A stretch of 64,000 nucleotides of DNA from Chryseobacterium gleum (lineage in GTDB: Bacteria > Bacteroidota > Bacteroidia > Flavobacteriales_D > Crocinitomicaceae): the NCBI GenBank assembly GCA_945902775.1, contig CAMDMY010000004.1, positions 5,914 through 69,913 of the forward strand, in the 5' to 3' direction. Every line of letters begins with the position of its first letter. The first letter of the stretch is position 1. Both the position numbers and the translations under genes were made by a program. Below the pieces are notes generated by a model that was not told where the DNA came from, did no database searches, and saw only the letters and a list, made by a program, of their open reading frames with translations. Of this stretch, positions 1-64,000 are shown in pieces.

Positions 1-1199
1 CTAAGTTTTATTTGATAATCATCTCTCGTTTTATTTGATAAATTTATTTCAAATATATTACTTATATAACCAGTATTATTTGTTTGATATGTTGTGCCTC
101 TTTGTCTAAAAATAGTCGATTGAAAATCTTTTCGTGTTACTAAAAGAGTGATTAAAATTCCAAGTAGAAAGATCAACAGGGCAGTATACGATTTTACACG
201 TTTGGTCCATTCAAACTTAGTTCCATTTTTTATTCCATTTTCAGAAACAAAACGAATTAATCCTTTTTCTAAACCAACACTTTCCATCATGTGATCACAT
301 TCATCAATACATGCTGTACAGTTAATGCATTCCAATTGAGTACCATTACGTATATCAATTCCTGTAGGACAAACACTTACACATAAATGACAATCTATAC
401 AATCACCTTTACCTGTCGCTTTTCTATCTTCATTTTTATTGATTTTCGCTCTACCTTCCCCTCTTTTATGGTCATAAGCAACCATCATTGAGTTAGGATC
501 TAATAGGACACCTTGCAATCTTCCGTAAGGACAAATAGTTGTACAAACTTGTTCTCTTAATCGTGCAAAAACGAGATAAAAAACAGTTGTGAATATAGCG
601 ATTGAAATTAATCCACCAATGTGATTTCCAACTCTATCCGTTTGTATTTCCCATAATTGATCTTTACCAATAATATATGCTAAAAAGGTATTAGCGATAA
701 GAAATGATATTATCCAAAAAATAGTATGTTTTAATACTCTTTTTTTAATTTTAACTGCATTCCAAGGTTGTGTGGCTAGTTTTTTTTGGTAGGTATAATC
801 GCCTTCAATCCAGTATTCAATCCTTCTAAAAATCATTTCCATAAAGATAGTTTGCGGACAGACCCAGCCACAAAAAATCCGACCATAAATGATGGTAAAA
901 AGAATGACAAAAATTACACCGAGAATAGTAGCAATAGCAAAAATATAGAAATCTTGTGGCCAAAATATGTAACCGAAAATGATGAATTTTCTTTCAACTA
1001 CATTCAACAATAGAAAAGGGTCTCTATTTACTTTGATGTGAGGAATAGCAAATAATAATGCAAGTAGAGAATAACTTGTTATTTGTCTGTAATTGAAAAA
1101 TTTTCCCTTTGGCTTTTTAGGGAATACCCATTTTCTTTTGCCTGTTTCATCAATTGTTGAAATGTGATCTCGGAATGTTCCTTCTTCGTCTTCAGCCAT
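1..1199 (-). CDS. ccoG: cbb3 oxidase accessory ferredoxin CcoG/FixG; C-terminal end lies beyond the window edge
   Basis: Absent from the ORF track because it is open to the window edge. Reverse-strand ATG at 1197-1199 gives MAEDEEGTFRDHISTIDETGKRKWVFPKKPKGKFFNYRQ. Reverse translation of about 290-420 gives GDCIDCHLCVSVCPTGIDIRNGTQLECINCTACIDECDHM, a twin 4Fe-4S ferredoxin signature typical of CcoG. Lies directly downstream of ccoP. Confidence 0.85.
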   Translation of the reverse strand, partial: MAEDEEGTFRDHISTIDETGKRKWVFPKKPKGKFFNYRQITSYSLLALLFAIPHIKVNRDPFLLLNVVERKFIIFGYIFWPQDFYIFAIATILGVIFVILFTIIYGRIFCGWVCPQTIFMEMIFRRIEYWIEGDYTYQKKLATQPWNAVKIKKRVLKHTIFWIISFLIANTFLAYIIGKDQLWEIQTDRVGNHIGGLISIAIFTTVFYLVFARLREQVCTTICPYGRLQGVLLDPNSMMVAYDHKRGEGRAKINKNEDRKATGKGDCIDCHLCVSVCPTGIDIRNGTQLECINCTACIDECDHMMESVGLEKGLIRFVSENGIKNGTKFEWTKRVKSYTALLIFLLGILITLLVTRKDFQSTIFRQRGTTYQTNNTGYISNIFEINLSNKTRDDYQIKL

Positions 1200-1283
1200 T
1201 TTGTTTTGCATATAAAGACAAAAGATTCAAGATTTTAAGACAAAACGAGCTTATTATCTTGAATCTTTTCTCATGTTTTTATA

Positions 1284-1350
1284 GTCTAATGTCTAACATC
1301 TATTGTCTAAATGTCTCTTGTCTAATATCTAATATCTAATATCTAATTTC
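1284..1350. repeat. Degenerate tandem heptamer array (RTCTAAT-like, about 9-10 units) in the ccoP-ccoG spacer
   Basis: Read directly: gtctaat gtctaac atctatt gtctaaa ... tctaat atctaat atctaat atctaat. Confidence 0.8.
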
Positions 1351-1358
1351 TCATTAAA

Positions 1359-2804
1359 CTATTTCTCAATAATATCACCTTGAGGTTCTTTCCCTTTTAC
1401 TTCTTTTAATGATAAAACAAAAGAAGCTACTTGTTGAATTTGAACAGGGTTGAATTTTGAATTATGCTCTGGCATTCCATTCGGTGTTCCTGTTTTAACT
1501 GTTTTGAATACTTCTTTAATATCGTAACCATAAATCCAGTTTTTATCTGTTAAATTAGGGCCGATATTTCCTTCCCCTTTTGGATTATGACAAGTAACAC
1601 AGTTTGTTTCGAAAATAGCTTTTCCTTTATCTAAATCTCCTGCAGCTGCCATCAAAGTTGCATTTGTTTCATCAACATTCATAGACATTTTAGAAAGGTA
1701 TGCTTTTACTTCTTTTTCAGAACGTTTTATTTCTTTTTCATAAGCTTTCACTTGTAAATCACCTGTTTTGAAAACGTGGTAGTTTAATAAGTAAACCACT
1801 GCAAAAATAACTGTAGCAAAGAACATCCAAACCCACCATGGTGGTAAATTATTGTCTAATTCTCTAATACCATCATATTCATGGTGCATTAAGATTGTGT
1901 GCTCTTCTTCAATCGGAACAACATCACTTAATACTTGATTGATTTTTTTGAATGCTTTTTCAGGCGCTACTTTTTCTTCCTCTTTTTTCTTAATTAGACC
2001 TAAAAGGTTGTTAAACATTTTTCTTAGGTAGAAAATAACACCAATTAAGATGATGTTTATTACTATTAAGAAGTAAATATCGCTGTTTTCAACTTTCAAC
2101 CAAGGCATACCTTCTTCAGCTTCACCTGGTTGCATAAAAGTTAAAGCATATGATTGACTACTAGCAATCATTACTCCAATTACACCAATGATAGCAATTA
2201 AAGTAGAATTGATTCCAGAACCTTTTTCTATTTCTTCTTTCGCATTTTGCTCTGCTAATTTCTTTTTGAAATAATCAGATTTTGCAAGATTTAAAACTGA
2301 AGTTGCAACTAGTATAATCCCTAAAATTAAAATGATAATTGTAGTCAATAACCAATAAAATAAAGTTAAATTTTCTTTATAGTTAGGTACTAATTCTACT
2401 ACAGTTTCATTAGTTGTTCCATCTGCAGATGGAGTTGTTGAAGCCACAACAGTAGGAGTGTAATTATCAACATATGTTAAGATAGCAGTGGCTTCTTCTG
2501 GAGTAACAGTTTGTGCAGGCATATCCATCGCACTGAATCCTTTGATTTCATTTGCCATTTTACTTTTTCCAGAAGCAATTAATGCAGTAGAATTTTTCAC
2601 CCATTCTGGTAATAATTCTGCTTCTCCAGCATCTGTCCATTTTTGAATAACTCCTTTTAAAACTGGTCCAGTAGAAGCTTTATCTACTAAGTGACAAGAA
2701 TTACATTTTGCTTTGAAAAGCGCTTCTCCATCTTGTGCAAAAAGAGAAGTGTTTATTATAATAACGATAAACGTTGCTTTTATAATTTTGGTTAAACTTT
2801 TCAT
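1359..2804 (-). CDS. ccoP: cbb3-type cytochrome c oxidase subunit III (CcoP) with an extra N-terminal monohaem cytochrome c domain
   Basis: Signal peptide, then CNSCH haem motif, then hydrophobic segments, then the FixP N-terminal motif HEYDGIRELDNNLPPWW, then a C-terminal CVTCH haem motif. Confidence 0.85.
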   Translation of the reverse strand: MKSLTKIIKATFIVIIINTSLFAQDGEALFKAKCNSCHLVDKASTGPVLKGVIQKWTDAGEAELLPEWVKNSTALIASGKSKMANEIKGFSAMDMPAQTVTPEEATAILTYVDNYTPTVVASTTPSADGTTNETVVELVPNYKENLTLFYWLLTTIIILILGIILVATSVLNLAKSDYFKKKLAEQNAKEEIEKGSGINSTLIAIIGVIGVMIASSQSYALTFMQPGEAEEGMPWLKVENSDIYFLIVINIILIGVIFYLRKMFNNLLGLIKKKEEEKVAPEKAFKKINQVLSDVVPIEEEHTILMHHEYDGIRELDNNLPPWWVWMFFATVIFAVVYLLNYHVFKTGDLQVKAYEKEIKRSEKEVKAYLSKMSMNVDETNATLMAAAGDLDKGKAIFETNCVTCHNPKGEGNIGPNLTDKNWIYGYDIKEVFKTVKTGTPNGMPEHNSKFNPVQIQQVASFVLSLKEVKGKEPQGDIIEK

Positions 2805-2810
2805 CTTTGT

Positions 2811-3017
2811 TTATTTTGAAATTGCTATTACCTCTGGAAGTTCTTCTTCATTCGCTTCGAAAGGGATGTGACTTAATTCATCTACTTCTTTTCTTTTCAT
2901 TCTGAAAACTAAGAATAGCATGACAGCAAAGAATATGAAGAAGATAAGTAGGGAAAGGATTGGGTATATAGACACCCCATCGATTCCTGTTAAATGATGT
3001 TTTATAAAGCGTAACAT
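2811..3017 (-). CDS. ccoQ: CcoQ/FixQ-like small membrane subunit
   Basis: 68 aa with a single hydrophobic helix. Located between ccoNO and ccoP. Assigned by position and size only. Confidence 0.6.
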   Translation of the reverse strand: MLRFIKHHLTGIDGVSIYPILSLLIFFIFFAVMLFLVFRMKRKEVDELSHIPFEANEEELPEVIAISK

Positions 3018-3040
3018 AGTTTTACAATTTTGTATGAATA

Positions 3041-5236
3041 TTACTTAGTGCTAGTTGAAGTACTAATAGATACATCTCTACCTAATCTTTGTAGGTAACC
3101 AATCAATGCTACAATTTCTTTTTTCTGTAATTTTTTAATTTCCTCTTGGATATTTACAGTTTTCAAAATTTGTGCAGGCTGATTGTTGACAATATCAGTA
3201 GCAATTTCTAACGCTTGTTTTTCTAAATCTGCTTTAGCAACTTTTTCGTATCCTTTTGCATAAGGAACTCCTAATGTTCTCATCGCATTGATTTTTTTCT
3301 CAATTAAGTCAAGTGCTAGATCATCTTCTTTTAACCAAGTGTAAGCAGGCATGATAGATCCTTTTGATACATCTTTTGGACGAATCATGTGTTGGTAATG
3401 CCAGAAATTACTTTTCTTTATTTTGATATTACCACCTTCACGAGCTAAATCAGGACCAGTTCGTTTAGATCCCCATTGGAATGGATGATCGTATACGAAT
3501 TCACCAGCTTTAGAGTAATCTCCGAATCGAGCTGTTTCAAAACGCAATGGACGAATCATTTGAGAGTGACAGTTGTAACAACCTTCTCTGATGTAAATAT
3601 CACGTCCTTCTAATTCAAGTGGAGTGTAAGGTTTAACACTTGAAATTGTTGGGATATTACTTTTCACAATCATAGTAGGAACAATTTGAACTAAACCACC
3701 GATTGATACACAGATAATTGCGAATACCATCATTCTGATAGGTTTTCTCTCAATTTTTTTGTGCCAGTATTCACCTTTTTTAGCAGTGTTCTCGATAATA
3801 TCTTTCGTTACTGTAGCTTCAGCTTCTTCGTTTGCTAATAAACTTCCAGATTTAGCAGTTTTTATTAAATTATAGAACATCATTACAGCTCCAATAATAA
3901 ATAATAAACCTCCTAAAGAACGTAAGATGTAGAAAGGTTTGATAATTTGAACCGTTTCTAAGAAATCTTGGTAAGTTAATGTTCCATCTGGATTAAATTC
4001 TTGCCACATTTGACCTTGAGTAAATCCTGCATAATACATTGGAATTGCATATAATAAGATACCTAAAGTTGCAATCCAGAAATGTTGATTCGCTAATTTT
4101 TTAGAATACAATTCTGTTCTATATAATCTTGGGAATAACCAGTAAAGCATACCGAAAGTAAACATACCATTCCATCCTAAACCTCCTACGTGAACGTGAG
4201 CAATTGTCCAGTCTGTGAAGTGAGAAATTACGTTTACATTTTTCAATGATAATAATGGACCTTCAAAAGTTGCCATACCGTAGCATGTTAAAGCAACCAC
4301 CATGAATTTCAACATAACATCATCACGAACTCTATCCCAAGCACCTCTTAATGTTAATAATCCATTCAACATACCTCCCCAAGATGGAGCGATTAACATT
4401 ACAGAGAATGCAACACCTAAACTTTGTGCCCAATCTGGTAAAGATGAGTATAATAAGTGGTGAGGTCCTGCCCATATATAGATGAAAATTAATGCCCAGA
4501 AGTGAATGATAGATAGTCTATAAGAATAAACTGGACGATTCGCCGCTTTCGGAACGAAGTAGTACATCAAACCTAAATAGGGTGTAGTTAAGAAGAATGC
4601 AACAGCATTATGTCCATACCACCATTGTACCAATGCATCTTGAACACCTGCATACCAAGAATAACTTTTAAAGAAAGAAACTGGTAATTCAAATGAATTG
4701 AAAATATGTAGAATAGCAACAGTTACAAAAGTTGCAATGAAGAACCAAATAGCAACATATAAATGTTTTACTCTTCTAGTTAAGATCGTAGCAAACATAT
4801 TGAAACCAAAAACTACCCATAAAGCTGCGATTAGGATATCAATCCACCATTCTAATTCTGCATATTCTTTACCAGACGTTATACCAAAAGGAAGCGTTGC
4901 AACAGCACAAACGATTATAAATTGCCAACCCCAAAAGTTGATATTACTCAATTTGTCACTCCACATTCGGGTCTTTAAAAGACGTTGTAGCGAGTAATAA
5001 ACTCCCATAAAAATCCCGTTTCCTACAAACGCGAAAATCACTGCATTTGTATGCAATGGTCTTAATCTTCCGAAGGATAAAAAGCTAAATCCTAAGTAAT
5101 CATTAAAAAATTCTGGGAACGCAAGCTGCAATGCTACGATTAACCCCACAACCATACCTGTAATCCCCCAAATAACGGTGGCATAGGCAAAATTCCTTAC
5201 GATCTTATTGTCGTAACTAAACTTCTGAACTTCCAT
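3041..5236 (-). CDS. ccoNO: Fused cbb3-type cytochrome c oxidase subunits I and II (CcoN-CcoO)
   Basis: 731 aa. Polytopic His-rich haem-copper oxidase core (HNAVAFF, HHLLYS, AHVHVGG), followed by a TM helix and the CcoO haem motif CYNCH. This fusion is typical of Bacteroidota. Confidence 0.92.
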   Translation of the reverse strand: MEVQKFSYDNKIVRNFAYATVIWGITGMVVGLIVALQLAFPEFFNDYLGFSFLSFGRLRPLHTNAVIFAFVGNGIFMGVYYSLQRLLKTRMWSDKLSNINFWGWQFIIVCAVATLPFGITSGKEYAELEWWIDILIAALWVVFGFNMFATILTRRVKHLYVAIWFFIATFVTVAILHIFNSFELPVSFFKSYSWYAGVQDALVQWWYGHNAVAFFLTTPYLGLMYYFVPKAANRPVYSYRLSIIHFWALIFIYIWAGPHHLLYSSLPDWAQSLGVAFSVMLIAPSWGGMLNGLLTLRGAWDRVRDDVMLKFMVVALTCYGMATFEGPLLSLKNVNVISHFTDWTIAHVHVGGLGWNGMFTFGMLYWLFPRLYRTELYSKKLANQHFWIATLGILLYAIPMYYAGFTQGQMWQEFNPDGTLTYQDFLETVQIIKPFYILRSLGGLLFIIGAVMMFYNLIKTAKSGSLLANEEAEATVTKDIIENTAKKGEYWHKKIERKPIRMMVFAIICVSIGGLVQIVPTMIVKSNIPTISSVKPYTPLELEGRDIYIREGCYNCHSQMIRPLRFETARFGDYSKAGEFVYDHPFQWGSKRTGPDLAREGGNIKIKKSNFWHYQHMIRPKDVSKGSIMPAYTWLKEDDLALDLIEKKINAMRTLGVPYAKGYEKVAKADLEKQALEIATDIVNNQPAQILKTVNIQEEIKKLQKKEIVALIGYLQRLGRDVSISTSTSTK

Positions 5237-5399
5237 TTTTGTCTGTGTTATTGTTAATTAGTTCATCATCAAAAAGAATTCTAACAGAAGGTGTGTAATC
5301 GTCCTCATATTGACCAGACTTAATAGCCCATAAAAAAGAGACTAAAAAGAAGAGTGCTATAATCAGACTCACTACTAACATTATGTATATAATTCCCAT
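5217..5399 (-). CDS. ccoS: cbb3 oxidase maturation protein CcoS
   Basis: 60 aa, one TM helix, then SGQYEDDYTPSVRILFDD (CcoS/FixS-like). Overlaps the ccoNO start by 20 nt. Confidence 0.75.
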   Translation of the reverse strand: MGIIYIMLVVSLIIALFFLVSFLWAIKSGQYEDDYTPSVRILFDDELINNNTDKNGSSEV

Positions 5400-5453
5400 G
5401 GAACAAAGGAATACATATAATAAAATGATATGAATGATTGGAGTTATAGGTAG

Positions 5454-5471
5454 AACTGATATTCATCAGTT
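5454..5471. promoter_or_regulatory. Candidate FNR/CRP-family operator upstream of ccoS
   Basis: AACTGAT-ATTC-ATCAGTT has perfect 7-bp inverted arms with a 4-bp spacer and matches 8 of 10 positions of TTGAT-N4-ATCAA. Its centre is about 63 bp upstream of the ccoS ATG. Confidence 0.4.
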
Positions 5472-5569
5472 TTTATGAATAATTGTTATATAATAATAAC
5501 TTTAATTAGTGATTTTTTTAGTGTCCAATCTGTTTAATGAACTTTGTTTTTCTTTCATAGAATTCCCTT

Positions 5570-5600
5570 AAAAAAGAAGTCTACTTGCTAAAAACTTCTT
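5570..5600 (-). terminator. Candidate rho-independent terminator downstream of the hybrid kinase gene
   Basis: On the minus strand: aagaagt, 13-nt loop, acttctt, followed by a T-run. Confidence 0.45.
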
Positions 5601-5751
5601 AGTCGTATCTCAATTTTTATAGGCGCTCTGATAAGAAAATAGTAATCGAAATCAGTTTAAAAGCATTACTTTTTAAGAGTAACACTTTTAAATAATTCAA
5701 TTTCTATATTTTTAATGAAATTTAGTTTGGTGAGAATAAATAGATTATTGT

Positions 5752-8700
5752 TTAATCTAGTAAATGAATTAGAATTATATCTTTCAATTCTTCTTTAATT
5801 ATTGGTTTGCTAATGTAGTTTGACATTCCTGATTCCAAGCATTTTTCTCTTTCTCCTTTTAAAGTTCCAGCTGTAAGTGCTACAATCGGTATTTGTTTTG
5901 AGTTTGTGAATTTTCTAATTTCAATTGTAGCATCATACCCATTTAAAATAGGCATTTGAATGTCCATAAATACAATTTTAGGATTAATTTCTATAAATTT
6001 ATCAATCGCTTCCTTTCCGTTATAAGCTTCAACTATTTCTGCATTTGGCAATAAATTGATTAGCATTGTTTTAGTGAGAAGTATATTGATTTCATTATCA
6101 TCCACAATTAAAATTGTCATTTTATCTTTAGACAAAATGTCATTAAATTTTTTCTTTTGTATTGGAGTTTCTTTTAAAATGGAAGAAATCTGGTCTAATT
6201 TTTCTAATAAAATTTTCGGTTTAATTGGTTTTAATAATCTATAATTTAGACCGATTTCTTCAAATTTGTTGAATGTTGAATCATCATGGATTGAATCAGT
6301 CATATAAACAATTGGGCATGTGTATAATAGATAAACAGGATTAGATAGAATTGCTTTTATCAGTTCTAATCTTTCCGCTGAATTATTTTGAGAGTCAATA
6401 AAAAGTAAATCAAATTGAATAGTATTTATTTTTTCAATGATGTTGTCATCATCGACTTCTATTATTGCCTCAATATTAAATCGATTTAAAAGTTGACCAA
6501 TAATTTCGCTGCTTTTTTTTGAATCATCTATGATTAAAACTCTTTTTATAGTTGAAAAATCAAAATCGTTTTTTAAATCTGTTGATTCAGAATAAGGGAG
6601 TGTCAAATCATAATAAAAAGTACTGCCTTTTCCTTTCTCACTTATAAGTTGTAATTTACTCTTATTCATCAAGTTGAGTAACTTGTTTGAAATACTTAAA
6701 CCCAAACCTGTCCCTCCATATTTACGTGTTGTTGAAGAATCTGCTTGAGAAAATGCATCAAATATTTTTGTTTGTATTTCTTCATCAATACCAACTCCAG
6801 TATCGATAACTGAAAATCGAATTGATAATTCTTTTTCAAATTTTGAAAGTAATTCAAGTTTTAAAATAACACTACCTTTGGTTGTGAATTTGATAGCATT
6901 ACCTAATAAATTTACACAAATTTGTTTTAAACGAGTTGAATCATAATAAATATCATAAGGTATCGTAAAGTCTTGATCTAATATTAGTTCTAGATTTTTG
7001 GATTGAGCTTGAAATGTAACAATATCAATTGCGTCCGAGACGGTGTCGCAGATTTGATTTTTTTCTATATCTAATTCAAGTTTTCCTGCCTCAATTTTAG
7101 AAAAATCTAATATATCATTAATAATACTCAAGAGTGAATTAGCAGATTGTATTATCGTATTTGAATAAGTAGATTGAGTCTGATTTAAATCAGTAGTTTT
7201 TAACAGTTCAGAAAAACCGATAACACCATTTAATGGCGTTCTTATTTCATGACTCATATTTGCTAAAAATTCAGATTTAGCGATACTCGCAAGTTCTGCT
7301 TTTTCCATTGATTTTTTTAATTCAATTTCAAAGTTTTTTCTTTCGGTTAAATCTTGATGAGTTCCAATTATTCTAATTGCGAATCCGTCATTGTTTCTTT
7401 CAACTACTTTAGCCCTATCTAAAATCCATTTATACTCCCCAGATTTAGTTTTCATTCGAAATTCTTCCTTGAAAAAATCTATTTTTCCAGTTATTAAATT
7501 TTGAAAATTTGAATTTACCTTATAAAGATCGTCTGGATGAATAATGGTATCCATAAATTGTGGATTAATCACTATTTCATTCGGTTCATAGCCTATATTT
7601 TCATAAAATTTATCTGAATGATAGCCTTTGTTGGTTAGTGGGTTAAAATCCCAAATGGCATCTCCCGAATTTTCGACTGCAAATTTCCATCTAGCTTCTT
7701 CTGTTGCAAATTTTAAATCTTTCAATTTAGATTCTGTAATATCTTGAACAGTTCCTCTAATTATAACTGACTCACCTTTTTCATTTTTTTCTACCTCACC
7801 TACGCCTACTACATATTTTATTGTAGTATCGTTTATAATTACTCGGTGATGATATTCGAATCCAATACCTTGATCAATAGCTCTTTGTACTACAAAATCT
7901 AAATGTTCTAAATCTTCAGGATGAATTTTGGAACGATATGCAGCATATAATAATTCCTTGGGAGTGTTATCTAAATCAAATATTTTATAATGTTCTAATG
8001 ACCATTCTAGTTCGAATGTTTTTAAATTAAATTCCCAACTTCCTATTTTAGCGATAGACTGTGATTTCTCTAAAAGTTGTTCATTGTGTTTTATTTTATC
8101 TTGCTGTAATTTTGATTCTGTAATATCTTTAAAAGTACAGACCACTCCATTTAATTCGTTGGTTTCATTTGAAAAGATTGGTACAGCATTAATGGTTATC
8201 CAAGTTAATTCATTATTTGGTTTGTGAACTCCCATAATTACATCACTCATTGGTTCTTTAGTCGCTAATGTAACCATCGAAGGATGAGTGTGACCAGGGA
8301 ATTCAGATCCATCTTCGTGAATTGCTCTCCATGATGTGTCAACTGATTTTTTTCCAATCATTTGATCATATGTAAGTCCTAAAATCGTTTCAGCACTTTT
8401 ATTGCATCTTAATATTGCTCCTTCTGTATTTTGAAAAACGATGCCTTCTTGAAGTCCAGAAAGCATAGCTTCAATTTCATTTTTCGAATCTTCAATATCT
8501 TTTTTACTTTTTCTGAGAAGCATAAGAGATACGACTTCTGATGCTAATGTTTCAAGCGCATCTTTTTGATCCTTCGTTAATTTTTTAGGTACTCGGTCTA
8601 TGACACAAAGTGTTCCTAAATTAAATCCATTTGGGTCTAATAATGGAGCTCCGGCATAAAAACGAATATCAGGCTCATTTGTAACCAACGGATTTTCTTT

Positions 8701-8988
8701 AAAAAGAGGGTTTTCTAATGCGTTTTCAACTTCAAATATTTCAGAACCTAAAATAGCGTGCTGACAAAAAGATATATTCCTTGGTGTTTCATCTACATCT
8801 AGCCCAAATTTAGCTTTAAACCATTGCCTGTTTTCATCTAGAAGACTAATTAATGCAATTGGTACATTACATATTGAAGCGGCTAATTTTGTTATTGCAT
8901 TGAATTCTTGTTCCGATAAACTATCCATAATATGATAGTTTTTTAAAGCATCTAATCGTTCTTTTTCGTTATTTGGTAGTATTATCAT
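5752..8988 (-). CDS. Hybrid sensor histidine kinase (GAF, multiple PAS, HisKA, HATPase, two receiver domains)
   Basis: 1078 aa. Canonical H-box FLANMSHEIRTPLNGV. N and G boxes LLGNAIKFT, DTGVGI, GGTGLGLSI. Two C-terminal REC domains (IIDDS..FIDS..LKP and IVDDN..FMDIQMP..SKP). Confidence 0.9.
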   Translation of the reverse strand: MIILPNNEKERLDALKNYHIMDSLSEQEFNAITKLAASICNVPIALISLLDENRQWFKAKFGLDVDETPRNISFCQHAILGSEIFEVENALENPLFKENPLVTNEPDIRFYAGAPLLDPNGFNLGTLCVIDRVPKKLTKDQKDALETLASEVVSLMLLRKSKKDIEDSKNEIEAMLSGLQEGIVFQNTEGAILRCNKSAETILGLTYDQMIGKKSVDTSWRAIHEDGSEFPGHTHPSMVTLATKEPMSDVIMGVHKPNNELTWITINAVPIFSNETNELNGVVCTFKDITESKLQQDKIKHNEQLLEKSQSIAKIGSWEFNLKTFELEWSLEHYKIFDLDNTPKELLYAAYRSKIHPEDLEHLDFVVQRAIDQGIGFEYHHRVIINDTTIKYVVGVGEVEKNEKGESVIIRGTVQDITESKLKDLKFATEEARWKFAVENSGDAIWDFNPLTNKGYHSDKFYENIGYEPNEIVINPQFMDTIIHPDDLYKVNSNFQNLITGKIDFFKEEFRMKTKSGEYKWILDRAKVVERNNDGFAIRIIGTHQDLTERKNFEIELKKSMEKAELASIAKSEFLANMSHEIRTPLNGVIGFSELLKTTDLNQTQSTYSNTIIQSANSLLSIINDILDFSKIEAGKLELDIEKNQICDTVSDAIDIVTFQAQSKNLELILDQDFTIPYDIYYDSTRLKQICVNLLGNAIKFTTKGSVILKLELLSKFEKELSIRFSVIDTGVGIDEEIQTKIFDAFSQADSSTTRKYGGTGLGLSISNKLLNLMNKSKLQLISEKGKGSTFYYDLTLPYSESTDLKNDFDFSTIKRVLIIDDSKKSSEIIGQLLNRFNIEAIIEVDDDNIIEKINTIQFDLLFIDSQNNSAERLELIKAILSNPVYLLYTCPIVYMTDSIHDDSTFNKFEEIGLNYRLLKPIKPKILLEKLDQISSILKETPIQKKKFNDILSKDKMTILIVDDNEINILLTKTMLINLLPNAEIVEAYNGKEAIDKFIEINPKIVFMDIQMPILNGYDATIEIRKFTNSKQIPIVALTAGTLKGEREKCLESGMSNYISKPIIKEELKDIILIHLLD

Positions 8989-9007
8989 AGTAATTGATTG
9001 TATTCGC

Positions 9008-9391
9008 CTAACAGATTGTTTTTTTTATTAAATCTAATAAATGTTTCGCATCATATGGCTTTGATATATAATCATTCATGCCAACAGCTTTGCATTTATC
9101 TTTTACATCTTTCGAAACATCTGCTGAAACAGCTATAATAGGGATTGTCGATTTATTATCGGTTAATTTTTTCCGAATATATTCTGTTGCATCATAACCG
9201 TTCATTTCAGGCATCATTAAATCCATCAAAATAATATCAAAATCTGAATTAATTAAAATATCAATTGCTATTTTTCCATTATCAGCAACAACTACTTCAA
9301 AACTTTCTAGATTTAATATTGTACTTATTAATAATTGATTGATAGCATTATCCTCAACTACTAATACTTTAATTTGTTTGTTAGTTCCCAT
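9008..9391 (-). CDS. Single-domain response regulator (receiver only)
   Basis: 127 aa: VVEDN, LMDLMMPEMNG, AVSA, ISKP. Confidence 0.9.
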   Translation of the reverse strand: MGTNKQIKVLVVEDNAINQLLISTILNLESFEVVVADNGKIAIDILINSDFDIILMDLMMPEMNGYDATEYIRKKLTDNKSTIPIIAVSADVSKDVKDKCKAVGMNDYISKPYDAKHLLDLIKKTIC

Positions 9392-9816
9392 TAGTTCTAA
9401 GGGTTAAATCAATATTAAATGAGTTTTCTTAATATTGTAATTTACCAGAGTTTTTAAAAGTAGGCAAATTATTTTTTTATTTTCTTCAATTTTTAATAAA
9501 ATAGGAAGTAAATTCTAATATTTCTTTAAAAACGAGTTTTTTTAATTCATTGCTAACATGAGTTAATAATTGAACCTTCATTTTTTAAACTTCTATAATC
9601 TTTTGATTTTTAATTTAAAACCTATTTATATGAGTAATATTAAATATGAGTTACAAAAATTTAAAAATTTTTTTACATTATATGAACGAAAAAGTAGTTA
9701 CTTTTATTTAATGTAATTTATGTTTTTTGTGAAAATAAAATTACATTAAAGCGAAAAATACATAATGGAAACAACTCTTTTTATTTTTTTATTTGACACT
9801 AGTGTAATTTTCTAAT

Positions 9817-10938
9817 ATGAGATTTCAAATTTTATACATTGCTTTATTTTTATTTATATTTATTCATAATTCTTTTTCTCAGAATTTAGATTCAATATCG
9901 TATAAAAACATAGATTCTTTAAATGATTCAAAAATAAGTGTACATGGTTATTTAGATACCTATTACGGATATGACTTTAGTAAACCTGAAAATTTTGATA
10001 GATCTTACAGTGTTTCTTCTTCAAGGCATAACGAATTCAATATAAATTTAGCCTATTTAGATGTTAAATACGTAAGTAAGAAAGTAAGAGGTAGAATTGT
10101 ACCAAGTTTTGGAACGTATATGAATTCAAATTATGCTTCAGAAAAAGGAACATTTAAAAATTTACTAGAAGCCAATGCGGGGATTTGTCTTTCTTTAAAG
10201 AAAAATATTTGGATGGATGCAGGTATATTAAGTTCCCCTTTTACAAACGAAACTGCCATTTCAAAAGATCAACTAATGTATACTAGAAGTTTTGCAGCTG
10301 AATATTCACCTTATTATTTGTCAGGTGTAAAATTATCATACCCACTAAACAAAAAAATAACTACATATTTTTACATAATAAATGGTTGGCAACAAATCAA
10401 TGATTTAAATAAATCAAAATCATTAGCTACACAAATTGAATATCATCCAACTGATAATTTTTTAATTAATTGGGATACCTATATTGGCGATGAAAAATCA
10501 ATAGACAATAAAAATTTTAAAACCCGTTTTTTTACAGATCTTTATTTTGTTTATGATAAAGGCAGAAGATTTTCTTTTACCTCTTGTTCTTATATTGGTT
10601 TTCAAAAATTAAAGGATAGTTTAGATGTTCCATCCAATGTGTTTTGGTGGCAGAGTAATTTTTCCGGATCAATCAAATTAAAAAACAACGTTTCATTGGC
10701 AGGGCGAATAGAATATTTTAGTGATCCAAACGCCATTCAAATACATCCAATTACATCAGCAATTGGATTTTCTTCATACAGTGGTGGACTTTGTCTAAAT
10801 GTAAAGATTTCTAAAAACGCGATGTTTAGAGTGGAAGATCGTATCTATTATTCAGATCAAAAAGTCTATTTTGATAGAAATAACAAAGAATCAAACACAA
10901 GCAATTTATTAATTGGAAGTTTAGCAGTTTGGTTTTAA
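9817..10938 (+). CDS. Putative outer-membrane beta-barrel porin
   Basis: Signal peptide, alternating aromatic/polar beta-strand pattern, C-terminal ...LAVWF aromatic terminus. Confidence 0.6.
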   Translation: MRFQILYIALFLFIFIHNSFSQNLDSISYKNIDSLNDSKISVHGYLDTYYGYDFSKPENFDRSYSVSSSRHNEFNINLAYLDVKYVSKKVRGRIVPSFGTYMNSNYASEKGTFKNLLEANAGICLSLKKNIWMDAGILSSPFTNETAISKDQLMYTRSFAAEYSPYYLSGVKLSYPLNKKITTYFYIINGWQQINDLNKSKSLATQIEYHPTDNFLINWDTYIGDEKSIDNKNFKTRFFTDLYFVYDKGRRFSFTSCSYIGFQKLKDSLDVPSNVFWWQSNFSGSIKLKNNVSLAGRIEYFSDPNAIQIHPITSAIGFSSYSGGLCLNVKISKNAMFRVEDRIYYSDQKVYFDRNNKESNTSNLLIGSLAVWF

Positions 10939-10990
10939 TTCTCCGTTTATCTTTTGGTGCGATACACTATTTATTTTTAATCAAATAGAT

Positions 10991-11034
10991 GATAAGTTAA
11001 CGATAAATTAACATTAAATCAACAGTAAGTTAAT
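10991..11034. repeat. Four tandem 11-bp units upstream of the parA-like gene
   Basis: gataagttaac gataaattaac attaaatcaac agtaagttaat. The period is one helical turn. Located 130-170 bp upstream of the ATG at 11163. Confidence 0.55.
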
Positions 11035-11162
11035 AAGAAATAATAGTATTATAATTACTTTTTTCTTTTTTTTTAATTTTTTATTAGTACTATTGTGACT
11101 CATTCGCTTTGTCGAAATTTAACTGTTTTTGTAGTAATTATTAAATCGTTTGTCAATAAAAC

Positions 11163-11909
11163 ATGGTCATTGCAATAGCAAATCATAAAGGAGGTTCGGG
11201 TAAAACAACTACTACTTTAAATTTAGGTGTAGCTCTCTCTAATATGGGTAAGAAAGTTTTATTGATTGATTTAGATCCTCAGGGTAATTTATCTTATTCA
11301 TTGGGTATTTCCGACGATTTACCTACTATTGCAGATATAATTACTGGAAATAAATCATTTGAAGATACAATTATTGAGAAACAAGGAGTTAGTGTAATTC
11401 CCTCTAACATGTTTTTGGCTGATATTGAATTATCAATTCAAGGAGTTGAAAATAGATTGTATATTTTAAAAAACCTCCTTCAATCTTTAGTGAAAGAATT
11501 TGATTATGTTTTAATTGATTGTTCGCCTTCAAAATCTTTATTGACTATAAATGCACTAGTCTTAGCTGATAAAATTATCACAACTATTTTATTGGATGTT
11601 TTGAGTGTTCAAGGCTTAAATCAAATTAATAGAACAGTATATGATGTAAAAAGAGGATTTAATAGTGCGCTTTCATTTATTGGTGTATTACCGGTAAATG
11701 TTGATTTGAGAAGTAATATATCGAAAGAGATTTTAACTTTTGTTGAAGAAAATTTTGATATACCACTTATAAAAACATATATCAGAAGTTGTGTGAAATT
11801 TGTTGAGGCACCTTCATTTGGAGAAAGTATTTTTTCATATGCACCACATTCAACTGGGGCTGAAGACTATCAAGTTTTAGCTAAAGAAATAATATCCTTC
11901 AATAATTAG
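11163..11909 (+). CDS. ParA/MinD-family ATPase (PpfA/ParC-like positional ATPase by context)
   Basis: Deviant Walker A IANHKGGSGKTTTT; LIDLDPQGN; Walker B-like VLIDCSP. First gene of the che unit. Confidence 0.85.
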   Translation: MVIAIANHKGGSGKTTTTLNLGVALSNMGKKVLLIDLDPQGNLSYSLGISDDLPTIADIITGNKSFEDTIIEKQGVSVIPSNMFLADIELSIQGVENRLYILKNLLQSLVKEFDYVLIDCSPSKSLLTINALVLADKIITTILLDVLSVQGLNQINRTVYDVKRGFNSALSFIGVLPVNVDLRSNISKEILTFVEENFDIPLIKTYIRSCVKFVEAPSFGESIFSYAPHSTGAEDYQVLAKEIISFNN

Positions 11910-11912
11910 AAT

Positions 11913-12536
11913 ATGGCATTAGGAAAAAACATGAAAGTTGATAGACTTATTCCTTTGGTAGATGAGAATAATGTTGAAAATGAAAAAGTTGATATTAAGT
12001 TAGATCTTACAGACTCAATAAATGAATTAGTTAAAGATGGTAAAAATTCCATTTTAATTGATTTGAATTTAGATAATGAAGATAAAAAAAGTTCAAGTGA
12101 AGAAGTTAAAATTGAGGTAATTAGTGAATTTAAAGAAAAGGTTGTTGAAGATATACCTCAAACTAATTCTCAATCTTCAATTGTTTATGAAAATATTGAA
12201 ACAGATTCTCTTAAGATTATTTTCACTCCCTCAAGAAGAAAAACACAAAAAAGAATTTTAATTAATATTGAAGGTTCTTTGACAATTAATAATGTAGAAG
12301 TTTTATTTTCAAAAGTTAATGTTGTTTTTGATTATTTTGATTTTGTAGAAGTAAATTTGAATAATGTAACAGAAATTGATTTAACTGTGATTCAATTATT
12401 TCATGCGATTAGAGTGAATTATTGGCCTCAAAAAAAATATATTTCAATAAATGCAGAATTTTCAAGGGATGATAGAAAATTATTAAACTCTTGTGGTTTC
12501 ACAGAGTTTCAAACACAAGTTTCAGCATCTGTATAA
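11913..12536 (+). CDS. Acidic protein with a C-terminal STAS-like (anti-sigma antagonist fold) domain; candidate ParA partner
   Basis: Starts 3 nt after the parA-like stop. The C-terminal half, INIEGSLTINNVEVLF...VEVNLNNVTEIDLTVIQLFHAI, resembles a STAS domain. Basic N-terminus MALGKNMKVDR. Confidence 0.5.
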   Translation: MALGKNMKVDRLIPLVDENNVENEKVDIKLDLTDSINELVKDGKNSILIDLNLDNEDKKSSSEEVKIEVISEFKEKVVEDIPQTNSQSSIVYENIETDSLKIIFTPSRRKTQKRILINIEGSLTINNVEVLFSKVNVVFDYFDFVEVNLNNVTEIDLTVIQLFHAIRVNYWPQKKYISINAEFSRDDRKLLNSCGFTEFQTQVSASV

Positions 12537-12563
12537 AGTTCTTAGAAAAATTAGAAGTAAAAA

Positions 12564-12932
12564 ATGGCAAAAATTATATTAATAGTTGATGATTCTGAAA
12601 GTATAAGAGAAGTTGTTGGTCATGCTTTACGAAGCGAAGGCTACAATGTTTTGGTTGGTGTAGATGGACAACATGGCTTGGAAATATTATTGGAAAATGA
12701 TAACGTAAATTTGATAATTTCAGATTTAAATATGCCTCGTATGGATGGAATTTCTTTCTTAAAAGAAGTCAGAAAATTAGATACTTTTAAATATCTTCCA
12801 ATTTTAATCTTAACTACAGAATCGCAAGAATCTAAAAAGATTGAAGCGAAAAATTCAGGTGCAACAGGTTGGATAATTAAACCCTTTGTGAAAGAGAAAT
12901 TACTCGCAGTAGTAAAAAAAGTATTGCACTGA
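12564..12932 (+). CDS. cheY: CheY-like response regulator
   Basis: 122 aa: [24 protein letters not shown]. Its stop overlaps the cheA start (TGATG). Confidence 0.88.
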   Translation: MAKIILIVDDSESIREVVGHALRSEGYNVLVGVDGQHGLEILLENDNVNLIISDLNMPRMDGISFLKEVRKLDTFKYLPILILTTESQESKKIEAKNSGATGWIIKPFVKEKLLAVVKKVLH

Positions 12933-15049
12933 TGGAAGAAATGAAAGATACATATATTCAAGAAGCCAATGAGTTATTAGAAAACTTAGAATCTTCTTTG
13001 TTATCGTTAGAAGACAATCCGAATGATAAATCGAATATTGAGCAAGTTTTTAGAGTAATGCATACCTTGAAGGGTAATAGCAGTATGTTTGGTTTGTCTA
13101 AAATTGCTGAATTTGTTCACGATTTGGAGACAATTTATGATAAAATTAGACAGGGCGAAATGCAATTGTCTAAGGAAATTTTAAATACAACTTTGGCCTC
13201 TTTCGATCATTTGAATTTAATTATTGTAGATTCAGAATTAGAAAATATTGATAACGCTGAAAATCATGTTCGTTTAATCAATGAAATTCATAAATTTATT
13301 GATAAACCTAAAAATGATTCGAATCACCCAGTTTCAATTGAATCTTCAAATGAATCTAGTCATATTTCAGATAATGATACGGAAGGTCCTAAAACATATT
13401 ATATACATTTCGAACCAAACGATACAATTTTCTTGGATGGATCGAATCCTTTGTATTTAGTAGCCGAATTAGTAGCTTTTGGAAAAAGTATAGTTGTTCC
13501 TCATTTTAAAACGATAACTACTTTAACTGATTTTGATCCGACTAAATGTTTTACTTTTTGGGATATCTATGTTGAGACAGACAAGCCATTAACTGATATT
13601 CAAGATGTTTTTGTTTTTGTTGAAGGTAATTCAATTATTGAAATTACTGAAATTCCATTTATTGATTTAATTTCAAATCATTCGTTTAATGAAGTGGTTA
13701 ATGGAACAAATTTTAAAGATTTAAAAACGGATATTACAGCTATCTTATTATTAGCTGAAAGTATAGGAACCAAAATAGTTAAAGAAAAAATACCGGTTAA
13801 TAGTGCTTCATTAGAAGAGGTTAAATCTGAAAAGCCAAAATCAATTACTTCAAGTAAATCGGAAGTAAAAGAAAAGGTTGTTTCTAGTATTCGAGTTTCT
13901 TCTGATAAGTTAGATGAATTGATGAATCTAGTTAGTGAATTAGTAACGACACAAGCCAGTTTAAGTTTATATAATCAAAAAAACGAAACGCCTGAATTAG
14001 AGATAATCTCAGAAAATATCGAGAAATTATCAAGAAGATTAAGAGATATTGCATTTGGAATGACTTTAGTTCCAATTAACAATATGTTCAGTCGTTTTCA
14101 AAGGTTGGTTAGAGATATGTCTGACATGCTTGGTAAGGAGATTCAATTCGTTACCGAAGGTGGTGAGACGGAACTTGATAAATCAATTATTGAAACATTG
14201 ACAGATCCTTTAATGCATATTATTCGTAATAGTTTGGATCATGGATTAGAGAAAGCAGAAGTACGTGAAGAGAATGGGAAACCAAGAAAAGGGACCGTTA
14301 AATTAAAAGCATTTTATTCTGGGATTTCTGTATACATTCAAATTATTGATGATGGTAAAGGGATTGATGTTGAAGCAGTTCGTTCAAAAGCAATAAGCAA
14401 AGGATTTATTAAAGAGAACGATGTTTTAACTGATAAAGAAATTTTCGATTACATTTTTTATCCTGGTTTTTCAACCGCACAGGTAGTCACTGATATCTCA
14501 GGCAGAGGAGTAGGGATGGATGTAGTAAAAAGAAATATTACTGATTTGAAAGGTTCAATTATTGTTGAATCAAAAGTAAATATTGGTACAACTTTAACTA
14601 TTAAATTACCTTTAAGTTTATCTATCATAGATGGATTATTGGTTGAAATCGATAAAGTCAATTACATTATACCTTTAACAGTCGTAAACAAGTGTTATGA
14701 AGTTGATAATGCTGAAATGGTAAATAACTTCAATAAACTGTTAATATTAGACGATAATCAAATTCCATTTATCAATATTAGAAATGAGTTTGGTTACAAA
14801 GACACGTACGATTCCGATAAATCTCAAATCATTGTAGTTAGCGATGGAGATAAGAAAGTAGGCATAAGTGTTGATTATATAGTTGGTGAATATCAGGCAG
14901 TTGTAAAACCAATAGGTAAATATTATAAAAATCAAGATTTTATTTCTGGAGCAACCATTTTGGGTGATGGTTCAATTGCTTTGGTAATGGATACGCATAA
15001 AATCATTGATTTATATACAGAACATGTTAAATTAGAAACAATAAAGTAA
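12932..15049 (+). CDS. cheA: Chemotaxis histidine kinase CheA
   Basis: Hpt/P1 motif MHTLKGNSSMFG; P3 IRVSSDKLDELMNLVSELV; P4 HIIRNSLDHG, DDGKGID, GRGVGMDVV; C-terminal CheW-like P5. Confidence 0.95.
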   Translation: MEEMKDTYIQEANELLENLESSLLSLEDNPNDKSNIEQVFRVMHTLKGNSSMFGLSKIAEFVHDLETIYDKIRQGEMQLSKEILNTTLASFDHLNLIIVDSELENIDNAENHVRLINEIHKFIDKPKNDSNHPVSIESSNESSHISDNDTEGPKTYYIHFEPNDTIFLDGSNPLYLVAELVAFGKSIVVPHFKTITTLTDFDPTKCFTFWDIYVETDKPLTDIQDVFVFVEGNSIIEITEIPFIDLISNHSFNEVVNGTNFKDLKTDITAILLLAESIGTKIVKEKIPVNSASLEEVKSEKPKSITSSKSEVKEKVVSSIRVSSDKLDELMNLVSELVTTQASLSLYNQKNETPELEIISENIEKLSRRLRDIAFGMTLVPINNMFSRFQRLVRDMSDMLGKEIQFVTEGGETELDKSIIETLTDPLMHIIRNSLDHGLEKAEVREENGKPRKGTVKLKAFYSGISVYIQIIDDGKGIDVEAVRSKAISKGFIKENDVLTDKEIFDYIFYPGFSTAQVVTDISGRGVGMDVVKRNITDLKGSIIVESKVNIGTTLTIKLPLSLSIIDGLLVEIDKVNYIIPLTVVNKCYEVDNAEMVNNFNKLLILDDNQIPFINIRNEFGYKDTYDSDKSQIIVVSDGDKKVGISVDYIVGEYQAVVKPIGKYYKNQDFISGATILGDGSIALVMDTHKIIDLYTEHVKLETIK

Positions 15050-15567
15050 TGAAAACAGAATTATCTAATGAGCAATTAACGGGTACAACAAAGTCTTTTT
15101 TGTCTTTTAAATTAGCAGAAGAGAGTTTTACAATTCCCGTTATGAAAATTATGGAAATTTTAGAAGTTCCAAAGATTACAAAAGTCCCCCAATCTCCCAA
15201 TTTTTTAGTAGGAGTAATCAATTTAAGAGGTGCGGTTTTACCTGTAATTGATACAAGAATTAAATTCGGAATGTCTCAAATACAATATACAATTAATACA
15301 TGTATTTTAGTATTAAGTATTGAAGTGAATGACGAAGAAGTGGTGGTAGGAGCTCTTGTAGATTCTGTTTCAGAGGTATTTGAATTAGATGAGAGCAAAA
15401 TAAAGCCAACTCCAACAATTGCTACGAAATATAGAGCGGATTATATTCAAGGGATGATTCAGGAAGATGATCATTTTATGATGGTGTTAAATATTGATAA
15501 AGTATTTTCATCTCTCGATTTAGAGTCTATTGTAGAATCCAAAGAAATTAATGTCAAAGAAGATTAA
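15049..15567 (+). CDS. cheW: Coupling protein CheW
   Basis: 172 aa: FLSFKLAEESFTIPVMKIMEI...VINLRGAVLPVIDTR. TAATG overlap with cheA. Confidence 0.9.
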   Translation: MKTELSNEQLTGTTKSFLSFKLAEESFTIPVMKIMEILEVPKITKVPQSPNFLVGVINLRGAVLPVIDTRIKFGMSQIQYTINTCILVLSIEVNDEEVVVGALVDSVSEVFELDESKIKPTPTIATKYRADYIQGMIQEDDHFMMVLNIDKVFSSLDLESIVESKEINVKED

Positions 15568-15610
15568 AAATTTTATCCATTTCAATAATTAAACTAATAA
15601 AAATTAAACT

Positions 15611-18568
15611 ATGAAAAAATTCAGAGCTTTCCCAATTAAAAAACAATTAATCTATGCTTTTTCAATTATTACTTTTTTGATGATAGTTGTTTCATTAACT
15701 CAGTTAGTTATGTTAGAAAAAGCGGAAGAAACAGACTTAAATATTGAAAAATCAAAAGAATTAGAATCTGCTTTTAACAATGTTAAATATGATTTGAGGT
15801 TGGATCAACAAATGGTTATGGAGTTTTTAGCAGCTTCATCAGCAGAAGAAGCTAAATTCCCTCAAGAAAATCATAATAAAGCAAAAAAGGATATTGATAA
15901 AAACATTCAAATTATTCATGATATTACTAATTCAGAAGAATGGGGAAATAATTTTGATGAAGAGAAGAAGAAAATTGATAAAAAATCTAATGAATCTTTG
16001 ACTTTTTATAATGAGAAACTTTTGCCTTTGATGAAATTAGTTGAAAATAATACTTTTCAAAGATTTTCATTAGAAAGATTAGCTAGTACAAATGCTAACT
16101 ATGCTTTAAAGTTGAGAAATAATAATGTTGAAACTGAAAATGCGGATCATAAATTTGATGAGTTGAATGATAATATGGGTTCAAGTATTGATGCATTAAA
16201 TGCAAATATTTTAAATATTATTGATATTTCAAATGAAGAAGCTAAAAGTGTAGCATCTATTTCAAGAATTTTAATTTGGACTGTAAGTTCAATTAGTATA
16301 CTTATTGCCATTTTCTTTGCAAAGTTTATCATCGGAAATATGATGAGAATATTAGGTGCTGAACCAAATGTAGTATCTAATTTTGTTGATGAAGTTGCAC
16401 AAGGAAATCTATCTGTTTCAATTCCTAAAATAAACGGAAAAGAAAATGTTGGTTTACTTAAAGTAGTTGAAAACATGTTAGTTGGACTAGCAAAAGCAGG
16501 GACATTTGCGAAAGAAATTGGTGCTGGAAATTTAAACTCAAATTTTGAATTACTAAGTCCAAAAGATGAATTAGGCCAGTCTTTATTAGAGATGAAGTCG
16601 AATTTAATTACCGCTAAAGAATTAAATGAAGCAAATCAAAGAGAAATTGATGCAAGAATTTCTTTAATGGATGAATTGTGTATTGTTTCGGAGACTGATT
16701 TAAAAGGATATATTACGTATGTAAATGATAAGCATTGTGAAGTTGCTCAATATACTAGAGAAGAATTAATTGGTTCGAATCAAAATATTGTTCGTCATCC
16801 AGATATGCCGAAAGAGTTATTTAAAGAATTATGGTCTACTATTGGTAAAGGTCAGATTTTTAGAGGGATAGTAAAGAACAAGAAAAAAGACGGATCTCCT
16901 TATTATGTTGATGCTGTTTTCGCACCTGTATTAGGAGCAAATGGTAAGCCTGTTAAATATATTGGTGTTAGATATGAAAACACAACTCAAACAATTGAAA
17001 AACAAAGTTCGGATGGAGTTGTTAGTGCAATTAATAGTGCAAACGCATTTATAGAGTTTGATACAAAAGGTAATATTCTAACATTCAATTCAAATTTTGC
17101 CTCAACAATGGGGTATTCTGTTCAAGAAGTTGCTGGTCAACATCACCGTATTTTTGTAGATAAAGAATATGCAAACTCTACTGAATACCAAAGATTTTGG
17201 GAAGATTTAGCAAATGGAGTTACTAAGCAAGGACAATTTAAAAGATATAATAAATCGGGTCAAGAATTATGGTTGCAAGGAATTTATACTTCAGTTAAAG
17301 ATGAAATGGGTAGAATTACTAAAATCATTAAAATTGCTTCTGATATCACCTCTCAAAAAAATATAGAAATTGCTACTGAAAATGCTGCAAAAGAAGTGAC
17401 AAGGGTATTATCAGCATTGTCAAATGGAGATTTAACTCAGAAATATTCAATTATTTCTGAAGCCGATTTGAAATTGATGGGCGACGCTTTAAATTCTACA
17501 ATCGATGTATTAGTTGAGCAAAAAGAGAATGAAATTGAAACACAAAAAGCAGCTGAAGAAGTAAATAGAGTTATTAGTGGTTTAGCTGAAGGAGATTTAA
17601 CTCAAAGATATTCAATTCAATCGAGAGGTCAACTGAAAGCAATGGGTGATGCATTGAATCAAACGATAGATGTATTAAACGATTTAATTTCTAAAGTAAT
17701 AGCTAATGCTGATAATATCGCCTCAGCGAGTATTGAAATGTCAAATTCAGCGCAACAACTATCTGAAGGTGCAACTAACCAAGCAAGTTCAGTAGAAGAA
17801 ATTTCTTCTTCTATGGAACAAATGACGGCTAATATTCAACAAAACACTAGTAACTCTCGCCAAACGGAGAAAATATCAACTACTGCTGCAGTAGATATTA
17901 TTGAAAGTAAAGAGTCTGTTAACGAAACAGAAAATTCTATGAAATTGATTGCTTCTAAAATTTCAATCATTGGTGAAATTTCTAGACAAACTAACTTATT
18001 AGCATTAAATGCTGCGGTTGAAGCAGCAAGAGCTGGTGAACATGGTAGAGGATTTGCTGTGGTTGCTGCTGAGGTTAGAAAATTGGCTGAAAGAAGTCAG
18101 GCAGCTGCAACTGAAATAGATGAAGTATCTGCAAAAAGTGTATTTGTAGCTCAAAAATCAGGTCAAATGTTAAATGATGTAGTTCCAAACATTCAAAAAA
18201 CATCTGATCTAGTTCAAGAGATTACAGCTTCAAGTATTGAACAAAGTTCAGGAGCTGAACAAATAAATAATGCTATTCAAAATTTAAATCATGTTGTACA
18301 AGACAATGCTGCAACGGCTGAGGAAATGGCAGCAGGAGCAGAAGAATTAAGTGCTCAAGCAGAAGAATTACAAAGTGCAGTTTCGTTTTTTAAAATTGAA
18401 GGAGATAATGCGCCTGTAAAGTCACAATTTACAAGTTCAAAAATTAAAAAACAAGAAGTAACTAGAGTGTCGTCTATAAAAAGTAAACCGTCATCATCTA
18501 AATCAACGAATGTATTTATCGATTTAGATGGCAATGATAATTTAGATAGCGAATACCAAAAGTTTTAA
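15611..18568 (+). CDS. Methyl-accepting chemotaxis protein with two TM segments, HAMP, an Aer-type PAS, a second PAS, two further HAMP-like units, a signalling domain and a C-terminal pentapeptide
   Basis: Conserved hairpin tip [44 protein letters not shown]1 carries [32 protein letters not shown], like the E. coli Aer FAD-PAS. Duplicated GDLTQ(K/R)YSI...GDALN.TIDVL units. Ends ...DSEYQKF. Confidence 0.93.
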
Positions 18569-18579
18569 TTTAAACTATT

Positions 18580-18620
18580 GTCAGATGAAATAATTCATTT
18601 CATCTGACATACTTTTTATT
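18580..18620 (+). terminator. Rho-independent terminator after the receptor gene
   Basis: gtcagatgaaa, 7-nt loop, tttcatctgac (11-bp perfect stem), then atactttttattt. Confidence 0.75.
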
Positions 18621-18852
18621 TATGAAAACAAGGTCGACACTTCTTATTATTTTACTTTCTTAGTTTACGGTCAGCTAGATACGTTATCTAAAAACGAAAC
18701 TAGTACGTCAAATAAGAATAAAGTTGAAGTAAAGTTTTTCATATAACTATAAACAATTAGAGATGAGAATATTAGAAAAAAATAAATTTAATTCTGAATT
18801 TTTAATCTCTTAATTAACAATTTAAAAATAAAATAACAAAAAGTATTTTATA

Positions 18853-19683
18853 ATGAAAAGTGTAGTAAAAAAATCAATTATAATTTTATTATTAAGCGTA
18901 ACAACAAATGTTTTAGCTCAAGAAGAAGAGTTACAACCTGAATTTACTGAAAATATAGTTACGGATAGACCGGATCAAACGGAAGCACCAGCGTTGACAC
19001 CAAAAAAGTGGATGCAATTTGAGGTTGGAGTTCAAAGTGAATTCGATAAAGCTGATGGTTATTCATCTCAAAGTTCATTATATCCTACAGTTTTAGCTAA
19101 ATATGGTCTTTCTAAACGATTTGAATTAAGGCTTATTACCGAATATGCAAAAGACAATTTTAAAGTTGGAAATTTTAATTCATTAACATCAGGTTTAGCC
19201 CAATTTACAGTTGGTTCAAAAATTGCAATTAGTGAAGCGAAGGGTTGGTTGCCTCAAATTTCTTTAATTACTCATTTAGAGTTACCTTGGATTGCTTCTA
19301 AAGACTACAGGCCATCTACAATCGTACCTAGATACCGATTTTTATTTTGTCACCCAATAAATGATCGATTAAATTTTTCGTATAATTTGGGTATGGAATG
19401 GGAAAGTGGAACAAGTGTTTCTACAACTATATATACTGCTTCATTAGGCTTTGCTTTAACTGATAATATAGGATGTTTCGTTGAATCATATGGTTTTTTA
19501 AGAGAAAATACTAGTGGAGATAATCGTTTGGATGGAGGGTTAACTTTTTTACTAAATAGTAACCATCAATTAGATATTTCTGCGGGGTTTGGATTAAACG
19601 AAATATCACCAGATTATTTTTTGTCTTGTGGTTATTCTTTTCGTTTAAACGCTTTCGATAAAAATCGAAAAAAAAGTAAATAG
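18853..19683 (+). CDS. Outer-membrane beta-barrel protein (MetA-pathway/phenol-degradation-like transporter family)
   Basis: Signal peptide ...NVLAQ. N-terminal TDRPDQTEAP motif typical of that family. Beta-strand periodicity. Confidence 0.6.
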   Translation: MKSVVKKSIIILLLSVTTNVLAQEEELQPEFTENIVTDRPDQTEAPALTPKKWMQFEVGVQSEFDKADGYSSQSSLYPTVLAKYGLSKRFELRLITEYAKDNFKVGNFNSLTSGLAQFTVGSKIAISEAKGWLPQISLITHLELPWIASKDYRPSTIVPRYRFLFCHPINDRLNFSYNLGMEWESGTSVSTTIYTASLGFALTDNIGCFVESYGFLRENTSGDNRLDGGLTFLLNSNHQLDISAGFGLNEISPDYFLSCGYSFRLNAFDKNRKKSK

Positions 19684-19706
19684 GAAATTCTTCAATTGTA
19701 TATTTT

Positions 19707-20546
19707 ATGCTAGAGAGCGGTAAACAAGATTTAAGTGAAACTGATTTTCATAAATTAGCAGCATTTATTTATGATAATTATGGAATAAAGTTGCCGATTA
19801 CAAAAAAAATTATGCTTGAATCTAGATTAAAACCTAGGTTGAGAATTAATAATATGAGCTCATATAAGGAGTATAGTCAATTTATTTTATCTGGAAAATG
19901 TGGAGAAGCAGAAATCATAAATATGATTGATTTAGTTTCAACAAATAAAACCGATTTTTACAGGGAATCTGCTCATTTTGATTTCATGAAAGAAGTAATA
20001 TTACCGGAGCATTATAACAATCATTCTGAAAGACCTTTTAAAGTATGGAGCTCAGCAAGTTCCTCTGGTGAAGAAGCTTATACGACTGCAATTGTGATAA
20101 ATGAATTTTTGGAGGGAAAAAAATCGTTCGATTTTTCAATTCTAGGTACGGATATTTCTACGAGGATTATAGAAAAAGCTGCTATCGCAATATATCCAAT
20201 CGACAGAGTTGATGTAATTCCGTTATCTCAAAAGAAAAAATATTTATTGAGAAGTAAGGATACTGAAAATCCCACTGTGAGAATTGTTCCAGAGTTAAGA
20301 GCTAAAACTCGTTTTCAGCGATTGAATTTAATGGATAATTCGTATGATGTACCAAAAGATTTTGATGTTATTTTTTGTAGAAACGTGTTGATTTATTTTG
20401 ATAGAGAGACTCAAGAAAAAGTGATATCTAAATTATGTTATCATTTAAGAAAAGGAGGTTATTTTTTTCTAGGACATTCAGAATCTATTTCAGGATATGA
20501 TGTCCCGTTAAAACAAATTAAACCAACTATGTTTCAAAAAATATAA
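19707..20546 (+). CDS. cheR: Chemoreceptor glutamate methyltransferase CheR
   Basis: TDFYRE..., VWSSASSSGEEAYT, IFCRNVLIYFD. Confidence 0.92.
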   Translation: MLESGKQDLSETDFHKLAAFIYDNYGIKLPITKKIMLESRLKPRLRINNMSSYKEYSQFILSGKCGEAEIINMIDLVSTNKTDFYRESAHFDFMKEVILPEHYNNHSERPFKVWSSASSSGEEAYTTAIVINEFLEGKKSFDFSILGTDISTRIIEKAAIAIYPIDRVDVIPLSQKKKYLLRSKDTENPTVRIVPELRAKTRFQRLNLMDNSYDVPKDFDVIFCRNVLIYFDRETQEKVISKLCYHLRKGGYFFLGHSESISGYDVPLKQIKPTMFQKI

Positions 20547-20598
20547 CTAAATGACTACATTTATTTAGCATTTTATAAATGATTTATTATAAAATAAT

Positions 20599-21501
20599 AT
20601 GAAAAAACAATTGACGGATGAAGAGTTATTGAGCGAGTTAAAAAGACGCTTTGATGAGAATAAAAAAATGTTAGAAGATGAACGATTGCTGATTGAAGAG
20701 TTAAATAATGTTAATCAAAAATTATTAGCTTCAGAAAATTTAAAAAGTAATTTTTTATCGAATATTAGAAACGAGATTAATAACCCAATTGCATCGATTT
20801 TAGAATTATCTAAAAATATAAAAGAGGGTCAAATGGATGTTGAATCGATGAAGAGGTTTGCATCTTTGATTTTTTCTGAAACATTTGATTTAGATTTTCA
20901 GTTAAGAAATATTTTCTTGTCTGCGGAAATTGAAGCTGGTGAATCTCCTCTTTCAGTTATTTCTGTAAATATTACGTCTATTGTTTCCAATGTTATAGAT
21001 TCTTTTAAAGCTAAAATTGATAAAAAGGGTATCGAATTAATCTACAATAACACAATTGAGGAAAATACTATTTTTAAAACGGATTCTGAAAAACTACACC
21101 TTATACTTTGTAATCTTTTAGCGAATGCCATTCAATTTAATGATTATGGAGGGAAAATCGAAATTGATACAAAAATTGAAGATAACAAATTCTTTTTTTC
21201 TATAAAAGACAATGGAATTGGTATAGCAGAGGATGAATTAGAAAAAATTTATGATCGTTTTCATCAGATAGAATCAGGCGCTACAAAAACGTATGGTGGG
21301 CATGGTTTAGGTTTAAGTATTACAAAAGCCTTACTTGAAATTTTGGAGGGTAAAATTATTGTTTATAGTAATATAGGTGTAGGGAGTAATTTTATTATCG
21401 AAATTAACCAACTTGATCTAACTGAAGGAGATGAAGATGTTTACTCCTCTGATGGGAATGATTTCTTGTTTGATCAAGAAGAAGATGATATGTTATTTTA
21501 A
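20599..21501 (+). CDS. Cytoplasmic histidine-kinase-like protein lacking the phospho-acceptor His (H-box FLSNIRNEINNPI)
   Basis: Coiled-coil N-terminus. DHp helix aligns to FLANMSHEIRTPL, with Asn58 (AAC at 20770-20772) in the His position. Intact N, G1 and G2 boxes: LLANAIQFN, DNGIGI, GGHGLGLSI. Confidence 0.8.
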   Translation: MKKQLTDEELLSELKRRFDENKKMLEDERLLIEELNNVNQKLLASENLKSNFLSNIRNEINNPIASILELSKNIKEGQMDVESMKRFASLIFSETFDLDFQLRNIFLSAEIEAGESPLSVISVNITSIVSNVIDSFKAKIDKKGIELIYNNTIEENTIFKTDSEKLHLILCNLLANAIQFNDYGGKIEIDTKIEDNKFFFSIKDNGIGIAEDELEKIYDRFHQIESGATKTYGGHGLGLSITKALLEILEGKIIVYSNIGVGSNFIIEINQLDLTEGDEDVYSSDGNDFLFDQEEDDMLF

Positions 21502-21565
21502 ATTAGAAATTGAATGCCTGAGGTTGTTAATTTTTAATCTAAGGTATTTTGTAGTAATATAGAAA

Positions 21566-23112
<1,547 letters not shown>

Positions 23113-23135
23113 TTTATTATTTTTAATGATGGGTA

Positions 23136-23303
23136 TTTTCTACCATATAAGACATATTAGGACATATAAGGAAATGCACACGTATGAGATTTATTTTGTA
23201 AAATAAACATTTAAATGATTAATTTTCCAACTATATAATGTATTAAGCAAATAAGAAAATACACGCAGCCTTATATGATCTTAAATGCCTAATATGGTAA
23301 AAG
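23136..23303. repeat. Imperfect inverted pair of a roughly 35-nt AT-rich motif upstream of the GxxExxY gene
   Basis: The reverse complement of 23136-23171 (ccttatatgtcctaatatgtcttatatggtagaaaa) matches 23269-23303 (ccttatatgatcttaaatgcctaatatggtaaaag) at about 28 of 36 positions. Confidence 0.65.
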
Positions 23304-23351
23304 AAAATCAACTGCGAAGAATAAAAACTTATGTAGTAATAAGAAATATAA

Positions 23352-23765
23352 ATGAAAACTAAAGAATATTACAAACAACTGATTTACAAAGTAAATGGAG
23401 CAGCTATTGAAGTTCATAAAGAGCTTGGACCTGGTTTATTAGAAAGTGTATATCATAAATGTTTGAAATATGAATTAGAACTCCGTGGAATTGAATTTTG
23501 TTCTGAATTAGTAGTGCCAATTGATTATAAAGGGTTGAGATTAGATGCTGATTTAAAATGTGATTTATTTATTGAAAACTCATTGGTAGTAGAATTAAAA
23601 TCAGTTTTAAAAGTATTGCCTGTTCATGAAGCACAAATACTTACTTATATGTCATTACTTGAGGTTCCGATGGGATTAATGTTAAATTTTAATTGCACTA
23701 ATTTATATAAAGAAGGACAAAAAACATATGTAAACTATATGTATAAAACTTTAGAAGAATCATAA
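23352..23765 (+). CDS. GxxExxY family protein (PD-(D/E)XK-like fold)
   Basis: 137 aa: HKELGPGLLESVYHKCL ... DLFIENSLVVELKS ... HEAQILTYM. Confidence 0.85.
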   Translation: MKTKEYYKQLIYKVNGAAIEVHKELGPGLLESVYHKCLKYELELRGIEFCSELVVPIDYKGLRLDADLKCDLFIENSLVVELKSVLKVLPVHEAQILTYMSLLEVPMGLMLNFNCTNLYKEGQKTYVNYMYKTLEES

Positions 23766-23780
23766 ATCTTTTGATAATTT

Positions 23781-23814
23781 CTTATATGACCTTACATTCC
23801 TTAAATGGTAAAAA
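23781..23814. repeat. Third copy of the 34-nt motif, in direct orientation relative to 23270-23303
   Basis: cttatatgaccttacattccttaaatggtaaaaa against cttatatgatcttaaatgcctaatatggtaaaag: 28 of 34 identical by hand alignment. Confidence 0.65.
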
Positions 23815-23849
23815 AATAAATAAAATTTAAAAGTAAAAAACATAACAAA

Positions 23850-24212
23850 ATGAAAAAAGTATTAATTGTAGATGATTCAATGTATATGCGAACATTAATA
23901 AAAACAGCATTAACAGCAACTGAAAGATATGAAATTATTGGTCAGGCAGCTACTGGTAGTCAAGGTATTGAAATGGCATTAGAATTTGAGCCAGATTTAA
24001 TTACCATGGATAATATTTTACCAGATATGATTGGTATTGATATTGTTAAAGAATTACGTGCAGAAGGAATATCAGCAAAAATAATTATGGTTAGTGCTGT
24101 CGGACAAGACGATGTTGTTGAAGAAGGGATAGCGAATGGAGCACAAGACTATTTAGTAAAACCTTTTACAGCAGATCAATTAGTAGAAAGAGTAGACAAT
24201 TTATTTGTTTAA
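23850..24212 (+). CDS. Second CheY-like single-domain response regulator
   Basis: 120 aa: IVDDS, ITMDNILPDM, MVSA, VKPF. Confidence 0.88.
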   Translation: MKKVLIVDDSMYMRTLIKTALTATERYEIIGQAATGSQGIEMALEFEPDLITMDNILPDMIGIDIVKELRAEGISAKIIMVSAVGQDDVVEEGIANGAQDYLVKPFTADQLVERVDNLFV

Positions 24213-24237
24213 TTTTCTTAACTAAAAACTACAGATT

Positions 24238-24849
24238 ATGATGAAAGATTTGACTCCACAGGAGATAGACGTTGCTAGAAAAATAATTTCAGCAGGTTTA
24301 GTAAAATCAGCAGAATCGTTATCATTTTTTATGAATGAAACTATTTCATTGAAAGATTTTGATGCTGAAAAGAATTTAGATAATCCACCTTTAGAATTAG
24401 GTAAAAAAGATGAAAGTAATATTCATTTACTAACTACAAAGGTTATTGGTGAAATGAAAGGAATTTGTTGTTTGATTTTTTCAGAAGAAGAAGCAAATCA
24501 TTTAAGAAAAGCAGCACTTCCTCAAGAAATTTTAGATAGTCCTGAAATGATGGAAGAAATGAGTGATGGAATTATGTTAGAGGTTGATAATATTATTTCA
24601 GCATCAGTAATTACTCAATTTTCTAATTTATTAAAAGTTAAAATTCATGGTGGTGTACCGGACTTGAAAAAAGTTTCTTTTGAGGAAATGGAAGATTACA
24701 TTTCTAGTGAAGTTAATAACGAACTGTATTTAATCAGTTTTAAAACAAGTTTTGAATCATCTAAAGCACAATTTAATCCTGAATTTGTCTGGTTGTTTGA
24801 TAATACATTTATTGACAATATAAAAAAATATGCAGCATTAGAAGTTTAA
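24238..24849 (+). CDS. CheC/CheX/FliY-family CheY-P phosphatase-like protein with one intact active-site motif
   Basis: E115-x2-N118-x22-P141 (LEVDNIISASVITQFSNLLKVKIHGGVP; nt 24580-24660) fits the E-x2-N-x22-P family signature. The N-terminal repeat lacks E..N. Confidence 0.6.
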   Translation: MMKDLTPQEIDVARKIISAGLVKSAESLSFFMNETISLKDFDAEKNLDNPPLELGKKDESNIHLLTTKVIGEMKGICCLIFSEEEANHLRKAALPQEILDSPEMMEEMSDGIMLEVDNIISASVITQFSNLLKVKIHGGVPDLKKVSFEEMEDYISSEVNNELYLISFKTSFESSKAQFNPEFVWLFDNTFIDNIKKYAALEV

Positions 24850-24880
24850 TTATCCTACTAAATTTTGAAATATTTCCCCT

Positions 24881-26167
24881 ATGAAAGTATTAATAATCGA
24901 AAATGATGCAACTCATACCTTCAAGTTAAAAGAGATTTTAACAAATTTAGGATATGAAAAAGTGGAAATTGTATCTGATAGTCAATCAGCAATTATCGCA
25001 TTTGAAAAAGATCAACCAAACTTAATTTTAGTTGATTTAAATGATTCAGAATTTAGATATATTGAAGTAGTCACTCAATTTAAGAAAAGTAAAGAAATTC
25101 CCGTTTTATATATTGTTTCAAGTTTAAATGAAGAAATTTTAGAAAAAACAAAGAGTACAGAACCAATTGGGTTTATTACAATTCCTGTCGATATACTTCA
25201 ATTAAAATCGTTAATTAATATAGCATTTACGTTACATTCAAAATTCACTAGCAATATTGATCAATTGAATGAACAACTAAATATGGCAATGTTGCAAGTA
25301 GATGAGTTAACAGAGACAAATTCACATTTAATTACAGCTACATTTAGAGAAAGAGCCTTAAAACAAGAGTTAGGTCAAACTAAAGCACTTATTGAGGCTC
25401 AAAGTAAGAAGATAGTAGATAGTATAAATTATTCTTTAAGAATTCAACAGTCAATAATACCTTCTTCAGAAACTTTTAAAGAAGCATTAGGTAATCATAG
25501 TGTTTTTTATAAACCAAAAGATGTCGTGTCAGGAGATTTTCCTTGGTTAATGAGAAAAGACAACTATGTGTATTATGGAGCAATTGATTGTACAGGACAT
25601 GGGGTTCCTGGAGCGATGATGTCAATGATTGGGAATTTATTGTTAAATGCGATAGTTGAGAACGGAAATTCTTGTAAAACACCTTCAGAAGTCTTAGCTG
25701 AACTTCACAAAGCAGTTGTTCAAACTCTAAAACAAGATGCGGAAGGGAATAAAGCTGCAGATGGAATGGATGCTGCTTTATGTAGAATCGATTTTGAAAA
25801 GAAAGAATTGTTATTTTCTGGAGCGCATCTTCCTTTGTTACTTTTAAGAGACGGAGAATTGGAGACATTTAAAGGGGATAAGTTTCCTGTTGGTGGTATG
25901 CAATATCGTAATCGAAATACGTATTCCGATCACACAATTCAATTGAAAGAAAAAGATCGTGTTTTTGTTTTTTCTGACGGTATTATTGATCAAGTTGGTG
26001 GAGAGGAAAACATGAAATGGATGACATCTAGATTAAAAGAATTTATTCTTGAAAATCAAGATGTATCAATGACCGATTTTAAAGAAACGATTAGCCAGAA
26101 GTTTGAAGAATTTAAAGGGGAACACAAACAAGTTGATGATGTATTATTAATAGGTGTTGAAATCTAA
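24881..26167 (+). CDS. Receiver-domain-fused PP2C/SpoIIE-family Ser/Thr phosphatase (SiaA/RsbU-like)
   Basis: Atypical N-terminal REC: IIEND, Asp52 in LILVDLN, ITIP in place of the KP motif. Coiled-coil linker. PP2C motifs VSGDFPW, DCTGHGVPGAMMS, DGMDAAL, SDGIIDQ, DDVLLIGVEI. Confidence 0.85.
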   Translation: MKVLIIENDATHTFKLKEILTNLGYEKVEIVSDSQSAIIAFEKDQPNLILVDLNDSEFRYIEVVTQFKKSKEIPVLYIVSSLNEEILEKTKSTEPIGFITIPVDILQLKSLINIAFTLHSKFTSNIDQLNEQLNMAMLQVDELTETNSHLITATFRERALKQELGQTKALIEAQSKKIVDSINYSLRIQQSIIPSSETFKEALGNHSVFYKPKDVVSGDFPWLMRKDNYVYYGAIDCTGHGVPGAMMSMIGNLLLNAIVENGNSCKTPSEVLAELHKAVVQTLKQDAEGNKAADGMDAALCRIDFEKKELLFSGAHLPLLLLRDGELETFKGDKFPVGGMQYRNRNTYSDHTIQLKEKDRVFVFSDGIIDQVGGEENMKWMTSRLKEFILENQDVSMTDFKETISQKFEEFKGEHKQVDDVLLIGVEI

Positions 26168-26170
26168 TAT

Positions 26171-26704
26171 ATGGAATATACTTATACATTGCAGAAAATA
26201 ATGGCAGAGAGTAATTATCTACTGGCCATTAGAGATAATTTTGAAAGTTTATTATCCAAATCGGTTTTTTCAATTGTTGAAAGTCAAATTTCGAATGATA
26301 AGCTAGATGTAAATATTAAAAATAGAATATTTAGTGTCGTTGTTGAATGTGTTCAAAATATTTGTTCAAATGATAAAGCACATTCTACTACAAAAAATTC
26401 TATCTTACTGTTAAATAAAGTTGATTATGGACATAATATTGTTGTAGGTACCAAACTCAATGAAGAAAGAAAATTAAGATTAGAAAAAATTTTAACTGAA
26501 ATTTCAACATCAAGCATTGAAGAACTAAAAATAAAAAGAAAAAGTATAATTTCTTCTAGGACTAATTTAGAGGAATATCAAAAGGAGATATTAGCTTTAA
26601 TTGATATGTTTATACGCTCGGCTGGAAAGGTGAAATATCACTTTCAAGGAGAAGATGGGAACGATTGTTTTTTAATAATTGAAATAGAAATTTCTAATAA
26701 ATAA
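26171..26704 (+). CDS. SiaB-like small GHKL-fold protein, paralogue 1 (Gly-rich ATP-lid motif not detectable)
   Basis: 177 aa. Similar in length and pattern to the next ORF (FSVVVECVQNI against FNVMVEQLQNI) but has no GxGLG box. Starts 3 nt after the phosphatase gene. Confidence 0.5.
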   Translation: MEYTYTLQKIMAESNYLLAIRDNFESLLSKSVFSIVESQISNDKLDVNIKNRIFSVVVECVQNICSNDKAHSTTKNSILLLNKVDYGHNIVVGTKLNEERKLRLEKILTEISTSSIEELKIKRKSIISSRTNLEEYQKEILALIDMFIRSAGKVKYHFQGEDGNDCFLIIEIEISNK

Positions 26705-26708
26705 AATT

Positions 26709-27266
26709 ATGACTCTTAAGGATACATCTTTAAAACAAATTCATTCAATTATGAATGATGAAAATGCAGTTTTAATATACTCGGGAGAATTTAATCAAGA
26801 GATTGTGAAATCTATGTTAAGTTACACCGAAGGAAAATTAGAATCTTCAGGTATTGATGACCTAGTTAGAAAAAAGATTTTCAATGTGATGGTTGAACAA
26901 CTTCAGAATATAACTAAACATCAATACACAGATGAAGAAAAACAAGTAATTCAACCATGTTTTATATTGATTGAACATGAAAATTATTATAATCTTGTTA
27001 CAGGTAATCCGATTCATATTGACACCATACAGATGGTAAAAGATAGAATAGATCAAGTGAATAGTTTGAATGCTGAAGAATTAAAAGCCTTATACAAACA
27101 AGCAAGGTTGAATTCAAGAATATCTGAAGTCGGTGGAGCAGGTTTAGGGTTTATTGATGTTGCTAGAAAAACAGAAAATAAACTTGAATTTGCTTTTTTT
27201 GATATCGACTCAGAAAATTATAAATATTTCACTTTGAAAACTCAAATAAATAAAATTATTGAGTAA
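26709..27266 (+). CDS. SiaB-like small protein kinase (GHKL fold), paralogue 2
   Basis: 185 aa. N-box-like VEQLQNITKH. G-box EVGGAGLGFIDVARK (nt 27132-27149). Flanked by the PP2C and DUF1987 genes. Confidence 0.6.
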   Translation: MTLKDTSLKQIHSIMNDENAVLIYSGEFNQEIVKSMLSYTEGKLESSGIDDLVRKKIFNVMVEQLQNITKHQYTDEEKQVIQPCFILIEHENYYNLVTGNPIHIDTIQMVKDRIDQVNSLNAEELKALYKQARLNSRISEVGGAGLGFIDVARKTENKLEFAFFDIDSENYKYFTLKTQINKIIE

Positions 27267-27344
27267 TTAAAGTAATAAATCATTGTTACTTTTGTAAAAA
27301 ATAGAATCTTAATATTGGTATATATACTATTAAAAAAATAAAAA

Positions 27345-27722
27345 ATGGAACACTTAGTAATTGCGAAAACAGATGATACTCCAGAAATTGACTTCAATCC
27401 TGGAACAAAAGAATTAAAAATTAGTGGTAGATCTTTACCAGAAGATGTAACTACTTTTTATGCACCTGTTCTAGAATGGTTAGATGAGTTGGAAGAATCA
27501 GCTATAGGCGAACTTAAATTCATCGTTAATTTAGAATATTTTAACACAGCATCATCAAAATTAATTTTAGATATTTTGATGAAATTGGAAGATATTCATT
27601 CAGAAGGAAGTAATTCAATAGAAATTATTTGGAATTTTGATAAGCGAGATACGGATATGGAAGAGGCTGCTGAAGAATACTCAGAACTGGTTGAAGTTCC
27701 TTTTCAAATAATTGGAATTTAA
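27345..27722 (+). CDS. DUF1987 / SiaC-family regulatory phosphoprotein
   Basis: 125 aa: TPEIDFNPGTKELKISGRSLPEDVTTFYAPVLEWL. YFNT68ASSK, with the Thr codon ACA at 27546-27548. Confidence 0.75.
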   Translation: MEHLVIAKTDDTPEIDFNPGTKELKISGRSLPEDVTTFYAPVLEWLDELEESAIGELKFIVNLEYFNTASSKLILDILMKLEDIHSEGSNSIEIIWNFDKRDTDMEEAAEEYSELVEVPFQIIGI

Positions 27723-27750
27723 TTTTTTTTTGTAAAGGTAAGGCTATATG

Positions 27751-27828
27751 CTTTATCTAATAGTTAAGAGTAATATAAACGCGATTCATAAGTCTATTGT
27801 CTTTTATCTAATAGTCTAAATATCTAAA
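27751..27828. repeat. TCTAAT/TCTATT-type short repeats upstream of the ABC transporter gene
   Basis: ctttatctaatag (27751-27763) and cttttatctaatag (27801-27814). gtctattgtcttttatctaatagtctaaatatctaaa resembles the array at 1284-1350. Confidence 0.55.
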
Positions 27829-27833
27829 AAAAG

Positions 27834-30800
27834 ATGAGTGAGGAAATATTAAAGGCATTGATGCAACTTTTCGCCATAATCTATAAACAAGATACGGGGG
27901 GAGAAAAGATTCAAGATAATTATGTAAGAGAGTTTTTGCTTTCTCAAATTTCACGAGAAAGATTTGATACCTACTTCGATCAGTATACTGAATATATAAA
28001 TGCTGAATCATCAGAAACAGGCGAAGTAAAAAGAACTTCTGTAAAAGATTCTGTTCGAACTTTAGCAATTTGTAAAAGAATTAATAAAACTCTTTCTCAA
28101 AAACAAAAATCCATTGTATTAGTTCGTATCACTGAGTTTATTCACATAACTGAAACAATCTCGCCATTGAGATTAGAGTTACTGGCAACAATAAGTGAGG
28201 TATTTAAGATCGAAAAGAAAGAATCTGAAAACATTTTAGCATTTACAGCAGCTAAATCACTTGATGATGTAATCAGTAATGAAGATTTTCAACTTTATTT
28301 GGATAAAGAATATTTCAACGTTAACGATGGTCGAGTTTATAATAAAGATGGTCTAAATGCAATCTTTTATTTTTGTTTAATAGAATCTGCAGGAATCGTT
28401 TTGTTCAGGTTTTTCGGAGATATAACCGTAAATTTAAATGGTTTACAGATTAAAGAAAATAAAACCTATGTAGTAAATGATGGTTCGACTATTCGTACTC
28501 CAAAATCTTCTGTATTTTTCAGTGAGATTTTAACTAATATTCGTAAAAAAGGTACTTCAGAAAATATTCTTTTTGATGCTTCTATTCCAAAGTATACATT
28601 TCCTAATGGAAAAGTAGCACTTGAAGGAATTGAAATTGTTGAAGAATCAGGAACGTTGTTTGGGATAATGGGAGGTTCTGGAGCAGGAAAAACAACACTA
28701 TTAAATGTGCTGTCTGGCATTGAACCAACCGATCAAGCGACTGTTTTATTGAATGGTTACGATATAAAAACAAACGAAGCAAAAGCCAACGTAGGTTTTA
28801 TTCCTCAAGACGACCTATTGATGGAAGAGTTATCTGTTTTCCAAAATTTATACTATAATGCGAAATTATTGAACGATACTTGGAATGAGGTAGAGTTGAA
28901 TGAAAGAATTGAAAAAGTTTTAAAAGAATTAGGTCTTTTTGAAATAAAAGATATTACCGTTGGAAATCCATTGAATAAAAAGATTTCTGGAGGACAAAGA
29001 AAACGTTTAAATATTGCATTAGAATTAATCAGAGAGCCTTTGGTTCTTTTTGTTGATGAGCCTACTTCTGGATTATCTTCAAAAGATTCTGAAAATGTTA
29101 TGCAATTGTTGAAACATTTAACACAAACAGGAAAAATCATATTTGTGGTTATTCATCAACCAGCAAGTGAAATTTATAAGTTGTTTGATAAGTTATTTAT
29201 TTTAGATGTTGGAGGTTTGCCAGTTTATTACGGAAATCCAATTGAAGCAGTAATTTATTTTAAAACAATTACAAATCAAATTAATCACGAAATAGGTGAG
29301 TGTGGCTCTTGCGGAAATGTAACTCCAGAACAAATTTTTGATACTCTTGAAGATAAAGAGATTGATGATTTCGGGAATTTTACTCAGCATAGAAAAATTA
29401 AACCAGATACGTGGAATAAATACTTTAAGGAAAAATTCACACCGAAAGATGTTGTGAAAGATAAAGAGTACGATAAATTAGTAACTATCAATCCTCCAAG
29501 TCTTTTGAAACAGTTTTTTGTTTTTTTTACGAGAGATATTCTTTCAAGATTTAATGATAAGCAATACGTATTAATTGCTTTATTAGAAGCTCCTGTTTTA
29601 GCTGCGCTTTTGAGTTTTATTGTTAAAAGTTCAAACAACACAGATAATGAGTATACATTTAGTATGAACGAAAATGTGCCTGCGTATATTTTTATGTTAA
29701 TTATTGTGGCGCTATTTGTAGGTTTAACAATAAGTGCTGAAGAGATTTTTAAAGATCAAAAAATTTTAAAAAGAGAAAAGTTTTTAAGATTATCTCGATT
29801 AAGTTATTTAAAATCAAAAGCGGTTTATTTGACTTTGTTATCTATCGTTCAGTCATTTTTACTGTGTGCTGTTGGTAATTTGATAATTGAATTATATGAT
29901 AATTTCTTCTATTATTGGATGTTAATTTTCTCTGTTTTTGTTTTCGGAAATATTTTAGGATTGTTGCTTTCATCTAGTTTTAAAACGATTGTAACAATTT
30001 ATATCATTATTCCTTTAATCGTTATTCCTCAAATGATATTGGGTGGCGCTATGTTCAAATTTGAAAATTTAAATAAATCAATGGGTGGCGGACATCATAT
30101 TCCTGTTGTGTCTAATTTAATGGTTTCAAAATGGGCATATGAAGGAATAATGGTAGCTCAATTTTCTCAAAATAAATATGAAAAAGAAGTTTTTGAATAT
30201 GAACAATTATTGAGTGAGTATAATTATCGGACTTCTTATTTATATCCTTATTTGACAGATGTTTTAAATGACCAATTAACAGGAAGAAAAACTGAGAAAA
30301 ACAAATGTTCTGATACTGTTTATACTACTTTGAAATTTGAAGCAACAAAAACAATTGCGAAAAGTATGTTAACGTATGACCTGAATGATAAGTCAATTGG
30401 AAATGCACAAAAATTCATTGATGATTTAACCAATTTATATCAAGATAAACAAAATGAATTATCGCGATTAAAAGATGAGAAGGTAATCACTCTTAATAAA
30501 AAGTTAGGGAAGAATTCATTAATGAATTTGAAAAGAGGTTTTCAAAATGATGCATCATCAGACATTGTTCAAAATTCTACTACTAAAAAGAAGTATTTTG
30601 TAGAAAATAATAGGGTATATCAAAATTATGATCATATTTTCTTAAGAGATCATTTGAATCCAGATTATAATTTGGAAGGTTCATTTATGTTTGTCCCAAT
30701 AAAATCATTTTTTGGTAACCAAATTCCAACTTTTTGGTATAACATAATAATTATATGGTTATTTAATATTTTATTATTTATAGCATTATATTTTGATGTA

Positions 30801-30848
30801 CTTAAGAAATTAATGTCATTGAATTTAGTTAACAAAAAAACGGTTTAA
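27834..30848 (+). CDS. ABCG-type (ATPase plus ABC-2 permease) transporter with a roughly 260-aa N-terminal cytosolic module (possibly TerB-like plus FHA-like)
   Basis: Walker A GGSGAGKTTLLNVLSG, signature ISGGQRKRLNIALE, Walker B LFVDEPTSGLS, then multiple TM helices. The N-terminal domain calls are weak and pattern-based. Confidence 0.85.
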   Translation: MSEEILKALMQLFAIIYKQDTGGEKIQDNYVREFLLSQISRERFDTYFDQYTEYINAESSETGEVKRTSVKDSVRTLAICKRINKTLSQKQKSIVLVRITEFIHITETISPLRLELLATISEVFKIEKKESENILAFTAAKSLDDVISNEDFQLYLDKEYFNVNDGRVYNKDGLNAIFYFCLIESAGIVLFRFFGDITVNLNGLQIKENKTYVVNDGSTIRTPKSSVFFSEILTNIRKKGTSENILFDASIPKYTFPNGKVALEGIEIVEESGTLFGIMGGSGAGKTTLLNVLSGIEPTDQATVLLNGYDIKTNEAKANVGFIPQDDLLMEELSVFQNLYYNAKLLNDTWNEVELNERIEKVLKELGLFEIKDITVGNPLNKKISGGQRKRLNIALELIREPLVLFVDEPTSGLSSKDSENVMQLLKHLTQTGKIIFVVIHQPASEIYKLFDKLFILDVGGLPVYYGNPIEAVIYFKTITNQINHEIGECGSCGNVTPEQIFDTLEDKEIDDFGNFTQHRKIKPDTWNKYFKEKFTPKDVVKDKEYDKLVTINPPSLLKQFFVFFTRDILSRFNDKQYVLIALLEAPVLAALLSFIVKSSNNTDNEYTFSMNENVPAYIFMLIIVALFVGLTISAEEIFKDQKILKREKFLRLSRLSYLKSKAVYLTLLSIVQSFLLCAVGNLIIELYDNFFYYWMLIFSVFVFGNILGLLLSSSFKTIVTIYIIIPLIVIPQMILGGAMFKFENLNKSMGGGHHIPVVSNLMVSKWAYEGIMVAQFSQNKYEKEVFEYEQLLSEYNYRTSYLYPYLTDVLNDQLTGRKTEKNKCSDTVYTTLKFEATKTIAKSMLTYDLNDKSIGNAQKFIDDLTNLYQDKQNELSRLKDEKVITLNKKLGKNSLMNLKRGFQNDASSDIVQNSTTKKKYFVENNRVYQNYDHIFLRDHLNPDYNLEGSFMFVPIKSFFGNQIPTFWYNIIIIWLFNILLFIALYFDVLKKLMSLNLVNKKTV

Positions 30849-30878
30849 AATTTAGATTACAACAATAAATACATTAGC

Positions 30879-31784
30879 ATGAAAAAAAATACATTAACAA
30901 CTTTCTTTTTAGGTTTATTATTAGTTTCAATTGTAATGACAGGGTGTTCAGGAAATTCTGAAAACTCTATCGAAAATCAAATTAATAAAAAAGAAGAGTC
31001 TAAAGTTAAAGTGAGTAAAGAGGCTATAGATCAATTGATTCAATCTTTTCCATCGCCAATTGAGACTTCTATCATTATTAAAAAAGCAGGAAATGCATTT
31101 AGTAGTGAATTATTAATTCCAACTAAAAAATTAGATCGTTTTGTTTCAAGCTATGACAAAGCAATGGCAATGGGTGCTTTTGGAGGGGATATGGGATATA
31201 TCAATATTTATGAAAAATCTTTCGTCGCAATTGATTATTTAGCAGCTATACGTTTACTTTCTGCTGATTTAGAAATTGATCGTTTCTTTGATTTTGAAGA
31301 TATGATTAGAATGGCTAAAAGCTCTAGTAATATTGATTCTTTGCAAAGAATGTCAACTGAGAGTTTTAATAACATGGAAAAGTATCTTCGAGAGAAAGGG
31401 AGAGATGAATTAAGTGTTTTAATAGTTTTTGGAACTTGGTTGGAAGGCGCATATATTATATCGTATATAACAAACGATAACATGTCAGAAGAAATGCAAA
31501 ATCGTGTTGCTGAACAAAAAGAATGCGTAGAGAAAATTAATAAAATTCTTGTTTCTGCATCAAACGATAAATATTTTGCAAATTTAGCCAGACAGTTGAA
31601 GCCTTTAGTTAAGCTATATGAAAATGTGAAAATTGAAAAAATTATGAGAGAACCTGAAATGAAAGAAGTGGATGGTCAATTAATTTTTATTGATAAAAGT
31701 GAAACTAAAATAATCAAACCAGATGGTTTAGTTCAAGATATTGTTAATGAAACGGTTAAATTAAGAAACCAACTATTAAAATAA
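30879..31784 (+). CDS. Lipoprotein of unknown function
   Basis: Lipobox IVMTGC after a signal peptide. 301 aa, largely helical composition. Confidence 0.7.
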   Translation: MKKNTLTTFFLGLLLVSIVMTGCSGNSENSIENQINKKEESKVKVSKEAIDQLIQSFPSPIETSIIIKKAGNAFSSELLIPTKKLDRFVSSYDKAMAMGAFGGDMGYINIYEKSFVAIDYLAAIRLLSADLEIDRFFDFEDMIRMAKSSSNIDSLQRMSTESFNNMEKYLREKGRDELSVLIVFGTWLEGAYIISYITNDNMSEEMQNRVAEQKECVEKINKILVSASNDKYFANLARQLKPLVKLYENVKIEKIMREPEMKEVDGQLIFIDKSETKIIKPDGLVQDIVNETVKLRNQLLK

Positions 31785-31791
31785 TATTGAC

Positions 31792-32244
31792 ATGAAAACG
31801 AAAGGTTATATAATTATAGTATTCATTGCTCTGGGATGCCTAGTTTCGTTTATTTCAAGTCCGAAAGGTGGGACCAAATGTACAGGTGATGATGAATATG
31901 CAGTTGGAATAGGAAGTTTAGGCGCTTACTCATTAATAAAAGATTATAGGATTAGTATGAAGGCTGGAGATGATGCTCCAAATTTTATGATTTCACTAAA
32001 GGCTGGTTTGAAGTATCGATTTTTACCAATTCAGAATCCAGACAATAAGAAAAAAATGATTTTGTCTATTTACATGAATCAACAAAAAGGGATGATGCTA
32101 GCTACTTCTTTTAATAAAGCTACAGGTAAACATTATCCAAATATCGATTTTGCATGTAGAACAACAGGTTCTTTTTATATTTTCTTCGAAATGGAAGATG
32201 GTGAAAAAGGATGTGGTGTAGGTATGTTCTCTGTAGCAAATTAA
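31792..32244 (+). CDS. Small exported or membrane-anchored protein of unknown function
   Basis: 150 aa with an N-terminal hydrophobic segment. Starts 8 nt after the previous gene. Confidence 0.6.
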   Translation: MKTKGYIIIVFIALGCLVSFISSPKGGTKCTGDDEYAVGIGSLGAYSLIKDYRISMKAGDDAPNFMISLKAGLKYRFLPIQNPDNKKKMILSIYMNQQKGMMLATSFNKATGKHYPNIDFACRTTGSFYIFFEMEDGEKGCGVGMFSVAN

Positions 32245-32268
32245 AATTATAAAGAGTTAATTTTTTGT

Positions 32269-32300
32269 ATGGGTGGTATATTTATCACCCATTTTTTTTT
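32269..32300 (+). terminator. Rho-independent terminator
   Basis: atgggtg, 10-nt loop, cacccat, followed by a run of 9 T. Confidence 0.7.
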
Positions 32301-32324
32301 GAAACTTTCATTGTTTTAGGGGAC

Positions 32325-33200
32325 TCAGATTAGTAGTTTCAAGATTTCTTTTGCCTCTTTTACATCATGAACTCGAAGAATTGAGGCCCCTTTGAGTATA
32401 GAGATTGTATTTAAAATAGATGTTCCATTTAAAGCTTCGGATGGTTCAATATTTAATTTTTTATAAATCATAGATTTTCTTGAAACTCCAGCTAATAAAG
32501 GTTTACCAAGTATTTTAAATTGATTCATTTGGTGCAATAATGTGTGATTTTGTTCTAGTGTTTTGCTAAATCCAAAACCTGGATCTAAAATAACATCATT
32601 TACACCGATGGATTTTAATTCACTTAATTTTTTTGAAAAATAGCTTGAAATTGAAGTGAATAAATTATCATAATTTGTTTCAAATTGCATAGTAGATGGT
32701 GTACCTTTCATATGCATTAAAATGTAAGGACATTTGTATTTATCAAGTACTTTAAATAATTCATTATCAATGCTCCATCCACTAATATCATTAATAATAT
32801 TTATGCCGTTTTCTAAGCCAACTGAAGCAACTTCAGATCTAAATGTATCAAGAGATAAATAAATTTCAGGAAACTCTTTTCGTATTGATGTAATAGCAGG
32901 TAAAACACGATCGATTTCTTCTTTTATAGTGATTTCTTTTGCACCTGGACGGGAAGAATATCCACCAATATCAATAATGTCTACGCCTTCTTTAATTTGT
33001 TTTTCAACATGAACTAATAGTGTTTTTTCAGATTGAATTTGACTTTCAGAATAAAATGAATCAGGGGTGCAATTTATAATCCCCATTATTTTAGGTTTTG
33101 ATAAATCAAATAATTTATCCTTCAATCTTAGTTGATTAATTGTTGGAAAATATGTATCTTCAACCCTTAAATTGCGCATATTTTTTATTAAATGAGTCAT
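32325..33200 (-). CDS. folP: Dihydropteroate synthase
   Basis: IMGIINCTPDSF, DIGGYSSRPGA, DPGFGFSKT, GVSRKS. The start may lie at an internal Met (MRNLRV...). Confidence 0.92.
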   Translation of the reverse strand: MTHLIKNMRNLRVEDTYFPTINQLRLKDKLFDLSKPKIMGIINCTPDSFYSESQIQSEKTLLVHVEKQIKEGVDIIDIGGYSSRPGAKEITIKEEIDRVLPAITSIRKEFPEIYLSLDTFRSEVASVGLENGINIINDISGWSIDNELFKVLDKYKCPYILMHMKGTPSTMQFETNYDNLFTSISSYFSKKLSELKSIGVNDVILDPGFGFSKTLEQNHTLLHQMNQFKILGKPLLAGVSRKSMIYKKLNIEPSEALNGTSILNTISILKGASILRVHDVKEAKEILKLLI

Positions 33201-33728
33201 ACTTCTTTAGAATATACAAATGTAATCAATGTTTGTCGAGAAATTTTCTCTAAGAAAACAAAAGATTACGGAACGGCTTGGAGAATACTTCGACCTAGTT
33301 CATTAACGGATCAAATATTTATTAAAGCCCAAAGAATCAGAACTATACAAGTAACTGGTGAGAATAAAGTGGGGGAAAGTATTAACGATGAATTCATTGC
33401 AATTGTAAATTATTGTATAATGGCAATAATTCAAGTGCGAGAAATTGAAATAAAGGATATTGATTTAAATCCTGATTTAGCTATTTCTTTATATGATAAA
33501 TATTCAAAAGAAGCCTTCGATTTGATGATGAAAAAAAACCATGATTACGGAGAAGCATGGAGAGATATGCGTGTAAGTTCTTTAACAGATTTGATTTTAA
33601 TGAAGATTTTACGTGTAAAACAAATCGAAGATAATAATGGGGCAACTCTTATTAGCGAAGGTATTGATGCAAATTATTTTGATATGTTGAATTATTCAGC
33701 ATTTTCATTAATTCATTTAAATAATTAA
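33192..33728 (+). CDS. DUF1599 domain protein
   Basis: Two internal repeats: KDYGTAWRILRPSSLTDQIFIKAQRIR and HDYGEAWRDMRVSSLTDLILMKILRVKQIE. Confidence 0.8.
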   Translation: MSHTSLEYTNVINVCREIFSKKTKDYGTAWRILRPSSLTDQIFIKAQRIRTIQVTGENKVGESINDEFIAIVNYCIMAIIQVREIEIKDIDLNPDLAISLYDKYSKEAFDLMMKKNHDYGEAWRDMRVSSLTDLILMKILRVKQIEDNNGATLISEGIDANYFDMLNYSAFSLIHLNN

Positions 33729-33736
33729 TTAATCAT

Positions 33737-35491
33737 ATGAATCAGCCAATTACAATTCAGGGGAGATCGTTACTTTTTAATACACTTTTTATTCTGTTAA
33801 ATTTAACAGGACTAACTTTTGTAACAATTGGATTTCATGAGAATTTCAAAGACAATTCAATCGTTTATATAACAATTGGTGCTATATTAATGCTGACAAC
33901 TATTGTCGGACTTTTGATTTTTCAAGGTAGGCTGATGATGTCAGCAGTTTCGAGAGTGTTAGTTGGAGGATTGTGTATAGTTTCAGGATTGGTTAAAGCA
34001 AATGACCCAGTCGGATTTTCATATAAATTAGCAGAATATTTTGAAGATGGCGCATTAGCTTACAGAATCAAAGATTGGTTTCATTCACCTGGATTTTCAC
34101 TTGAATTTTTGATAGATTTTGCTTTACCATTAAGTGTTATTGTCTGTATAGCTGAAATCGTTTTAGGTGTTTTATTAATCATTGGTGGGAAAATTAAAAC
34201 GGTAGCTTATTTAACATTGTTTATGATGTTGTTTTTTACTTTTTTAACATGGCACACAGCTAATTGTGATCCAAATAAAAAGTTTATTGATAGAGATACT
34301 TACTCAATGTCTGATAATTTAGCTTTGCTTAAAATGGAAGAAGTAAAGACTAATAAAGATGTTAAAATCCATTTGAAGACGGCAGAAAATTTAGTAGTAG
34401 ATGAACTTAAATCACCTCAATGTGTTGATGACTGTGGTTGTTTTGGTGATGCTATGAAAGGCTCAGTGGGAAGGTCTTTAACTCCTAAAGAATCATTGTG
34501 GAAAGATATAATTTTAGTTTATCTAGTTCTATGGATATTTTTGAGTCAATGGATTATTCTACCGAATACGAGAAAGCAAAACTTAATTTATTCGATTTCT
34601 TCTATCGTTTTAATCTCATTTTTTGCTTGGGTTTTTGGTTGGGGATTCCCAATTTTATTCGGTATTTTGGTTTTATTGGGCGCTTTATGGATAGTAAGAG
34701 CAGGAGGTAAAATTTTAGGCAATTACGGTGGCGCTGCAACTATTGTGACACTAATTTCTATTTTATTTATTTCGTATGTTTTGATGTATGAGCCATTAAA
34801 AGATTACAGACCCTATGCAATTGGAAGTAATTTAATTCAAAAAATGCATGATGGAGTTGAAGGTAAATATGAGAGTTTATTGGTTTATAAGAATAATAAG
34901 ACCGGAGCAACTAAAGAATACTCATCAACATCAAAAGAATATGTAGATTCAAAGATTTGGGAGAAAAAAGATTGGGTATATAAGAGTATGGTTCAAAAAG
35001 CAATTATTGAAACGAAATTACCTTCTATAAATGATTTTGATCCGTTTATTAATATGGATGAGATTAGTAAAGATGAGTTGGCTTTACCTTTTGTCAAAAA
35101 AGCATTAGCAGCTGATTCTGAGATAGCTGAGTTATCTATCAAAGATCTGATTTTAAAGAGTAAAACTATTTTAATGGTTTCTTCAAAAAATCTATCAAAA
35201 GCAAGCAAGCATGAAATTGGGCAATTAAAATCTATTTATTATGGAAGTGTAAAAGCGAAAATTCCTTTTGTTATTGTTTGTAATGCTTCAAGAAATGAAA
35301 TTAATCATTTTAAGAAGAAATATAATTTCAAAGTTCCAATTTTTGTAAATGACGAAAAAACGTTAATGGCTGTTTCAAGGTCTAATCCAACTTTATTGGT
35401 AATAAAAAATGCAGTTGTAAAAGGGAAATATCCTCATAGAGCATTACCTACCTTCGATTGGTTAAAAACAAATATTTTATACAAAAAATGA
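33737..35491 (+). CDS. MauE/DoxX-type polytopic membrane protein with a C-terminal soluble domain (BT_3928-like)
   Basis: Multiple TM helices, DCGCFGDAM motif, 584 aa. Confidence 0.7.
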   Translation: MNQPITIQGRSLLFNTLFILLNLTGLTFVTIGFHENFKDNSIVYITIGAILMLTTIVGLLIFQGRLMMSAVSRVLVGGLCIVSGLVKANDPVGFSYKLAEYFEDGALAYRIKDWFHSPGFSLEFLIDFALPLSVIVCIAEIVLGVLLIIGGKIKTVAYLTLFMMLFFTFLTWHTANCDPNKKFIDRDTYSMSDNLALLKMEEVKTNKDVKIHLKTAENLVVDELKSPQCVDDCGCFGDAMKGSVGRSLTPKESLWKDIILVYLVLWIFLSQWIILPNTRKQNLIYSISSIVLISFFAWVFGWGFPILFGILVLLGALWIVRAGGKILGNYGGAATIVTLISILFISYVLMYEPLKDYRPYAIGSNLIQKMHDGVEGKYESLLVYKNNKTGATKEYSSTSKEYVDSKIWEKKDWVYKSMVQKAIIETKLPSINDFDPFINMDEISKDELALPFVKKALAADSEIAELSIKDLILKSKTILMVSSKNLSKASKHEIGQLKSIYYGSVKAKIPFVIVCNASRNEINHFKKKYNFKVPIFVNDEKTLMAVSRSNPTLLVIKNAVVKGKYPHRALPTFDWLKTNILYKK

Positions 35492-36237
35492 GAAAGAAAA
35501 TAGTTGCAGGAAATTGGAAAATGAATTTAGTATCATCAGAAGCAAATTCATTATTTGATTCAATTTCAGAAAATTTAGCTGATGAATTAATCCCTACAAT
35601 TATGGTATTTCCTCCTTCACTATTTGTTTCTCAGTTGATACAAAAAGGGAATTCTAAAATTGAAATAGGTGTCCAGAATTTTTACCCAAAAGATAAAGGC
35701 GCTTTTACTGGAGAAATTTCTGTGGCTCAAGTAAAAGATCTAGGCTTGTCACAAGTTTTGATTGGTCATTCAGAAAGAAGAGCTTATTTCAATGAAAGTT
35801 CTTCTTTTTTAAAGGACAAGGTAGATGCTGCACTTTCTTATAAATTAGGTATCGTTTTTTGTTGTGGAGAACCACTTGAAATAAGAGAAGCAAATTCTGA
35901 GTTGAACTATGTTAAAAATCAATTAGAAGAAAGTTTATTTCATTTAAGTGAAACTGAAATACAAAAATGTAGTATTGCTTACGAACCAGTTTGGGCTATT
36001 GGAACAGGGATAACTGCCACAACTGAACAAGCAGAAGATATGCACAAAGAAATTAGAAAATGGTTAGCTGAAAGATATTCAAATGAAGTTGCTGAATCTA
36101 TTTCGATTTTATACGGTGGAAGTTGTAATGCTGCAAATGCAAAAGAACTTTTTTCTTGTCCAAATGTGGACGGTGGCTTAATAGGTGGAGCAGCTTTAGA
36201 TAGCACTACTTTTTTACAAATAGCAAATTCATTCTAA
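35488..36237 (+). CDS. tpiA: Triosephosphate isomerase
   Basis: MRKKIVAGNWKMN, IGHSERR, AYEPVWAIGTG. The start is set at the internal ATG 35488, which forms an ATGA overlap with the upstream stop, rather than the track start 35458. Confidence 0.93.
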   Translation: MRKKIVAGNWKMNLVSSEANSLFDSISENLADELIPTIMVFPPSLFVSQLIQKGNSKIEIGVQNFYPKDKGAFTGEISVAQVKDLGLSQVLIGHSERRAYFNESSSFLKDKVDAALSYKLGIVFCCGEPLEIREANSELNYVKNQLEESLFHLSETEIQKCSIAYEPVWAIGTGITATTEQAEDMHKEIRKWLAERYSNEVAESISILYGGSCNAANAKELFSCPNVDGGLIGGAALDSTTFLQIANSF

Positions 36238-37076
36238 TGGATTACATAGAATTAACAATAGATTTAACACCTAGAAATCCCTGGTCTGAAATATTGACAG
36301 CTGAATTATCAGAATTGGGGTTTGATAGTTTTGTTGATACTGAAACAGGGATTCAAGCATATGCTCCTGTTGAAGGTTTTGATATGGATTTTATTGTTAA
36401 AAACTCTCTTCTTTCAAGAGAAAATAAAGATATTAAGATTGAATTTGAAAAAGTTATTATTCCACATCAAAATTGGAATGCTCAATGGGAATCAGATTTT
36501 CATCCTGTTGAAGTAGAGGATTATTTAACAATCGTAGCTCCATTTCATTCTAAAGAAGATAAAAAAGGAATGATTGTGGAAATACAACCACAAATGTCTT
36601 TTGGAACTGGTCATCATCAAACAACTTGGTTAATGTCCAAATTTCTTTTTGAAATTGGCCAATTACCTGATTCAGTTCTGGATATGGGTACAGGTACTGG
36701 TGTATTAGCGATAATTGCTGAGAAATTAGGAGCCAAAAATATTCTTGCGATTGATATTGAAGATTGGTCAGCTGTCAATGCAAAAGAAAATTCTGAGCGT
36801 AATAATTGTTTGGAAATAGAAACATATTGCGGTGATATAGAATTAATTGAGGGTAAATCTTTTGGTTTGATTATTGCCAATATCAATAAAAATGTTTTAA
36901 AAGCTCAAATTCCAAGTTATAGTAGCACACTTAAAGTTGGTGGAACACTTTTATTGAGTGGTTTTTTTGAATCAGATGCTGATGAAATGATTCTTTTCTC
37001 AAAAGCTCATCAATTAAAAATGGTAAAAGTATTTACAAAAGAAACGTGGTCAGCCATTCAATTAATTAAAGAATAA
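36237..37076 (+). CDS. prmA: Ribosomal protein L11 methyltransferase
   Basis: SFGTGHHQTT, DMGTGTGVLAI. TAATG overlap with tpiA. Confidence 0.9.
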   Translation: MDYIELTIDLTPRNPWSEILTAELSELGFDSFVDTETGIQAYAPVEGFDMDFIVKNSLLSRENKDIKIEFEKVIIPHQNWNAQWESDFHPVEVEDYLTIVAPFHSKEDKKGMIVEIQPQMSFGTGHHQTTWLMSKFLFEIGQLPDSVLDMGTGTGVLAIIAEKLGAKNILAIDIEDWSAVNAKENSERNNCLEIETYCGDIELIEGKSFGLIIANINKNVLKAQIPSYSSTLKVGGTLLLSGFFESDADEMILFSKAHQLKMVKVFTKETWSAIQLIKE

Positions 37077-37102
37077 AAGGTTTAAATTTAATTCTTCCTA
37101 TT

Positions 37103-40100
37103 ATGTTTAAGGTAATAAGTATATTAGTTTTTAGTATAATTTTTAGTTCGTGTTTTTTCGGACAAACTTTTTCATATGATAAAGAAAAATTCACAAAAGA
37201 ATTTGAAAAATCACTCAATGATTTTGGGCGAGGTGAATTTAAAGATTTCGCAAAGAGGGATTTGCCTTATTTACTTTTAGAAACCTCTGAATTCCCGAAC
37301 GATTTTTTCCAGAAAATGGTTTCTACTTGTAACTTAATGGAAACTAAGAGGATGCAACCTTTTCCTGAAATTTACAATTATGTATTTTCAGTTTATTCAT
37401 TAATTAAAGGAAAGCAAACTTCGGCTAGTTTTAATGCTTGGCAAAGTTCAGTAGATAAGATGTTAGATGCGAAAAATGTAAAGAAATTTGAAGATTTTAT
37501 AGGATTTTCAGCATTGTATTTTTCTAGAAGCATTTTGTGTGATAATGCAAATTTTGATTGGTATTATTTAGGAGGTCAATATTCTTTTGAATATACGGAT
37601 AAACCAATTTTTAAATGTTCAAAAGGCCAATTAGCTTGTAGAGTTTCGAATACAAATGAAAAAACTAAAAAGGAGCATCCATATGTAGATAGTATTGTTG
37701 TTTGGAATACAACAGGTTCGTATGATCCAATTGCCAAAAAGTGGATCGGAATAGGAGGTACAGTTACTTGGGAAAAAGTCGGTTTGGCAAGGGCAAAAAC
37801 TTCTGCTGAATTGAAAACATATGAAGTTTCAACTAGGGTTTCAACATTTTCAGCTGATTCTGTAATTTTAACAACTCCTTATTTTACTAAAACTATTAAA
37901 GGCAGAATTGCAGATAGAGCTTTTAAAGTAAATCGTGACGAAGATCGAATTTACCCTCAGTTTACTTCTTATGAAAGACGATTACCAATAAAGCAAATTA
38001 AGCCGAATGTAGATTATGACGGAGGATTTTCTTTACAAGGATCTAGTTTCGTTGGAATAGGTTTTCCAAAAGAACCTGCTTCGATGATTATTTCGAGAAA
38101 TGGACAGACTTTTATCACTGCAACTTCTCAAGAGTTTACAGTTTCACCAACTGAAATTCATGGAATGAATACTGCGATAAAATTAATGTGTAATGGAAAT
38201 AATGATTCTATAATTCATCCAGGTGTTGATTTTCAGTATGTTTTTGACAGGAAGTCAGTTGAAATGACGAGGACGAAATCAGGTAATGGTCAGTCTCCAT
38301 TTTTTAACTCGTATCATCAACTTGATATGTATATGCCAAAATTAACTTGGAATACAGAATCTACAGATTTGATAATGGCTTACGAGATTGGTACAAGTCA
38401 AGAACAAAGAGTTGCGAGGTTTGAGTCGAAAAATTATTTTGATGTGAAATTATTTGATCGTCTGCAAGGAATGGAAGCAATTCATCCATTGGTGGCCATT
38501 TCAAATTATTGTTTTAAAAATGATGAACACATTTTACCAGAAGGAAAAGTAGCTACAGCACTTCACAAAACAGTTGAAGAAGCAAAACCAATGTTATTAG
38601 AACTAGCGAATTACGGCTTTATAAGCTATGATACTGAAGCTAAGATGATTACTGTAAATCCGAAGTTGGATAATTTTGTATTCTCAAAGTCAGGTAAAAA
38701 AGACTTTGACAATTTAATTTTTAATACTGATTTAAGGCCAAAAGAATTAAAGGGATATACGGAAAAACAGATAGAAAAAGATGAAAATTTACAATATATT
38801 TTAAAGGAATATGTTGAGCAAAATGAAGTTCGAAGAATGATGACTGAATTTGGTAAAATGAGTCTAAGTTCAATGGAGTTAAATTTAAAAGCGATTGATT
38901 TTATAAATATTTCTGATGCTCAAAGCACAGTTATTTTCCCAACAAACAAAGAAGTGATTTTGAAAAAAGATCGAAATTTTGATTTTGTAGGATGGATAAA
39001 CTCTGGTAAGATGGAAATCAATGTATTAGCATCATCATTTAACTATAAAGAATATAAATTCACAATTCAGAAAACATATAAATCATTATTTAGAGTAAAA
39101 CCATTGTCTGAAAATGATGGGAAAAAACCGATTGCGATGATGAGTAGTATAAATGGTATTGTTGGTGAATTATTTATAGATCATCCCACAAATAGATCTG
39201 GTCAAAGTTCAAAGTTTACAGATTATCCTCAATTGAAAGTTTCTAGACCTTCTTATGTTTACTATAATTCACAAGCTATTTATAGAGGAACATACGATAG
39301 TAGTCGTTTTTACTATACTGTAGATCCTTTTTTTATTGATAGTCTTGACAATTTTGAAGAAAAATCTTTTCGAGTAATTGGGGAACTAACATCAGCAGGT
39401 ATTTTCCCGAAATTTAGAGAGAATTTAACCATTATGCCTGATTATTCTTTTGGATTTTCTACTAAAGCTCCAGCGGGAGGGTATGATTTTTATGGAGCAG
39501 GTTCAAAATATGATAATAAAATCATATTGTCAAATAATGGTTTACAAGGTGCTGGAATAATAAATTATGTTCATTCTAGTTCTGACTCTAAAGGATATAC
39601 ATTTTTCCCTGATTCGACAATTGGGTTAGCAAAATTCACAAATAAACCAATTGAAGTTGGTGTTCAATTCCCAGATGTTAATTGTGAGGCAGCCAATGTA
39701 ACCTATGTTCCAAAGAAAAACTTATTAAAAGCAACCTCTACACCAATGTTTGATTTGTTGTTTTTCAACTCTGAAGCAAAATTGCGAGGAACAGCTTTTG
39801 TAAGACAAAGTGGGTTGAGAGGAACTGGTTTAATGAATTTTAAAAATGCGACAATGCTTTCGGATGACTATGAGTTCACTCGTTGGGAAATGGATGCAGA
39901 TACGACTGGATTTAGTTTGAAGAATCAGTATTTAGAAGGCGATGAAGAACCGATTGCCTTGAAAACTGATAACGTTCAAGGTCACGTTTCTTTTAAGGAA
40001 AGAAAAGGTGAATTTAAATCAAATAATGGGGAAGCTAGACTTGATTTCCCTATTAATCAGTATTTCTGTACCATGGATAAATTTACTTGGTTTATGGATT

Positions 40101-41719
40101 TAGAATCAATAGAGGTTGAAGCGAAAGGGGGTGAAGATGATGTTGCAAATGCAGATTTGGATTTATTAGGACCTAACTTCTTCTCAGGTCATCCAGATCA
40201 AGATTCACTTCAATTTAGGGCTCCTAAAGCGATGTTTAACTTAAAAGAAAAATCCATTTTTTGTTCGAAAGTATATTATTTAGATGTCGCGGATGCTCGT
40301 ATTTATCCTGATAGTTCAAAAGTTATTATTCGTAAAAAAGCGAGAATGGAACCATTTGTTGATGCTAAAATTGTTGCCAATTATATCACACAATATCATA
40401 CTTTCATTCATTGTGGAGCAGAGATTACTGCTAGAAGAATGTATAAAGCCAAAGGTATTTATCCATATTATGACCTTGATAGTTTGAAAACAGATTTTAC
40501 AATGGATCGAATTTATCTCGATTCTACTGGACAAACAGTTGCAGAAGGGAAAATTGGAAAAGACGCAAATTTCTATTTGAGTAAGCAATTTGATTATTAT
40601 GGAGATATTCAAGTAATTGCGTATTTACCAACTATTATTTTTAATGGTTCAACCCGTATGAATCACAACTGTGTAAAATTTCCAAGATCTTGGATTGCTT
40701 TGAGTGCTAATATTGATCCTGCAAATATTCAAATTCCTATTGAAGCAGGAATGAAAAATAGTGAAGGGGATATAGTTACGGCTGGTATTGCTTGGCGAGA
40801 TTCAAGGGCATTGGATAGTTTGAAAATGTATCCGGTTTTCTTATCTCCATTAAAGAGTCAATCAGACCCAGTAGTTATGACAGCCACGGGGTTACTTCAA
40901 TATAATTTAGATGCTAAAGAATTTCAAATTGGTTCTATAGATAAATTATTAAATAGAGGTGAGGTAGGCAGTTACTTATCTTTGCATACAGAAACATGTA
41001 TGTTGAATGGAGATGGTAAAATAAATTTAGGTATGGATTATGGGGATGTTTCTGTAAATTCTGTAGGTATCATAAACTATGATCCCAAAAAAGGAGAGAC
41101 TACGATGAACATTACAGCTAAATTCAATATGCCGATGGATAAAAATTTAATGCAAAATTTATCTGAAAAATTAATTGTAGTAGAAGGGTTAAAACCTTTG
41201 GACTTTAATTCTACAACAATTGAGCAAGCTGCAGTTGAATGGGCAGGCCGAGAAGAAGCAGATAAGATGAAATCAGCATATACAATTAATGGTGAAATGA
41301 AAATACCAAGAGAAATGGAGTCTGCTTTGACTGTCACAGGCATTAAATTAAGTTCTTTTGATGTTAAAAATATGCAGGAAAAAGGTTTGATTTCAACCTC
41401 TGAAATGGCTTCTATTGTAACAATGTATGGGAAGCCAATGTTTAAACAAGTTCCATTTAAAGCCTTCTTTCAACAATCATATTCAGAGAGTGGAGTTGAT
41501 AAATTTGGATTTTATATAAATATTCCAACTTTAGATTATTATTTTGATTACTCTATGGAGAAGAAAGATGGGCTTTTACGTATACTGTCAGGTGATCCTG
41601 ACTTTGTAACATCAGTTAACAATATAAAGGAGGAAAAACGTAAATCAAAAAACTTCAAATATCAAATAGAAACAGGTAGTATATATTTGAGTAAGTTTAT
41701 GAGATATTTTGGAAAATAA
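37103..41719 (+). CDS. Large (1538 aa) secreted or lipid-anchored protein of unknown function
   Basis: Signal peptide with a possible lipobox (IIFSSC). One uninterrupted ORF. No motif I recognise. Confidence 0.8.
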   Translation: MFKVISILVFSIIFSSCFFGQTFSYDKEKFTKEFEKSLNDFGRGEFKDFAKRDLPYLLLETSEFPNDFFQKMVSTCNLMETKRMQPFPEIYNYVFSVYSLIKGKQTSASFNAWQSSVDKMLDAKNVKKFEDFIGFSALYFSRSILCDNANFDWYYLGGQYSFEYTDKPIFKCSKGQLACRVSNTNEKTKKEHPYVDSIVVWNTTGSYDPIAKKWIGIGGTVTWEKVGLARAKTSAELKTYEVSTRVSTFSADSVILTTPYFTKTIKGRIADRAFKVNRDEDRIYPQFTSYERRLPIKQIKPNVDYDGGFSLQGSSFVGIGFPKEPASMIISRNGQTFITATSQEFTVSPTEIHGMNTAIKLMCNGNNDSIIHPGVDFQYVFDRKSVEMTRTKSGNGQSPFFNSYHQLDMYMPKLTWNTESTDLIMAYEIGTSQEQRVARFESKNYFDVKLFDRLQGMEAIHPLVAISNYCFKNDEHILPEGKVATALHKTVEEAKPMLLELANYGFISYDTEAKMITVNPKLDNFVFSKSGKKDFDNLIFNTDLRPKELKGYTEKQIEKDENLQYILKEYVEQNEVRRMMTEFGKMSLSSMELNLKAIDFINISDAQSTVIFPTNKEVILKKDRNFDFVGWINSGKMEINVLASSFNYKEYKFTIQKTYKSLFRVKPLSENDGKKPIAMMSSINGIVGELFIDHPTNRSGQSSKFTDYPQLKVSRPSYVYYNSQAIYRGTYDSSRFYYTVDPFFIDSLDNFEEKSFRVIGELTSAGIFPKFRENLTIMPDYSFGFSTKAPAGGYDFYGAGSKYDNKIILSNNGLQGAGIINYVHSSSDSKGYTFFPDSTIGLAKFTNKPIEVGVQFPDVNCEAANVTYVPKKNLLKATSTPMFDLLFFNSEAKLRGTAFVRQSGLRGTGLMNFKNATMLSDDYEFTRWEMDADTTGFSLKNQYLEGDEEPIALKTDNVQGHVSFKERKGEFKSNNGEARLDFPINQYFCTMDKFTWFMDLESIEVEAKGGEDDVANADLDLLGPNFFSGHPDQDSLQFRAPKAMFNLKEKSIFCSKVYYLDVADARIYPDSSKVIIRKKARMEPFVDAKIVANYITQYHTFIHCGAEITARRMYKAKGIYPYYDLDSLKTDFTMDRIYLDSTGQTVAEGKIGKDANFYLSKQFDYYGDIQVIAYLPTIIFNGSTRMNHNCVKFPRSWIALSANIDPANIQIPIEAGMKNSEGDIVTAGIAWRDSRALDSLKMYPVFLSPLKSQSDPVVMTATGLLQYNLDAKEFQIGSIDKLLNRGEVGSYLSLHTETCMLNGDGKINLGMDYGDVSVNSVGIINYDPKKGETTMNITAKFNMPMDKNLMQNLSEKLIVVEGLKPLDFNSTTIEQAAVEWAGREEADKMKSAYTINGEMKIPREMESALTVTGIKLSSFDVKNMQEKGLISTSEMASIVTMYGKPMFKQVPFKAFFQQSYSESGVDKFGFYINIPTLDYYFDYSMEKKDGLLRILSGDPDFVTSVNNIKEEKRKSKNFKYQIETGSIYLSKFMRYFGK

Positions 41720-41721
41720 GA

Positions 41722-42363
41722 ATGATAAATTATTTAATTTTTGGCATTATAGCCTATTTATTAGGCTCTATTCCTACTGCTGTGTGGATAGGAAAAGCGT
41801 GGAATGGTATTGATGTTAGAGAGCATGGTAGTAAAAATGCTGGAGCAACAAATACATTCAGAGTATTAGGTAAAAAGCCTGGTATTACGGTTTTATTTAT
41901 TGATATTATAAAAGGATTTTTAGCAGTTTCTATGCCTATATTTTTTTTAATGTCAGGTTATTTTTCTTCAAATTCAATCACAAAAGATGAGATTATTTAT
42001 TTTCAAATTATTGCGTCATTTTCAGCGGTTTTAGGTCATGTATTCCCAGTTTTTGCAAGTTTTAAAGGTGGAAAAGGGGTTGCAACATCGTTGGGTGTTA
42101 TAATTGGAATCCATCCTCCGGCTGCATTATTATGTTTATTACTCTTTTTAATCATTTTTGTGGCTTTTCATTATGTTTCATTGGGGGCTATTTGTTCCTC
42201 AATTGCATTTCCTCTTACACTATTTTATGTTTTTGAGGTTAAAAATTCATGGTTAATTATTTTTAGTGTTATATTAGGAATTTTGGTGATTTTATCACAT
42301 CGAAAAAATATAGGTAGACTAATAAAAGGTGAAGAAAGCAAAATGAAGCTTTTTAAAAAATAA
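41722..42363 (+). CDS. plsY: Glycerol-3-phosphate acyltransferase PlsY
   Basis: GSIPTAVWIGK, HGSKNAGATN, FKGGKGVAT. Confidence 0.92.
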   Translation: MINYLIFGIIAYLLGSIPTAVWIGKAWNGIDVREHGSKNAGATNTFRVLGKKPGITVLFIDIIKGFLAVSMPIFFLMSGYFSSNSITKDEIIYFQIIASFSAVLGHVFPVFASFKGGKGVATSLGVIIGIHPPAALLCLLLFLIIFVAFHYVSLGAICSSIAFPLTLFYVFEVKNSWLIIFSVILGILVILSHRKNIGRLIKGEESKMKLFKK

Positions 42364-42403
42364 TTAATTAAAAAACAAATTGAGTTAATATTAAGATTAT
42401 TAG

Positions 42404-45400
42404 ATGAAATTTAAATACATATTCACATTACTTTTTTTTGTAACATTTGGTTTTGTAACATTTGGACAAGAAAATATAGAAGAAACAAAAAAAATTGCAG
42501 ACGATTTATTCGAAGAAGAGAAATATATCGAAGCTACTCCTTATTATTTAAGGTTGTTAGCTATTCAGCCTAGAGATCATAATTTTAATTATCATTATGG
42601 GGCATGTTTGTTACATAATTCAGGTAAAACTCAAGATGTATTTAAATATTTGAACTATGCTGTAACTGATCCAAATGTAGATGCTCAGGCGAATTATTTT
42701 TTAGGAAAAGCATATCATTTAAATTATCAATTTAATGACGCGATAAAATATTATAAAATTTATCAAACGAAAGCAGCTGATAAAGCTAAACCATCTTTTG
42801 ATGTTAAACGTCAAATAGAAATGTGTGAGAATGGTAAAAAATTAATTACCACGATTACCGAAATGATTGTTTTGGATAAAAAAGAAATAGAAAAAGACAA
42901 GTTTTTCCGTATTTATGATTTGAGTGATATTGGGGGAAATTTGTTGGTAACAGCTGAATTTCAAACAAAAATTGATGAGAAAAAAGCCCATGTTCCATTA
43001 ATTCATTTTCCTGCTAATCCAACTGTTATTTATTATTCCAGTTATGGCGAAAATGGTAAAACTGGGAAGGATATTTATGTACAAAGAAGGCTTCCTTCAG
43101 GAGGATGGGGATTGCCTCAAGTCTTGAAAGGAGATGTAAATACGAATTTTGATGAGGATTATCCTTACATGCATCCTGATGGCCAATATTTATATTTTAG
43201 TTCAAAGGGTCATAATTCGATGGGGGGATTTGATGTTTTTAGATCTAAATATGATCCAGATAACGATATGTTTGGAAAGGCAGAAAATATGGATTTTGCA
43301 GTTTCTTCGCCTAATGATGATTTATTTTATGTAGTTGATTCACTTAATAAAAATGCTTATTTCGGTTCAAATAGACAAAGCGAAGAAGGTAAATTATTTG
43401 TGTATAAAGTCCGTGTTGATCGTGTGCCTTTAAATATGTCTGTTATAAAAGGTGAATTTAATTCTACGATTAATCCACAGATGAAAAAGGTTTTTATTGA
43501 TGTGAAAGATTATTCAAATGGTGAATTTATAGGGAATTTTAATTCAAATGAAAAAGGGGTTTATTTGATTACTTTTCCCAAGGGAGGTAAATATGAATTC
43601 ACAATTAAAGTCGGTGAAAATAAACAAGAATTTAAATATCTAGCTTCAATACCTTTCCAAAAGGAATTCAAACCTTTAAAGCAAAAAATTATCCACGAAC
43701 TGCAAGGAGATGCTGAAAATGTGAGAGTTATAGATTTGTTTAATGAAGAAGTTGAAGATCCACAAGGTGTTTTTGCTCAAGTTATTAAAATGAAATCTGA
43801 ACTTAAACCAAATGTATCAGCTGAAGAGTTGGCTCGAATGGATAAAGAGTTAAAAGATAAAGAAATATTAAAAGTTCTTGGTTTAGATAAATTGTCACTA
43901 GTTGAGGTTGGTTATTTATTAAATGAAAAAGTACAAGATGCTAAAAAAGCAGAAGGTGGAACAAAAGATATTGAAAATAAAATCTATGCACAAGTTATCG
44001 AACATACAACCGAAATTAAGCGTTTAGATGGTTTAATTAAAGATAAAATTGAGAAAGCTAATTCGGCGCCTAATGACAAAAGAAAATACAAATATTTAAA
44101 AGAAGCCGAACGTTCTTTAAAAATTCAAGAAGAGCTAAAAGCATTGAATGATAAAAGTATGCATTTAGCAGATTCACTATCAAAAAACTCTACTAAAGGT
44201 TCTTCAGAAGTAACTGCTGAAATAACAAAGTTTTCTGAACATTTTAACGAGTTGATGAAAGAGAATAAGCAAGCAGAAGCTTATGCGTATTTAGCTGATA
44301 ATAAAGATGATATTAAACGTATCGTTGAGACCAAAAATTTAGATCCGCTTCAAGAATTAATAGAACGAGGTTTGTTACTCGATGCACAAATTGCAAAACT
44401 TCAACCAAAAGATGAGCAATATGAGCGTGATTTAAGAAAAATAGATGCTGAAATAGCGGAATTAGAACGTACAAAAGAAGGTGCTAAAAAGAAACAAATA
44501 GAAGAAATTGATGCTGTAATAAAGGCAAAGGCTAATGAGCGATCTATGATTGCAGAAGAAAGAAATTTCAACGGTCAAGGATTAAATGATAAAATTGCTG
44601 AGAGGTCCGATATTCGTAAGCAAGTAGATGTTTTAGAAGCAATTTATGTAGTTCAAACTCCAAAAGTAATTACAAAGGAAGAGTTAGACGCTGCATTACA
44701 ATCATCAAATTCAACAAATTCTTCAGAAGTAAGATCCCAAATTAGTGAACAAATTGCTCAATTAGTTCTTACAAGTCCGGATGTTAAGGTTGTTGATTAT
44801 GAGGATTTGGAGAAAGACTTAGGACCAGTTGTGTCAAATTCAAGAAGTAAATCAGATAGAATTAAAGCAGATGCTACTCTTTCTCCTCAAGAGAAAGCAA
44901 ATAGATTAAAGGCATTAGATAGAGAATTACTGAGTTCAATAAATACTGAGTTAATTAATGCTGAAAAAGCATTGAAATCAAATCCAACTGATCCTGAATT
45001 AGTAAAGAAATTAGAGGCGCTTCAATCTGCTAAAACGTTAGTTTCATCTTCATTAGATTTACCTGAAGGGGATGATGGATCAACTTTAGTTGCAGACGAG
45101 AGTTCAAATGTTAATAATGAGAATCAAGGATCAACGAATACGAATGTTGATTTTAATCAAACGAATACAGATGTTCAGTCGGGCAATGAGAATTCAAATC
45201 AAACAACAGCAGCAGCTTCTAACACCTCTAATTCAGGACCATTAGATTCAAAAGGAAAAGAGAATTTAATTGAAAGTGTAAACTCATCTTACAATGAAAC
45301 ATTAGCAAGTATTAATTCAAATAAAAACTTAACAGAATCTGAAAAATTAGTAAAATTACAGGAAGCTGATAAATCTTTGATTTCAAGTTTAGATAAAGAA

Positions 45401-48400
45401 ATTAGTTCGGTTGAAAATGCTTTAAAATTAAACCCAACAGACCCTTTATTATTAAATAAATTAGATAATTTAAAAACAGTTAGAGTTGAAGTTGAAGCTA
45501 AAATAACTTCGAGAGAAAATCAAATTGCAACTTTGGAAAGTCCTAGCAAATCAACTACTAATTCTTCAACTACAAATGTCATTACTCCATTAGATTCAAA
45601 AGGGAAAGAGAATTTAATTGAAAGTGTAAACTCATCTTATAATGAAACATTAACTTCAATTAATTCAAATGGAAATTTATCTGAAACTGAAAAATTAAGT
45701 CAACTACAGGTGGCTGATAAAACATTGGTTTCAGCATTAAATAAAGAGATAATTGGTGTTGAAGAAGCGTTAAAATCGAATCCAACAGATGCACTTTTAG
45801 TAAATAAATTAGAAAATTTAAAATCAGTTAGAGTTGAAGTTGAAGCAAAAATAGCTACGAGAGAAAATCAACTTACGTCTTTAGCAGTTAAAAACACTTC
45901 CAATCCTATTGATTCAAAACCAACAACAACTAATAATCCAACTTTAGCTGATAAACAGGTGAAATCAAATCAAGTTGAACCGACGAAAGTGTTAGATACA
46001 AAATCAAAAGAATCGTTAATTGAATCGGTTAATTCATCTTACAATGAAAAAGTAGTTGAAATAAATTCAAATACTTCATTGTCATCAACTGAAAAGCTAG
46101 TTCAACTCCAACAGCTTGATAAATCTTTATTGAATTCAATTGATGAAGTTTCTGCTAGTATTTCAACTTCATTAAAGCAAAATCCAGCCAATGTTTCTTT
46201 AGCCAAAAAAGTTGCAGATTTATCTACTGTTAAATCTGAAATTCAAGAGAAAGTTAAAAATAGAGATACACAAATATCTAATGTTACAACTAGTAATGAT
46301 ATACTAGATTCAAAAGGAAAGGAAACAATTATTGAATCAATTAATTCTACTTATAATGAACAAGTTGAAGAACTTCAATCAAATTCTTCGCTTTCAGAGA
46401 ATGAAAAATTAACTCAGCTTCAACAATTAGATGAGAAACTTGTATTATCTATAAATAAGCAAATTACGATAAACGAGAATTCTTTAAAATTAAATACTAC
46501 GGATGAAGTAGCAAAAAAGAAAATTTCTGAATTAAAATCGATTCGTTCAGATTTAGAAATTGAAATGGGAAAGAGAGAATCTAAGCTGACGTCAGATTCT
46601 AAATTAGTTACTTCTAATTCACCTTTAGATTCAAAAGGAAAAGAGAATTTGATCGAATCAGTTAATTCTTCTTATAATGAAAAAGTAAATCAAATTAATG
46701 GGAATCAAAATTTAACTGAAAGTGAAAAGTTAAATCAACTTCAATTAGTAGATAAAGAATTAATTACTTATGTGAACAAAGAATTAGTTAATATTTCGAG
46801 TTCATTAAGACAAAATCCGACAGATGCTAATCTTATTAAAAAAGAAATTGATTTAAAATCTATACGAACGGATTTAGAGACCATTATTTCTTCAAGAGAA
46901 AATGCTTTGTTAGTTTCGAGTCAACCCTTATCTGAAAAAGCTAAAAATGATATAATAGATGGATTAAGTCCGATGCATAATGTTAAAGTTGCAGACATTA
47001 AGTCTAATTCAAAATTAACTGAATTGGAGAAAACTAATCAATTACAAAAAGCGGATAAAGATTTGGTGTCTCTTATAAATAAGGAAATTCTTGCTTTAGA
47101 AAATAATATTAAGAACAATCCAGACCCTCAGTTAATTAGAGATTTGTCAGATCTTAAAAAGGTGAAAAAAGAACTTGAATCACATATTGTTTCAAGAGAA
47201 TCGAATTCAACACCGACTATTAGTGTAGTTGCTTTAACGAGTAAAGAAAAGGAATCTATTATTGAGTCAATCAATCCAAACTACAATGAAAATGTAAATT
47301 CTATAAATTCAAATTCATCGATTTCGACTTCTGAAAAATTGGAAGAACTATCAAAATTAGATAAGGAATTACTAAATGCTGTTAATACAGAATTGAATAA
47401 TATTGAGGCATCTTTAAAAATGGATGTAAAAAATGCTGATTTATTGAAAAAAGAGGCTGAATTGAAAATTCTTAAAAAGGAAATAGAAACTAAATTTAGT
47501 TTATCTAATTCTACTTCAACTTCGCCTGAACTTTCGGTGTCAAAAGAAGAAGTCGCATTAACAGAAAGTGAAAAATCAGACTTAATCGAAAGTGTAAATT
47601 CGACTTATAATGAAAAAGTGAGTGAAGTAAATGCTAATTCATCACTTACTACTAATGAAAAAGCAGCCAAGATTCAAGTGTTAGATAAAGACTTATTTAC
47701 CTCTATATCTAAAGAAATATCAAAAACAGAAGCAGCTTTAAAAAGTGATCCTTCAAACGAGCAACTTATTAAAAAAGAAGCTGATTTAACTGAGTTGAAA
47801 TCTGAAATAGATTCAAAAATTGCACAACAAAATAGTGTTTTAGCAGTCAATAAGCAGCCGTTAGATGAAAAAGTAAAATCAGACATTCTTAAGTCGATAA
47901 ATACAAAATATGATAAAACTGTAACATCAATAAATACGAATACAGATTTATCTGTTTCAGAGAAATTGAATAAGTTACAAGAATTAGATTATTCAATAGT
48001 AGAAGGTTTAAATAAGGATATTAAAATAACGGAAGAAGCTTTAATTAAAAAACCAAATGACAAAGCATTACTAGTTCAATTAGATAACTTGAATGCTGTG
48101 AAATCTGAAATAGAGGCTTCAATTTCATCAAGAGAAAGTGTCATTGCTTCTTCTGGTTCAACGATTGATGTTAAAGTTAAATCAGAATTAATTGAATCTA
48201 TTTCTTCAACTTATAATGAAAAGGCTTCTGAAATTAAAGAAAATGAGTATTTGTTGGATGGTGAGAAAATGATTCAATTACAGGAGTTAGATAAGGGTTT
48301 ATTAACGAAAGTTCAATCAGAAATTAAATCATTGGAAAAATCACTTTCAGAAAATCCTACAAACTCAGTTGATAAAAGAAAATTAGAAGGATTCAAAGCT

Positions 48401-51400
48401 GTTGAATTAGATTTATCTAAATCGATAGCGGTTAGAGAAAAATCAATTTCACCTTCAGATTTAGATCACGCATTGGCTAAAAAAGGAAGTATAATTGAAA
48501 AATTCAGTCCTGAATATAATGAGAAAGTAGAAGAGATTAATAGTCACGCTTTAAATTCTCAAGTTCAAAAATTAGAAGAATTACAGAAGTTAGATGAAGA
48601 ACTTTTGGTTCAAATTAAAGAAGAAGTAAATGCTTCAACAGCTGCAGCTAAAAAGAAATCGAAAGATCAAGATTTGCAAAAAGCAAAAACGGAAATTATT
48701 GAATTACAATCTTTAGCTGAAAATGTGATTTCTGAAAGAACAAAAGAAATAGAGATTTTAAAAGCAAATTCTGTTACATCAAAACAAAAAGAGGAATTAA
48801 TTTCAGGAGTAAAACCTGATTATTCGTCTAAAATTGATAATATAAAAGATGCGAAATACGATCATTCTAAAGAATTGCAAGAATTAATAAAAGAGGAAGA
48901 AAATTTGGTGTCACTTTTAATAAACAATGAATTAAAAGTAAAAGCGGAATTAGCAAAAAATCCTTCCGATGAAGTCTTAAAAATAAAGCTTAATGTAGCA
49001 ATTGCAACTAAATTAGAAAGTCAATCCAAATTAGAAGATTTAGAAAAACAAGCAATTACTCTTGAAGCCCATGATATTGATCAATCTGCTCTAATTGTTA
49101 AAGTTGATCCATCATTTGAAACAGACATTTTTAAAATTGAAACTTCAAATTCAAGTAATAAGTCATCTGAATTAGTAGCAAGAGAAGTTAAATTACAGGA
49201 AAAAATACAAGCTCAAATTACAGAAAATGAGAAAGTATTAACAGAATACTTTAATCTCGAAAAAGCAGCTGAAAATCAAATTTTAGTCCAAAAATTGAAA
49301 GAAAGTAATGATAGAGAAGAATCATATAAAAATGGTAAAACGCCTATTCTAGCAAGTAATTTAGATCCAAAAGCACTCACATTACGTAACGAAATTTTAG
49401 GTAAATCGGCAGATGAAATAAATAAAGAGTACACGGATGTTGATGATTTAAAATCGCAAGAAAATATTGTGTCATCCTATTTAGATGTATTAAAGGTTAA
49501 AAGTGAAAAAAATACGGCTGAATTAGTTGATAATGCTCAAAATCAAGGGTTAAAAAATCAGAAATTAATTTTGGATTCGGAATTAAAAAATACTGAATTG
49601 ATGTTGAAGAAAATTGCTATGAAAATAGATGTTTTAGAAAATTCAACAGAAGATACAGCGTTAAGTAGTCCTGAATTGAAAGTTCTTATCGACAAAGAGA
49701 ATTTATTGAAAGAACAATTAGTAAATCCTTTATTGACTAAAAAAGAGAAATCAGTATTAGAAAAAGAATTGAAAAAGGTTCAAACTGATAAAAGTGTAGA
49801 ATCAAATAAATTAATAAGTGAAAACTTAACTGTTAGAAAAACGGATAATGAGGCTAAAACTGTTCAATTACAAAAATTAGCAGCGAATTCAGAAATTTCA
49901 AAGGTGAACTCAGATTTAGCAGATTCTCAAAATCAGAGATTGTCAAAAGAAGCAGATGCTTTAATTGCCAAATCAGATAAAACGAAAAACCCAATTGCAA
50001 AAAATGAACTTTTAACTCAAGCAATTGAAAAACAAACCCAAGCAGATGAAATTGTTATTGCAGCATTAGAAGAAAATATAACGAAAGCAGCAATTCTAAA
50101 TAAAGTGACAACCTTAGATTCTGAAGAGGAATTAGAAGAGAAAAAACGAAATTACGCTTTTGAAATTGAAGAAATTGATAAACAAGTAGGGGAGATTGAA
50201 ACTCAAATAGCTGGGTTAAAACCTAAAAAAGCGTTAGCATTGGTTGAGAAAAAAGGTGCGTTGGTTACTGAAAAGTCATTAGTTGAAAAACAATTAGAAG
50301 AAATTGAACGACAATTAACTGAAATTGCTGAAGCTCCAAAATCAGCAAAAACAGTAAGCGAGAAAGCACTAGAGCAACCAGTTAGTTTTAGTGAAGAAAA
50401 ACAATTAATTGCTTCTAAAGATTATTTGGAATACTCAATAAATGCAAACAAAGCTCTTAGAATTGAAAAACAAATCGCTGAAACAGAAATAGTATTAACT
50501 CAAAAACGTCAGACAGCTAAAGAAACAATAAGTATGTCTTTGGATAAAACTTCAAATGTTTCAGAAGCATATGTAGCCCAAAGTATAGATAATGTCAAAA
50601 TTGTTGAAGAAGAACTGAAAAAAATGACGGCTGAACTCGAAGAGAAACAAAAAATATCGAATGATGTTTTAGTTAAAAATTCAGCAACAGCTCTTCAGAT
50701 GCAGAATTTGGTTAAAAGAGGAGTTGAGCCAGAATTCAACGAGAATTTAGCCTTAATTGAGCAACAAAGAACTCCAGCTGTTGGTTTAAAAGTAGTAGAT
50801 GAATCCACACCAATTAATACATATTCTGAATCAAATCCAATACCTGTTAATGTAAAAAATCCTTCAGGTTTACTATACAGAATTCAGGTTGGAGCTTTTT
50901 CTAAACCAATTCCACAAGATATGTATAAATCATTTAATCCAGTTTCTGGTGAGAAGTTGGCAAGTGGTGTAACTAGATATATGGCAGGTTATTTCAATAA
51001 TAGTAAAACAGTAGATGAAGCATTTTCGCAAGTGAAATCCTTAGGTTATTTAGATGCCTTTATTGTAGCTTATTGTGACGATGAAAGAATCCCATTAGCT
51101 GATGCTAGAAAATTAGAATTATCAGGTCAATGTATTTCAACTGATAGTAGAGAATTTGTTATAGCAATGGCAAAAACACCGGTATCTAAAGAAGCAAATA
51201 CAAATGATTTATCCTATAATGATGCTCCAGGTGCTGTAAAAGCAATCCCTGCTGAGGCCCATTTAGGTTTGTTTTATACTGTTCAAGTAGGTGTTTATAA
51301 CAAACCAGCAACTCCTCATCAATTAAAAAACATCGATCCTATTGTTTCGAAACGTTTACCAAATGGACAAATTCGTTACTCATCAGGTATGTTTAGTTCA

Positions 51401-51997
51401 GTTGATGCAGCTAAACCCAAAAAAGAGGAAGCAAGAGGGAAAGGTGTAAAAGATGCATTTGTCACAGCATATTATAAAGGTGAGCGTTTAACATTGTCTC
51501 AAGCTTCGCAATTGTTGAAACAAAAAGGAGAGGGAATTTTAGAGAAAATTGATACTGAACTTTTGGCTTCTGTAAGTAATAAAGAAACTGTGAAAGCTGA
51601 AGTAGTTAAAGCGACTCCAAAAGTGACTTCAACTAAAGAAGAAGTTTCAGCTTACAATAAGGCACCAGGTGCTGTTCCTGCAAAAGCAGTTGAAGCTCAT
51701 TTAGGATTGTTCTTTACAGTTCAGATAGGTGTTTACAGTAAACCAGCTAATTCAAAACAATTGAATTTTGTAACACCTTTGATTACTAAAAAATTGCCAA
51801 ACGGACAATTGCGTTATTCTTCAGGAATGTATTCTTCAATCGAAGCTGCTGAACCAAAACGTAAAGAAATTTTAGAAAAAGGAGTTAAACATGCATATAT
51901 AACTGCTTACTATAAAGGAGAACGTATAACAATAGCAGAGGCGAAAGAATTGTTGTCTACTAATGGAGAATCGATTTTAGAAAAATTGGATAAATAG
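42404..51997 (+). CDS. Giant (3197 aa) secreted protein: TPR, PD40 beta-propeller and CarboxypepD_reg-like module, then a long helical repeat region, then three SPOR-like domains
   Basis: Signal peptide ...TFGQ. TPR-like YYLRLLAIQP...NYFLGKAYH. PD40 motif DEDYPYMHPDGQYLYFSSKGHNSMGGFDVF. SPOR-like YRIQVGAFSKP, FYTVQVGVYNKPA, FFTVQIGVYSKPA at about nt 50860-51950. Confidence 0.9.
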   Translation: MKFKYIFTLLFFVTFGFVTFGQENIEETKKIADDLFEEEKYIEATPYYLRLLAIQPRDHNFNYHYGACLLHNSGKTQDVFKYLNYAVTDPNVDAQANYFLGKAYHLNYQFNDAIKYYKIYQTKAADKAKPSFDVKRQIEMCENGKKLITTITEMIVLDKKEIEKDKFFRIYDLSDIGGNLLVTAEFQTKIDEKKAHVPLIHFPANPTVIYYSSYGENGKTGKDIYVQRRLPSGGWGLPQVLKGDVNTNFDEDYPYMHPDGQYLYFSSKGHNSMGGFDVFRSKYDPDNDMFGKAENMDFAVSSPNDDLFYVVDSLNKNAYFGSNRQSEEGKLFVYKVRVDRVPLNMSVIKGEFNSTINPQMKKVFIDVKDYSNGEFIGNFNSNEKGVYLITFPKGGKYEFTIKVGENKQEFKYLASIPFQKEFKPLKQKIIHELQGDAENVRVIDLFNEEVEDPQGVFAQVIKMKSELKPNVSAEELARMDKELKDKEILKVLGLDKLSLVEVGYLLNEKVQDAKKAEGGTKDIENKIYAQVIEHTTEIKRLDGLIKDKIEKANSAPNDKRKYKYLKEAERSLKIQEELKALNDKSMHLADSLSKNSTKGSSEVTAEITKFSEHFNELMKENKQAEAYAYLADNKDDIKRIVETKNLDPLQELIERGLLLDAQIAKLQPKDEQYERDLRKIDAEIAELERTKEGAKKKQIEEIDAVIKAKANERSMIAEERNFNGQGLNDKIAERSDIRKQVDVLEAIYVVQTPKVITKEELDAALQSSNSTNSSEVRSQISEQIAQLVLTSPDVKVVDYEDLEKDLGPVVSNSRSKSDRIKADATLSPQEKANRLKALDRELLSSINTELINAEKALKSNPTDPELVKKLEALQSAKTLVSSSLDLPEGDDGSTLVADESSNVNNENQGSTNTNVDFNQTNTDVQSGNENSNQTTAAASNTSNSGPLDSKGKENLIESVNSSYNETLASINSNKNLTESEKLVKLQEADKSLISSLDKEISSVENALKLNPTDPLLLNKLDNLKTVRVEVEAKITSRENQIATLESPSKSTTNSSTTNVITPLDSKGKENLIESVNSSYNETLTSINSNGNLSETEKLSQLQVADKTLVSALNKEIIGVEEALKSNPTDALLVNKLENLKSVRVEVEAKIATRENQLTSLAVKNTSNPIDSKPTTTNNPTLADKQVKSNQVEPTKVLDTKSKESLIESVNSSYNEKVVEINSNTSLSSTEKLVQLQQLDKSLLNSIDEVSASISTSLKQNPANVSLAKKVADLSTVKSEIQEKVKNRDTQISNVTTSNDILDSKGKETIIESINSTYNEQVEELQSNSSLSENEKLTQLQQLDEKLVLSINKQITINENSLKLNTTDEVAKKKISELKSIRSDLEIEMGKRESKLTSDSKLVTSNSPLDSKGKENLIESVNSSYNEKVNQINGNQNLTESEKLNQLQLVDKELITYVNKELVNISSSLRQNPTDANLIKKEIDLKSIRTDLETIISSRENALLVSSQPLSEKAKNDIIDGLSPMHNVKVADIKSNSKLTELEKTNQLQKADKDLVSLINKEILALENNIKNNPDPQLIRDLSDLKKVKKELESHIVSRESNSTPTISVVALTSKEKESIIESINPNYNENVNSINSNSSISTSEKLEELSKLDKELLNAVNTELNNIEASLKMDVKNADLLKKEAELKILKKEIETKFSLSNSTSTSPELSVSKEEVALTESEKSDLIESVNSTYNEKVSEVNANSSLTTNEKAAKIQVLDKDLFTSISKEISKTEAALKSDPSNEQLIKKEADLTELKSEIDSKIAQQNSVLAVNKQPLDEKVKSDILKSINTKYDKTVTSINTNTDLSVSEKLNKLQELDYSIVEGLNKDIKITEEALIKKPNDKALLVQLDNLNAVKSEIEASISSRESVIASSGSTIDVKVKSELIESISSTYNEKASEIKENEYLLDGEKMIQLQELDKGLLTKVQSEIKSLEKSLSENPTNSVDKRKLEGFKAVELDLSKSIAVREKSISPSDLDHALAKKGSIIEKFSPEYNEKVEEINSHALNSQVQKLEELQKLDEELLVQIKEEVNASTAAAKKKSKDQDLQKAKTEIIELQSLAENVISERTKEIEILKANSVTSKQKEELISGVKPDYSSKIDNIKDAKYDHSKELQELIKEEENLVSLLINNELKVKAELAKNPSDEVLKIKLNVAIATKLESQSKLEDLEKQAITLEAHDIDQSALIVKVDPSFETDIFKIETSNSSNKSSELVAREVKLQEKIQAQITENEKVLTEYFNLEKAAENQILVQKLKESNDREESYKNGKTPILASNLDPKALTLRNEILGKSADEINKEYTDVDDLKSQENIVSSYLDVLKVKSEKNTAELVDNAQNQGLKNQKLILDSELKNTELMLKKIAMKIDVLENSTEDTALSSPELKVLIDKENLLKEQLVNPLLTKKEKSVLEKELKKVQTDKSVESNKLISENLTVRKTDNEAKTVQLQKLAANSEISKVNSDLADSQNQRLSKEADALIAKSDKTKNPIAKNELLTQAIEKQTQADEIVIAALEENITKAAILNKVTTLDSEEELEEKKRNYAFEIEEIDKQVGEIETQIAGLKPKKALALVEKKGALVTEKSLVEKQLEEIERQLTEIAEAPKSAKTVSEKALEQPVSFSEEKQLIASKDYLEYSINANKALRIEKQIAETEIVLTQKRQTAKETISMSLDKTSNVSEAYVAQSIDNVKIVEEELKKMTAELEEKQKISNDVLVKNSATALQMQNLVKRGVEPEFNENLALIEQQRTPAVGLKVVDESTPINTYSESNPIPVNVKNPSGLLYRIQVGAFSKPIPQDMYKSFNPVSGEKLASGVTRYMAGYFNNSKTVDEAFSQVKSLGYLDAFIVAYCDDERIPLADARKLELSGQCISTDSREFVIAMAKTPVSKEANTNDLSYNDAPGAVKAIPAEAHLGLFYTVQVGVYNKPATPHQLKNIDPIVSKRLPNGQIRYSSGMFSSVDAAKPKKEEARGKGVKDAFVTAYYKGERLTLSQASQLLKQKGEGILEKIDTELLASVSNKETVKAEVVKATPKVTSTKEEVSAYNKAPGAVPAKAVEAHLGLFFTVQIGVYSKPANSKQLNFVTPLITKKLPNGQLRYSSGMYSSIEAAEPKRKEILEKGVKHAYITAYYKGERITIAEAKELLSTNGESILEKLDK
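44831..49330 (+). repeat. About 14 tandem in-frame units of 300-350 nt (roughly 100-116 aa) inside the giant ORF
   Basis: Unit starts read at about 45239, 45587, 45989, 46301, 46622, 46923, 47231, 47555, 47858, 48164, 48470, 48773 and 49075. Consensus PLDSKGKENLIESVNSSYNE...SEKL..LQ..DK.L......E......LK.NPTD.......L........E. Confidence 0.85.
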
Positions 51998-51999
51998 TT

Positions 52000-52030
52000 T
52001 TGAGTGTAAACTTTTAATGCTTTACATTTG
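52000..52030 (+). promoter_or_regulatory. Candidate Bacteroidota sigma-A promoter for clpS (-33 TTG, -7 TACATTTG)
   Basis: TTG at 52000-52002, 20-nt spacer, TACATTTG at 52023-52030 (fits TAnnTTTG), 21 nt before the ATG. Confidence 0.4.
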
Positions 52031-52050
52031 TATAAAAATGAAATAATACA

Positions 52051-52323
52051 ATGACAAAAACAGAAATTTGTACAGATAATATAGTTTTAGAAGAATTAAT
52101 AGATCAAAAAGATTTAATTGTTTTTGATGATGATGTGAATTCTTTTGATCATGTTATTGCTACATTAATAAAAGTTTGTAAGCATACTGAAATTCAAGCT
52201 GAACAATGTACTTGGATAATTCATTATAAAGGAAAATGTCAAGTTAAAAGAGGTGTCTTCGAAAAGCTAGAACCAATATGCACAGCTTTGTTAGATAGAG
52301 GCCTATCCGCTGAAATCCAATAA
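52051..52323 (+). CDS. clpS: ATP-dependent Clp protease adaptor ClpS
   Basis: 90 aa: VFDDDVNSFDHVIATLIKVCKHTEIQAEQCTWIIHYKGKCQVKRG. Confidence 0.88.
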   Translation: MTKTEICTDNIVLEELIDQKDLIVFDDDVNSFDHVIATLIKVCKHTEIQAEQCTWIIHYKGKCQVKRGVFEKLEPICTALLDRGLSAEIQ

Positions 52324-52391
52324 GAATAAATTGAAATGACTTTTATTTGATGTGAATATTAATTTAACTTTAAAAAAAGCAAATAAAAAAG

Positions 52392-52421
52392 TTGTTTAAA
52401 AGAAAAAAGTCACTATCTTTG
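52392..52421 (+). promoter_or_regulatory. Candidate promoter for the tRNA gene (-33 TTG, -7 TATCTTTG)
   Basis: TTG at 52392-52394, 19-nt spacer, TATCTTTG at 52414-52421, 12 nt before tRNA position 1. Confidence 0.5.
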
Positions 52422-52433
52422 TGCCAAATAAAT

Positions 52434-52507
52434 GGCTTTGTAGCTCAACTGAATAGAGCACTACATTACGGCTGTAGAGGTTTTAGGTTTGAATCCTAAC
52501 AAGGTCA
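52434..52507 (+). tRNA. tRNA-Arg (anticodon ACG)
   Basis: Hand-folded cloverleaf: acceptor GGCTTTG/CAAGGTC (two G-U pairs), D arm GCTC-AACTGAATA-GAGC, anticodon arm CTACA-TTACGGC-TGTAG, variable loop AGGTT, T arm TTAGG-TTTGAAT-CCTAA, discriminator A. CCA is not encoded. Confidence 0.85.
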
Positions 52508-52515
52508 CAAATAGA

Positions 52516-52552
52516 AACGAGAATGAGAGCGAAAGTTTCATTCTCGTTTTTT
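52516..52552 (+). terminator. Rho-independent terminator after the tRNA
   Basis: aacgagaatga, 11-nt loop, tcattctcgtt, followed by a T-run. Confidence 0.8.
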
Positions 52553-52741
52553 ATTTTCAGTACCTTATAATTTTTAATAAAATTATATTTAGAAAAATTA
52601 GAATCTTATTTTTCTAAATAAATTAAAATATGAAGAATAATTCTGACGATTTTTGATTAAAATAGTAGTTTTGTTAAAATCATTATAACTCAATATTTTT
52701 CTTTTGTCTAATTGAACCAATAATTTTATTCTTCTATTAAA

Positions 52742-53554
52742 ATGAAAATAAATTGTACATTTTTTTTAATTTTTACATTTTTCTGTTTAGTGCTTTCTTG
52801 TCGTAAGAAAAACGATTGTTCACAAAATATGCAAATTATAGGTCCTGATTCTGTATATGAAGGAGAAGAAATTCAATTAAATATTAAAAATCTAATACCA
52901 GAAAAAACAAATACATATTATTATTGGAATTATCCAGATATGTCTCATTATTACTCTCTTGTTGACAACTTTGTTGAGGTAGATTATGCAGAACCAGCTT
53001 ATATAGAAAAAGCAAGAGTTACAGATGAGGGACAATATACCTTTAAGGTTATTAGTAAAGAATGTGGTACTGTTACTGTTTCAAAAAACATCAAAGTAAT
53101 ACCTTTAGTTTCACCTTGTTTGAATTCTACGTTTGATAATCAACTTGATTTGACTAAGTCAAATTCGCCAATTCAAGTTTTTCAAAAATTTACTCCAATT
53201 TTACATGATAATTTAAGTGATTTTTATATTGAGCTGAAGATGCCAATGTTCACATATACCATGAACTTATATTTTTATAAAAGCATACCTGTTAAATCAA
53301 GTAGGTATCTAATTCGTAATCGATACCAAAATGCCTTTGATGATCAGATACCAAAAGATGAGGATTTGCATGTTTATATTGACTTTGCTACTGCATCAGT
53401 AGGGTATGATTATTATAGAGTTGACGAGGCTTTGAATAATTTATATTTAAAACGAGAAGGAAATCAAATGATTATTTCATTTTGTGATGTTGCATTCAAA
53501 GGGAAATATAATGATAGCATTGTCGTTAGTGGCAAAGTGAATATAAATTTATAA
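52742..53554 (+). CDS. Lipoprotein of unknown function
   Basis: Signal peptide with lipobox LVLSC. 270 aa. Confidence 0.65.
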   Translation: MKINCTFFLIFTFFCLVLSCRKKNDCSQNMQIIGPDSVYEGEEIQLNIKNLIPEKTNTYYYWNYPDMSHYYSLVDNFVEVDYAEPAYIEKARVTDEGQYTFKVISKECGTVTVSKNIKVIPLVSPCLNSTFDNQLDLTKSNSPIQVFQKFTPILHDNLSDFYIELKMPMFTYTMNLYFYKSIPVKSSRYLIRNRYQNAFDDQIPKDEDLHVYIDFATASVGYDYYRVDEALNNLYLKREGNQMIISFCDVAFKGKYNDSIVVSGKVNINL

Positions 53555-53748
53555 GAATATTAAATAAGACTATACTTACAAGTTTATTTTTTTATTTAAA
53601 ACTTTAATTTTTTTATTTTGCTTGATTTATTCGATGAAATATCCTTAAAAATCACTAAGAAAACTAATCTGCTCATTTAATGGTGTTTATTGTAACTTTT
53701 TTTTATATATTCAGTTTAATTTGATATAACATTTAAAAATTGGAAAAT

Positions 53749-54081
53749 ATGAAAAGATTATTACTTTTAGTTGCCTTGATGTTTTTAAGTACAACTATGT
53801 TTGCCCAGGAAAAAGATAAAAAAACAATTTTAAAAGAAGACAAAGAAACTATAAAAGCGGATAAAGCAGAAATCAAAAAAGATGCTGCTGAATTAAAAGC
53901 TGATGAAAAAGCATTAGCGAAAGCAAAGGCTGATAAAAATAAAGAAGAAGAAGCTCGTTTGAAAGAAAAAATGAAAGCGGATAAAGAAAAAATGAAAGAG
54001 GATACAAAACATTTAAAAGCAGATGATTCTAAGATGAAGAAAGATGCTAAAATGAAAGAAGAGAAGCCTGCTAAAAAATAA
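53749..54081 (+). CDS. Small secreted Lys/Glu/Asp-rich protein
   Basis: MKRLLLLVALMFLSTTMFAQ signal peptide, then repetitive KADK/KEDK low-complexity sequence. ATG 53749 is preferred over the TTG at 53740. Confidence 0.6.
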   Translation: MKRLLLLVALMFLSTTMFAQEKDKKTILKEDKETIKADKAEIKKDAAELKADEKALAKAKADKNKEEEARLKEKMKADKEKMKEDTKHLKADDSKMKKDAKMKEEKPAKK

Positions 54082-54103
54082 TCTTCAAATTAAGAAGAAT
54101 TTA

Positions 54104-54132
54104 AAGTCGCCCAATTTTGAGGCGACTTTTTT
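54104..54132 (+). terminator. Rho-independent terminator
   Basis: aagtcgcc, 9-nt loop, ggcgactt, then tttt. The track's TTG start at 54117 lies inside this hairpin. Confidence 0.75.
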
Positions 54133-54167
54133 GTTTTGATGATGTTTCAATCATTCAGTTTCTTTCT

Positions 54168-54175
54168 TATATTTG
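54168..54175 (+). promoter_or_regulatory. Candidate -7 box TATATTTG for the mutase gene
   Basis: Exact TAnnTTTG match, 20 nt upstream of the TTG at 54195. No clear -33 TTG at canonical spacing. Confidence 0.35.
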
Positions 54176-54194
54176 CTATACTAAAATTTTAACG

Positions 54195-55604
54195 TTGGCA
54201 AATAAAATAAAATTCGGAACAGATGGATGGAGAGCGATTATCGCTGAAGAGTTCACTGTTGAAAATGTAGCGAGAGTAGCTCTTGCAACAAGTGTTTGGG
54301 TAAAAGAAAATTTCGATAAGCCTAGTATTGTTATTGGTCACGACTGTCGTTTTGCAGGTGAACTTTTTGTAAATACAGCAACTAAGGTTTTTATAAGCCA
54401 AGGTGTTCACGTGAAATTAGCGAGAAATTTTATTTCTACTCCAATGATTTCATTGGCTTGTGTTCAATTAAAATGTTCTTTAGGTGTTGTTTTGACAGCA
54501 AGTCATAATCCACCAGAATACAATGGATATAAATTAAAAGGTCACTTTGGTGGACCACTTTCACCTGAACAAGTTCAAGAAATTGAAGATATCATTCCAG
54601 AGTCAGTAGCTGTAAATTGGGAATCTGTTTCATTAGAAGATGCAATTAAAACAGGGACAGTTGAAATTGTTGATTTAGAAACAAGATATGTTGATCATGT
54701 AAAAGCTAATTTTGATTTAGAAGCAATTAAAAATTCAGGTTTACGTTTTGCTTACGATGCAATGTATGGAGCTGGACAAAATGTATTAAAGCGTATTTTA
54801 CCAGACACTCATTTTATTCACTGTGAGTATAATCCATCTTTTTACGGTCAAGCTCCTGAGCCAATTGAGAAGAATTTAAAAGAATTAGAAGCATTCATTA
54901 AATCAGATGGAAATATCGATTGTGCTTTAGCTACTGATGGAGATGCTGATAGAATTGGTTTATACAATTCTAAAGGTGAATTCATTGATTCTCATCATAT
55001 TATACTTTTGTTGATGCACTACTTAGTGAAATACAAAGGAATGACTGGTAAAGTAGTTACTGCTTTTAGTACAACACCACGAGTTAAAAAATTAGCAGAT
55101 CATTATAATTTAGAGAGTGAAGTTGTTAAAATTGGTTTCAAATACATCGCTAGTATGATGGTTGAGCAAGATGTTTTAATCGGTGGAGAAGAATCTGGAG
55201 GGATAGCTGTAAAAGGGCATATTCCAGAAAGAGATGGTATCTGGATGGGATTGATTGTCTGGGAATTTATGGCGAAATCTGGTAAATCTTTAGATGATTT
55301 AATAAATGAAGTTTACGATATCGTTGGAGGTTTTAAATTTGAAAGAAGTGATTTACACATTACGGAAGAGTTAAAACAAAAAATCATTACGAAATGTAAA
55401 GAGAATTCTTACGAATCTTTTGGTTCATATAAAGTAGGAGAGGTCAAAACAATTGATGGATTTAAATATTTCTTTGATGAAAATCGTTGGATGATGATTC
55501 GACCTTCAGGTACCGAACCAGTATTGAGAACCTATGCGGAAGCACCAACTATGGAAGAAGTTCGTACGATTCTTAAGATGACAGAAGAAACGATTTGTAA
55601 ATAA
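54195..55604 (+). CDS. Phosphoglucomutase/phosphomannomutase family protein
   Basis: (M)ANKIKFGTDGWRA, active-site loop LTASHNPPEYNGYK, DGDADR, GEESGG. Start reassigned to the in-frame TTG at 54195, because a terminator and a -7 box lie inside the longer ORF. Confidence 0.88.
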   Translation: MANKIKFGTDGWRAIIAEEFTVENVARVALATSVWVKENFDKPSIVIGHDCRFAGELFVNTATKVFISQGVHVKLARNFISTPMISLACVQLKCSLGVVLTASHNPPEYNGYKLKGHFGGPLSPEQVQEIEDIIPESVAVNWESVSLEDAIKTGTVEIVDLETRYVDHVKANFDLEAIKNSGLRFAYDAMYGAGQNVLKRILPDTHFIHCEYNPSFYGQAPEPIEKNLKELEAFIKSDGNIDCALATDGDADRIGLYNSKGEFIDSHHIILLLMHYLVKYKGMTGKVVTAFSTTPRVKKLADHYNLESEVVKIGFKYIASMMVEQDVLIGGEESGGIAVKGHIPERDGIWMGLIVWEFMAKSGKSLDDLINEVYDIVGGFKFERSDLHITEELKQKIITKCKENSYESFGSYKVGEVKTIDGFKYFFDENRWMMIRPSGTEPVLRTYAEAPTMEEVRTILKMTEETICK

Positions 55605-55614
55605 ATATTAAAAG

Positions 55615-55653
55615 TAACCGTATATCTAAAGTACAACTGAGGATATACGGTTA
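55615..55653. terminator. Hairpin between convergent genes
   Basis: taaccgtatatc, 15-nt loop, gatatacggtta (12-bp perfect arms). Abuts the stop codon of the minus-strand ATPase gene. Confidence 0.55.
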
Positions 55654-56841
55654 TTAAATTGCAATTAATTTCATCAAGTCATTAGTAATAAAGTCAATTA
55701 AACCACATACTGAGGTATTATTATTTAGCTTATAACTTACTTCTTGGAATGGAGTTATTACAAAATTTGTATCGCATTTTAAATCTTTGATACTTTCATA
55801 AAAACCTCTTGTAACCGAGGGATTGTTTGTCGTTTTTAATTCGATACATGCAATTGGAGTGATGCCTCGCACTAATACCAAATCCATTTCACTACCATCA
55901 TGCGTTCTGTAATAAAATGGTTTTATAAAGTTTGGTAAATGTTGAAGTATTTGCTCTATAGCATAACCTTCCCAACTATTACCTACATTTGAATGAAAAT
56001 GAATATCTTTTTCTTTCGTAATATCGAGCAAATAATTTAACAAGCCTGAATCTCTTATATATATTTTAGGACTTTTAATTAATCTCTTTTTTGCATTGGT
56101 AAAATAGGCTGGTAATTTTCTAACCATAAATGCTCCTTCTAAAAAATCAATGTATCGATTAACAGTTGTAGGACTAACATCTAAACCTTTAGCTAAACTT
56201 TGAGAATTCAACATTTGTCCATGATTATGCGCTAACATCCTCCATAATTTATACATCAATGATGCTGAGAAAGAAACTCCAAAAAGTGTATTTAAATCTC
56301 GCTCAATGAATGTTCTGAAAAAATTGTCCATCCATCTAAACCAATCTTCATCAGTTTCGCATAACCAAGCATCTGGAAATCCTCCTCTAAACCAAAGTTT
56401 GTTTAAATCTTCCTTGTTTTTATAAAGTTCAATGATATTTAACGGAGAAATTTCACAATAAGCAATTCTACCAGCTAAACTTTCAGAAACACCTTTCACT
56501 AATTCAGGTGAGGCAGAGCCTAATAGTACAAATTTTCCTTTTTGTTTGTTTTGATCAACTAAAGAACGTAAGATAGAAAATAATTCAGGCATTCGTTGTA
56601 CTTCATCTATTACAATACATTCTACTTCAGAAGAAATCGATTCTAGAAAAAATTCTGCATCATAAAATTTTGAGATATCTTTTGGACTTTCTAAATCAAA
56701 ATAGAGACCTGTTTTTTTTAATTTTAAAACTTCCATCTTAGTTAAAGTGGTTTTCCCACATTGACGAGGTCCTATAATGGCAACAACTGGGAATTGTTTT
56801 AGCAAAACACCAATTTCATTTATTTTAAAACGTCTAATCAT
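55654..56841 (-). CDS. AAA-family ATPase with a DUF4143-type C-terminal region
   Basis: Walker A GPRQCGKTTL, Walker B IVIDEVQ. ATG at 56839-56841 is preferred over the TTG at 56847. Confidence 0.8.
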   Translation of the reverse strand: MIRRFKINEIGVLLKQFPVVAIIGPRQCGKTTLTKMEVLKLKKTGLYFDLESPKDISKFYDAEFFLESISSEVECIVIDEVQRMPELFSILRSLVDQNKQKGKFVLLGSASPELVKGVSESLAGRIAYCEISPLNIIELYKNKEDLNKLWFRGGFPDAWLCETDEDWFRWMDNFFRTFIERDLNTLFGVSFSASLMYKLWRMLAHNHGQMLNSQSLAKGLDVSPTTVNRYIDFLEGAFMVRKLPAYFTNAKKRLIKSPKIYIRDSGLLNYLLDITKEKDIHFHSNVGNSWEGYAIEQILQHLPNFIKPFYYRTHDGSEMDLVLVRGITPIACIELKTTNNPSVTRGFYESIKDLKCDTNFVITPFQEVSYKLNNNTSVCGLIDFITNDLMKLIAI

Positions 56842-56985
56842 ATACAAATATATAAATAATTACCGTTAAAGCAAACTTAAACTGATGATAAACGGTAATT
56901 GAATTTTAAATTGTGAATTAAAAAATAAGAATAGCTTGAGAAAATAATAAATTTTGTTACTTTTAAATCAAAGAAATTTCAGAAA

Positions 56986-58056
56986 ATGGCTGGATCATCA
57001 ATAGGTACAATTTTTAAACTCACTACTTTTGGTGAATCACATGGTGTTGCAATTGGAGGCGTAATCGATGGAGTTCCTTCAAATTTGACTATTAATTTCG
57101 AATCGATTCAAGATGAATTAGATAGAAGAAAGCCTGGGCAATCAGCAATTGTAACCCAACGAAAAGAGTCTGATAAAGTACAATTTTTATCAGGTATTTT
57201 TGAAGGTAAAACAACGGGAGCTCCGATTGGATTTATAATTCCAAATGATGATCAACGATCAGGAGATTATTCACATATAAGTGATTCTTTTCGTCCTTCA
57301 CATGCTGATTTTACATATGAAAAAAAGTATGGACATCGTGATTACAGAGGTGGTGGACGTTCAAGTGCGCGCGAAACGGCTTCAAGAGTTGTTGCTGGTG
57401 CTATAGCTAAACAAATTTTAAGTTTACAAAATATTCATATTCAGGCTTTTGTGGATCAGGTTGGGAATATTCAGCTTTCATCAGATGAACTTTTAAACAT
57501 GAATTATGAAACAATTGAAAACAATCCAGTAAGGTGTCCTGTACCTTCAAAAGCGGAGGAAATGGAAGTGTTAATTCGAGAAGTTCGAAAAGACGGCGAT
57601 ACGATTGGTGGTTGTGTTCGTTGTGAAATAAAAGGCGTTCCTATTGGATTAGGAGAACCTGTATTTGATCGTTTAAATGCTGAATTAGGTAAAGCAATGC
57701 TTTCTATTAATGCAGCAAAAGGGTTTGAGTATGGATCTGGATTTTCAGGTGTAGAATTGAGAGGTTCTCAACACAATGATGCTTTTCAAGAAGATGGAAC
57801 GACTTTAACAAATCATAGTGGAGGAATACAAGGTGGTATTTCTAACGGTATGCCTATTTATTTTAGAGTAGCTTTTAAACCTGTTGCTACAATTATTCAA
57901 GAACAAGATTCAATTGATAAAAATGGAAATAAAATTATCGTTTCTGGTAAAGGAAGACATGATCCATGTGTGGTTCCGAGAGCGGTTCCTATTGTTGAGT
58001 CAATGGCTGCAATTGTTTTATTAGATTTTGTTTTGAGAAATAATGCGAGAATTTAA
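56986..58056 (+). CDS. aroC: Chorismate synthase
   Basis: [29 protein letters not shown]. Confidence 0.95.
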
Positions 58057-58064
58057 TTGATTCG

Positions 58065-59846
58065 ATGAGTAGGTTTCTATCAGTTATAAAAATATTTTTA
58101 AATCATACGTATTTTCTTGCTGTAATAGTTTTAGCTTGTTTTTATACTCAAATAACTGAAAGTGACCGGTATTATGGATGGACAAATTCGGAAAATACAT
58201 TACCTGAACATACTTTAACAATTGATTCTGATGGTTCAGGATATTATGCTTACTTGCCTCAATGGTTTATTTATTCTGATTCACCTCATTTTTCATTTTT
58301 AACTAAAATTTGTAAAAAGTATAAAACGGATAAATTTACTTCAGGATTACATATTTCTGGAGATCAAGGGACAAGTAAATATTTCACAGGGACTCCTATT
58401 TGTATTTCTCCTTTTTTCTTGATGAATCATTTTCTGAATAAATTAAAAGGGGTTAATTCAGATGGTTATTCGAAAGATTTTCAGCTCTCAGTTTCTATTG
58501 CTGCGTTGTTTTATTCTTTATTAGGAATTATTGGTTTAATTAAGCTTTTAAAACTGTTCAATCTTTCAAATTCAATAATCGCTTTAATGGTGGTTTTTAC
58601 ATCTGTTGGTACAAGTGTTAATTTTTATGCTTCTTTTAATCCGGCTTTTTCACATATTTATTCATTTTGTGCGATTACCTGGTTTTTATATTATAGCAAA
58701 AAATGGGGAAGTACAAGTAAATCAAAATATGTCATTTATCTTGGCTTTTTATTAGGATTGATTTTTTTAATTCGTCCGACAAATATTTTCATTGTTTTAA
58801 TTATTCCTTTTTTATTTAATAATTATTTAGGTTTTAAAATAGCTTTAATTGAGTTAGTTAAGAATAATAAATCGAAAATATTAACTGCAATTTTTCTATT
58901 TTTAGGCTTAGTGTTTTTACAAGTTTATAATGTGTATTCACAAATTGGCCAATGGACTTTAAATACCTATTCTAATGAACATTTTGATTATTTATTGAGT
59001 CCTAAATGGTTCGAGGTGCTTTTCGGTTATGGAAAAGGATTCTTTGTTTACAATCCAATTCTAATTTTATTATTACCATCGATTGTATGGGGTCTTATTA
59101 AGCGAACTTATTTGACGATTGGATTTTTATTGTTTTTTCTAGTTATTATTTATCTTACTTCTTCTTGGTGGTGTTGGTGGTATGGTGGAGGTTTAGGTAT
59201 GCGACCTTTTGTAGATTTTACCAGTTTATTTATTTTGATGATTGCATTATTCTATAATTCAACTCATTCTGTGGTAAAATCGTTCGTTCTTTTATATGCT
59301 ATTTGTATGATTTATTTCTATCAAATCCTTCAAATTCAATTTAATAAGAATATATTGCATTATGATTTAATGACGAAGGATAAATTTTGGAGTATTTTCT
59401 TAAAAACAGATAATCGTTTTTGTTGGTTGACTCATTTTGAAGAGTTTGAAATAAAGGGAAAACATAAAAGTCAAGTTGTAAAGTTTCAACCTAATGAATT
59501 TACGATGTCTTTTGAGTCTAAAGTAAATAACCTAATTTTTAAACCTCAAAAAGATTGGTCAAATAGTCATTTTGGTTTACGATTTAAAGGCGAATTATTT
59601 TTAACGAATCCCGAAAGTAATACTTGTTTAAAATTATCTTTTTTTAAGAATGGATTAGTTATAAAACAAGTAGATCAATTTGTCGGAAATAGAATTAATG
59701 AGTTAAATGAGTATTATGCTTTTTCAAAAGATTACATTGATACAATAAGATATAAATACATTGATTCTATTAAATTAACAATTCCGAACGGCTATCCAAT
59801 AGTTAAGGCTAAAAATTTAAAATGTATCTTTTATTCCCTAGATTAA
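58065..59846 (+). CDS. Polytopic membrane protein, possibly a GT-C-type glycosyltransferase (function uncertain)
   Basis: 593 aa with about 10 or more hydrophobic helices in the first 400 aa and a soluble C-terminal part. Confidence 0.6.
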   Translation: MSRFLSVIKIFLNHTYFLAVIVLACFYTQITESDRYYGWTNSENTLPEHTLTIDSDGSGYYAYLPQWFIYSDSPHFSFLTKICKKYKTDKFTSGLHISGDQGTSKYFTGTPICISPFFLMNHFLNKLKGVNSDGYSKDFQLSVSIAALFYSLLGIIGLIKLLKLFNLSNSIIALMVVFTSVGTSVNFYASFNPAFSHIYSFCAITWFLYYSKKWGSTSKSKYVIYLGFLLGLIFLIRPTNIFIVLIIPFLFNNYLGFKIALIELVKNNKSKILTAIFLFLGLVFLQVYNVYSQIGQWTLNTYSNEHFDYLLSPKWFEVLFGYGKGFFVYNPILILLLPSIVWGLIKRTYLTIGFLLFFLVIIYLTSSWWCWWYGGGLGMRPFVDFTSLFILMIALFYNSTHSVVKSFVLLYAICMIYFYQILQIQFNKNILHYDLMTKDKFWSIFLKTDNRFCWLTHFEEFEIKGKHKSQVVKFQPNEFTMSFESKVNNLIFKPQKDWSNSHFGLRFKGELFLTNPESNTCLKLSFFKNGLVIKQVDQFVGNRINELNEYYAFSKDYIDTIRYKYIDSIKLTIPNGYPIVKAKNLKCIFYSLD

Positions 59847-59894
59847 CAAGGTTTCTTAAATAGACTTTTTTATCTTTGCTAAAAATTAAAAATT

Positions 59895-60371
59895 ATGATA
59901 CAACGCATTCAAACAGTTTATATTTTACTTTCTTTGATTTGTCTTTCAATCGTTCTTTTTGGACATAATGTATTGATTGATTTTTTTGGTACAACCATTG
60001 AACGATATAAGTTAACTTTTTTTGGTATTTCAAATCAAGAGCAAGCACCTCTTGAAAATGGTTTTAATTTTCCATTGTATATTTTTCCAATTATTTTGAT
60101 TCCACTTTTAGTATTTGCTATTCTTTCATTTAAGAACTTAAAAAGACAAGGTTTACTAATTCAAATTGCATTGATAATTTATTCCTTGCTTATATTGTCG
60201 ATAGTATTAATTTATTTTTTTAATGATATTAAAATTGATAATGTAAAATCTAATGGTATAATACGTGTTGGATTCTATATTTTAGCAATTGGTTTACCTT
60301 CTCTTCACCTTGCCAATAATGGTATAAAACGCGATAAAAAATTGATCGATTCTTTGAATCGTCTTCGTTAA
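59895..60371 (+). CDS. DUF4293 family membrane protein
   Basis: MIQRIQTVYILLSLI N-terminus, four hydrophobic segments. A TATCTTTG box lies at 59871-59878. Confidence 0.7.
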   Translation: MIQRIQTVYILLSLICLSIVLFGHNVLIDFFGTTIERYKLTFFGISNQEQAPLENGFNFPLYIFPIILIPLLVFAILSFKNLKRQGLLIQIALIIYSLLILSIVLIYFFNDIKIDNVKSNGIIRVGFYILAIGLPSLHLANNGIKRDKKLIDSLNRLR

Positions 60372-60374
60372 TAG

Positions 60375-62252
60375 ATGAATCTTCTTTCTGTAGAAAATAT
60401 TACCAAAACGTTTGGTGCAAGAGTTATATTCAAAGATTTGACTTTTGGTGTAGATCAAGGTCAAAAAGTAGCAATCGTAGCGAAAAATGGAAGCGGTAAA
60501 ACGACTCTTTTACGTTGTTTGATTGGTGCAGATCAAGTAGATGATGGTCGAATAGTTTTTAGAAATGGCTATCGCGTTGCTTTTATGGAGCAATCTGAAA
60601 ATTTAGATGAAACACATTCTATAATGGAAGAAGTGTTTTCTCATGATTTACCTGAATTACAAGCTGTTAAAGCATATAATGTAGCGATGCTTTCTGGAGA
60701 TGAGAAATTGATTGAAAATTCTTTTGAAGCGATTACTGAGTTAAATGCTTGGGATACAGAAAATAAAGTACATCAAATTTTAGCAAGTTTAAAATTAGAA
60801 GATACAACTCAATTAATTTCAAATCTTTCAGGTGGACAAAAAAAGCGTGTTGCTTTAGCGAAAGTTTTAATTGGAGAACCTGATTTCTTAATTTTAGATG
60901 AGCCAACGAATCATTTGGATTTAGATATGATTGAATGGTTAGAAGAATACCTTTCAAAATCAAAATCAACTATTTTAATGGTGACGCACGATCGCTATTT
61001 CTTAGAAGTTGTATGTGATACAATTTTAGAAATGGAAGATCAAACCATTTATAAATACAAAGGAAATTTCTCGTATTATCTTGAGAAAAAGGCTGAACGT
61101 CAAGAACAATTAGGTTCTACAATCGACAAAGCGCGTAATACAATGCGTAAAGAGTTAGATTGGATCAGACGTCAACCAAAAGCGCGTGGTACGAAGCAAA
61201 AAGCTCGTGTTGATTCATTTCAAGATTTAAAAGCAGTTGCTTCTCAGAATATTAATGAGGATGAATTAGAGATTCCAATTAAAATGGAACGTCTTGGTTC
61301 TAAGATAGTTGAGATTCATAAAATGAACAAAGCTTTTGGCGATAAAAAAATCATAAACGATTTATCGTATGTCTTCAAACGTCAAGAAAGAGTAGGTATT
61401 GTTGGTAACAATGGTACTGGAAAATCTACTTTCTTAAACATGATTCAAGGCTTTGAAGAATTAGATCAAGGAAAGGTTTCAGTAGGAGATACAGTTGTTT
61501 TTGGCTATTTCAATCAAGAATTAATTCAAGTTGATGAAGATAAAAAAGTAATTGATGTCATTCGTGATATTGCTGAATACATTCCTTTAGAAAAAGGGAA
61601 AACAATGACAGCTGCTACCTTCTTGGAGAAATTTTTATTTCCAAGAGACATGCAGTACAATTACGTTTATAAATTAAGTGGGGGAGAAAAACGTCGTTTA
61701 AAATTGATGACTGTTTTGATGAAGAACCCTAACTTCTTAATTTTAGATGAGCCGACCAACGATTTAGATATTTTCGTAATGAGTGTTTTGGAAGATTACC
61801 TTCGAAACTTTCAAGGATGTTTGATTGTAGTTTCTCACGACCGTTATTTTATGGATAAAATGGTTGATCATTTATTCGTTTTTGATGGTTCAGGAGAGAT
61901 TAAAGATACGTTCGGTAATTATACTGTATATCGTCAGAAAATGGCGCAACAGTTAAAAGACGATCGAAAAGCGACAACTGTTTCAGCACCAGTAGAAGAA
62001 ATTAAAGTGGTGAAAAACGACAAGCCCATAGAAAAACGAAAAATGAATTTCAAAGAGAAAGTGGAATTCAAAAATATGGAAGGGGATATAGAAAAATTAG
62101 AAGCTGAAAAAGCATTATTAACAGACAAACTTTCAGATGCTTCGCTTTCTAACGTTGAATTAATGAATGCAGGTAATCGTTTAGGTGAAGTGATAAAAGA
62201 ATTAGAAGCAAAGTCTGATCGCTGGTTAGAATTAGCGGATATGGATGTTTGA
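60375..62252 (+). CDS. ABC-F family ATPase (Uup-like)
   Basis: Two ABC cassettes (GSGKTTLL / LSGGQKKRVALA / ILDEPTNHLD and GTGKSTFL / LSGGEKRRLKL / ILDEPTNDLD). No TM domain. C-terminal coiled coil. Confidence 0.92.
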   Translation: MNLLSVENITKTFGARVIFKDLTFGVDQGQKVAIVAKNGSGKTTLLRCLIGADQVDDGRIVFRNGYRVAFMEQSENLDETHSIMEEVFSHDLPELQAVKAYNVAMLSGDEKLIENSFEAITELNAWDTENKVHQILASLKLEDTTQLISNLSGGQKKRVALAKVLIGEPDFLILDEPTNHLDLDMIEWLEEYLSKSKSTILMVTHDRYFLEVVCDTILEMEDQTIYKYKGNFSYYLEKKAERQEQLGSTIDKARNTMRKELDWIRRQPKARGTKQKARVDSFQDLKAVASQNINEDELEIPIKMERLGSKIVEIHKMNKAFGDKKIINDLSYVFKRQERVGIVGNNGTGKSTFLNMIQGFEELDQGKVSVGDTVVFGYFNQELIQVDEDKKVIDVIRDIAEYIPLEKGKTMTAATFLEKFLFPRDMQYNYVYKLSGGEKRRLKLMTVLMKNPNFLILDEPTNDLDIFVMSVLEDYLRNFQGCLIVVSHDRYFMDKMVDHLFVFDGSGEIKDTFGNYTVYRQKMAQQLKDDRKATTVSAPVEEIKVVKNDKPIEKRKMNFKEKVEFKNMEGDIEKLEAEKALLTDKLSDASLSNVELMNAGNRLGEVIKELEAKSDRWLELADMDV

Positions 62253-62306
62253 TATTATATCCTCGTAGGGACAGGGCATGCCCTGTCACTACGAGGATAT
62301 AATATC
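62251..62306. repeat. 56-bp near-perfect palindrome starting inside the ABC-F stop codon
   Basis: gatattatatcctcgtagGgacagggcat|atgccctgtcActacgaggatataatatc: 28-bp arms with one mismatch and no loop. Confidence 0.9.
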
Positions 62307-62317
62307 ATTTTAATTCA

Positions 62318-62405
62318 TTGGTTTGGATTTTTATCATTTGTATGCGATTATTGGTTTGGATTTTTATCATTTAATGCGTATTTTTGATCTGTATTTTTAT
62401 CATTT
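62318..62405 (+). repeat. Three tandem 33-bp units ending at the ATPase start codon
   Basis: ttggtttggatttttatcattt at 62318 and 62351 (identical) and ttgatctgtatttttatcattt at 62384. Each unit is followed by (g)tATGcg, aATGcg or actATGta. Confidence 0.85.
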
Positions 62406-62408
62406 ACT

Positions 62409-63719
62409 ATGTATTTAGAACGAAAAATAGATTTTGAACTTGTTTCTTGGAGAAATTCAAATAGTCGAAAACCCTTGATTTTAAGAGGTGCGAGACAGAT
62501 AGGGAAGTCTTCGGCAGTTAGAAATCTAGGTAAGAAATTTAAATACTTTATAGAAATCAATTTAGATGAAAATAGTCAGTTACGATCTTTATTCGAAAAA
62601 GAACTGACTGTTTCGGAAATTATAGAACAATTAGCTGTTCTTACCAATACCCCAATCATTTCCGGAGAAACACTTTTGTTTATTGATGAAATTCAAGCTT
62701 GCATACCTGCGATTTCGACTTTGCGATATTTTTACGAGAAAGTCCCTGATATTCATGTTATTGCTGCGGGTTCATTATTAGAATTTGCATTATCAGAAAT
62801 ACCATCATTTGGGGTAGGAAGAGTTCGATATATGTTTATGTATCCATTTTCGTTTGAAGAATTTTTAGTAGCGAATAAAGAACAAGCATTATTAAATGTA
62901 TTAACTAAAGCTACACCAACATCACCTTTAGCTGATATTTTTCATGAAAAATTGAAAAAATATTTAAAAAAATTTCTGATAATTGGAGGAATGCCAGAAG
63001 CAGTTAGAACATATGTTTCTAGTGGAGACATATTAGAAGTTCAGCGAGTTTTGGATGATTTAGTTTTATCGATTCAAACTGATTTTTCAAAATATAAAAA
63101 CAGAGTTCCTGCGTTAAGAATAAAAGAAGTTTTTAACACAGTTGTACAACAGATAGGGGGTAAATTTAGTTATTCATATCCGAATGCTACTTTAACAAAT
63201 ATTCAAATTAAAGAGGCTTTGTTATTGTTGGAAATGGCAGGATTACTTTATAGTGTAACCCATTCTGCTAGTAATGGTATTCCTTTGGGCGCAGAAATCA
63301 ATACTAAAAAAAGAAAAATGCTCTTGTTTGATACAGGTATTTATCAACGGATATTAGGATTAGATATTGGTACATTACTATTAGAAAATGATGTAAATAT
63401 TATTAATAAAGGAAGTATTTCAGAATTATTTGTAGGTTTAGAACTCCTCAAAAACACTTCATGCTATGAAAAAAATGAGTTATATTATTGGCAAAGAGAA
63501 GTGAGAAATAGTCAAGCTGAGGTTGATTATGTTATTCAGAGGCAAGAAAAAATTATCCCAGTAGAAGTAAAAGCAGGAACAAAAGGTTCGATGCAGAGTA
63601 TGTATTTATTTTTAGAAGAAAAGAAAGGAGAATACGGTATTCGTTTATCGATGGAAAATTTTTCAGAAATAGATAAAGTGAAAATTTATCCGTTATTTGC
63701 CGTTAGGAATTTGTTTTGA
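62409..63719 (+). CDS. AAA-family ATPase with a DUF4143-type C-terminal region (second paralogue)
   Basis: Walker A GARQIGKSSAV, Walker B LFIDEIQ. 436 aa. Confidence 0.8.
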   Translation: MYLERKIDFELVSWRNSNSRKPLILRGARQIGKSSAVRNLGKKFKYFIEINLDENSQLRSLFEKELTVSEIIEQLAVLTNTPIISGETLLFIDEIQACIPAISTLRYFYEKVPDIHVIAAGSLLEFALSEIPSFGVGRVRYMFMYPFSFEEFLVANKEQALLNVLTKATPTSPLADIFHEKLKKYLKKFLIIGGMPEAVRTYVSSGDILEVQRVLDDLVLSIQTDFSKYKNRVPALRIKEVFNTVVQQIGGKFSYSYPNATLTNIQIKEALLLLEMAGLLYSVTHSASNGIPLGAEINTKKRKMLLFDTGIYQRILGLDIGTLLLENDVNIINKGSISELFVGLELLKNTSCYEKNELYYWQREVRNSQAEVDYVIQRQEKIIPVEVKAGTKGSMQSMYLFLEEKKGEYGIRLSMENFSEIDKVKIYPLFAVRNLF

Positions 63720-63765
63720 TATATTTTGTAGGTAAAAAGTATGCCCTGTACCTACAAAATATATC
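63718..63765. repeat. Palindromic hairpin related to 62251-62306, spanning both convergent stop codons
   Basis: gatatattttgtaggta, 14-nt loop (aaaagtatgccctg), tacctacaaaatatatc. Shares GATAT..GTAGG and ATGCCCTGT with the first palindrome. Confidence 0.85.
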
Positions 63766-64000
63766 ATTTCTTTAACTTATTCAATTCAGAAGTCAATTTT
63801 TCAATCTCTCTTTGTTGTTGATTTAGTTTATTGATGATTTCATTAAGTTGAAAGTTAGTAACATTTTCAGGATATGCATTTTTGGGATCTTGAATCAATT
63901 GATTTTGAGAATCTTCAAGTGGTAAAAGTGATTGTAAAGTAACACCTAAAATTTTAGCAATAGCATCTAATCGAACAACAGTTAATTCTGTAACACCTCT
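63764..64000 (-). CDS. C-terminal part of an XRE-type helix-turn-helix protein (5' end outside the window)
   Basis: Reverse translation from the window edge: RGVTELTVVRLDAIAKILGVTLQSLLPLEDSQNQ...EIEKLTSELNKLKK, with the stop codon at 63764-63766. Confidence 0.5.
   Translation of the reverse strand, partial: RGVTELTVVRLDAIAKILGVTLQSLLPLEDSQNQLIQDPKNAYPENVTNFQLNEIINKLNQQQREIEKLTSELNKLKK

Follow-up and report, generated by a model that had tools for sequence, protein, structure and literature searches.

What does a chemosensory pathway control when its genes run directly into those of a Ser/Thr partner switch? The question is raised by a locus of Chryseobacterium gleum, contained in a stretch of 64,000 nucleotides (hereafter the window). 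An initial annotation of this window had placed a che cluster beside genes for a PP2C phosphatase, SiaB-like proteins and a SiaC-like protein, and had proposed the switch as the output of the array. On the evidence given below we hold, with somewhat more confidence than doubt, that the Che pathway would act not on a motor but on a Ser/Thr partner switch of the SiaA/SiaB/SiaC type, and that this switch would gate an ABC exporter.

Gene content and boundaries of the locus

The ORF list and coordinates of the initial annotation were reproduced. All 18 genes named there were found on the + strand, their domain assignments were backed by Pfam and NCBIfam, and the 1-nt stop/start overlaps and gaps of 3 to 78 nt agreed with our values (Table 1). 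One gene had been overlooked, a GxxExxY ORF occupying the gap between cheB and cheY2. The hairpin 3' of the receptor gene is real. The unit had been thought to end at 27722, but conserved co-directional genes run on to 32244 and are followed by a second hairpin. All 21 ORFs of the unit are intact, with conserved catalytic motifs. No flagellar or pilus families were found among the window ORFs of at least 150 aa that were scanned (all but the ORF at 62409-63719), and to that extent the claim that such genes are absent holds.

Table 1. Features of the che-sia-exporter locus, with the matches and motifs on which each assignment rests.
Feature	Coordinates	Strand	Evidence
ParA/MinD-type ATPase	11163..11909	+	AAA_31 2.5e-49; CbiA
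STAS protein	11913..12536	+	acidic low-complexity N-terminus; C-terminal STAS, Pfam STAS E=0.0065 (domain alone)
CheY1, canonical single-domain receiver	12564..12932	+	Response_reg 93 bits; DD, D, T, K residues present
CheA histidine kinase	12932..15049	+	Hpt, dimerisation, HATPase, CheW domains
CheW coupling protein	15049..15567	+	CheW 123.7 bits
MCP receptor	15611..18568	+	Pfam: 2 PAS, HAMP, MCPsignal
Terminator-like hairpin after receptor gene	18579..18609	+	13-bp stem, then T-rich tail
OM beta-barrel (Phenol_MetA_deg)	18853..19683	+	Pfam match
CheR methyltransferase	19707..20546	+	CheR 191 bits; CheR_N
HK-like protein	20599..21501	+	intact HATPase_c; DHp His -> Asn (SNIRNEINNP)
CheD deamidase	21566..22036	+	CheD 95 bits
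CheB methylesterase with receiver domain	22036..23112	+	NF001965 454.6 bits (cut-off 293)
GxxExxY / PD-(D/E)XK_3 ORF	23352..23765	+	PF13366 7e-37; TIGR04256
CheY2, canonical receiver	23850..24212	+	Response_reg 92.6 bits
CheC/CheX-like protein	24238..24849	+	weak CheX (4e-4), CheC_Thtogales (1.3e-8)
SiaA-type PP2C with degenerate N-terminal receiver	24881..26167	+	SpoIIE 82 bits; NCBIfam SiaA 4.8e-53
Divergent SiaB paralogue	26171..26704	+	DUF6272 1.2e-14; SiaB_fam 48 bits (cut-off 85)
SiaB-family protein kinase	26709..27266	+	NF038262 139.5 bits (cut-off 85)
SiaC-family (DUF1987) phosphoprotein	27345..27722	+	PF09345 125.8 bits
ABCG-like fused exporter (candidate output)	27834..30848	+	Pfam
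Conserved putative lipoprotein (unk301)	30879..31784	+	near-invariant Cys23
Small conserved secreted or lipo-protein (unk150)	31792..32244	+	hydrophobic N-terminus
Terminator-like hairpin closing unit	32269..32292	+	10-bp stem, then T8

Two of these genes appear foreign to the conserved system. The OM barrel, of which no homologue was found in the 86 loci searched, is probably a lineage-specific insertion; cheR lies directly 3' of the MCP gene in L002, L005, L006 and L090 (survey loci carry L numbers). Sequence comparison likewise marks the GxxExxY gene, not there in L002, L005, L006 and L007, as a lineage-specific insertion outside the system. These two insertions, the first with the terminator-like hairpin before it, split the cluster, and the link from che genes to PP2C could be loosening in this lineage.

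Chemosensory genes and class of the receptor

The Hpt histidine of CheA sits in VMHTLKG. The ParA/MinD-like gene, which ends 3 nt before the STAS gene, also heads the che clusters of L001, L087, L088 and L089, and its product is likely an array-positioning factor. The STAS domain carries no phosphorylatable Ser (IDLT). Its assignment as STAS-like is supported by profile searches, in which the profile of the family (A3) matched RsbV (6M36_B, 2e-6), TM1442 and SpoIIAA; 45 of 60 family members matched Pfam STAS. Orthologues precede cheY in L005, L006 and L064. The HK-like protein had been described as His-less, and indeed the change from His to Asn in its H-box is common to all orthologues, those of L002, L005, L006, L007 and L066 included. 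The CheC/CheX-like protein may act as a phosphatase of CheY-P or as an adaptor; it has an E-x2-N-x22-P motif conserved in all orthologues. The CheY of L001 is 61% identical to CheY2 versus 34% to CheY1, and Paracrocinitomix mangrovi-type clusters have a single CheY, of which CheY2 is by sequence taken as the orthologue.

The receptor starts with TM1 (about aa 17-35), a periplasmic domain and TM2 (about aa 220-238), both TM segments being seen in hydropathy. Next come a pair of PAS domains and two HAMP-like repeats, then a signalling domain of 34H type, with one 7-residue gap per arm when compared with E. coli Tsr; a long linker leads to the C-terminal EYQKF. A soluble 36H receptor of the Aer2 type was considered and rejected on account of the two TM segments, the 34H domain and the pentapeptide-like C-terminus. 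In the literature, 34H, two TM and a C-terminal pentapeptide are traits of class F8, not F7. The locus had been called F7/Che2-style: its che gene order does match Che2, but the receptor is F8-like. This label covers receptor traits, the class itself being defined by profile HMMs of CheA, CheW, CheB and CheR.

PP2C, SiaB and SiaC proteins

The assumed homology of PP2C, SiaB and SiaC to solved P. aeruginosa proteins was confirmed. PP2C matched 6K4E (SiaA-PP2C) at 2.9e-36, with the catalytic motifs GDF, GHG, DGMD, SDG and VDDV all present. SiaB matched 6KKO_A (SiaB) at 2.8e-7 and kept its N-box and G-box. The SiaC-like protein matched 6KKO_C at 6.5e-14, and Thr68 was invariant in the SiaC alignment (A1), P. 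aeruginosa SiaC included. Matches to the DUF1987 and SiaB models were looked for and found (Table 1). In the alignment of the divergent SiaB paralogue, the Gly-rich ATP-lid motif GGAGLG is replaced, and this protein is probably a pseudokinase or a switch partner.

A receiver is fused to PP2C, as had been reported, but the argument built on this fusion is weak here, where the domain is degenerate. It reads E7 N8 ... D52 ... V79 ... I101, and 3 of the 5 conserved receiver residues are missing. D8N removes the Asp that binds Mg, and T79V and K101I the conserved Thr and Lys, which makes direct phosphotransfer from CheA to PP2C doubtful in this genome. The receiver is more degenerate in L005, degenerate in L090, absent in L006 and canonical in most orthologues of other clusters. 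Most Bacteroidota PP2C-SiaB-SiaC-ABC modules have a GAF/PAS or dCache/HAMP sensor on PP2C instead, and the receiver therefore holds the input position.

Such decay might mean that the link is vestigial in this lineage, the operon being split and the Che and PP2C/SiaB/SiaC/ABC parts now independent, or Che being lost. The three changes are common only to relatives with 92% identity or more; no other protein of the cluster changes as fast as REC-PP2C, which has 74% identity to its L007 counterpart versus about 90% for adjacent genes; and the two insertions and the hairpin at 18579 are not in relatives. We nevertheless judge this reading improbable. The ORFs and catalytic motifs are all intact, cheY2 and the cheX-like gene are still tightly packed before the PP2C gene, and the che-PP2C-SiaB-SiaC order is retained in L005 and L090 (degenerate receiver) and in L006 (no receiver). 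This retention argues for signalling in trans over decay.

Conservation of the arrangement in Bacteroidota

In nine further places with PP2C relatives (41-62% identical), che genes were found just upstream every time. The che cluster was complete in eight; the ninth had only CheR/CheB. These clusters come in two gene orders, that of L001, L013 and L088 differing completely from that of the window, L002, L005 and L090. The PP2C start was often overlapped by cheR or cheX-like genes, 4-nt overlaps being frequent. The SiaC survey comprised 80 loci, all from Bacteroidota. CheR, CheB methylesterase and PP2C were encoded upstream of siaC in 46 of 60 loci, the che pair directly before PP2C. In 58 of 66 loci the gene directly 3' of siaC was the ABC gene, either overlapping it or separated by a short gap; it was missing in the other 8/66, and is missing in L006. 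A homologue of unk301 was found downstream of siaC in 58/66 and the small protein unk150 in 46/66. REC-PP2C of L089 has no adjoining SiaB/SiaC.

The che-PP2C-SiaB-SiaC arrangement is far beyond chance. It forms a conserved operon-like unit in Bacteroidota and recurs in many genomes despite rearranged che order. The conserved arrangement suggests a non-motility output for such chemosensory arrays.

The same data bear on the direction of signalling. PP2C/SiaB/SiaC and the STAS protein could instead be an input to, or modulator of, the array, SiaC or STAS perhaps acting on the receptor or CheA, and the output being CheY1/CheY2 on an unlinked target such as gliding or adhesion machinery. A STAS protein does head the cluster, in Campylobacterota a STAS protein has been suggested to act on a chemoreceptor (PMC9239204), and the degenerate or absent receiver in the window, L005, L006 and L090 shows a phosphorylatable receiver on PP2C to be dispensable. 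However, SiaC keeps the exporter in 58 of 66 loci, and among the 46 loci whose flanks both reached 9 kb or more, just one had CheA or CheW near siaC; therefore, the conserved partner of SiaC is the ABC module and not the array. In most of the che-linked orthologues a canonical REC is fused to PP2C, which also puts PP2C downstream of a kinase, and we give reverse flow only a small chance of being right.

That two unrelated systems merely stand side by side, the P. aeruginosa che2/sia resemblance being coincidental, is very unlikely: CheA, CheW and MCP are not near most Bacteroidota SiaC-ABC modules, a sensor region is part of P. aeruginosa SiaA itself, and in the Sia literature examined no link to Che2 is drawn, but the adjacency outlives complete reshuffling of the che genes, starts and stops overlap or nearly abut, and CheR and CheB directly precede PP2C in most SiaC loci.

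The exporter and its accompanying proteins

The exporter combines a TerB-like helical domain (aa 1-147), an FHA-like beta domain (aa 152-237), an NBD, an ABC-2 membrane domain, an extracytoplasmic domain and a C-terminal TM segment. Its homologues carry PF05099 (TerB), and the AF2 model of the N-terminus is confident (pLDDT 86). The top Foldseek matches of the beta domain were FHA domains, none at E<=0.001; the sole PDB match of its profile was the MEK1 FHA domain (E=0.03), and the canonical FHA arginine of the GR motif is not clearly conserved. Thus, the FHA-like assignment is of moderate confidence. Neither accompanying protein has a Pfam match, and the confident AF2 model of unk301 had no PDB neighbour.

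Proposed signal flow

From the genes, domains, key residues and conserved linkage established here we infer the following flow for a Che-controlled partner switch. The membrane receptor, which has a periplasmic domain and, on the cytoplasmic side, two PAS domains, would signal through CheW to CheA, with adaptation by CheR, CheB and CheD; the array may be organised or modulated by the STAS protein and the ParA-like ATPase. CheA would phosphorylate CheY2, whose receiver is conserved in both cluster types, as well as CheY1 and CheB. The CheC/X-like protein, possibly together with the His-less HK-like protein, would remove the phosphoryl group. How active the SiaA-type PP2C is would then depend on receiver phosphorylation. 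Control would be direct in most relatives, via the fused canonical receiver; here, since that domain is degenerate, the signal would more likely come in trans from CheY2. Between them, PP2C and the SiaB kinase would determine whether Thr68 of SiaC is phosphorylated. The other SiaB-like protein has no ATP lid and is probably a non-catalytic binding partner.

The switch had been proposed as the output. It is linked to che, but is probably not the final output; the ABC exporter follows siaC in most loci. One phospho-form of SiaC might bind the cytoplasmic TerB/FHA-like N-terminus of the adjoining exporter, and thereby alter export of an envelope or surface component handled with the two lipoproteins. 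In the stretch from sia to the exporter, a terminator-like hairpin occurs only after the last gene. It may also be that CheY1 or CheY2 acts on a different target encoded outside this locus.

Relation to known systems

The P. aeruginosa SiaABCD system (PA0172-PA0169; SiaB is PA0171) likewise has a homologous PP2C, a SiaB-family kinase and a DUF1987 SiaC with T68 conserved, in the order phosphatase, kinase, phosphoprotein, target. Judged by locus tags (Aer2 is PA0176, McpA PA0180), its sia module appears to follow cheB2 of a cheY-A-W-MCP-R-D-B cluster. In contrast, the gene next to siaC here encodes the exporter and not a GGDEF cyclase (SiaD), PP2C bears a degenerate receiver where SiaA has a membrane/HAMP sensor, and a further SiaB-like paralogue, a pseudokinase, is present. 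In P. aeruginosa the neighbouring SiaD is bound and activated by SiaC, and modulation of adjacent proteins has been proposed for DUF1987 proteins (PMC8457831).

The initial annotation held that no Che-to-SiaABC pathway had been described. The more general idea of a Che pathway feeding a PP2C partner switch does have precedent: S. oneidensis Che1 (F7) has been tied to the CrsR/CrsA partner switch (PMC9855816, PMC7666153), and stage 1 gamma-proteobacterial F7 clusters have the order STAS-cheY-cheA-cheW-MCP-cheR-cheD-cheB...STAS-Ser phosphatase (PMC7184735), which the che order here fits even better than that of Che2. In these sources, as here, a che cluster accompanies a REC-PP2C-type Ser phosphatase and a STAS-fold phosphoprotein, and a non-motility, stress-type output is proposed (PMC9855816; PMC7184735). 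Their receptor is the soluble 36H Aer2. In Che1, moreover, the kinase is a GHKL anti-sigma domain that forms part of CrsR, a classical STAS protein serves as phosphoprotein and RpoS as target, whereas the present locus has a separate SiaB kinase, a DUF1987 phosphoprotein and an exporter, with no sigma factor nearby. The receptor resembles the single cluster-encoded 34H, two-TM, C-terminal-pentapeptide receptor of F8 (for example P. syringae cluster II, M. alcaliphilum), but the F8 descriptions examined mention no SiaB/SiaC genes. Our literature search found no SiaB/SiaC-type switch in a che cluster, no Bacteroidota setting and no exporter output. Thus, the link from Che to a partner switch is known in concept, and its SiaB/SiaC form, Bacteroidota setting and exporter output appear to be new.

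The exporter step has a parallel in M. tuberculosis Rv1747, an FHA-containing ABC transporter regulated by Ser/Thr phosphorylation (PMC3138270). The kinase here is SiaB-type, not Hanks-type, and the single FHA-like domain, recognised at fold level and with putative phospho-Thr binding, follows a TerB-like bundle. Both are ABC-2/ABCG-type exporters whose cytoplasmic N-terminus contains FHA-type domain(s), and in both cases the Ser/Thr phosphorylation machinery is encoded next door (PMC3138270).

Gene organization of the che/Sia region

The initial annotation placed a chemosensory cluster running directly into a PP2C/SiaB/SiaC partner switch between 11163 and 27722. Every gene that it listed was recovered on the + strand at its annotated position, and the stop/start overlaps and gap sizes that it reported match the sequence. 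The hairpin 3' of the receptor gene was also found, with a 13-bp stem. The list overlooked one ORF, a GxxExxY gene lying between cheB and cheY2. Moreover, the unit does not end at 27722 as proposed: conserved genes run on past siaC, through those for an ABC protein and for proteins of about 300 and 150 aa, up to a second hairpin.

Features of the che/Sia region and basis of their assignment
Feature	Position	Strand	Basis
ParA/MinD-like ATPase	11163-11909	+	Pfam/NCBIfam
CheY (CheY1)	12564-12932	+	Pfam/NCBIfam
CheA: Hpt, dimerisation, HATPase, CheW	12932-15049	+	Pfam/NCBIfam
CheW	15049-15567	+	Pfam/NCBIfam
MCP, 985 aa: two PAS, HAMP, MCPsignal	15611-18568	+	Pfam/NCBIfam
Phenol_MetA_deg outer-membrane barrel	18853-19683	+	Pfam/NCBIfam
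CheR	19707-20546	+	Pfam/NCBIfam
HK-like protein	20599-21501	+	Pfam/NCBIfam
CheD	21566-22036	+	Pfam/NCBIfam
CheB	22036-23112	+	Pfam/NCBIfam
GxxExxY/PD-(D/E)XK_3 ORF, in cheB-cheY2 gap	23352-23765	+	Pfam/NCBIfam
Second CheY (CheY2)	23850-24212	+	Pfam/NCBIfam
Weak CheX/CheC-like protein	24238-24849	+	Pfam/NCBIfam
REC-SpoIIE protein	24881-26167	+	Best NCBIfam match SiaA, 4.8e-53
DUF6272/SiaB-family protein, first	26171-26704	+	Pfam/NCBIfam
DUF6272/SiaB-family protein, second	26709-27266	+	Pfam/NCBIfam
SiaC, PF09345	27345-27722	+	Pfam/NCBIfam
ABC protein, ~1000 aa	27834-30848	+	Counterparts after siaC in relatives
~300-aa putative lipoprotein	30879-31784	+	Counterparts in relatives
~150-aa protein	31792-32244	+	Counterparts in relatives
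Terminator-like hairpin, 10-bp stem + T8, after last gene	32269-32292

The 207-aa protein labelled STAS-like had no significant single-sequence match, but the family profile of its C-terminal domain matched RsbV (6M36, E=2e-6), TM1442 and SpoIIAA, bearing out the label; Pfam STAS was matched by 45 of 60 family members, and Leu or Ile occupies the position where a phosphorylatable Ser would be. The HK-like protein does lack its histidine, as had been noticed: its H-box reads SNIRNEINNP, with a His-to-Asn change common to all orthologues, and E at +1 and N at +4 are retained. The CheC/X-like protein carries a conserved E-x2-N-x22-P motif.

The window cluster is split by two insertions and a terminator-like hairpin. 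Both the GxxExxY ORF and the outer-membrane barrel gene were missing from every related locus (numbered L001 to L090) where this could be checked. L007, L002 and L005, the closest relatives, lack the former between cheB and cheY2, and the latter had no counterpart among the 86 related loci searched. In relatives without the insertions, MCP is followed by cheR and cheB by cheY2, with gaps of about 90 nt. Thus, a once-contiguous cluster was broken into the three "units" of the window by two lineage-specific insertions. The barrel has a signal peptide and its gene sits between those of the receptor and CheR, just 3' of the hairpin. The GxxExxY gene behaves like a small mobile insertion.

Relationship to SiaA, SiaB and SiaC of Pseudomonas

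As judged from sequence, the PP2C, SiaB and SiaC proteins of the window are directly homologous to Pseudomonas SiaABC. Matches to the DUF1987 and SiaB models, anticipated by the initial annotation, were present. SiaC matched PF09345 with 125.8 bits (cut-off 24.5) and 6KKO_C with E=6.5e-14, and was 90% identical to SiaC of L007, a Flavobacteriales MAG. Its Thr68 was invariant in an alignment (A1) that includes the P. aeruginosa protein; SiaB adds a phosphoryl group to this residue and SiaA removes it (PMC7647112). In some che-linked clusters, two tandem SiaC genes precede the ABC gene (L013:9977-10734, L088:12216-13003).

The second SiaB-like protein scored 139.5 bits against NF038262 (cut-off 85) and aligned to SiaB (6KKO_A) with the E..QN (N-box) and GGAGLG (G-box) motifs. 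The first one fell below this cut-off; its N-box is kept and its Gly-rich lid (G-box) is lost, so that it looks like a pseudokinase. This lid-less paralogue is conserved as a distinct protein in the che-linked clusters L001 (Paracrocinitomix mangrovi), L002, L005 and L007, while L006 (a Cyclobacteriaceae MAG) and L090 have one DUF6272 gene only. It may be a non-catalytic partner of the switch.

The PP2C domain matched the crystallized SiaA-PP2C sequence (6K4E) with E=2.9e-36 and displayed the GDF, GHG, DGxD, SDG and DD motifs. The NCBIfam SiaA match covered model positions 357-654 and stayed below the equivalog cut-off because the N-terminus of the protein differs. Thus, the window shares with the SiaABC(D) switch a PP2C homologous to the SiaA catalytic domain, with its metal-binding motifs kept, a SiaB-family kinase homologue and a DUF1987 SiaC with Thr68. 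Two differences were found. The membrane/HAMP sensor region of SiaA has no counterpart in the window protein, whose N-terminus is a degenerate receiver (REC) with no TM segment. Moreover, the target of SiaABCD is the diguanylate cyclase SiaD, whereas in the window the gene after siaC encodes an ABC exporter; no GGDEF domain was detected among ORFs of at least 150 aa window-wide and at least 80 aa within the region.

The family consensus of REC is E7-D8...D52...T79...K101. In the window D52 is kept, with the changes D8N, T79V and K101I, and N8, V79 and I101 also occur in relatives at least 92% identical. The fused REC is canonical in L001, L002, L007, L087, L088 and L089, degenerate in L005 and L090, and absent in L006. 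The argument for a Che link drawn earlier from the receiver fused to the PP2C is weak for the window genome because this receiver is degenerate. REC-PP2C is also the fastest-changing protein of the cluster (74% identity to L007 vs about 90% for neighbouring proteins). A rule restricting degenerate REC domains to clusters with a stand-alone CheY2 in front of the PP2C fits the window, L005, L006 and L090; with L013 unclear and a small sample, it was kept as a hint only.

Conservation of the link between che and PP2C genes

Nine further places around PP2C relatives (41-62% identity) were read: L001 (from a complete genome), L002/L003, L004, L005, L006, L087, L088, L089 and L090. The juxtaposition of che and Sia genes noted earlier proved real and conserved. 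In all nine places che genes lie directly upstream of the PP2C gene, and the che cluster is complete in all but L004, which has CheR/CheB only.

Two gene orders were observed. The window type is (ParA-STAS)-cheY-cheA-cheW-MCP-cheR-HK'-cheD-cheB-cheY2-cheX'-PP2C. The P. mangrovi type is ParA-MCP-cheW-cheY-cheB-cheA-cheX'-cheR-REC-PP2C, often with a 4-nt overlap of cheR with the PP2C start. The receiver kept in both types is the CheY2 orthologue, with 61% identity vs 34% for CheY1. Downstream, siaC is followed by the ABC (~1000 aa), ~300-aa and ~150-aa genes in L001, L002/3, L005, L007, L013 and L088. In L090 the ABC gene is followed by a giant PKD/CHU_C protein in place of the two small ones, L006 has no ABC gene, and L089 has REC-PP2C without SiaB/SiaC. 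A REC-PAS-HisKA_3 kinase gene lies upstream of the ParA gene in L001, L088 and L089, accompanied by a GerE regulator in L001 and L089.

SiaC loci across Bacteroidota

The SiaC alignment was scanned against one genome per GTDB species, giving at least 598 SiaC-related stretches. The ORFs of the best 80 of these loci were searched with the window's proteins. All 80 were from Bacteroidota (Bacteroidales, Marinilabiliales, Cytophagales and Flavobacteriales). Among those of the 80 with at least 5.5 kb downstream of siaC, the ABC gene, with its N-terminal domain, came directly after siaC in 58/66; the 300-aa protein was likewise found in 58 and the 150-aa protein in 46 of the 66. The other 8 of the 66 lack the ABC gene. 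Where this gene is missing, siaC is followed by nothing but unrelated housekeeping genes, which did not provide alternative SiaC targets. Upstream, CheR, a receiver-less CheB methylesterase and PP2C occurred together in 46 of the 60 best-80 loci with at least 7 kb on that side. CheA or CheW was present in a single locus among the 46 of the best 80 with both flanks of at least 9 kb.

Most widespread in Bacteroidota is a form with a large sensor PP2C (GAF-PAS-PAS-PP2C or dCache-HAMP-GAF-PAS-PP2C), preceded by a small TM-GAF protein. The survey counts point to PP2C-SiaB-SiaC-ABC-two lipoproteins as the ancestral unit, with the PP2C N-terminus as an interchangeable input position. The window is a variant whose input position holds a receiver with a full Che pathway behind it. 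In loci L009-L086 (e.g. L016:3719-14949, L073:3453-15040), one or two CheR genes and a receiver-less CheB gene lie directly upstream of the TM-GAF and sensor PP2C genes, with almost no MCP, CheA or CheW inside 10 kb. For such orphan CheR/CheB pairs, candidate methylation substrates are the sensor PP2C and the GAF protein.

The exporter and its associated proteins

With the window sequences, Pfam at E<=10 returned nothing usable for the ABC N-terminus, the ABC C-terminal domain or the two downstream proteins. The exporter core is ABCG-like (ABC_tran and ABC2_membrane), and the first 250 residues of ABC homologues match Pfam TerB. The AlphaFold2 model of the N-terminus (60-sequence alignment, pLDDT 86, pTM 0.82) comprised a helical bundle (aa 1-147) and a beta domain (aa 152-237). 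Foldseek matched the helical part to PG1108. Nearly all top 50 matches in the PDB were FHA domains (Rad53 FHA1, KIF1A, MEK1, Bdellovibrio DgcB), with probabilities mostly >0.9 and E-values from 0.008 up (below about 0.05 for the best 16, none <=0.001). Searched at E<=10 with the sequence profile of the beta domain, the PDB yielded one match only, to the MEK1 FHA domain (E=0.03), aligned on an invariant LNG motif.

The conserved positions are K/R167, S185, N202, G203 and G217. The canonical GR...SxxH signature was not evident, with no clear GR or His, and Pfam FHA did not match the N-terminus. In FHA domains of the Rv1747 type the pThr residues are GR, SxxH and NG, whereas the window domain offers S185, N202, G203 and K/R167 and resembles them at the level of the fold. 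We thus describe the beta domain as FHA-like with moderate confidence; on this likeness, it may bind phospho-Thr.

In the 300-aa protein, a hydrophobic leader is followed by Cys23, which is near-invariant and suggests a lipoprotein; identity across many metagenomic relatives is 75-97%. The AlphaFold2 model of this protein (301 aa, pLDDT 84) was confident but had no PDB neighbour (best Foldseek E 0.09) and gave no functional clue.

Receptor and chemosensory class

The receptor has two TM segments (about aa 17-35 and aa 220-238). Its signalling domain has exactly one heptad fewer per arm than E. coli Tsr and is thus 34H, not 36H. Behind a long linker the protein ends with EYQKF, in agreement with the pentapeptide pattern x-[HFYW]-x2-[HFYW] given in PMC7184735. 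Receptors with 34H, two TM segments and a pentapeptide belong to the F8 class, sister of F7, according to PMC7184735 and PMC11253619. Judged on these receptor traits only, the window resembles F8.

The Che2/F7-style label assigned earlier holds for gene order and fails for the receptor. Like stage-1 F7 (Che2/Aer2) clusters, the window has the order cheY-cheA-cheW-MCP-cheR-cheD-cheB together with STAS and Ser-phosphatase genes, but interposes the HK-like, barrel and GxxExxY genes, and the soluble 36H Aer2-like receptor of F7 is not matched. The NCBIfam Aer2 match spans only the HAMP and signalling parts, and since topology and heptad class differ, an Aer2 homologue was ruled out. CheA matches in NCBIfam and the PDB do not tell F7 from F8.

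Proposed signal flow

From the gene content, residues and linkage observed, we infer the following signal flow. The receptor would control CheA via CheW, with CheR, CheB and CheD ensuring adaptation and the ParA/STAS pair organizing the array. CheA would phosphorylate CheY2, CheY1 and CheB, and the CheC/X-like protein, possibly also the His-less HK, would act as phosphatases. The receiver state would set PP2C activity, directly where the fused REC is canonical and in trans via CheY2 where it is degenerate (window, L005, L090) or absent (L006). PP2C and SiaB would set SiaC phosphorylation at T68, and one SiaC form would bind the TerB/FHA-like N-terminus of the ABC protein, changing export. This last step is proposed by analogy with two known cases. 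The first is SiaC, which binds its neighbour SiaD and thereby activates it; modulation of adjacent proteins has been suggested for DUF1987 proteins in general (PMC8457831). The second is Rv1747, an ABC exporter with FHA domains that is under Ser/Thr phosphorylation control (PMC3138270). The partner switch had been suggested as the output of the array. The conserved che-Sia link agrees with this, but the likely end point of the pathway is the exporter, outside the locus first delimited.

We tentatively consider it possible that the ancestral output of F7/F8-lineage arrays was not a motor but a Ser/Thr partner switch, and that the Bacteroidota chain leads from Che through PP2C/SiaB/SiaC to a pThr-reading FHA-like domain gating an ABC exporter. 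Reverse flow, in which the switch feeds the array, is improbable. A link that has become vestigial in the window's lineage, as the degenerate REC might suggest, is unlikely too. Mere neighbourhood of two unrelated systems is very improbable, since the linkage outlasts the reshuffled che order, which argues for a functional link. Should the tentative reading of an ancestral switch output hold, chemosensory pathways would gain a new class of output, and by the same logic SiaABCD, hence c-di-GMP and aggregation, would be the long-sought output of P. aeruginosa Che2.

Relation to described systems

A Che pathway feeding a PP2C partner switch is not new as an idea. In S. oneidensis, control of RpoS lies with CrsR (REC-PP2C-anti-sigma kinase) and CrsA (STAS), both encoded at the che1 (F7) locus (PMC9855816). 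CrsR/CrsA have a GHKL anti-sigma/kinase domain and a sigma-factor target, whereas the window PP2C protein has no HATPase domain and the unit no sigma factor gene. In PMC7184735, Ortega et al. give the most ancient F7 cluster as STAS-cheY-cheA-cheW-cheW-aer2-cheR-cheD-cheB-mcpA-STAS-serine phosphatase and report evidence for a stress-response role, while calling the function unclear. This plan recurs in the window, where the STAS/anti-sigma type of switch is replaced by one of the SiaB/SiaC type. In PMC7184735 and PMC9855816, the physiological output of Aer2-type F7 systems in Pseudomonas, Vibrio and largely Shewanella is still described as unknown.

In line with the earlier statement that no Che-to-SiaABC pathway had been described, our full-text literature search found no publication linking SiaC/DUF1987, DUF6272 or SiaABCD to chemosensory systems, and none naming both PA0172 and PA0173. 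What would be new is a Che-controlled SiaABC-type partner switch with a predicted ABC-exporter output in Bacteroidota. The claim that siaABCD abuts cheB2 in P. aeruginosa agrees with the locus tags SiaB=PA0171, Aer2=PA0176 and McpA=PA0180; as to the PA0173/PA0172 junction and strand, we assume that Che2 lies directly upstream of siaA.

That a distant flagellum-less phylum has a complete Che cluster joined to SiaA/B/C homologues is an independent, comparative line of evidence for signalling from such arrays to Ser/Thr partner switches. It makes the Che2-to-SiaABCD idea directly testable in a genetically tractable organism, and the locus offers a testable handle on Che2-type array output. Bacteroidota chemosensory genes gain a candidate role in regulated export via a conserved TerB/FHA-like ABC transporter and two lipoproteins. 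The survey also exposes a signalling module very common in Bacteroidota for which no publication was found.

Surroundings of the cluster

Two giant ORFs, 37103-41719 (1538 aa) and 42404-51997 (3197 aa), had no Pfam match. The 1538-aa ORF at least is conserved, since L005 has a 1537-aa counterpart behind PrmA. Just upstream of the cluster lie an OmpL-like BBP2 porin gene (9817-10938) and, on the - strand, the gene of a 1078-aa hybrid histidine kinase (5752-8988) with GAF, several PAS, HisKA, HATPase and two REC domains; extra two-component input may be associated with che-Sia clusters. At the left window end, cbb3-type cytochrome oxidase genes (1359-5236, - strand) encode a fused CcoN-CcoO and a FixP-like protein. 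These genes suggest that the bacterium can respire under microaerobic conditions, a trait of possible relevance to the PAS-containing receptor.

Follow-up and report, generated by a model that had tools for sequence, protein, structure and literature searches.

Our analysis indicates that the 64,000-nucleotide stretch of Chryseobacterium gleum DNA studied here (the window) encodes a SiaABC-like module at 24881-27722. On balance, we think that this module is a SiaABC-type partner switch based on Thr phosphorylation, and that its conserved partner is an ABC exporter and not a diguanylate cyclase. A SiaABC-like module without a cyclase in cis had been proposed in the sequence-only reading of this DNA, and the proposal held, because the phosphosite is homologous to that of SiaC and neither the window nor 84 related loci yielded a cyclase or phosphodiesterase. 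From conserved gene order, the ABCG exporter encoded directly downstream is a likely candidate for the target. We propose more tentatively, at somewhat less than even confidence, that the SiaC-family phosphoprotein directly gates this exporter through its TerB-like/FHA-like module across Bacteroidota, and that chemosensory or GAF-PAS sensors thereby control export. SiaABC has so far been studied only as the regulator of one Pseudomonas cyclase. In the literature searched, other targets of the SiaC family were raised only in one line of speculation on modulation of 'adjacent proteins' (PMC8457831).

Phosphatase, receiver and DUF6272 proteins

All four ORFs that had been read in 24881-27722 were found there. 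The first (24881-26167, plus strand, 428 aa) encodes a SiaA-like PP2C phosphatase with a degenerate receiver at its N-terminus. Its description as a REC-PP2C phosphatase was borne out by Pfam, which found Response_reg (35.4 bits, cutoff 30.2) and SpoIIE/PP2C (82.3 bits), and SiaA is its closest relative. The best NCBIfam match is residues 357-654 of SiaA (180.7 bits, E 4.8e-53), and in the PDB the protein best matches 6K4E, the PP2C domain of SiaA (E 2.9e-36). The protein falls short of full-length SiaA (NCBIfam equivalog NF038263, cutoff 700), since only those model positions were matched, and the receiver lies where the SiaA model has an N-terminal sensor region. The metal-binding residues of SiaA are D457, D474, G477, D600, G601 and D653 (PMC7647112). 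Alignment to 6K4E showed that the PP2C metal-binding residues are intact, with GDF, DCxGHG, DGxxDQ and DD conserved; the motifs SGDF, DCTGHG, SDGIIDQ and VDDV lie at about 217-219, 236-241, 365-371 and 418-420.

The receiver had been called atypical, and the alignment agreed: E7-N8 stand at CheY D12-D13, D52 corresponds to D57, and I101 occupies the position of K109. To this we add that V78 stands at CheY T87. The catalytic set (CheY D12, D13, D57, T87, K109) is therefore incomplete, with the equivalents of D13, T87 and K109 lost, and this loss of three residues in five supports the earlier idea of a pseudo-receiver. Because it is degenerate, the receiver in this window probably works by binding rather than by phosphotransfer. 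Close receiver orthologs in loci L001, L005 and L058 retain all five residues.

Two SiaB-like ORFs had been described behind the phosphatase gene. Both products pass Pfam DUF6272, but they are not equivalent. The downstream protein (26709-27266, plus strand, 185 aa, DUF6272 119.9 bits) is a predicted SiaB-family protein kinase that passes NCBIfam SiaB_fam_kinase (NF038262, 139.5 bits, cutoff 85) and carries E63, N67 and GGAGLGFIDVARK, with GGAGLG as the ATP-lid motif. Its PDB match is SiaB 6KKO_A (E 2.8e-7), in which its Glu stands opposite Glu61, the predicted catalytic residue of SiaB (PMC7647112); its score with the equivalog model kinase_SiaB was 59.7, below the cutoff of 225. The upstream protein (26171-26704, plus strand, 177 aa, DUF6272 54.6 bits) is a divergent paralog that reached only 48 bits with SiaB_fam_kinase. 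It keeps E59 and N63, but alignment A3 shows QKEILAL in place of the GAGLG ATP-lid motif, and it is probably a pseudokinase.

Related loci, sampled as the best 80 of 572 matches to two peptide patterns, which cover one Bacteroidota subfamily only, show the same division. Among the two-copy loci of these best 80, the upstream copy has no ATP-lid motif in 8 of 10, and the SiaC-adjacent copy always retains E..QN and GAGLG. Both motifs are kept in 68 of the 69 single-copy loci of this sample; a single DUF6272 gene was counted in 61 of 72 sampled loci by tblastn and in 69 by ORF extraction. DUF6272-SiaC fusion proteins were also found (P0436, P0472).

It could be that a DUF6272 protein, kinase or pseudokinase, holds the exporter or another target and that the unphosphorylated SiaC-like protein is its antagonist, as RsbV is of RsbW. 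DUF6272 proteins are kinases of the GHKL, anti-sigma-factor type (PMC7647112), and the frequent loss of the ATP lid from the second copy suggests a role in binding only. We nevertheless regard such an effector as unlikely, because most loci have one DUF6272 gene that looks catalytically intact, no annotated locus contains a sigma factor gene, and in P. aeruginosa the output is contacted by SiaC and not by SiaB (PMC8457831).

SiaC-family phosphoprotein and the SiaD interface

The last gene of the module (27345-27722, plus strand) encodes a phosphoprotein of the SiaC family (125 aa), whose phosphosite, Thr68, lies in YFNTASSK. It passes Pfam SiaC (PF09345, 125.8 bits, cutoff 24.5) and fails the NCBIfam equivalog (NF038265, 81.1, cutoff 150), and is thus a family member rather than the equivalog of P. 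aeruginosa SiaC. The family is large: clustering at 50% leaves 5480 representatives. The phmmer alignment to P. aeruginosa SiaC 6KKO_C (E 6.5e-14) runs gap-free from residue 3 and puts T68 in YFNTASS opposite T68 in YLNTSS, and a second SiaC chain, 6K4F, also aligns without gaps. T68 is invariant throughout alignment A1 (13 Bacteroidota sequences and P. aeruginosa SiaC), so that the homology of Thr68 assumed at the outset is secure, and YFNTAS was found in 80 of 81 loci.

The SiaD-contacting surface is much less conserved. We took the list of 14 SiaD-contacting SiaC residues from PMC8457831 and read them off alignment A1. Y65, N67, T68 and E110 are retained and M75 is Leu, but nine of the 14 are changed (Q10 to D, D29 to R, Y31 to L, S69 to A, I71 to S, D79 to M, R103 to D, L107 to A and D114 to L), two of them, D29 to R and R103 to D, by charge reversal. 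The replacements R29, L31, A69, S71 and A108 are invariant in the 13 Bacteroidota sequences and D104 is present in 12 of them; residues 10, 79 and 115 vary. These altered contacts fit a partner other than SiaD.

The claim that the window has no GGDEF, EAL or HD-GYP ORF was examined with consensus probes, which were validated against Pfam at 172-320 bits and run with a phmmer positive control. In six frames of the whole window there was no tblastn match at E<=1 and no phmmer match at E<=10, and the claim stands. In the 84 related loci (about 1.4 Mb of flanks), covered to about 10 kb from the SiaC-like gene, none of these domains was found, and a SiaD-type diguanylate cyclase was not found as a co-encoded output in the window or these loci. 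The sequence read covered 64 kb of the present genome and, for each related locus, about 20 kb, and the SiaD-contacting phosphosite loop Y65-N67-T68 is conserved. Both points would suit an unchanged c-di-GMP output, or one through another enzyme, from genes elsewhere in the genome, with the exporter adjacency a historical remnant. This is improbable given the empty flanks and the replacement of SiaD stalk-binding residues. Moreover, the phosphosite loop is required by the kinase and phosphatase anyway, and the exporter adjacency persists across orders despite reshuffled input genes.

Exporter cassette

Behind the SiaC-like gene lies a 111-bp spacer (27723-27833) in which the 12 nt TTATCTAATAGT occur twice as an exact direct repeat, at 27753 and 27804. 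The next gene (27834-30848, plus strand) encodes an ABCG-type half-transporter of 1004 aa (ABC_tran 99.7 bits and ABC2_membrane 74.2 bits in Pfam), whose AlphaFold2 model has a pLDDT of 83.9. Its N half consists of a TerB-like helical bundle (3-147), an FHA-like beta domain (152-228) and a nucleotide-binding domain (about 260-480). In the C half, the hydropathy profile shows five membrane helices at 579-737 and a sixth at 971-989, separated by about 230 aa of hydrophilic loop. The closest solved relatives by PDB sequence are Cdr1, Pdr5, ABCG2 and ABCG1, and the ABCG1 alignment covers residues 259-748. The order of nucleotide-binding before membrane domain, the ABC2_membrane match and the ABCG-like relatives are those of an ABCG/ABC-2 exporter, and the TIGR00955 score (269.6) is under the cutoff of that model.

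Foldseek placed FHA domains and the TerB-like protein PG1108 (2H5N, weak E-value) at the top of its matches to the N-terminal model. TerB (PF05099) was matched in 29 of 32 aligned ABCG homologs (best E 2.4e-10) and the L025 ortholog passes its cutoff (38.7 vs 24.4); the window protein had no match at E<=1. For the beta domain, the FHA matches have weak E-values (0.016-0.8), with probabilities up to 0.99 and TM-scores up to 0.5 on the target. Such a domain raises the question of whether the phospho-Thr68 form is the active one and is recognised by this part of the exporter, in the way that the FHA domains of the M. tuberculosis transporter Rv1747 bind phosphothreonine (PMC3138270). The fold matches would allow this, and the FHA Ser and Asn-Gly positions (S185, N202-G203) appear conserved in the N-domain alignment. 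However, the canonical phosphothreonine-binding Arg (GR motif) and His (SxxH) are not evident in our reading of that alignment, Pfam FHA had no match in the 32 homologs, and the same residues are conserved in a cassette without SiaABC genes (below). We therefore consider reading of the phospho-form highly improbable.

The exporter gene is followed by a gene for a putative lipoprotein (30879-31784, plus strand, 301 aa) with a lipobox Cys at position 23, which is conserved in at least 90% of alignment A4. Its AlphaFold2 model (pLDDT 81.2) consists mainly of helices, alongside a small beta sheet; comparison with PDB folds gave no meaningful match, and no Pfam or NCBIfam family was found. Next comes a protein of about 150 aa (31792-32244, plus strand) without a family match in Pfam or NCBIfam, which is putatively secreted, as its hydropathy profile shows an N-terminal hydrophobic signal-like segment. 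A terminator-like hairpin with a 10-bp stem and a T-run (32269-32292, plus strand) ends the plus-strand gene block. In a scan of 18000-33500 the only other comparably strong hairpin lies upstream, at 18579-18609.

Conserved gene order and variable inputs

Adjacency was scored when an ABCG gene with the same N-domain started on the same strand within 700 bp downstream of the SiaC-like gene. By this measure the exporter directly follows in 72 of 78 loci from the best 80 of 572 matches, in Flavobacteriales, Bacteroidales, Cytophagales, Sphingobacteriia and Chitinophagaceae at about 50% SiaC identity, and the spacer in relatives has a median of 42 bp. In the same sample the lipoprotein gene comes after the exporter gene in 59 of 63 loci, and a homolog of the 150-aa protein was detected in 40 of 62. 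In the reciprocal direction, all three N-domain matches with enough context have PP2C, DUF6272 and SiaC genes upstream. The six sampled loci of 78 without the exporter count against it as the target. Pairwise-distance correlations among the cassette parts were 0.8-0.93 over 53 loci and the parts are co-inherited, but these correlations held no SiaC-to-N-domain signal beyond shared descent. In L087 and L088 the exporter cassette occurs without SiaABC genes upstream. The conserved N-terminal helix (MSEEILKALMQLFAII) and the FHA-like residues are present there too, and thus cannot be taken as marks of a docking site specific to SiaC. In L006 the SiaC-like and exporter genes have a perfect palindrome between them, so co-transcription may not be universal.

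Upstream of the module, a Che-like cluster spans 12564-24849 on the plus strand. From Pfam, it consists of CheY (12564-12932), CheA (12932-15049), CheW (15049-15567), a PAS-HAMP-MCP protein (15611-18568), an outer-membrane protein (18853-19683), CheR (19707-20546), a His-less kinase (20599-21501), CheD (21566-22036), CheB (22036-23112), a PD-(D/E)XK gene (23352-23765) and a second CheY (23850-24212); a CheC/CheX-like protein (24238-24849) closes it with weak matches (NCBIfam CheC 35 bits, Pfam CheX 20.8 bits). A cluster of this type also lies upstream of the module in L001, L002, L020 and L058. The phosphatase has about 430 aa with a REC domain in CheA-type loci and about 870 aa with GAF-PAS elsewhere, and in L001 two input sets flank one SiaC-like gene and one cassette. 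It appears from these comparisons that inputs vary (REC with CheA, or GAF-PAS with CheR/CheB) while the output cassette stays constant. Three targets had been put forward from the sequence, namely the transporter, the His-less kinase and the chemosensory array. Gene order favours the first; the His-less kinase occurs in the closest relatives only, and CheA in only 4 of 59 loci of the best 80.

CheR and CheB were found upstream in 55 of 59 loci of that sample, about as constantly as the exporter, and this also counts against the exporter as the target. The exporter might instead be an input or a mere co-regulated neighbour, with transport state or TerB feeding the switch and SiaC acting elsewhere, for example on CheB, CheR or sensory proteins. 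CheB lacks a receiver domain in most loci and must therefore be controlled in another way, and the exporter cassette can occur alone. Nevertheless, the immediate same-strand neighbour of SiaC is the exporter, whereas CheB and CheR lie about 4-8 kb off, beyond the sensor phosphatase. Furthermore, CheR and CheB normally modify sensors, upstream in signal flow; compare RsbM/RsbK of B. cereus, where a CheR-type methyltransferase acts on the sensor (PMC4574943). An exporter that serves as input, or is a mere neighbour, is therefore quite unlikely.

Proposed mechanism and comparison with known systems

In the mechanism that we propose for the exporter as target, the SiaB-family kinase would phosphorylate Thr68 and the PP2C phosphatase would remove the phosphate. 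One phospho-form of the SiaC-like protein, by analogy with SiaC-SiaD the unphosphorylated one, would bind the exporter, most likely at its cytoplasmic N-terminal module, and alter its activity. The balance of phosphatase and kinase would be set by upstream sensors. In this window the sensor may be the CheA/CheW/MCP array, coupled to the phosphatase through the receiver domain, and in most other lineages the GAF-PAS N-terminus of the phosphatase, where CheR and CheB are encoded close by. A possible role of the pseudokinase is to hold or buffer the SiaC-like protein.

The closest known system is P. aeruginosa SiaABCD (PA0172-PA0169), from which the partner-switch logic would be expected here by analogy (PMC7647112, PMC8457831). 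The two share a PP2C phosphatase of the SiaA type, a DUF6272 kinase of the SiaB family and a SiaC-family protein in which the homologous Thr68 sits in a Y-x-N-T-x-S loop. Unlike SiaABCD, the present locus has no SiaD/GGDEF gene, and the ABCG exporter cassette takes the downstream position. The phosphatase N-terminus is a receiver or GAF-PAS and not the SiaA N-terminal region, there is an extra probable pseudokinase copy, most SiaD-contact residues are changed, and the scores for SiaA, SiaB and SiaC are under the NCBIfam equivalog cutoffs. RsbU/RsbV/RsbW-type switches, among them B. cereus RsbK-RsbM-RsbY and P. aeruginosa HptB-HsbR-HsbA-HsbD, likewise combine a PP2C phosphatase with a Ser/Thr kinase of the GHKL type and a small STAS-like phosphoprotein; RsbY and HsbR are receiver-PP2C proteins that take their input from a histidine kinase (PMC4574943; PMC8457831). 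In contrast to those switches, the phosphoprotein here is SiaC/DUF1987 and not a canonical STAS protein, the kinase is DUF6272, no sigma factor gene is close by, and a transporter is the conserved neighbour.

M. tuberculosis Rv1747 is likewise an ABC exporter with N-terminal cytoplasmic FHA-type domains beside a Ser/Thr phosphorylation system, and is regulated by the adjacently encoded kinase PknF (PMC3138270, PMC5549992). Rv1747 has two canonical FHA domains and is itself phosphorylated by a Hanks-type kinase, whereas the domain here is FHA-like by fold only, the kinase is GHKL-type, and phosphorylation would fall on a separate small protein.

If direct gating of the exporter is true, export of an envelope or surface component would be under chemosensory or GAF-PAS control by a Thr-phosphorylation switch. 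It would be a route from signalling to a transporter without a described counterpart, and would assign a role to the Che-like clusters of non-flagellated bacteria. Were the link direct, a small phosphoprotein would join the known means of post-translational ABC transporter control. The cassette, conserved in several Bacteroidota orders, offers a testable second output class for SiaABC and a candidate output for the Che-like clusters of gliding or non-motile Bacteroidota. The Wsp system of P. aeruginosa is a chemosensory pathway with a non-motility output and a receiver-GGDEF response protein. The present locus resembles such pathways in that its CheA/CheW/MCP/CheR/CheB set stands beside a non-flagellar output, and the lineage is not known to form flagella. 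It differs from Wsp (also mentioned in PMC9239204) in that the response element is a receiver-PP2C protein feeding a Thr-phosphorylation switch, with a receiver that lacks conserved catalytic residues. The same locus is present in a cultured relative, Paracrocinitomix mangrovi (CP091819).

Genomic setting of the module

The module and its neighbours belong to one long gene run, all on the plus strand, between about 11 and 32.3 kb of the window, which has a G+C content of about 30%. The module itself (24881-27722) consists of exactly four ORFs, encoding a receiver-PP2C protein (428 aa), two DUF6272 proteins (177 and 185 aa) and a SiaC-family protein (125 aa; Pfam). It is followed by a three-gene cassette for a 1004-aa ABC_tran/ABC2_membrane protein (27834-30848, an ABCG-type half-transporter, here called the exporter), a 301-aa putative lipoprotein and a 150-aa protein, and a terminator-like hairpin lies after the last gene (32269-32292). 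The closest SiaC-like proteins bear Crocinitomicaceae, Cryomorphaceae or Flavobacteriales names. PADLOC matched only the generic receiver and ABC ATPase, and an anti-phage defence system was rejected.

A Che-like cluster, whose parts were assigned by Pfam and NCBIfam, lies 5' of the module. It encodes a ParA-like ATPase, CheY, CheA, CheW, a chemoreceptor with PAS and HAMP domains, an outer-membrane protein, CheR, a kinase-like protein that lacks the phospho-accepting His, CheD, CheB, a small protein of the PD-(D/E)XK type, another CheY and a protein with weak similarity to CheC/CheX. The cluster starts with the ParA/MinD-type ATPase and a 207-aa protein without family match (11163-12536, +); a ParA homolog is found upstream in related locus L058 too. 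The outer-membrane protein (18853-19683, +) belongs to the Phenol_MetA_deg family and is set between the chemoreceptor and CheR genes, with a strong terminator-like hairpin 5' of its gene (18579-18609). The kinase-like protein (20599-21501, +) has HisKA and HATPase_c domains, and its H-box, IRNEINNPI, has Asn where the phospho-accepting His should stand. The orthologs of loci L005 and L007 share this substitution, which excludes a sequencing error. The PDDEXK_3 gene (23352-23765, +) lies between CheB and the second CheY; it resembles a recent insertion into the cluster, because the close relative L005 has no gene there.

The phosphosite and the missing cyclase

The SiaC-like protein aligns without gaps with Pseudomonas aeruginosa SiaC from residue 3 to past residue 80, which places its T68 (YFNTASS) opposite T68 of SiaC (YLNTSS). 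SiaC chains in the PDB have one or two additional N-terminal residues, explaining the chain numbering. T68 is invariant in an alignment of 14 sequences (SiaC and 13 from Bacteroidota), and YFNTAS is found in 80 of 81 related loci. The homology of Thr68 with the SiaC phosphosite, which the sequence-only reading had proposed, is borne out by this alignment.

The same reading had found no GGDEF, EAL or HD-GYP domain in the window. This held when we searched with consensus probes of our own for GGDEF (three versions), EAL and HD-GYP, which Pfam recognises at 172-320 bits, and the absence extends to 84 related loci. The probes gave no tblastn match at E<=1 in the window and related loci, and no phmmer match at E<=10 among 8437 six-frame segments of the window and the 84 loci, with a phmmer set-up that passed its positive control. 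A less likely alternative is that a cyclase or another target is encoded elsewhere in the genome; the search covered the window and 84 related loci. The binding surface of the SiaC-like protein also bears on this question. Fourteen SiaC residues touch the SiaD stalk (PMC8457831), and we mapped these onto the window protein through the 14-sequence alignment. Y65, N67, T68 and E110 are retained and M75 is replaced by L. The remaining contacts are altered (Q10 to D, D29 to R, Y31 to L, S69 to A, I71 to S, D79 to M, R103 to D, L107 to A and D114 to L), two of them by charge reversal. The flanking helix contacts are replaced and the phosphosite loop, which is needed by the kinase and phosphatase too, is retained. 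In the 13 Bacteroidota sequences, six of the nine replacements (R29, L31, A69, S71, D104 and A108) show little or no variation, and positions 10, 79 and 115 are variable. Judged from sequence, the replaced surface fits a different binding partner.

Kinase and phosphatase

The second DUF6272 protein (26709-27266) scored 139.5 against the NCBI SiaB-family cutoff of 85 and matched SiaB in the PDB (6KKO_A). It keeps a Glu equivalent to E61, which is the predicted catalytic residue, an Asn four positions further on, and GGAGLGFIDVARK. The first (26171-26704) scored 48 bits, under that cutoff; Glu and Asn are kept, and QKEILAL replaces the glycine-rich motif. From the motif pattern of both copies, the window would encode one kinase and one probable pseudokinase. 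The GAGLG ATP-lid motif is gone from the upstream copy in 8 of 10 two-copy loci (the motif-less upstream copies listed are those of the window, L001, L002, L005, L007, L009, L012, L020 and L044), the copy adjoining the SiaC-like gene always keeps the glycine-rich motif, and the motif is retained in 68 of 69 single-copy loci. The upstream DUF6272 protein looks like a conserved pseudokinase beside a true SiaB-family kinase. In a less likely rival reading, the effector would be a DUF6272 protein, with the SiaC-like protein as no more than its antagonist.

The PP2C domain matched positions 357-654 of the NCBIfam SiaA model (E 4.8e-53). In the PDB, it matched SiaA-PP2C (6K4E) at E 2.9e-36 and the next phosphatase at 5e-13. 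By these comparisons the domain is specifically SiaA-like. Its metal-binding motifs, compared with those listed for SiaA (PMC7647112), are kept: GDF 217-219, DCTGHG 236-241, SDGIIDQ 365-371 and DD 419-420.

The receiver was aligned with CheY of E. coli and with the receivers of the CheY and CheB proteins encoded in the window. At the positions of CheY D12, D13, D57, T87 and K109 it has E7, N8, D52, V78 and I101. The alignment confirmed the atypical END pocket, Asp52 and Ile101 that had been noticed before, and that caveat was understated, since the Thr/Ser position is also gone (V78). All five CheY-type residues are kept in the orthologs of L001 (Paracrocinitomix mangrovi), L005 and L058. The receiver of L027 has lost the Lys, those of L007 and L020 are more degenerate, and the phosphatase of L002 has no receiver at all despite a CheA cluster directly upstream. 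Phosphotransfer to this receiver was probably ancestral and has since been lost several times. The phosphatases of the relatives fall into two size classes: those of about 430 aa have the receiver and occur in CheA-type loci, and those of about 870 aa have a GAF-PAS-PAS-PP2C architecture.

Gene order in related loci

One genome per species was scanned with the SiaC alignment; 572 relatives were found, and the best 80 loci were examined. These 80 are all from Bacteroidota (Flavobacteriales, Bacteroidales, Cytophagales, Sphingobacteriia and Chitinophagaceae), mostly at 50-57% identity. Neighbours were counted by tblastn with the window proteins. An ABCG gene encoding the same 250-residue N-terminus lies on the same strand within 700 bp downstream of the SiaC-like gene in 72 of the 78 loci with enough sequence, with a median of 42 bp from the SiaC-like stop to the ABCG start. 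It is followed by a homolog of the 301-aa protein in 59 of 63 loci, and a homolog of the 150-aa protein is near the SiaC-like gene in 40 of 62. Upstream of the SiaC-like gene, a PP2C gene is present in 66/72 loci and CheB with CheR, within 8-9 kb, in 55/59; CheA is present in 4/59. Adjacency to the exporter is conserved under variable inputs. The reverse check agreed: starting from matches to the exporter N-domain (its first ~250 residues), PP2C, DUF6272 and SiaC genes were upstream in all three contexts with enough sequence.

L025, which is typical of Bacteroidales, has the order CheR, CheR, receiver-less CheB, GAF protein, GAF-PAS-PAS-PP2C, DUF6272, SiaC, TerB-ABC exporter, 308-aa protein and 149-aa protein. 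There (3719-9373), as in the majority of loci from Bacteroidales (L008-L084), one or often two CheR genes and receiver-less CheB adjoin the GAF and GAF-PAS-PAS-PP2C genes. No CheA or chemoreceptor was found nearby in loci of this type, which suggests that a non-MCP sensor may be methylated, as RsbK is by RsbM in Bacillus cereus. In P. mangrovi, two input sets flank the cassette, and the SiaC-like gene is single. Upstream is a CheA cluster with the receiver-PP2C gene; downstream (14766-17740 of CP091819) are CheR, receiver-less CheB, DUF6272 and a SpoIIE phosphatase, so that two phosphatase/kinase pairs flank one SiaC-like gene.

The same neighbourhoods allow a less likely rival reading: the SiaC-like protein would act on the sensors, CheB or CheR, and the cassette would be an input to the switch or a mere neighbour. 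CheB and CheR are nearly as constant as the exporter, and six loci have other genes after the SiaC-like gene, none of them a cyclase. L010, L013 and L072 have a gene for a giant type IX secretion cargo of the PKD/CHU_C kind together with a PorP/SprF gene, L059 has a PAS hybrid kinase, and L044 and L065 have unrelated genes. The giant gene of L010 directly follows the SiaC-like gene and precedes the PorP/SprF gene (7237-13745); in L013 (11559-16763) it lies past an opposite-strand CheR-like gene, as does the putative cargo gene of L072 (11837-17050). Type IX cargo at this position hints at cell-surface outputs. The cassette also occurs on its own: L088 has a divergent TerB-like/ABCG exporter (34% identity); the genes before it encode a homolog of the 301-aa protein (E 9e-41) and a secreted protein of 154 aa, and no SiaABC genes were found upstream (L088 6594-8773; likewise L087). 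The three cassette genes therefore form an independent unit, and in one large clade the switch is attached to this unit.

Distance correlations between parts of the cassette loci were 0.8-0.93 for every pair. The partial correlation of SiaC was 0.31 with the N-domain, 0.42 with the lipoprotein and 0.36 with the PP2C domain. As the N-domain value is no higher than the other two, the correlations indicate co-inheritance and give no sign of specific co-evolution of SiaC with the N-domain.

The exporter and its N-domain

The closest solved sequence relatives of the exporter are Cdr1, Pdr5, ABCG2, ABCG1 and ABCG5/8, and the alignment to ABCG1 extends through the membrane domain. Hydropathy placed five membrane helices within 579-737 and the last one at 971-989, with about 230 hydrophilic residues between them. 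If the nucleotide-binding domain is cytoplasmic, these residues would form a large loop in the periplasm, where ABCG transporters have extracellular loop 3. In the 301-aa protein the lipobox Cys23 is conserved. Its model is confident and mostly helical (pLDDT 81), had no fold match in the PDB and gave no clue to function.

In an AlphaFold2 model of exporter residues 1-255 from a 32-sequence alignment (pLDDT 83.9, pTM 0.81), residues 3-147 form a helical bundle and residues 152-228 a beta domain. In a Foldseek search of the PDB the helical part matched the TerB-like protein PG1108, and Pfam detected TerB in 29 of 32 exporter homologs. Matches of the beta part were nearly all FHA domains, among them those of Rad53 (FHA1), KIF1A, MEK1, kanadaptin, NIPP1 and Bdellovibrio DgcB; E-values were 0.016-0.8, probabilities reached 0.99 and target TM scores reached 0.5. 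Pfam detected FHA in 0 of 32 homologs. By our own mapping on the alignment, the FHA positions kept are Ser (S185), Asn-Gly (N202-G203) and Gly-Asp/Ser (G217-S218), and the phosphate-binding Arg and His are not conserved. From the model we call the beta domain FHA-like, a name that carries no assignment of phosphothreonine binding. In a further, unlikely reading, the FHA-like domain itself would read the phospho-form, as in Rv1747 (PMC3138270). The first 20 residues of the exporter (MSEEILKALMQLFAII.KQD) are near-invariant. This helix was dropped as evidence of SiaC docking because the SiaABC-less cassette has the same helix.

A model for the switch

By analogy with SiaABCD (PMC7647112, PMC8457831), the SiaB-family kinase would phosphorylate Thr68, the PP2C domain would take the phosphate off, and one phospho-form of the SiaC-like protein would bind the output. 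Gene order points to the exporter as this output, and we lean, with some reserve, towards it as the functional target of the switch. Contact would probably be made through its cytoplasmic TerB-like/FHA-like module, a placement in which we have less confidence than in the exporter as target. The Che array in this window may set the phosphatase activity; as the receiver lacks three catalytic residues, coupling by protein binding would be likelier than phosphotransfer.

The window proteins are SiaA-like, SiaB-family and SiaC-family by membership, none of them at NCBI equivalog cutoffs, and unlike SiaABCD the locus does not have the defining fourth component, SiaD. RsbU/V/W-type partner switches and FHA-regulated ABC transport in Mycobacterium tuberculosis have similar logic, and RsbY is a receiver-PP2C protein similar to the window phosphatase. 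Our literature search returned nothing on DUF6272, PF09345 or SiaC-like homologs outside Pseudomonas, and for DUF1987 only a suggestion that such proteins modulate adjacent proteins (PMC8457831). What is new here is a specific, testable candidate output class for a SiaABC-type switch.

SiaC-family architectures and the spacer

Fusions were sought among the best 150 of the roughly 5500 SiaC-family representatives. These included DUF6272-SiaC fusions (P0436, P0472) and many tandem SiaC-SiaC proteins of about 250-280 aa (within P0361-P0510), and no ABC, TerB or GGDEF fusion to SiaC. Other domain partners were a cytidylate kinase-like domain (P0474) and a double zinc ribbon (P0391); some of the unusual architectures may be gene-calling artefacts.

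A structured RNA in the spacers was rejected, as the only Rfam match was a distant tRNA. A 12-nt direct repeat, TTATCTAATAGT, occurs in two identical copies, at 27753 and 27804, in the spacer (27723-27833) that separates the SiaC-like gene from the exporter. Repeats of the GTCTT type lie at the same position in close relatives, and L006 has a perfect palindrome directly after the SiaC stop codon. These elements may have a regulatory or terminator function.

Follow-up and report, generated by a model that had tools for sequence, protein, structure and literature searches.

Proteins with SPOR domains are, in the known cases, short, membrane-anchored division factors of small or medium size whose anchor is either a membrane helix or a lipid, and, as far as we know, they carry one SPOR domain each. 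For example, FtsN-like proteins consist of a cytoplasmic N-terminal tail, a membrane helix, a short essential periplasmic region and a single SPOR domain. Proteins of the Pal/PorE type, such as the PorE of P. gingivalis (PG1058/PGN_1296), hold the outer membrane and the wall close together, and the Tol-Pal system of E. coli, together with CpoB, acts at the division site with parts that are distributed over several proteins: a TPR, a PD40 propeller, a long helical spacer and a module that binds peptidoglycan. Long rods of helical repeats are represented by spectrin, with repeats of ~106 aa, by Ebh of S. aureus, with repeats of 126 aa, and by DUF1542, which recurs in surface proteins of Gram-positive bacteria. 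In Gram-negative bacteria, we know of few elements that act along the wall.

The protein CHU_0125 of C. hutchinsonii is needed for outer-membrane integrity (PMC5891637), and an OmpA_C-like peptidoglycan-binding domain is essential in PorE (PMC12773672). SPOR domains direct proteins to septa (PMC6895207; bioRxiv 10.1101/2022.07.01.498525), and the residues Q251 and R285 of FtsN and Q270 and R309 of RlpA contact the denuded glycan, at MurNAc (PMC6895207). CHU2221, a SPOR domain from the Bacteroidota, binds denuded glycans at ~0.8 uM and localises to septa (bioRxiv 10.1101/2022.07.01.498525). In addition, gliding Bacteroidota have filaments beneath the outer membrane whose composition is incompletely known, GldJ being the only component identified (PMC9870892).

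The locus described here brings these two kinds of envelope parts together, given that the protein family it encodes combines a head of the Pal/PorE type with several SPOR copies through a predicted rod that would far exceed the width of the periplasm, a build which points to an envelope element acting along the wall and not across it. The gene lies in the window, i.e., the whole stretch of 64,000 nucleotides that was analysed, as one unbroken open frame of 9.6 kb (Table 1), and neither strand has a further ORF of at least 80 aa that overlaps it. The chance that the gene is an assembly artefact or a pseudogene, in which repeats were collapsed or expanded or separate genes wrongly fused, is negligible. 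Most of the relatives in the databases are partial proteins that end at contig ends, so genes of this kind often break assemblies, which speaks for such an artefact; against it, the frame stays open over 9.6 kb in DNA of 30% G+C, the repeat units are only 53-68% identical in DNA (81% between units 1 and 2), and the longest exact word they have in common is 35 nt. Furthermore, the exact 3197-aa protein is present in NCBI, a second public assembly (ENA) encodes a protein identical in 3196 of the 3197 residues, and the same head and tail recur in 52 complete homologues, some of which come from a complete chromosome and from the genome of an isolate. The artefact was rejected on the diverged repeat DNA, the second assembly and the complete homologues: the protein is real, conserved and native to a Crocinitomicaceae-like bacterium.

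Table 1. Features of the gene and of the encoded protein; coordinates are positions in the window.
Feature	Residues	Coordinates	Strand	Basis
Whole gene, exported protein	3197 aa	42404..51997	+	one unbroken ORF
Signal peptide	1-21	42404..42466	+	read from sequence; putative cleavage site
TPR region	~25-145	42476..42838	+	PDB consensus-TPR matches
PD40 (TolB-like beta-propeller repeat) region	~190-340	42971..43423	+	Pfam, NCBIfam
Carboxypeptidase-regulatory-like beta domain (CRD)	~345-445	43436..43738	+	family profile, P0107 alignment
Charged non-repetitive segment I	446-808	43739..44827	+	Pro+Gly 4-8%, charged 30-42%
Array, 13 units of ~100 aa, first partial	809-2216	44828..49051	+	iterated HMM, alignment A4
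Degenerate 14th unit	2228-2300	49085..49303	+	iterated HMM
Charged non-repetitive segment II	2217-2800	49052..50803	+	Pro+Gly 1-5%
SPOR-fold domain 1	2822-2912	50867..51139	+	Pfam 21.1 bits, AlphaFold, Foldseek
SPOR-fold domain 2	2955-3045	51266..51538	+	predicted fold, profile A2
SPOR-fold domain 3	3101-3191	51704..51976	+	predicted fold

The gene is found in the conserved order tpiA-prmA-orf1538-plsY-giant-clpS, where tpiA, prmA, plsY and clpS are housekeeping genes by Pfam and NCBIfam, and the order therefore gives no clue to the function of the giant protein. Scans for promoters and terminators gave nothing that would mark the limits of the gene; the sole terminator-like hairpin sits after clpS.

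Comparison of the sequences indicates that this architecture is not unique to one genome and belongs to a widespread family. Among the loci fetched, at least 52 complete homologues of 1637-3244 aa were found in Flavobacteriales-type genomes, Crocinitomicaceae-like ones among them; all of these proteins have the head at one end, two to four SPOR domains at the other and a long, variable stretch in between, and the genomes with family members include cultured Fluviicola strains. The middle region has 772-2384 residues in the 52 complete homologues and contains little Pro or Gly, and its sequence is not conserved between distant members. The ~100-aa repeat is private to the family, being carried by 104 representative clusters, and a survey of the homologues for repeat number, which the sequence-only reading had proposed, returned 0-14 units. 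Two relatives of 3244 and 3201 aa have 14 and 13 units, respectively, and between the genomes of another related pair the count differs by a single unit, a pattern in which the repeat number has changed quickly in evolution while both ends are conserved. The earlier reading knew of no described protein of such architecture, and the literature searches likewise found no paper that describes it.

The N-terminus reads MKFKYIFTLLFFVTFGFVTFG, followed past the putative cleavage site by QEN, and presents the basic n-region and hydrophobic core of the signal peptide that had been read there before, with no Cys. The mature protein probably starts at Gln22, a residue that is nearly invariant (27 homologues). 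A lipobox Cys is absent, no Cys occurs within residues 1-67, and the whole protein has only four among its 3197 residues. Two of these, Cys2891 and Cys2910, are placed in the C-terminal extension of SPOR-fold domain 1 and are both present in 22 of the 52 homologues and both missing in the other 30, a co-occurrence that one would expect if the two formed a disulfide in an oxidising compartment. Apart from the signal peptide, no membrane-spanning segment was noticed in the protein, for which we infer a periplasmic location.

In the head, with the TPR at residues ~31-118 (region ~25-145 in Table 1), consensus-TPR chains of the PDB are matched at E 2e-11 by the sequence alone and at E 7e-29 by the family profile, while Pfam TPR_16 reaches 21.1 bits there, under its cut-off. 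Pfam PD40 matches residues 242-279 with 30.9 bits (cut-off 20.9), which covers the propeller motif quoted by the sequence-only reading (residues 250-279), and the motif GH[NS]SMGG[YF]D is invariant across the family. The CRD gave no Pfam match from the giant protein alone; the family profile, in its positions 350-446, finds carboxypeptidase M (1uwy 298-390, the C-terminal domain; E 7e-4), and the CRD lines up with the stretch of P0107 that corresponds to CarboxypepD_reg. P0107 is a TPR-PD40-CRD-OmpA protein of 591 aa that carries OmpA (PF00691) at 72 bits. Residues 20-403 of the head are 39% identical to P0107 (E 6e-94), and the order of TPR, PD40 and CRD is collinear with it over the whole module. 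By these alignments, the head is homologous over its full length to the TPR-PD40-CRD part of the Bacteroidota OmpA-family proteins, and the helices, the propeller motif, the beta domain and the overall architecture proposed by the sequence-only reading are all borne out.

The label of "PorE-like" given to this head holds as a resemblance and fails as a membership. The NCBIfam model T9SS_PorE matches only in part (residues 206-350, 70.2 bits against a cut-off of 600), as does CHU_0125_OmpA (residues 190-366, 81.4 bits against 620), so that the CHU_0125-type Pal-like model scores slightly above that of PorE, and the lipoprotein Cys is missing. OmpA_C (PF00691) has no match anywhere in the giant protein; as had been suggested, its place is taken by a long stretch of helices and by the three domains of SPOR fold.

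The middle (residues 446-2800, ~2350 residues) has 1-8% Pro+Gly and 21-42% charged residues. The two segments outside the array are, from their composition, probably helical, and self-comparison found no hidden repeats in them, only compositional similarity; from residues ~2100-2570 onward, the protein is 32-38% identical in Crocinitomicaceae relatives. The estimate of about 14 units of 100-116 aa was close: there are 13 clear units and a degenerate one, and successive units start 99-134 aa apart, mostly 101-108. An AlphaFold model of units 8 and 9 has a pLDDT of 88 and is all helical, with four helices per unit (11, 10, 32 and 28-32 residues) and short linkers at pLDDT 66-74; the model has a pTM of 0.52, too low to fix how the units are arranged relative to each other, and was built on an alignment of only 7 rows, all from the window, because a word-indexed homologue search with three repeat units returned nothing at E <=0.001. 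This model supports a predicted fold of helical bundles, the beads envisaged by the earlier reading. Foldseek matches of the repeat model to helical bundles are non-significant (E >0.1), no spectrin-family match to the repeat was obtained, and DUF1542 is approached at E 0.0014-0.003 (17.9-19.1 bits, below its cut-off of 24.3).

The tail is assigned to the SPOR fold through profiles and structure predictions. Pfam SPOR (PF05036) barely reaches its cut-off in domain 1 (21.1 bits against 21) and does not match domains 2 and 3 alone; across the family, it matches 17 of 34 domain copies at E <0.01, and a related protein attains 37 bits. When the last 417 residues were compared with PDB sequences by phmmer, the result was only noise, and the PDB match of the tail required a profile: profile A2, which includes domain 2, has the SPOR domain of CwlC as its best PDB match (E 1.1e-4). 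In the AlphaFold model (pLDDT 85, with domain 1 at ~90 or higher) all three domains present one predicted fold, the RNP-like beta-alpha-beta-beta-alpha-beta arrangement with a four-stranded sheet that is typical of SPOR. The best Foldseek match is the CwlC SPOR domain 1x60 (probability 0.99, TM 0.66), followed by RlpA SPOR 6i09/6i05 (TM 0.54-0.59, rmsd 3.2-3.3) and then DedD 6ztg, with weak E-values for the three-domain query (0.035 at best). All three domains are thus assigned, on profile and model, to the SPOR fold, as the sequence-only reading had it.

By hhalign, a Gln of the tail aligns with FtsN Q251 and an Arg with FtsN R285; both residues are present in all three domains, and the SPOR copies of the family keep the Gln in 123 of 138 cases and the Arg in 106 of 138. 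Given the predicted fold and these two conserved contact residues, the tail would be expected to bind septal or denuded peptidoglycan. Helix 1 has four residues in each of the three modelled domains, which also gain an extra C-terminal strand and helix, and the binding specificity could therefore differ from that of a canonical SPOR domain.

The chain ends 6 residues past SPOR-fold domain 3, and in its last 417 residues neither Pfam nor NCBIfam finds a type A or type B C-terminal sorting domain (CTD) of type IX secretion (T9SS). A T9SS cargo, exposed on the surface or secreted, is therefore very improbable and was rejected, even if its large size, its tandem repeats and a weak likeness of these to DUF1542, below the cut-off, would suit one; SPOR and Pal-like head modules work within the envelope, and the Ig-like, cadherin and lectin domains looked for were not found.

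With moderate confidence, we propose that the protein is a very long tether or scaffold, exported by Sec, non-lipidated, retained in the periplasm and anchored to peptidoglycan. The three C-terminal SPOR domains would bind the glycan of the sacculus with a preference for strands that have no stem peptides, which are enriched at septa and new poles, and their tandem arrangement would add avidity. The head would most likely dock on a partner associated with the outer membrane, and the ~2350 residues in between would form a flexible rod of helical-bundle beads and other helical segments. Each bead would be ~4.5 nm long, and the 13 units alone would extend for ~55-60 nm. A Gram-negative periplasm is usually narrower than that, and the rod would thus have to follow the wall instead of crossing it, with a length set by the number of repeats. 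The domain identities, the predicted folds, the conserved architecture and the variation in repeat number are shown by the analyses above, whereas the periplasmic site, the binding to denuded glycan, the docking partner of the head and the physiological role are inferred.

Unlikely is a role as a coupling factor at the division site, comparable to Tol-Pal/CpoB, in which the SPOR triad would be recruited to constricting septa while the TPR-PD40 head engages outer-membrane proteins, so that the outer membrane is held to the wall or pulled inward during division. The classes of parts resemble those of Tol-Pal and CpoB, where TolB brings a PD40 propeller, CpoB a TPR, TolA a long helical domain and Pal the wall-binding end; past these generic repeat classes there is no homology to TolA, TolB or CpoB. 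Septal targeting by SPOR domains (PMC6895207; bioRxiv 10.1101/2022.07.01.498525) and the influence of the Pal-like relative CHU_0125 on outer-membrane integrity (PMC5891637) agree with such a role, whereas a spacer of at least 55 nm is far too long for tight coupling of membrane and wall, and the locus holds neither an inner-membrane anchor nor a motor partner.

Alternatively, many copies may lie along the sacculus or side by side as a periplasmic skeleton or track, with filaments beneath the outer membrane that set the mechanics of the envelope or the cell shape, or that serve as rails for the gliding machinery. This is distinctly unlikely. The predicted beaded rod resembles spectrin and Ebh in unit size and all-helical make-up, each chain has several putative wall anchors, the rod length evolves fast between conserved ends, and gliding Bacteroidota do have sub-membrane filaments (PMC9870892). 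On the other side, self-association is without evidence, Foldseek gave no significant relative for the repeat, no homologue from the classical gliding models (e.g., Flavobacterium johnsoniae) appears among the best 80 loci, and no gld or spr genes occur among the neighbours examined. An extended form of this proposal, a "periskeleton", is quite doubtful; here beaded rods of 60 to >100 nm would lie along the sacculus, pinned by SPOR domains to peptide-free glycan and with their heads on outer-membrane proteins. The function that such rods might have in envelope mechanics, cell shape or as gliding rails, with their length tuned by the gain and loss of 100-aa beads, is a similarly long shot.

Returning to the peptidoglycan-anchored tether, its role can be tested by deletion, localisation and cryo-tomography because the family is conserved, including in cultured Fluviicola, and the members with 0-14 beads form a natural set of rods of graded length, in which an effect of length could be looked for.

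When compared with known systems, the giant protein has the same classes of parts as Tol-Pal with CpoB, while in this case they form one polypeptide with SPOR instead of OmpA_C and no inner-membrane motor, and nothing beyond generic repeats suggests common descent. The likeness to CHU_0125 and PorE goes further, given that these are also exported and present TPR, PD40 and CRD in the same order before a peptidoglycan-binding end. Unlike them, the giant protein lacks the lipoprotein Cys and OmpA_C, carries ~2350 residues and three SPOR-fold domains instead, scores 70-81 bits against 600-620, and has no type IX secretion genes linked within its locus. A PorE orthologue was rejected on the missing lipid anchor, the missing OmpA_C and the scores far under the cut-offs.

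The rods of spectrin, Ebh and DUF1542 resemble the one predicted here in their tandem, all-helical units of ~100 aa arranged head to tail into a long, beaded rod, with no detectable homology (DUF1542 stays below threshold and Foldseek at E >0.1). In contrast to the cytoskeleton of spectrin and the Gram-positive surface of Ebh, the predicted site of the giant protein is the Gram-negative periplasm.

Finally, the C-terminal SPOR fold is also that of FtsN, DamX, DedD and RlpA of E. coli, CwlC of B. subtilis, and CHU2221, and the Gln and Arg that contact the glycan are conserved in the giant protein. An FtsN homologue was rejected, given the cleavable-type signal peptide, the folded head of 445 residues, the three SPOR-fold domains and the lack of an FtsN-type essential region. 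Unlike the known SPOR proteins, the giant protein has no membrane anchor and ends in three SPOR-fold domains (two to four in the family), each of which is predicted to differ from known SPOR domains by its shortened first helix and its added strand and helix.

The sequence-only reading had claimed an ORF of 3197 aa, and this gene (see table) is real and uninterrupted. The identical protein, with a head (residues 1-445), a long, predicted helical middle and a tail of SPOR-type domains, is present in NCBI on a 70.5-kb contig, and no overlapping ORF of at least 80 aa was found on either strand of the interval. The G+C content is about 30% across the whole window. The same reading had named a collapsed or expanded repeat array as a finding that would refute it, a possibility countered by the divergence of the unit DNA and by a second assembly (ENA, 35-kb contig), in which a protein of equal length differs by one residue, within the array. 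Given that the DNA identity between units is 53-68% (81% for units 1 and 2), that runs of identical bases between them never exceed 35, and that Tandem Repeats Finder detects only a 348-bp pair corresponding to units 1 and 2, collapse or expansion is very unlikely, and the idea that the gene is an assembly artefact can practically be dismissed.

Features located in the window
Feature	Position	Strand	Description
ORF, 301 aa	30879-31784	+	no Pfam match at the thresholds used
orf1538, predicted lipoprotein (MFKVISILVFSIIFSSC...)	37103-41719	+	1538 aa
Giant gene	42404-51997	+	single ORF, 3197 aa
15-bp tandem duplication	42436-42465		perfect; signal-peptide hydrophobic core
SPOR-type domain 1	50867-51139		within the giant gene
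Terminator-like hairpin	52513-52551	+	16 pairs; 3' of clpS
ORF, 270 aa	52742-53554	+	no Pfam match at the thresholds used
ORF, 593 aa	58065-59846	+	no Pfam match at the thresholds used

At its N-terminus (MKFKYIFTLLFFVTFGFVTFG/QEN) the giant protein resembles a substrate of signal peptidase I, and Gln22 is nearly invariant among the homologues. As the signal region has no Cys, a lipoprotein identity was rejected. The duplication in its hydrophobic core encodes FVTFG FVTFG. The head comprises a TPR region (residues 31-118 against consensus TPR proteins, E 2e-11; 7e-29 with the family profile), a PD40 match (residues 242-279, 30.9 bits against a Pfam cut-off of 20.9) that is exactly the propeller motif quoted beforehand, and a carboxypeptidase-regulatory-like domain, since family-profile positions 350-446 match the regulatory beta domain of carboxypeptidase M (E 7e-4). 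Cys68 and Cys141, a conserved pair in the TPR region, may form a disulfide.

A related protein of 591 aa with TPR, PD40, CarboxypepD_reg and OmpA domains (P0107; OmpA 72 bits) shows 39% identity to residues 20-403 (E 6e-94), and the NCBIfam models CHU_0125_OmpA (residues 190-366, 81 bits) and T9SS_PorE (residues 206-350, 70 bits) match in part, far under their cut-offs of 620 and 600. Judged from these alignments, the head shares its ancestry with the N-terminal portion of Pal-like and PorE-type OmpA proteins, and the protein belongs to neither family; the proposed PorE-like module thus stands as homology, not as membership.

In the middle (residues 446-2800), Pro and Gly make up 1-8% of the composition and charged or polar residues abound. 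An iterated HMM places 13 tandem units, the first partial, at residues 809-2216, and a degenerate fourteenth at 2228-2300, which comes close to the earlier count of about 14; the start-to-start distance is 99-134 residues, mostly 101-108. The flanking segments (446-808 and 2217-2800), in which no internal repeats were detected, are probably helical, judging by composition alone. An AlphaFold model of units 8 and 9, built on an in-register alignment that comprised other window units, has a pLDDT of 88 (66-74 in the inter-unit link), with helices of 11, 10, 32 and 28-32 residues per unit joined by turns of 3-5 residues; the pTM of 0.52 leaves the inter-unit arrangement weakly constrained. This pattern fits an antiparallel bundle, the bead foreseen by the first reading, of some 4.5 nm (30 residues x 0.15 nm), and 13 such beads would span about 55-60 nm.

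Foldseek found no significant relative of the repeat model (spectrin, catenin and designed bundles all had E > 0.1), and Pfam DUF1542 scored under threshold. The unit profile matched only 104 of 1.84 billion representative proteins; 67 of them have at least 1700 aa and 60 of these 67 carry the head and a SPOR-type tail, which indicates that the repeat is private to this family, whose largest member has 4281 aa.

The three SPOR-like domains claimed for the tail (residues 2810-3197) were recovered by AlphaFold prediction (48 homologues, pLDDT 85) as three like domains with low-confidence linkers, each ordered strand, 4-residue helix, strand, strand, helix, strand, short strand, helix. The best Foldseek match is the CwlC SPOR domain (probability 0.99, TM 0.66, 26% identity), then those of RlpA (TM 0.54-0.59, rmsd 3.2-3.3) and DedD, and a profile of 34 domain copies likewise scores best in the PDB with CwlC SPOR (E 1.1e-4). 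Pfam PF05036 is matched by 17 of the 34 copies, and domain 1 of the window protein, at 21.1 bits, barely attains the cut-off of 21. Such weak similarity is normal for this fold, as identity among characterised SPOR domains is below 20%.

With hhalign, the Gln of Q-V-G aligns with FtsN Q251 and the Arg of R-Y with R285; the FtsN sequence used is supported by agreement of its numbering with each of the five residues that PMC6895207 names. The equivalents of these two residues contact MurNAc in RlpA and FtsN (PMC6895207), and both are kept in all three window domains, as in 123 (Gln) and 106 (Arg) of 138 family copies. Another Bacteroidota SPOR domain, CHU2221, binds denuded glycan at about 0.8 uM and is septal in E. 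coli (bioRxiv 10.1101/2022.07.01.498525).

Cys2891 and Cys2910, two of the protein's four Cys residues, bracket an additional helix in domain 1. Of 52 homologues, 22 have the pair and 30 lack it entirely, with a single Cys in none of the tails compared, a covariation that points to a disulfide and so to a position outside the cytoplasm. Searches with Pfam and NCBIfam revealed no sorting domain for type IX secretion, and a surface adhesin is a highly improbable reading.

The head profile was searched against one genome per species, and at least 52 complete genes occur among the best 80 loci (1637-3244 aa, median 2229), all of which combine the head with a middle region 772-2384 residues long and between two and four SPOR-type domains. 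Their hosts are Crocinitomicaceae, Fluviicola (including the isolate F. chungangensis), Parvicellaceae, Cryomorphaceae and unclassified Flavobacteriales or Bacteroidota metagenome-assembled genomes. Distant members align in head and tail, not in the middle. The closest relatives have 12-14 window-type units, other Crocinitomicaceae 2-6 and nearly all more distant members none, and two related genomes (L011, L035) differ by one unit, their proteins being about 100 aa apart; by these counts the array is a lineage-specific expansion that alters rod length. L011 (CP034120.1, 2233741-2255237) bears the record title Glaciecola amylolytica THG-3.7; this gammaproteobacterial name looks wrong given 78% DNA identity over 14 kb and equal gene order with F. 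chungangensis; L035 is NZ_VLPL01000008.1.

Homologues with two SPOR-type domains (P0126, P0130; loci L010-L014; about 170 residues after the second such domain) have a further conserved domain at their C-terminal end (..IQIVTKKTFDEFP..NRYNSHGSFYYDETD..) without a Pfam match, where the window protein has its third. P0224 (709 aa, Brumimicrobium sp.) joins a different, PD40-like N-terminal region to a pair of SPOR domains that share the subtype (43% identity; 37 bits with Pfam SPOR); similar matches of 700-725 aa form a shorter family, which suggests a modular set of PD40-plus-SPOR proteins in these bacteria.

The order tpiA-prmA-orf1538-plsY-giant-clpS is widely conserved, and these neighbours are housekeeping genes except for the uncharacterised, predicted lipoprotein orf1538, which matched nothing in Pfam or NCBIfam. 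It lies two genes upstream, with plsY between, in 57 of 80 related loci, and could be a partner of the giant protein or mere conserved synteny. Neither of the gaps that separate plsY, the giant gene and clpS (40 and 53 nt) contains a terminator-like hairpin, so the three may be cotranscribed.

Taken as a whole, a periplasmic, SPOR-anchored beaded rod has about an even chance of being correct, architecture and location being held more confidently than role. The protein would be exported by Sec and retained in the periplasm, where its SPOR domains would pin it to glycan strands, preferably the peptide-free ones enriched at septa and new poles, while the head would bind an outer-membrane-associated partner, as is thought for Pal-like and PorE-type relatives. 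The rod would be longer than a Gram-negative periplasm is in general wide, and would thus have to lie along the wall. A division-site coupling factor of the Tol-Pal kind is unlikely, and a periplasmic skeleton or gliding rail, comparable to the filaments beneath the outer membrane (PMC9870892), is slightly more doubtful still. No paper was found that describes the combination, the SPOR-domain number, the private 100-aa bead or the extreme length, and database names of the family are hypothetical, PD40-domain or SPOR-domain proteins, or spurious; every domain class in the protein is already known.
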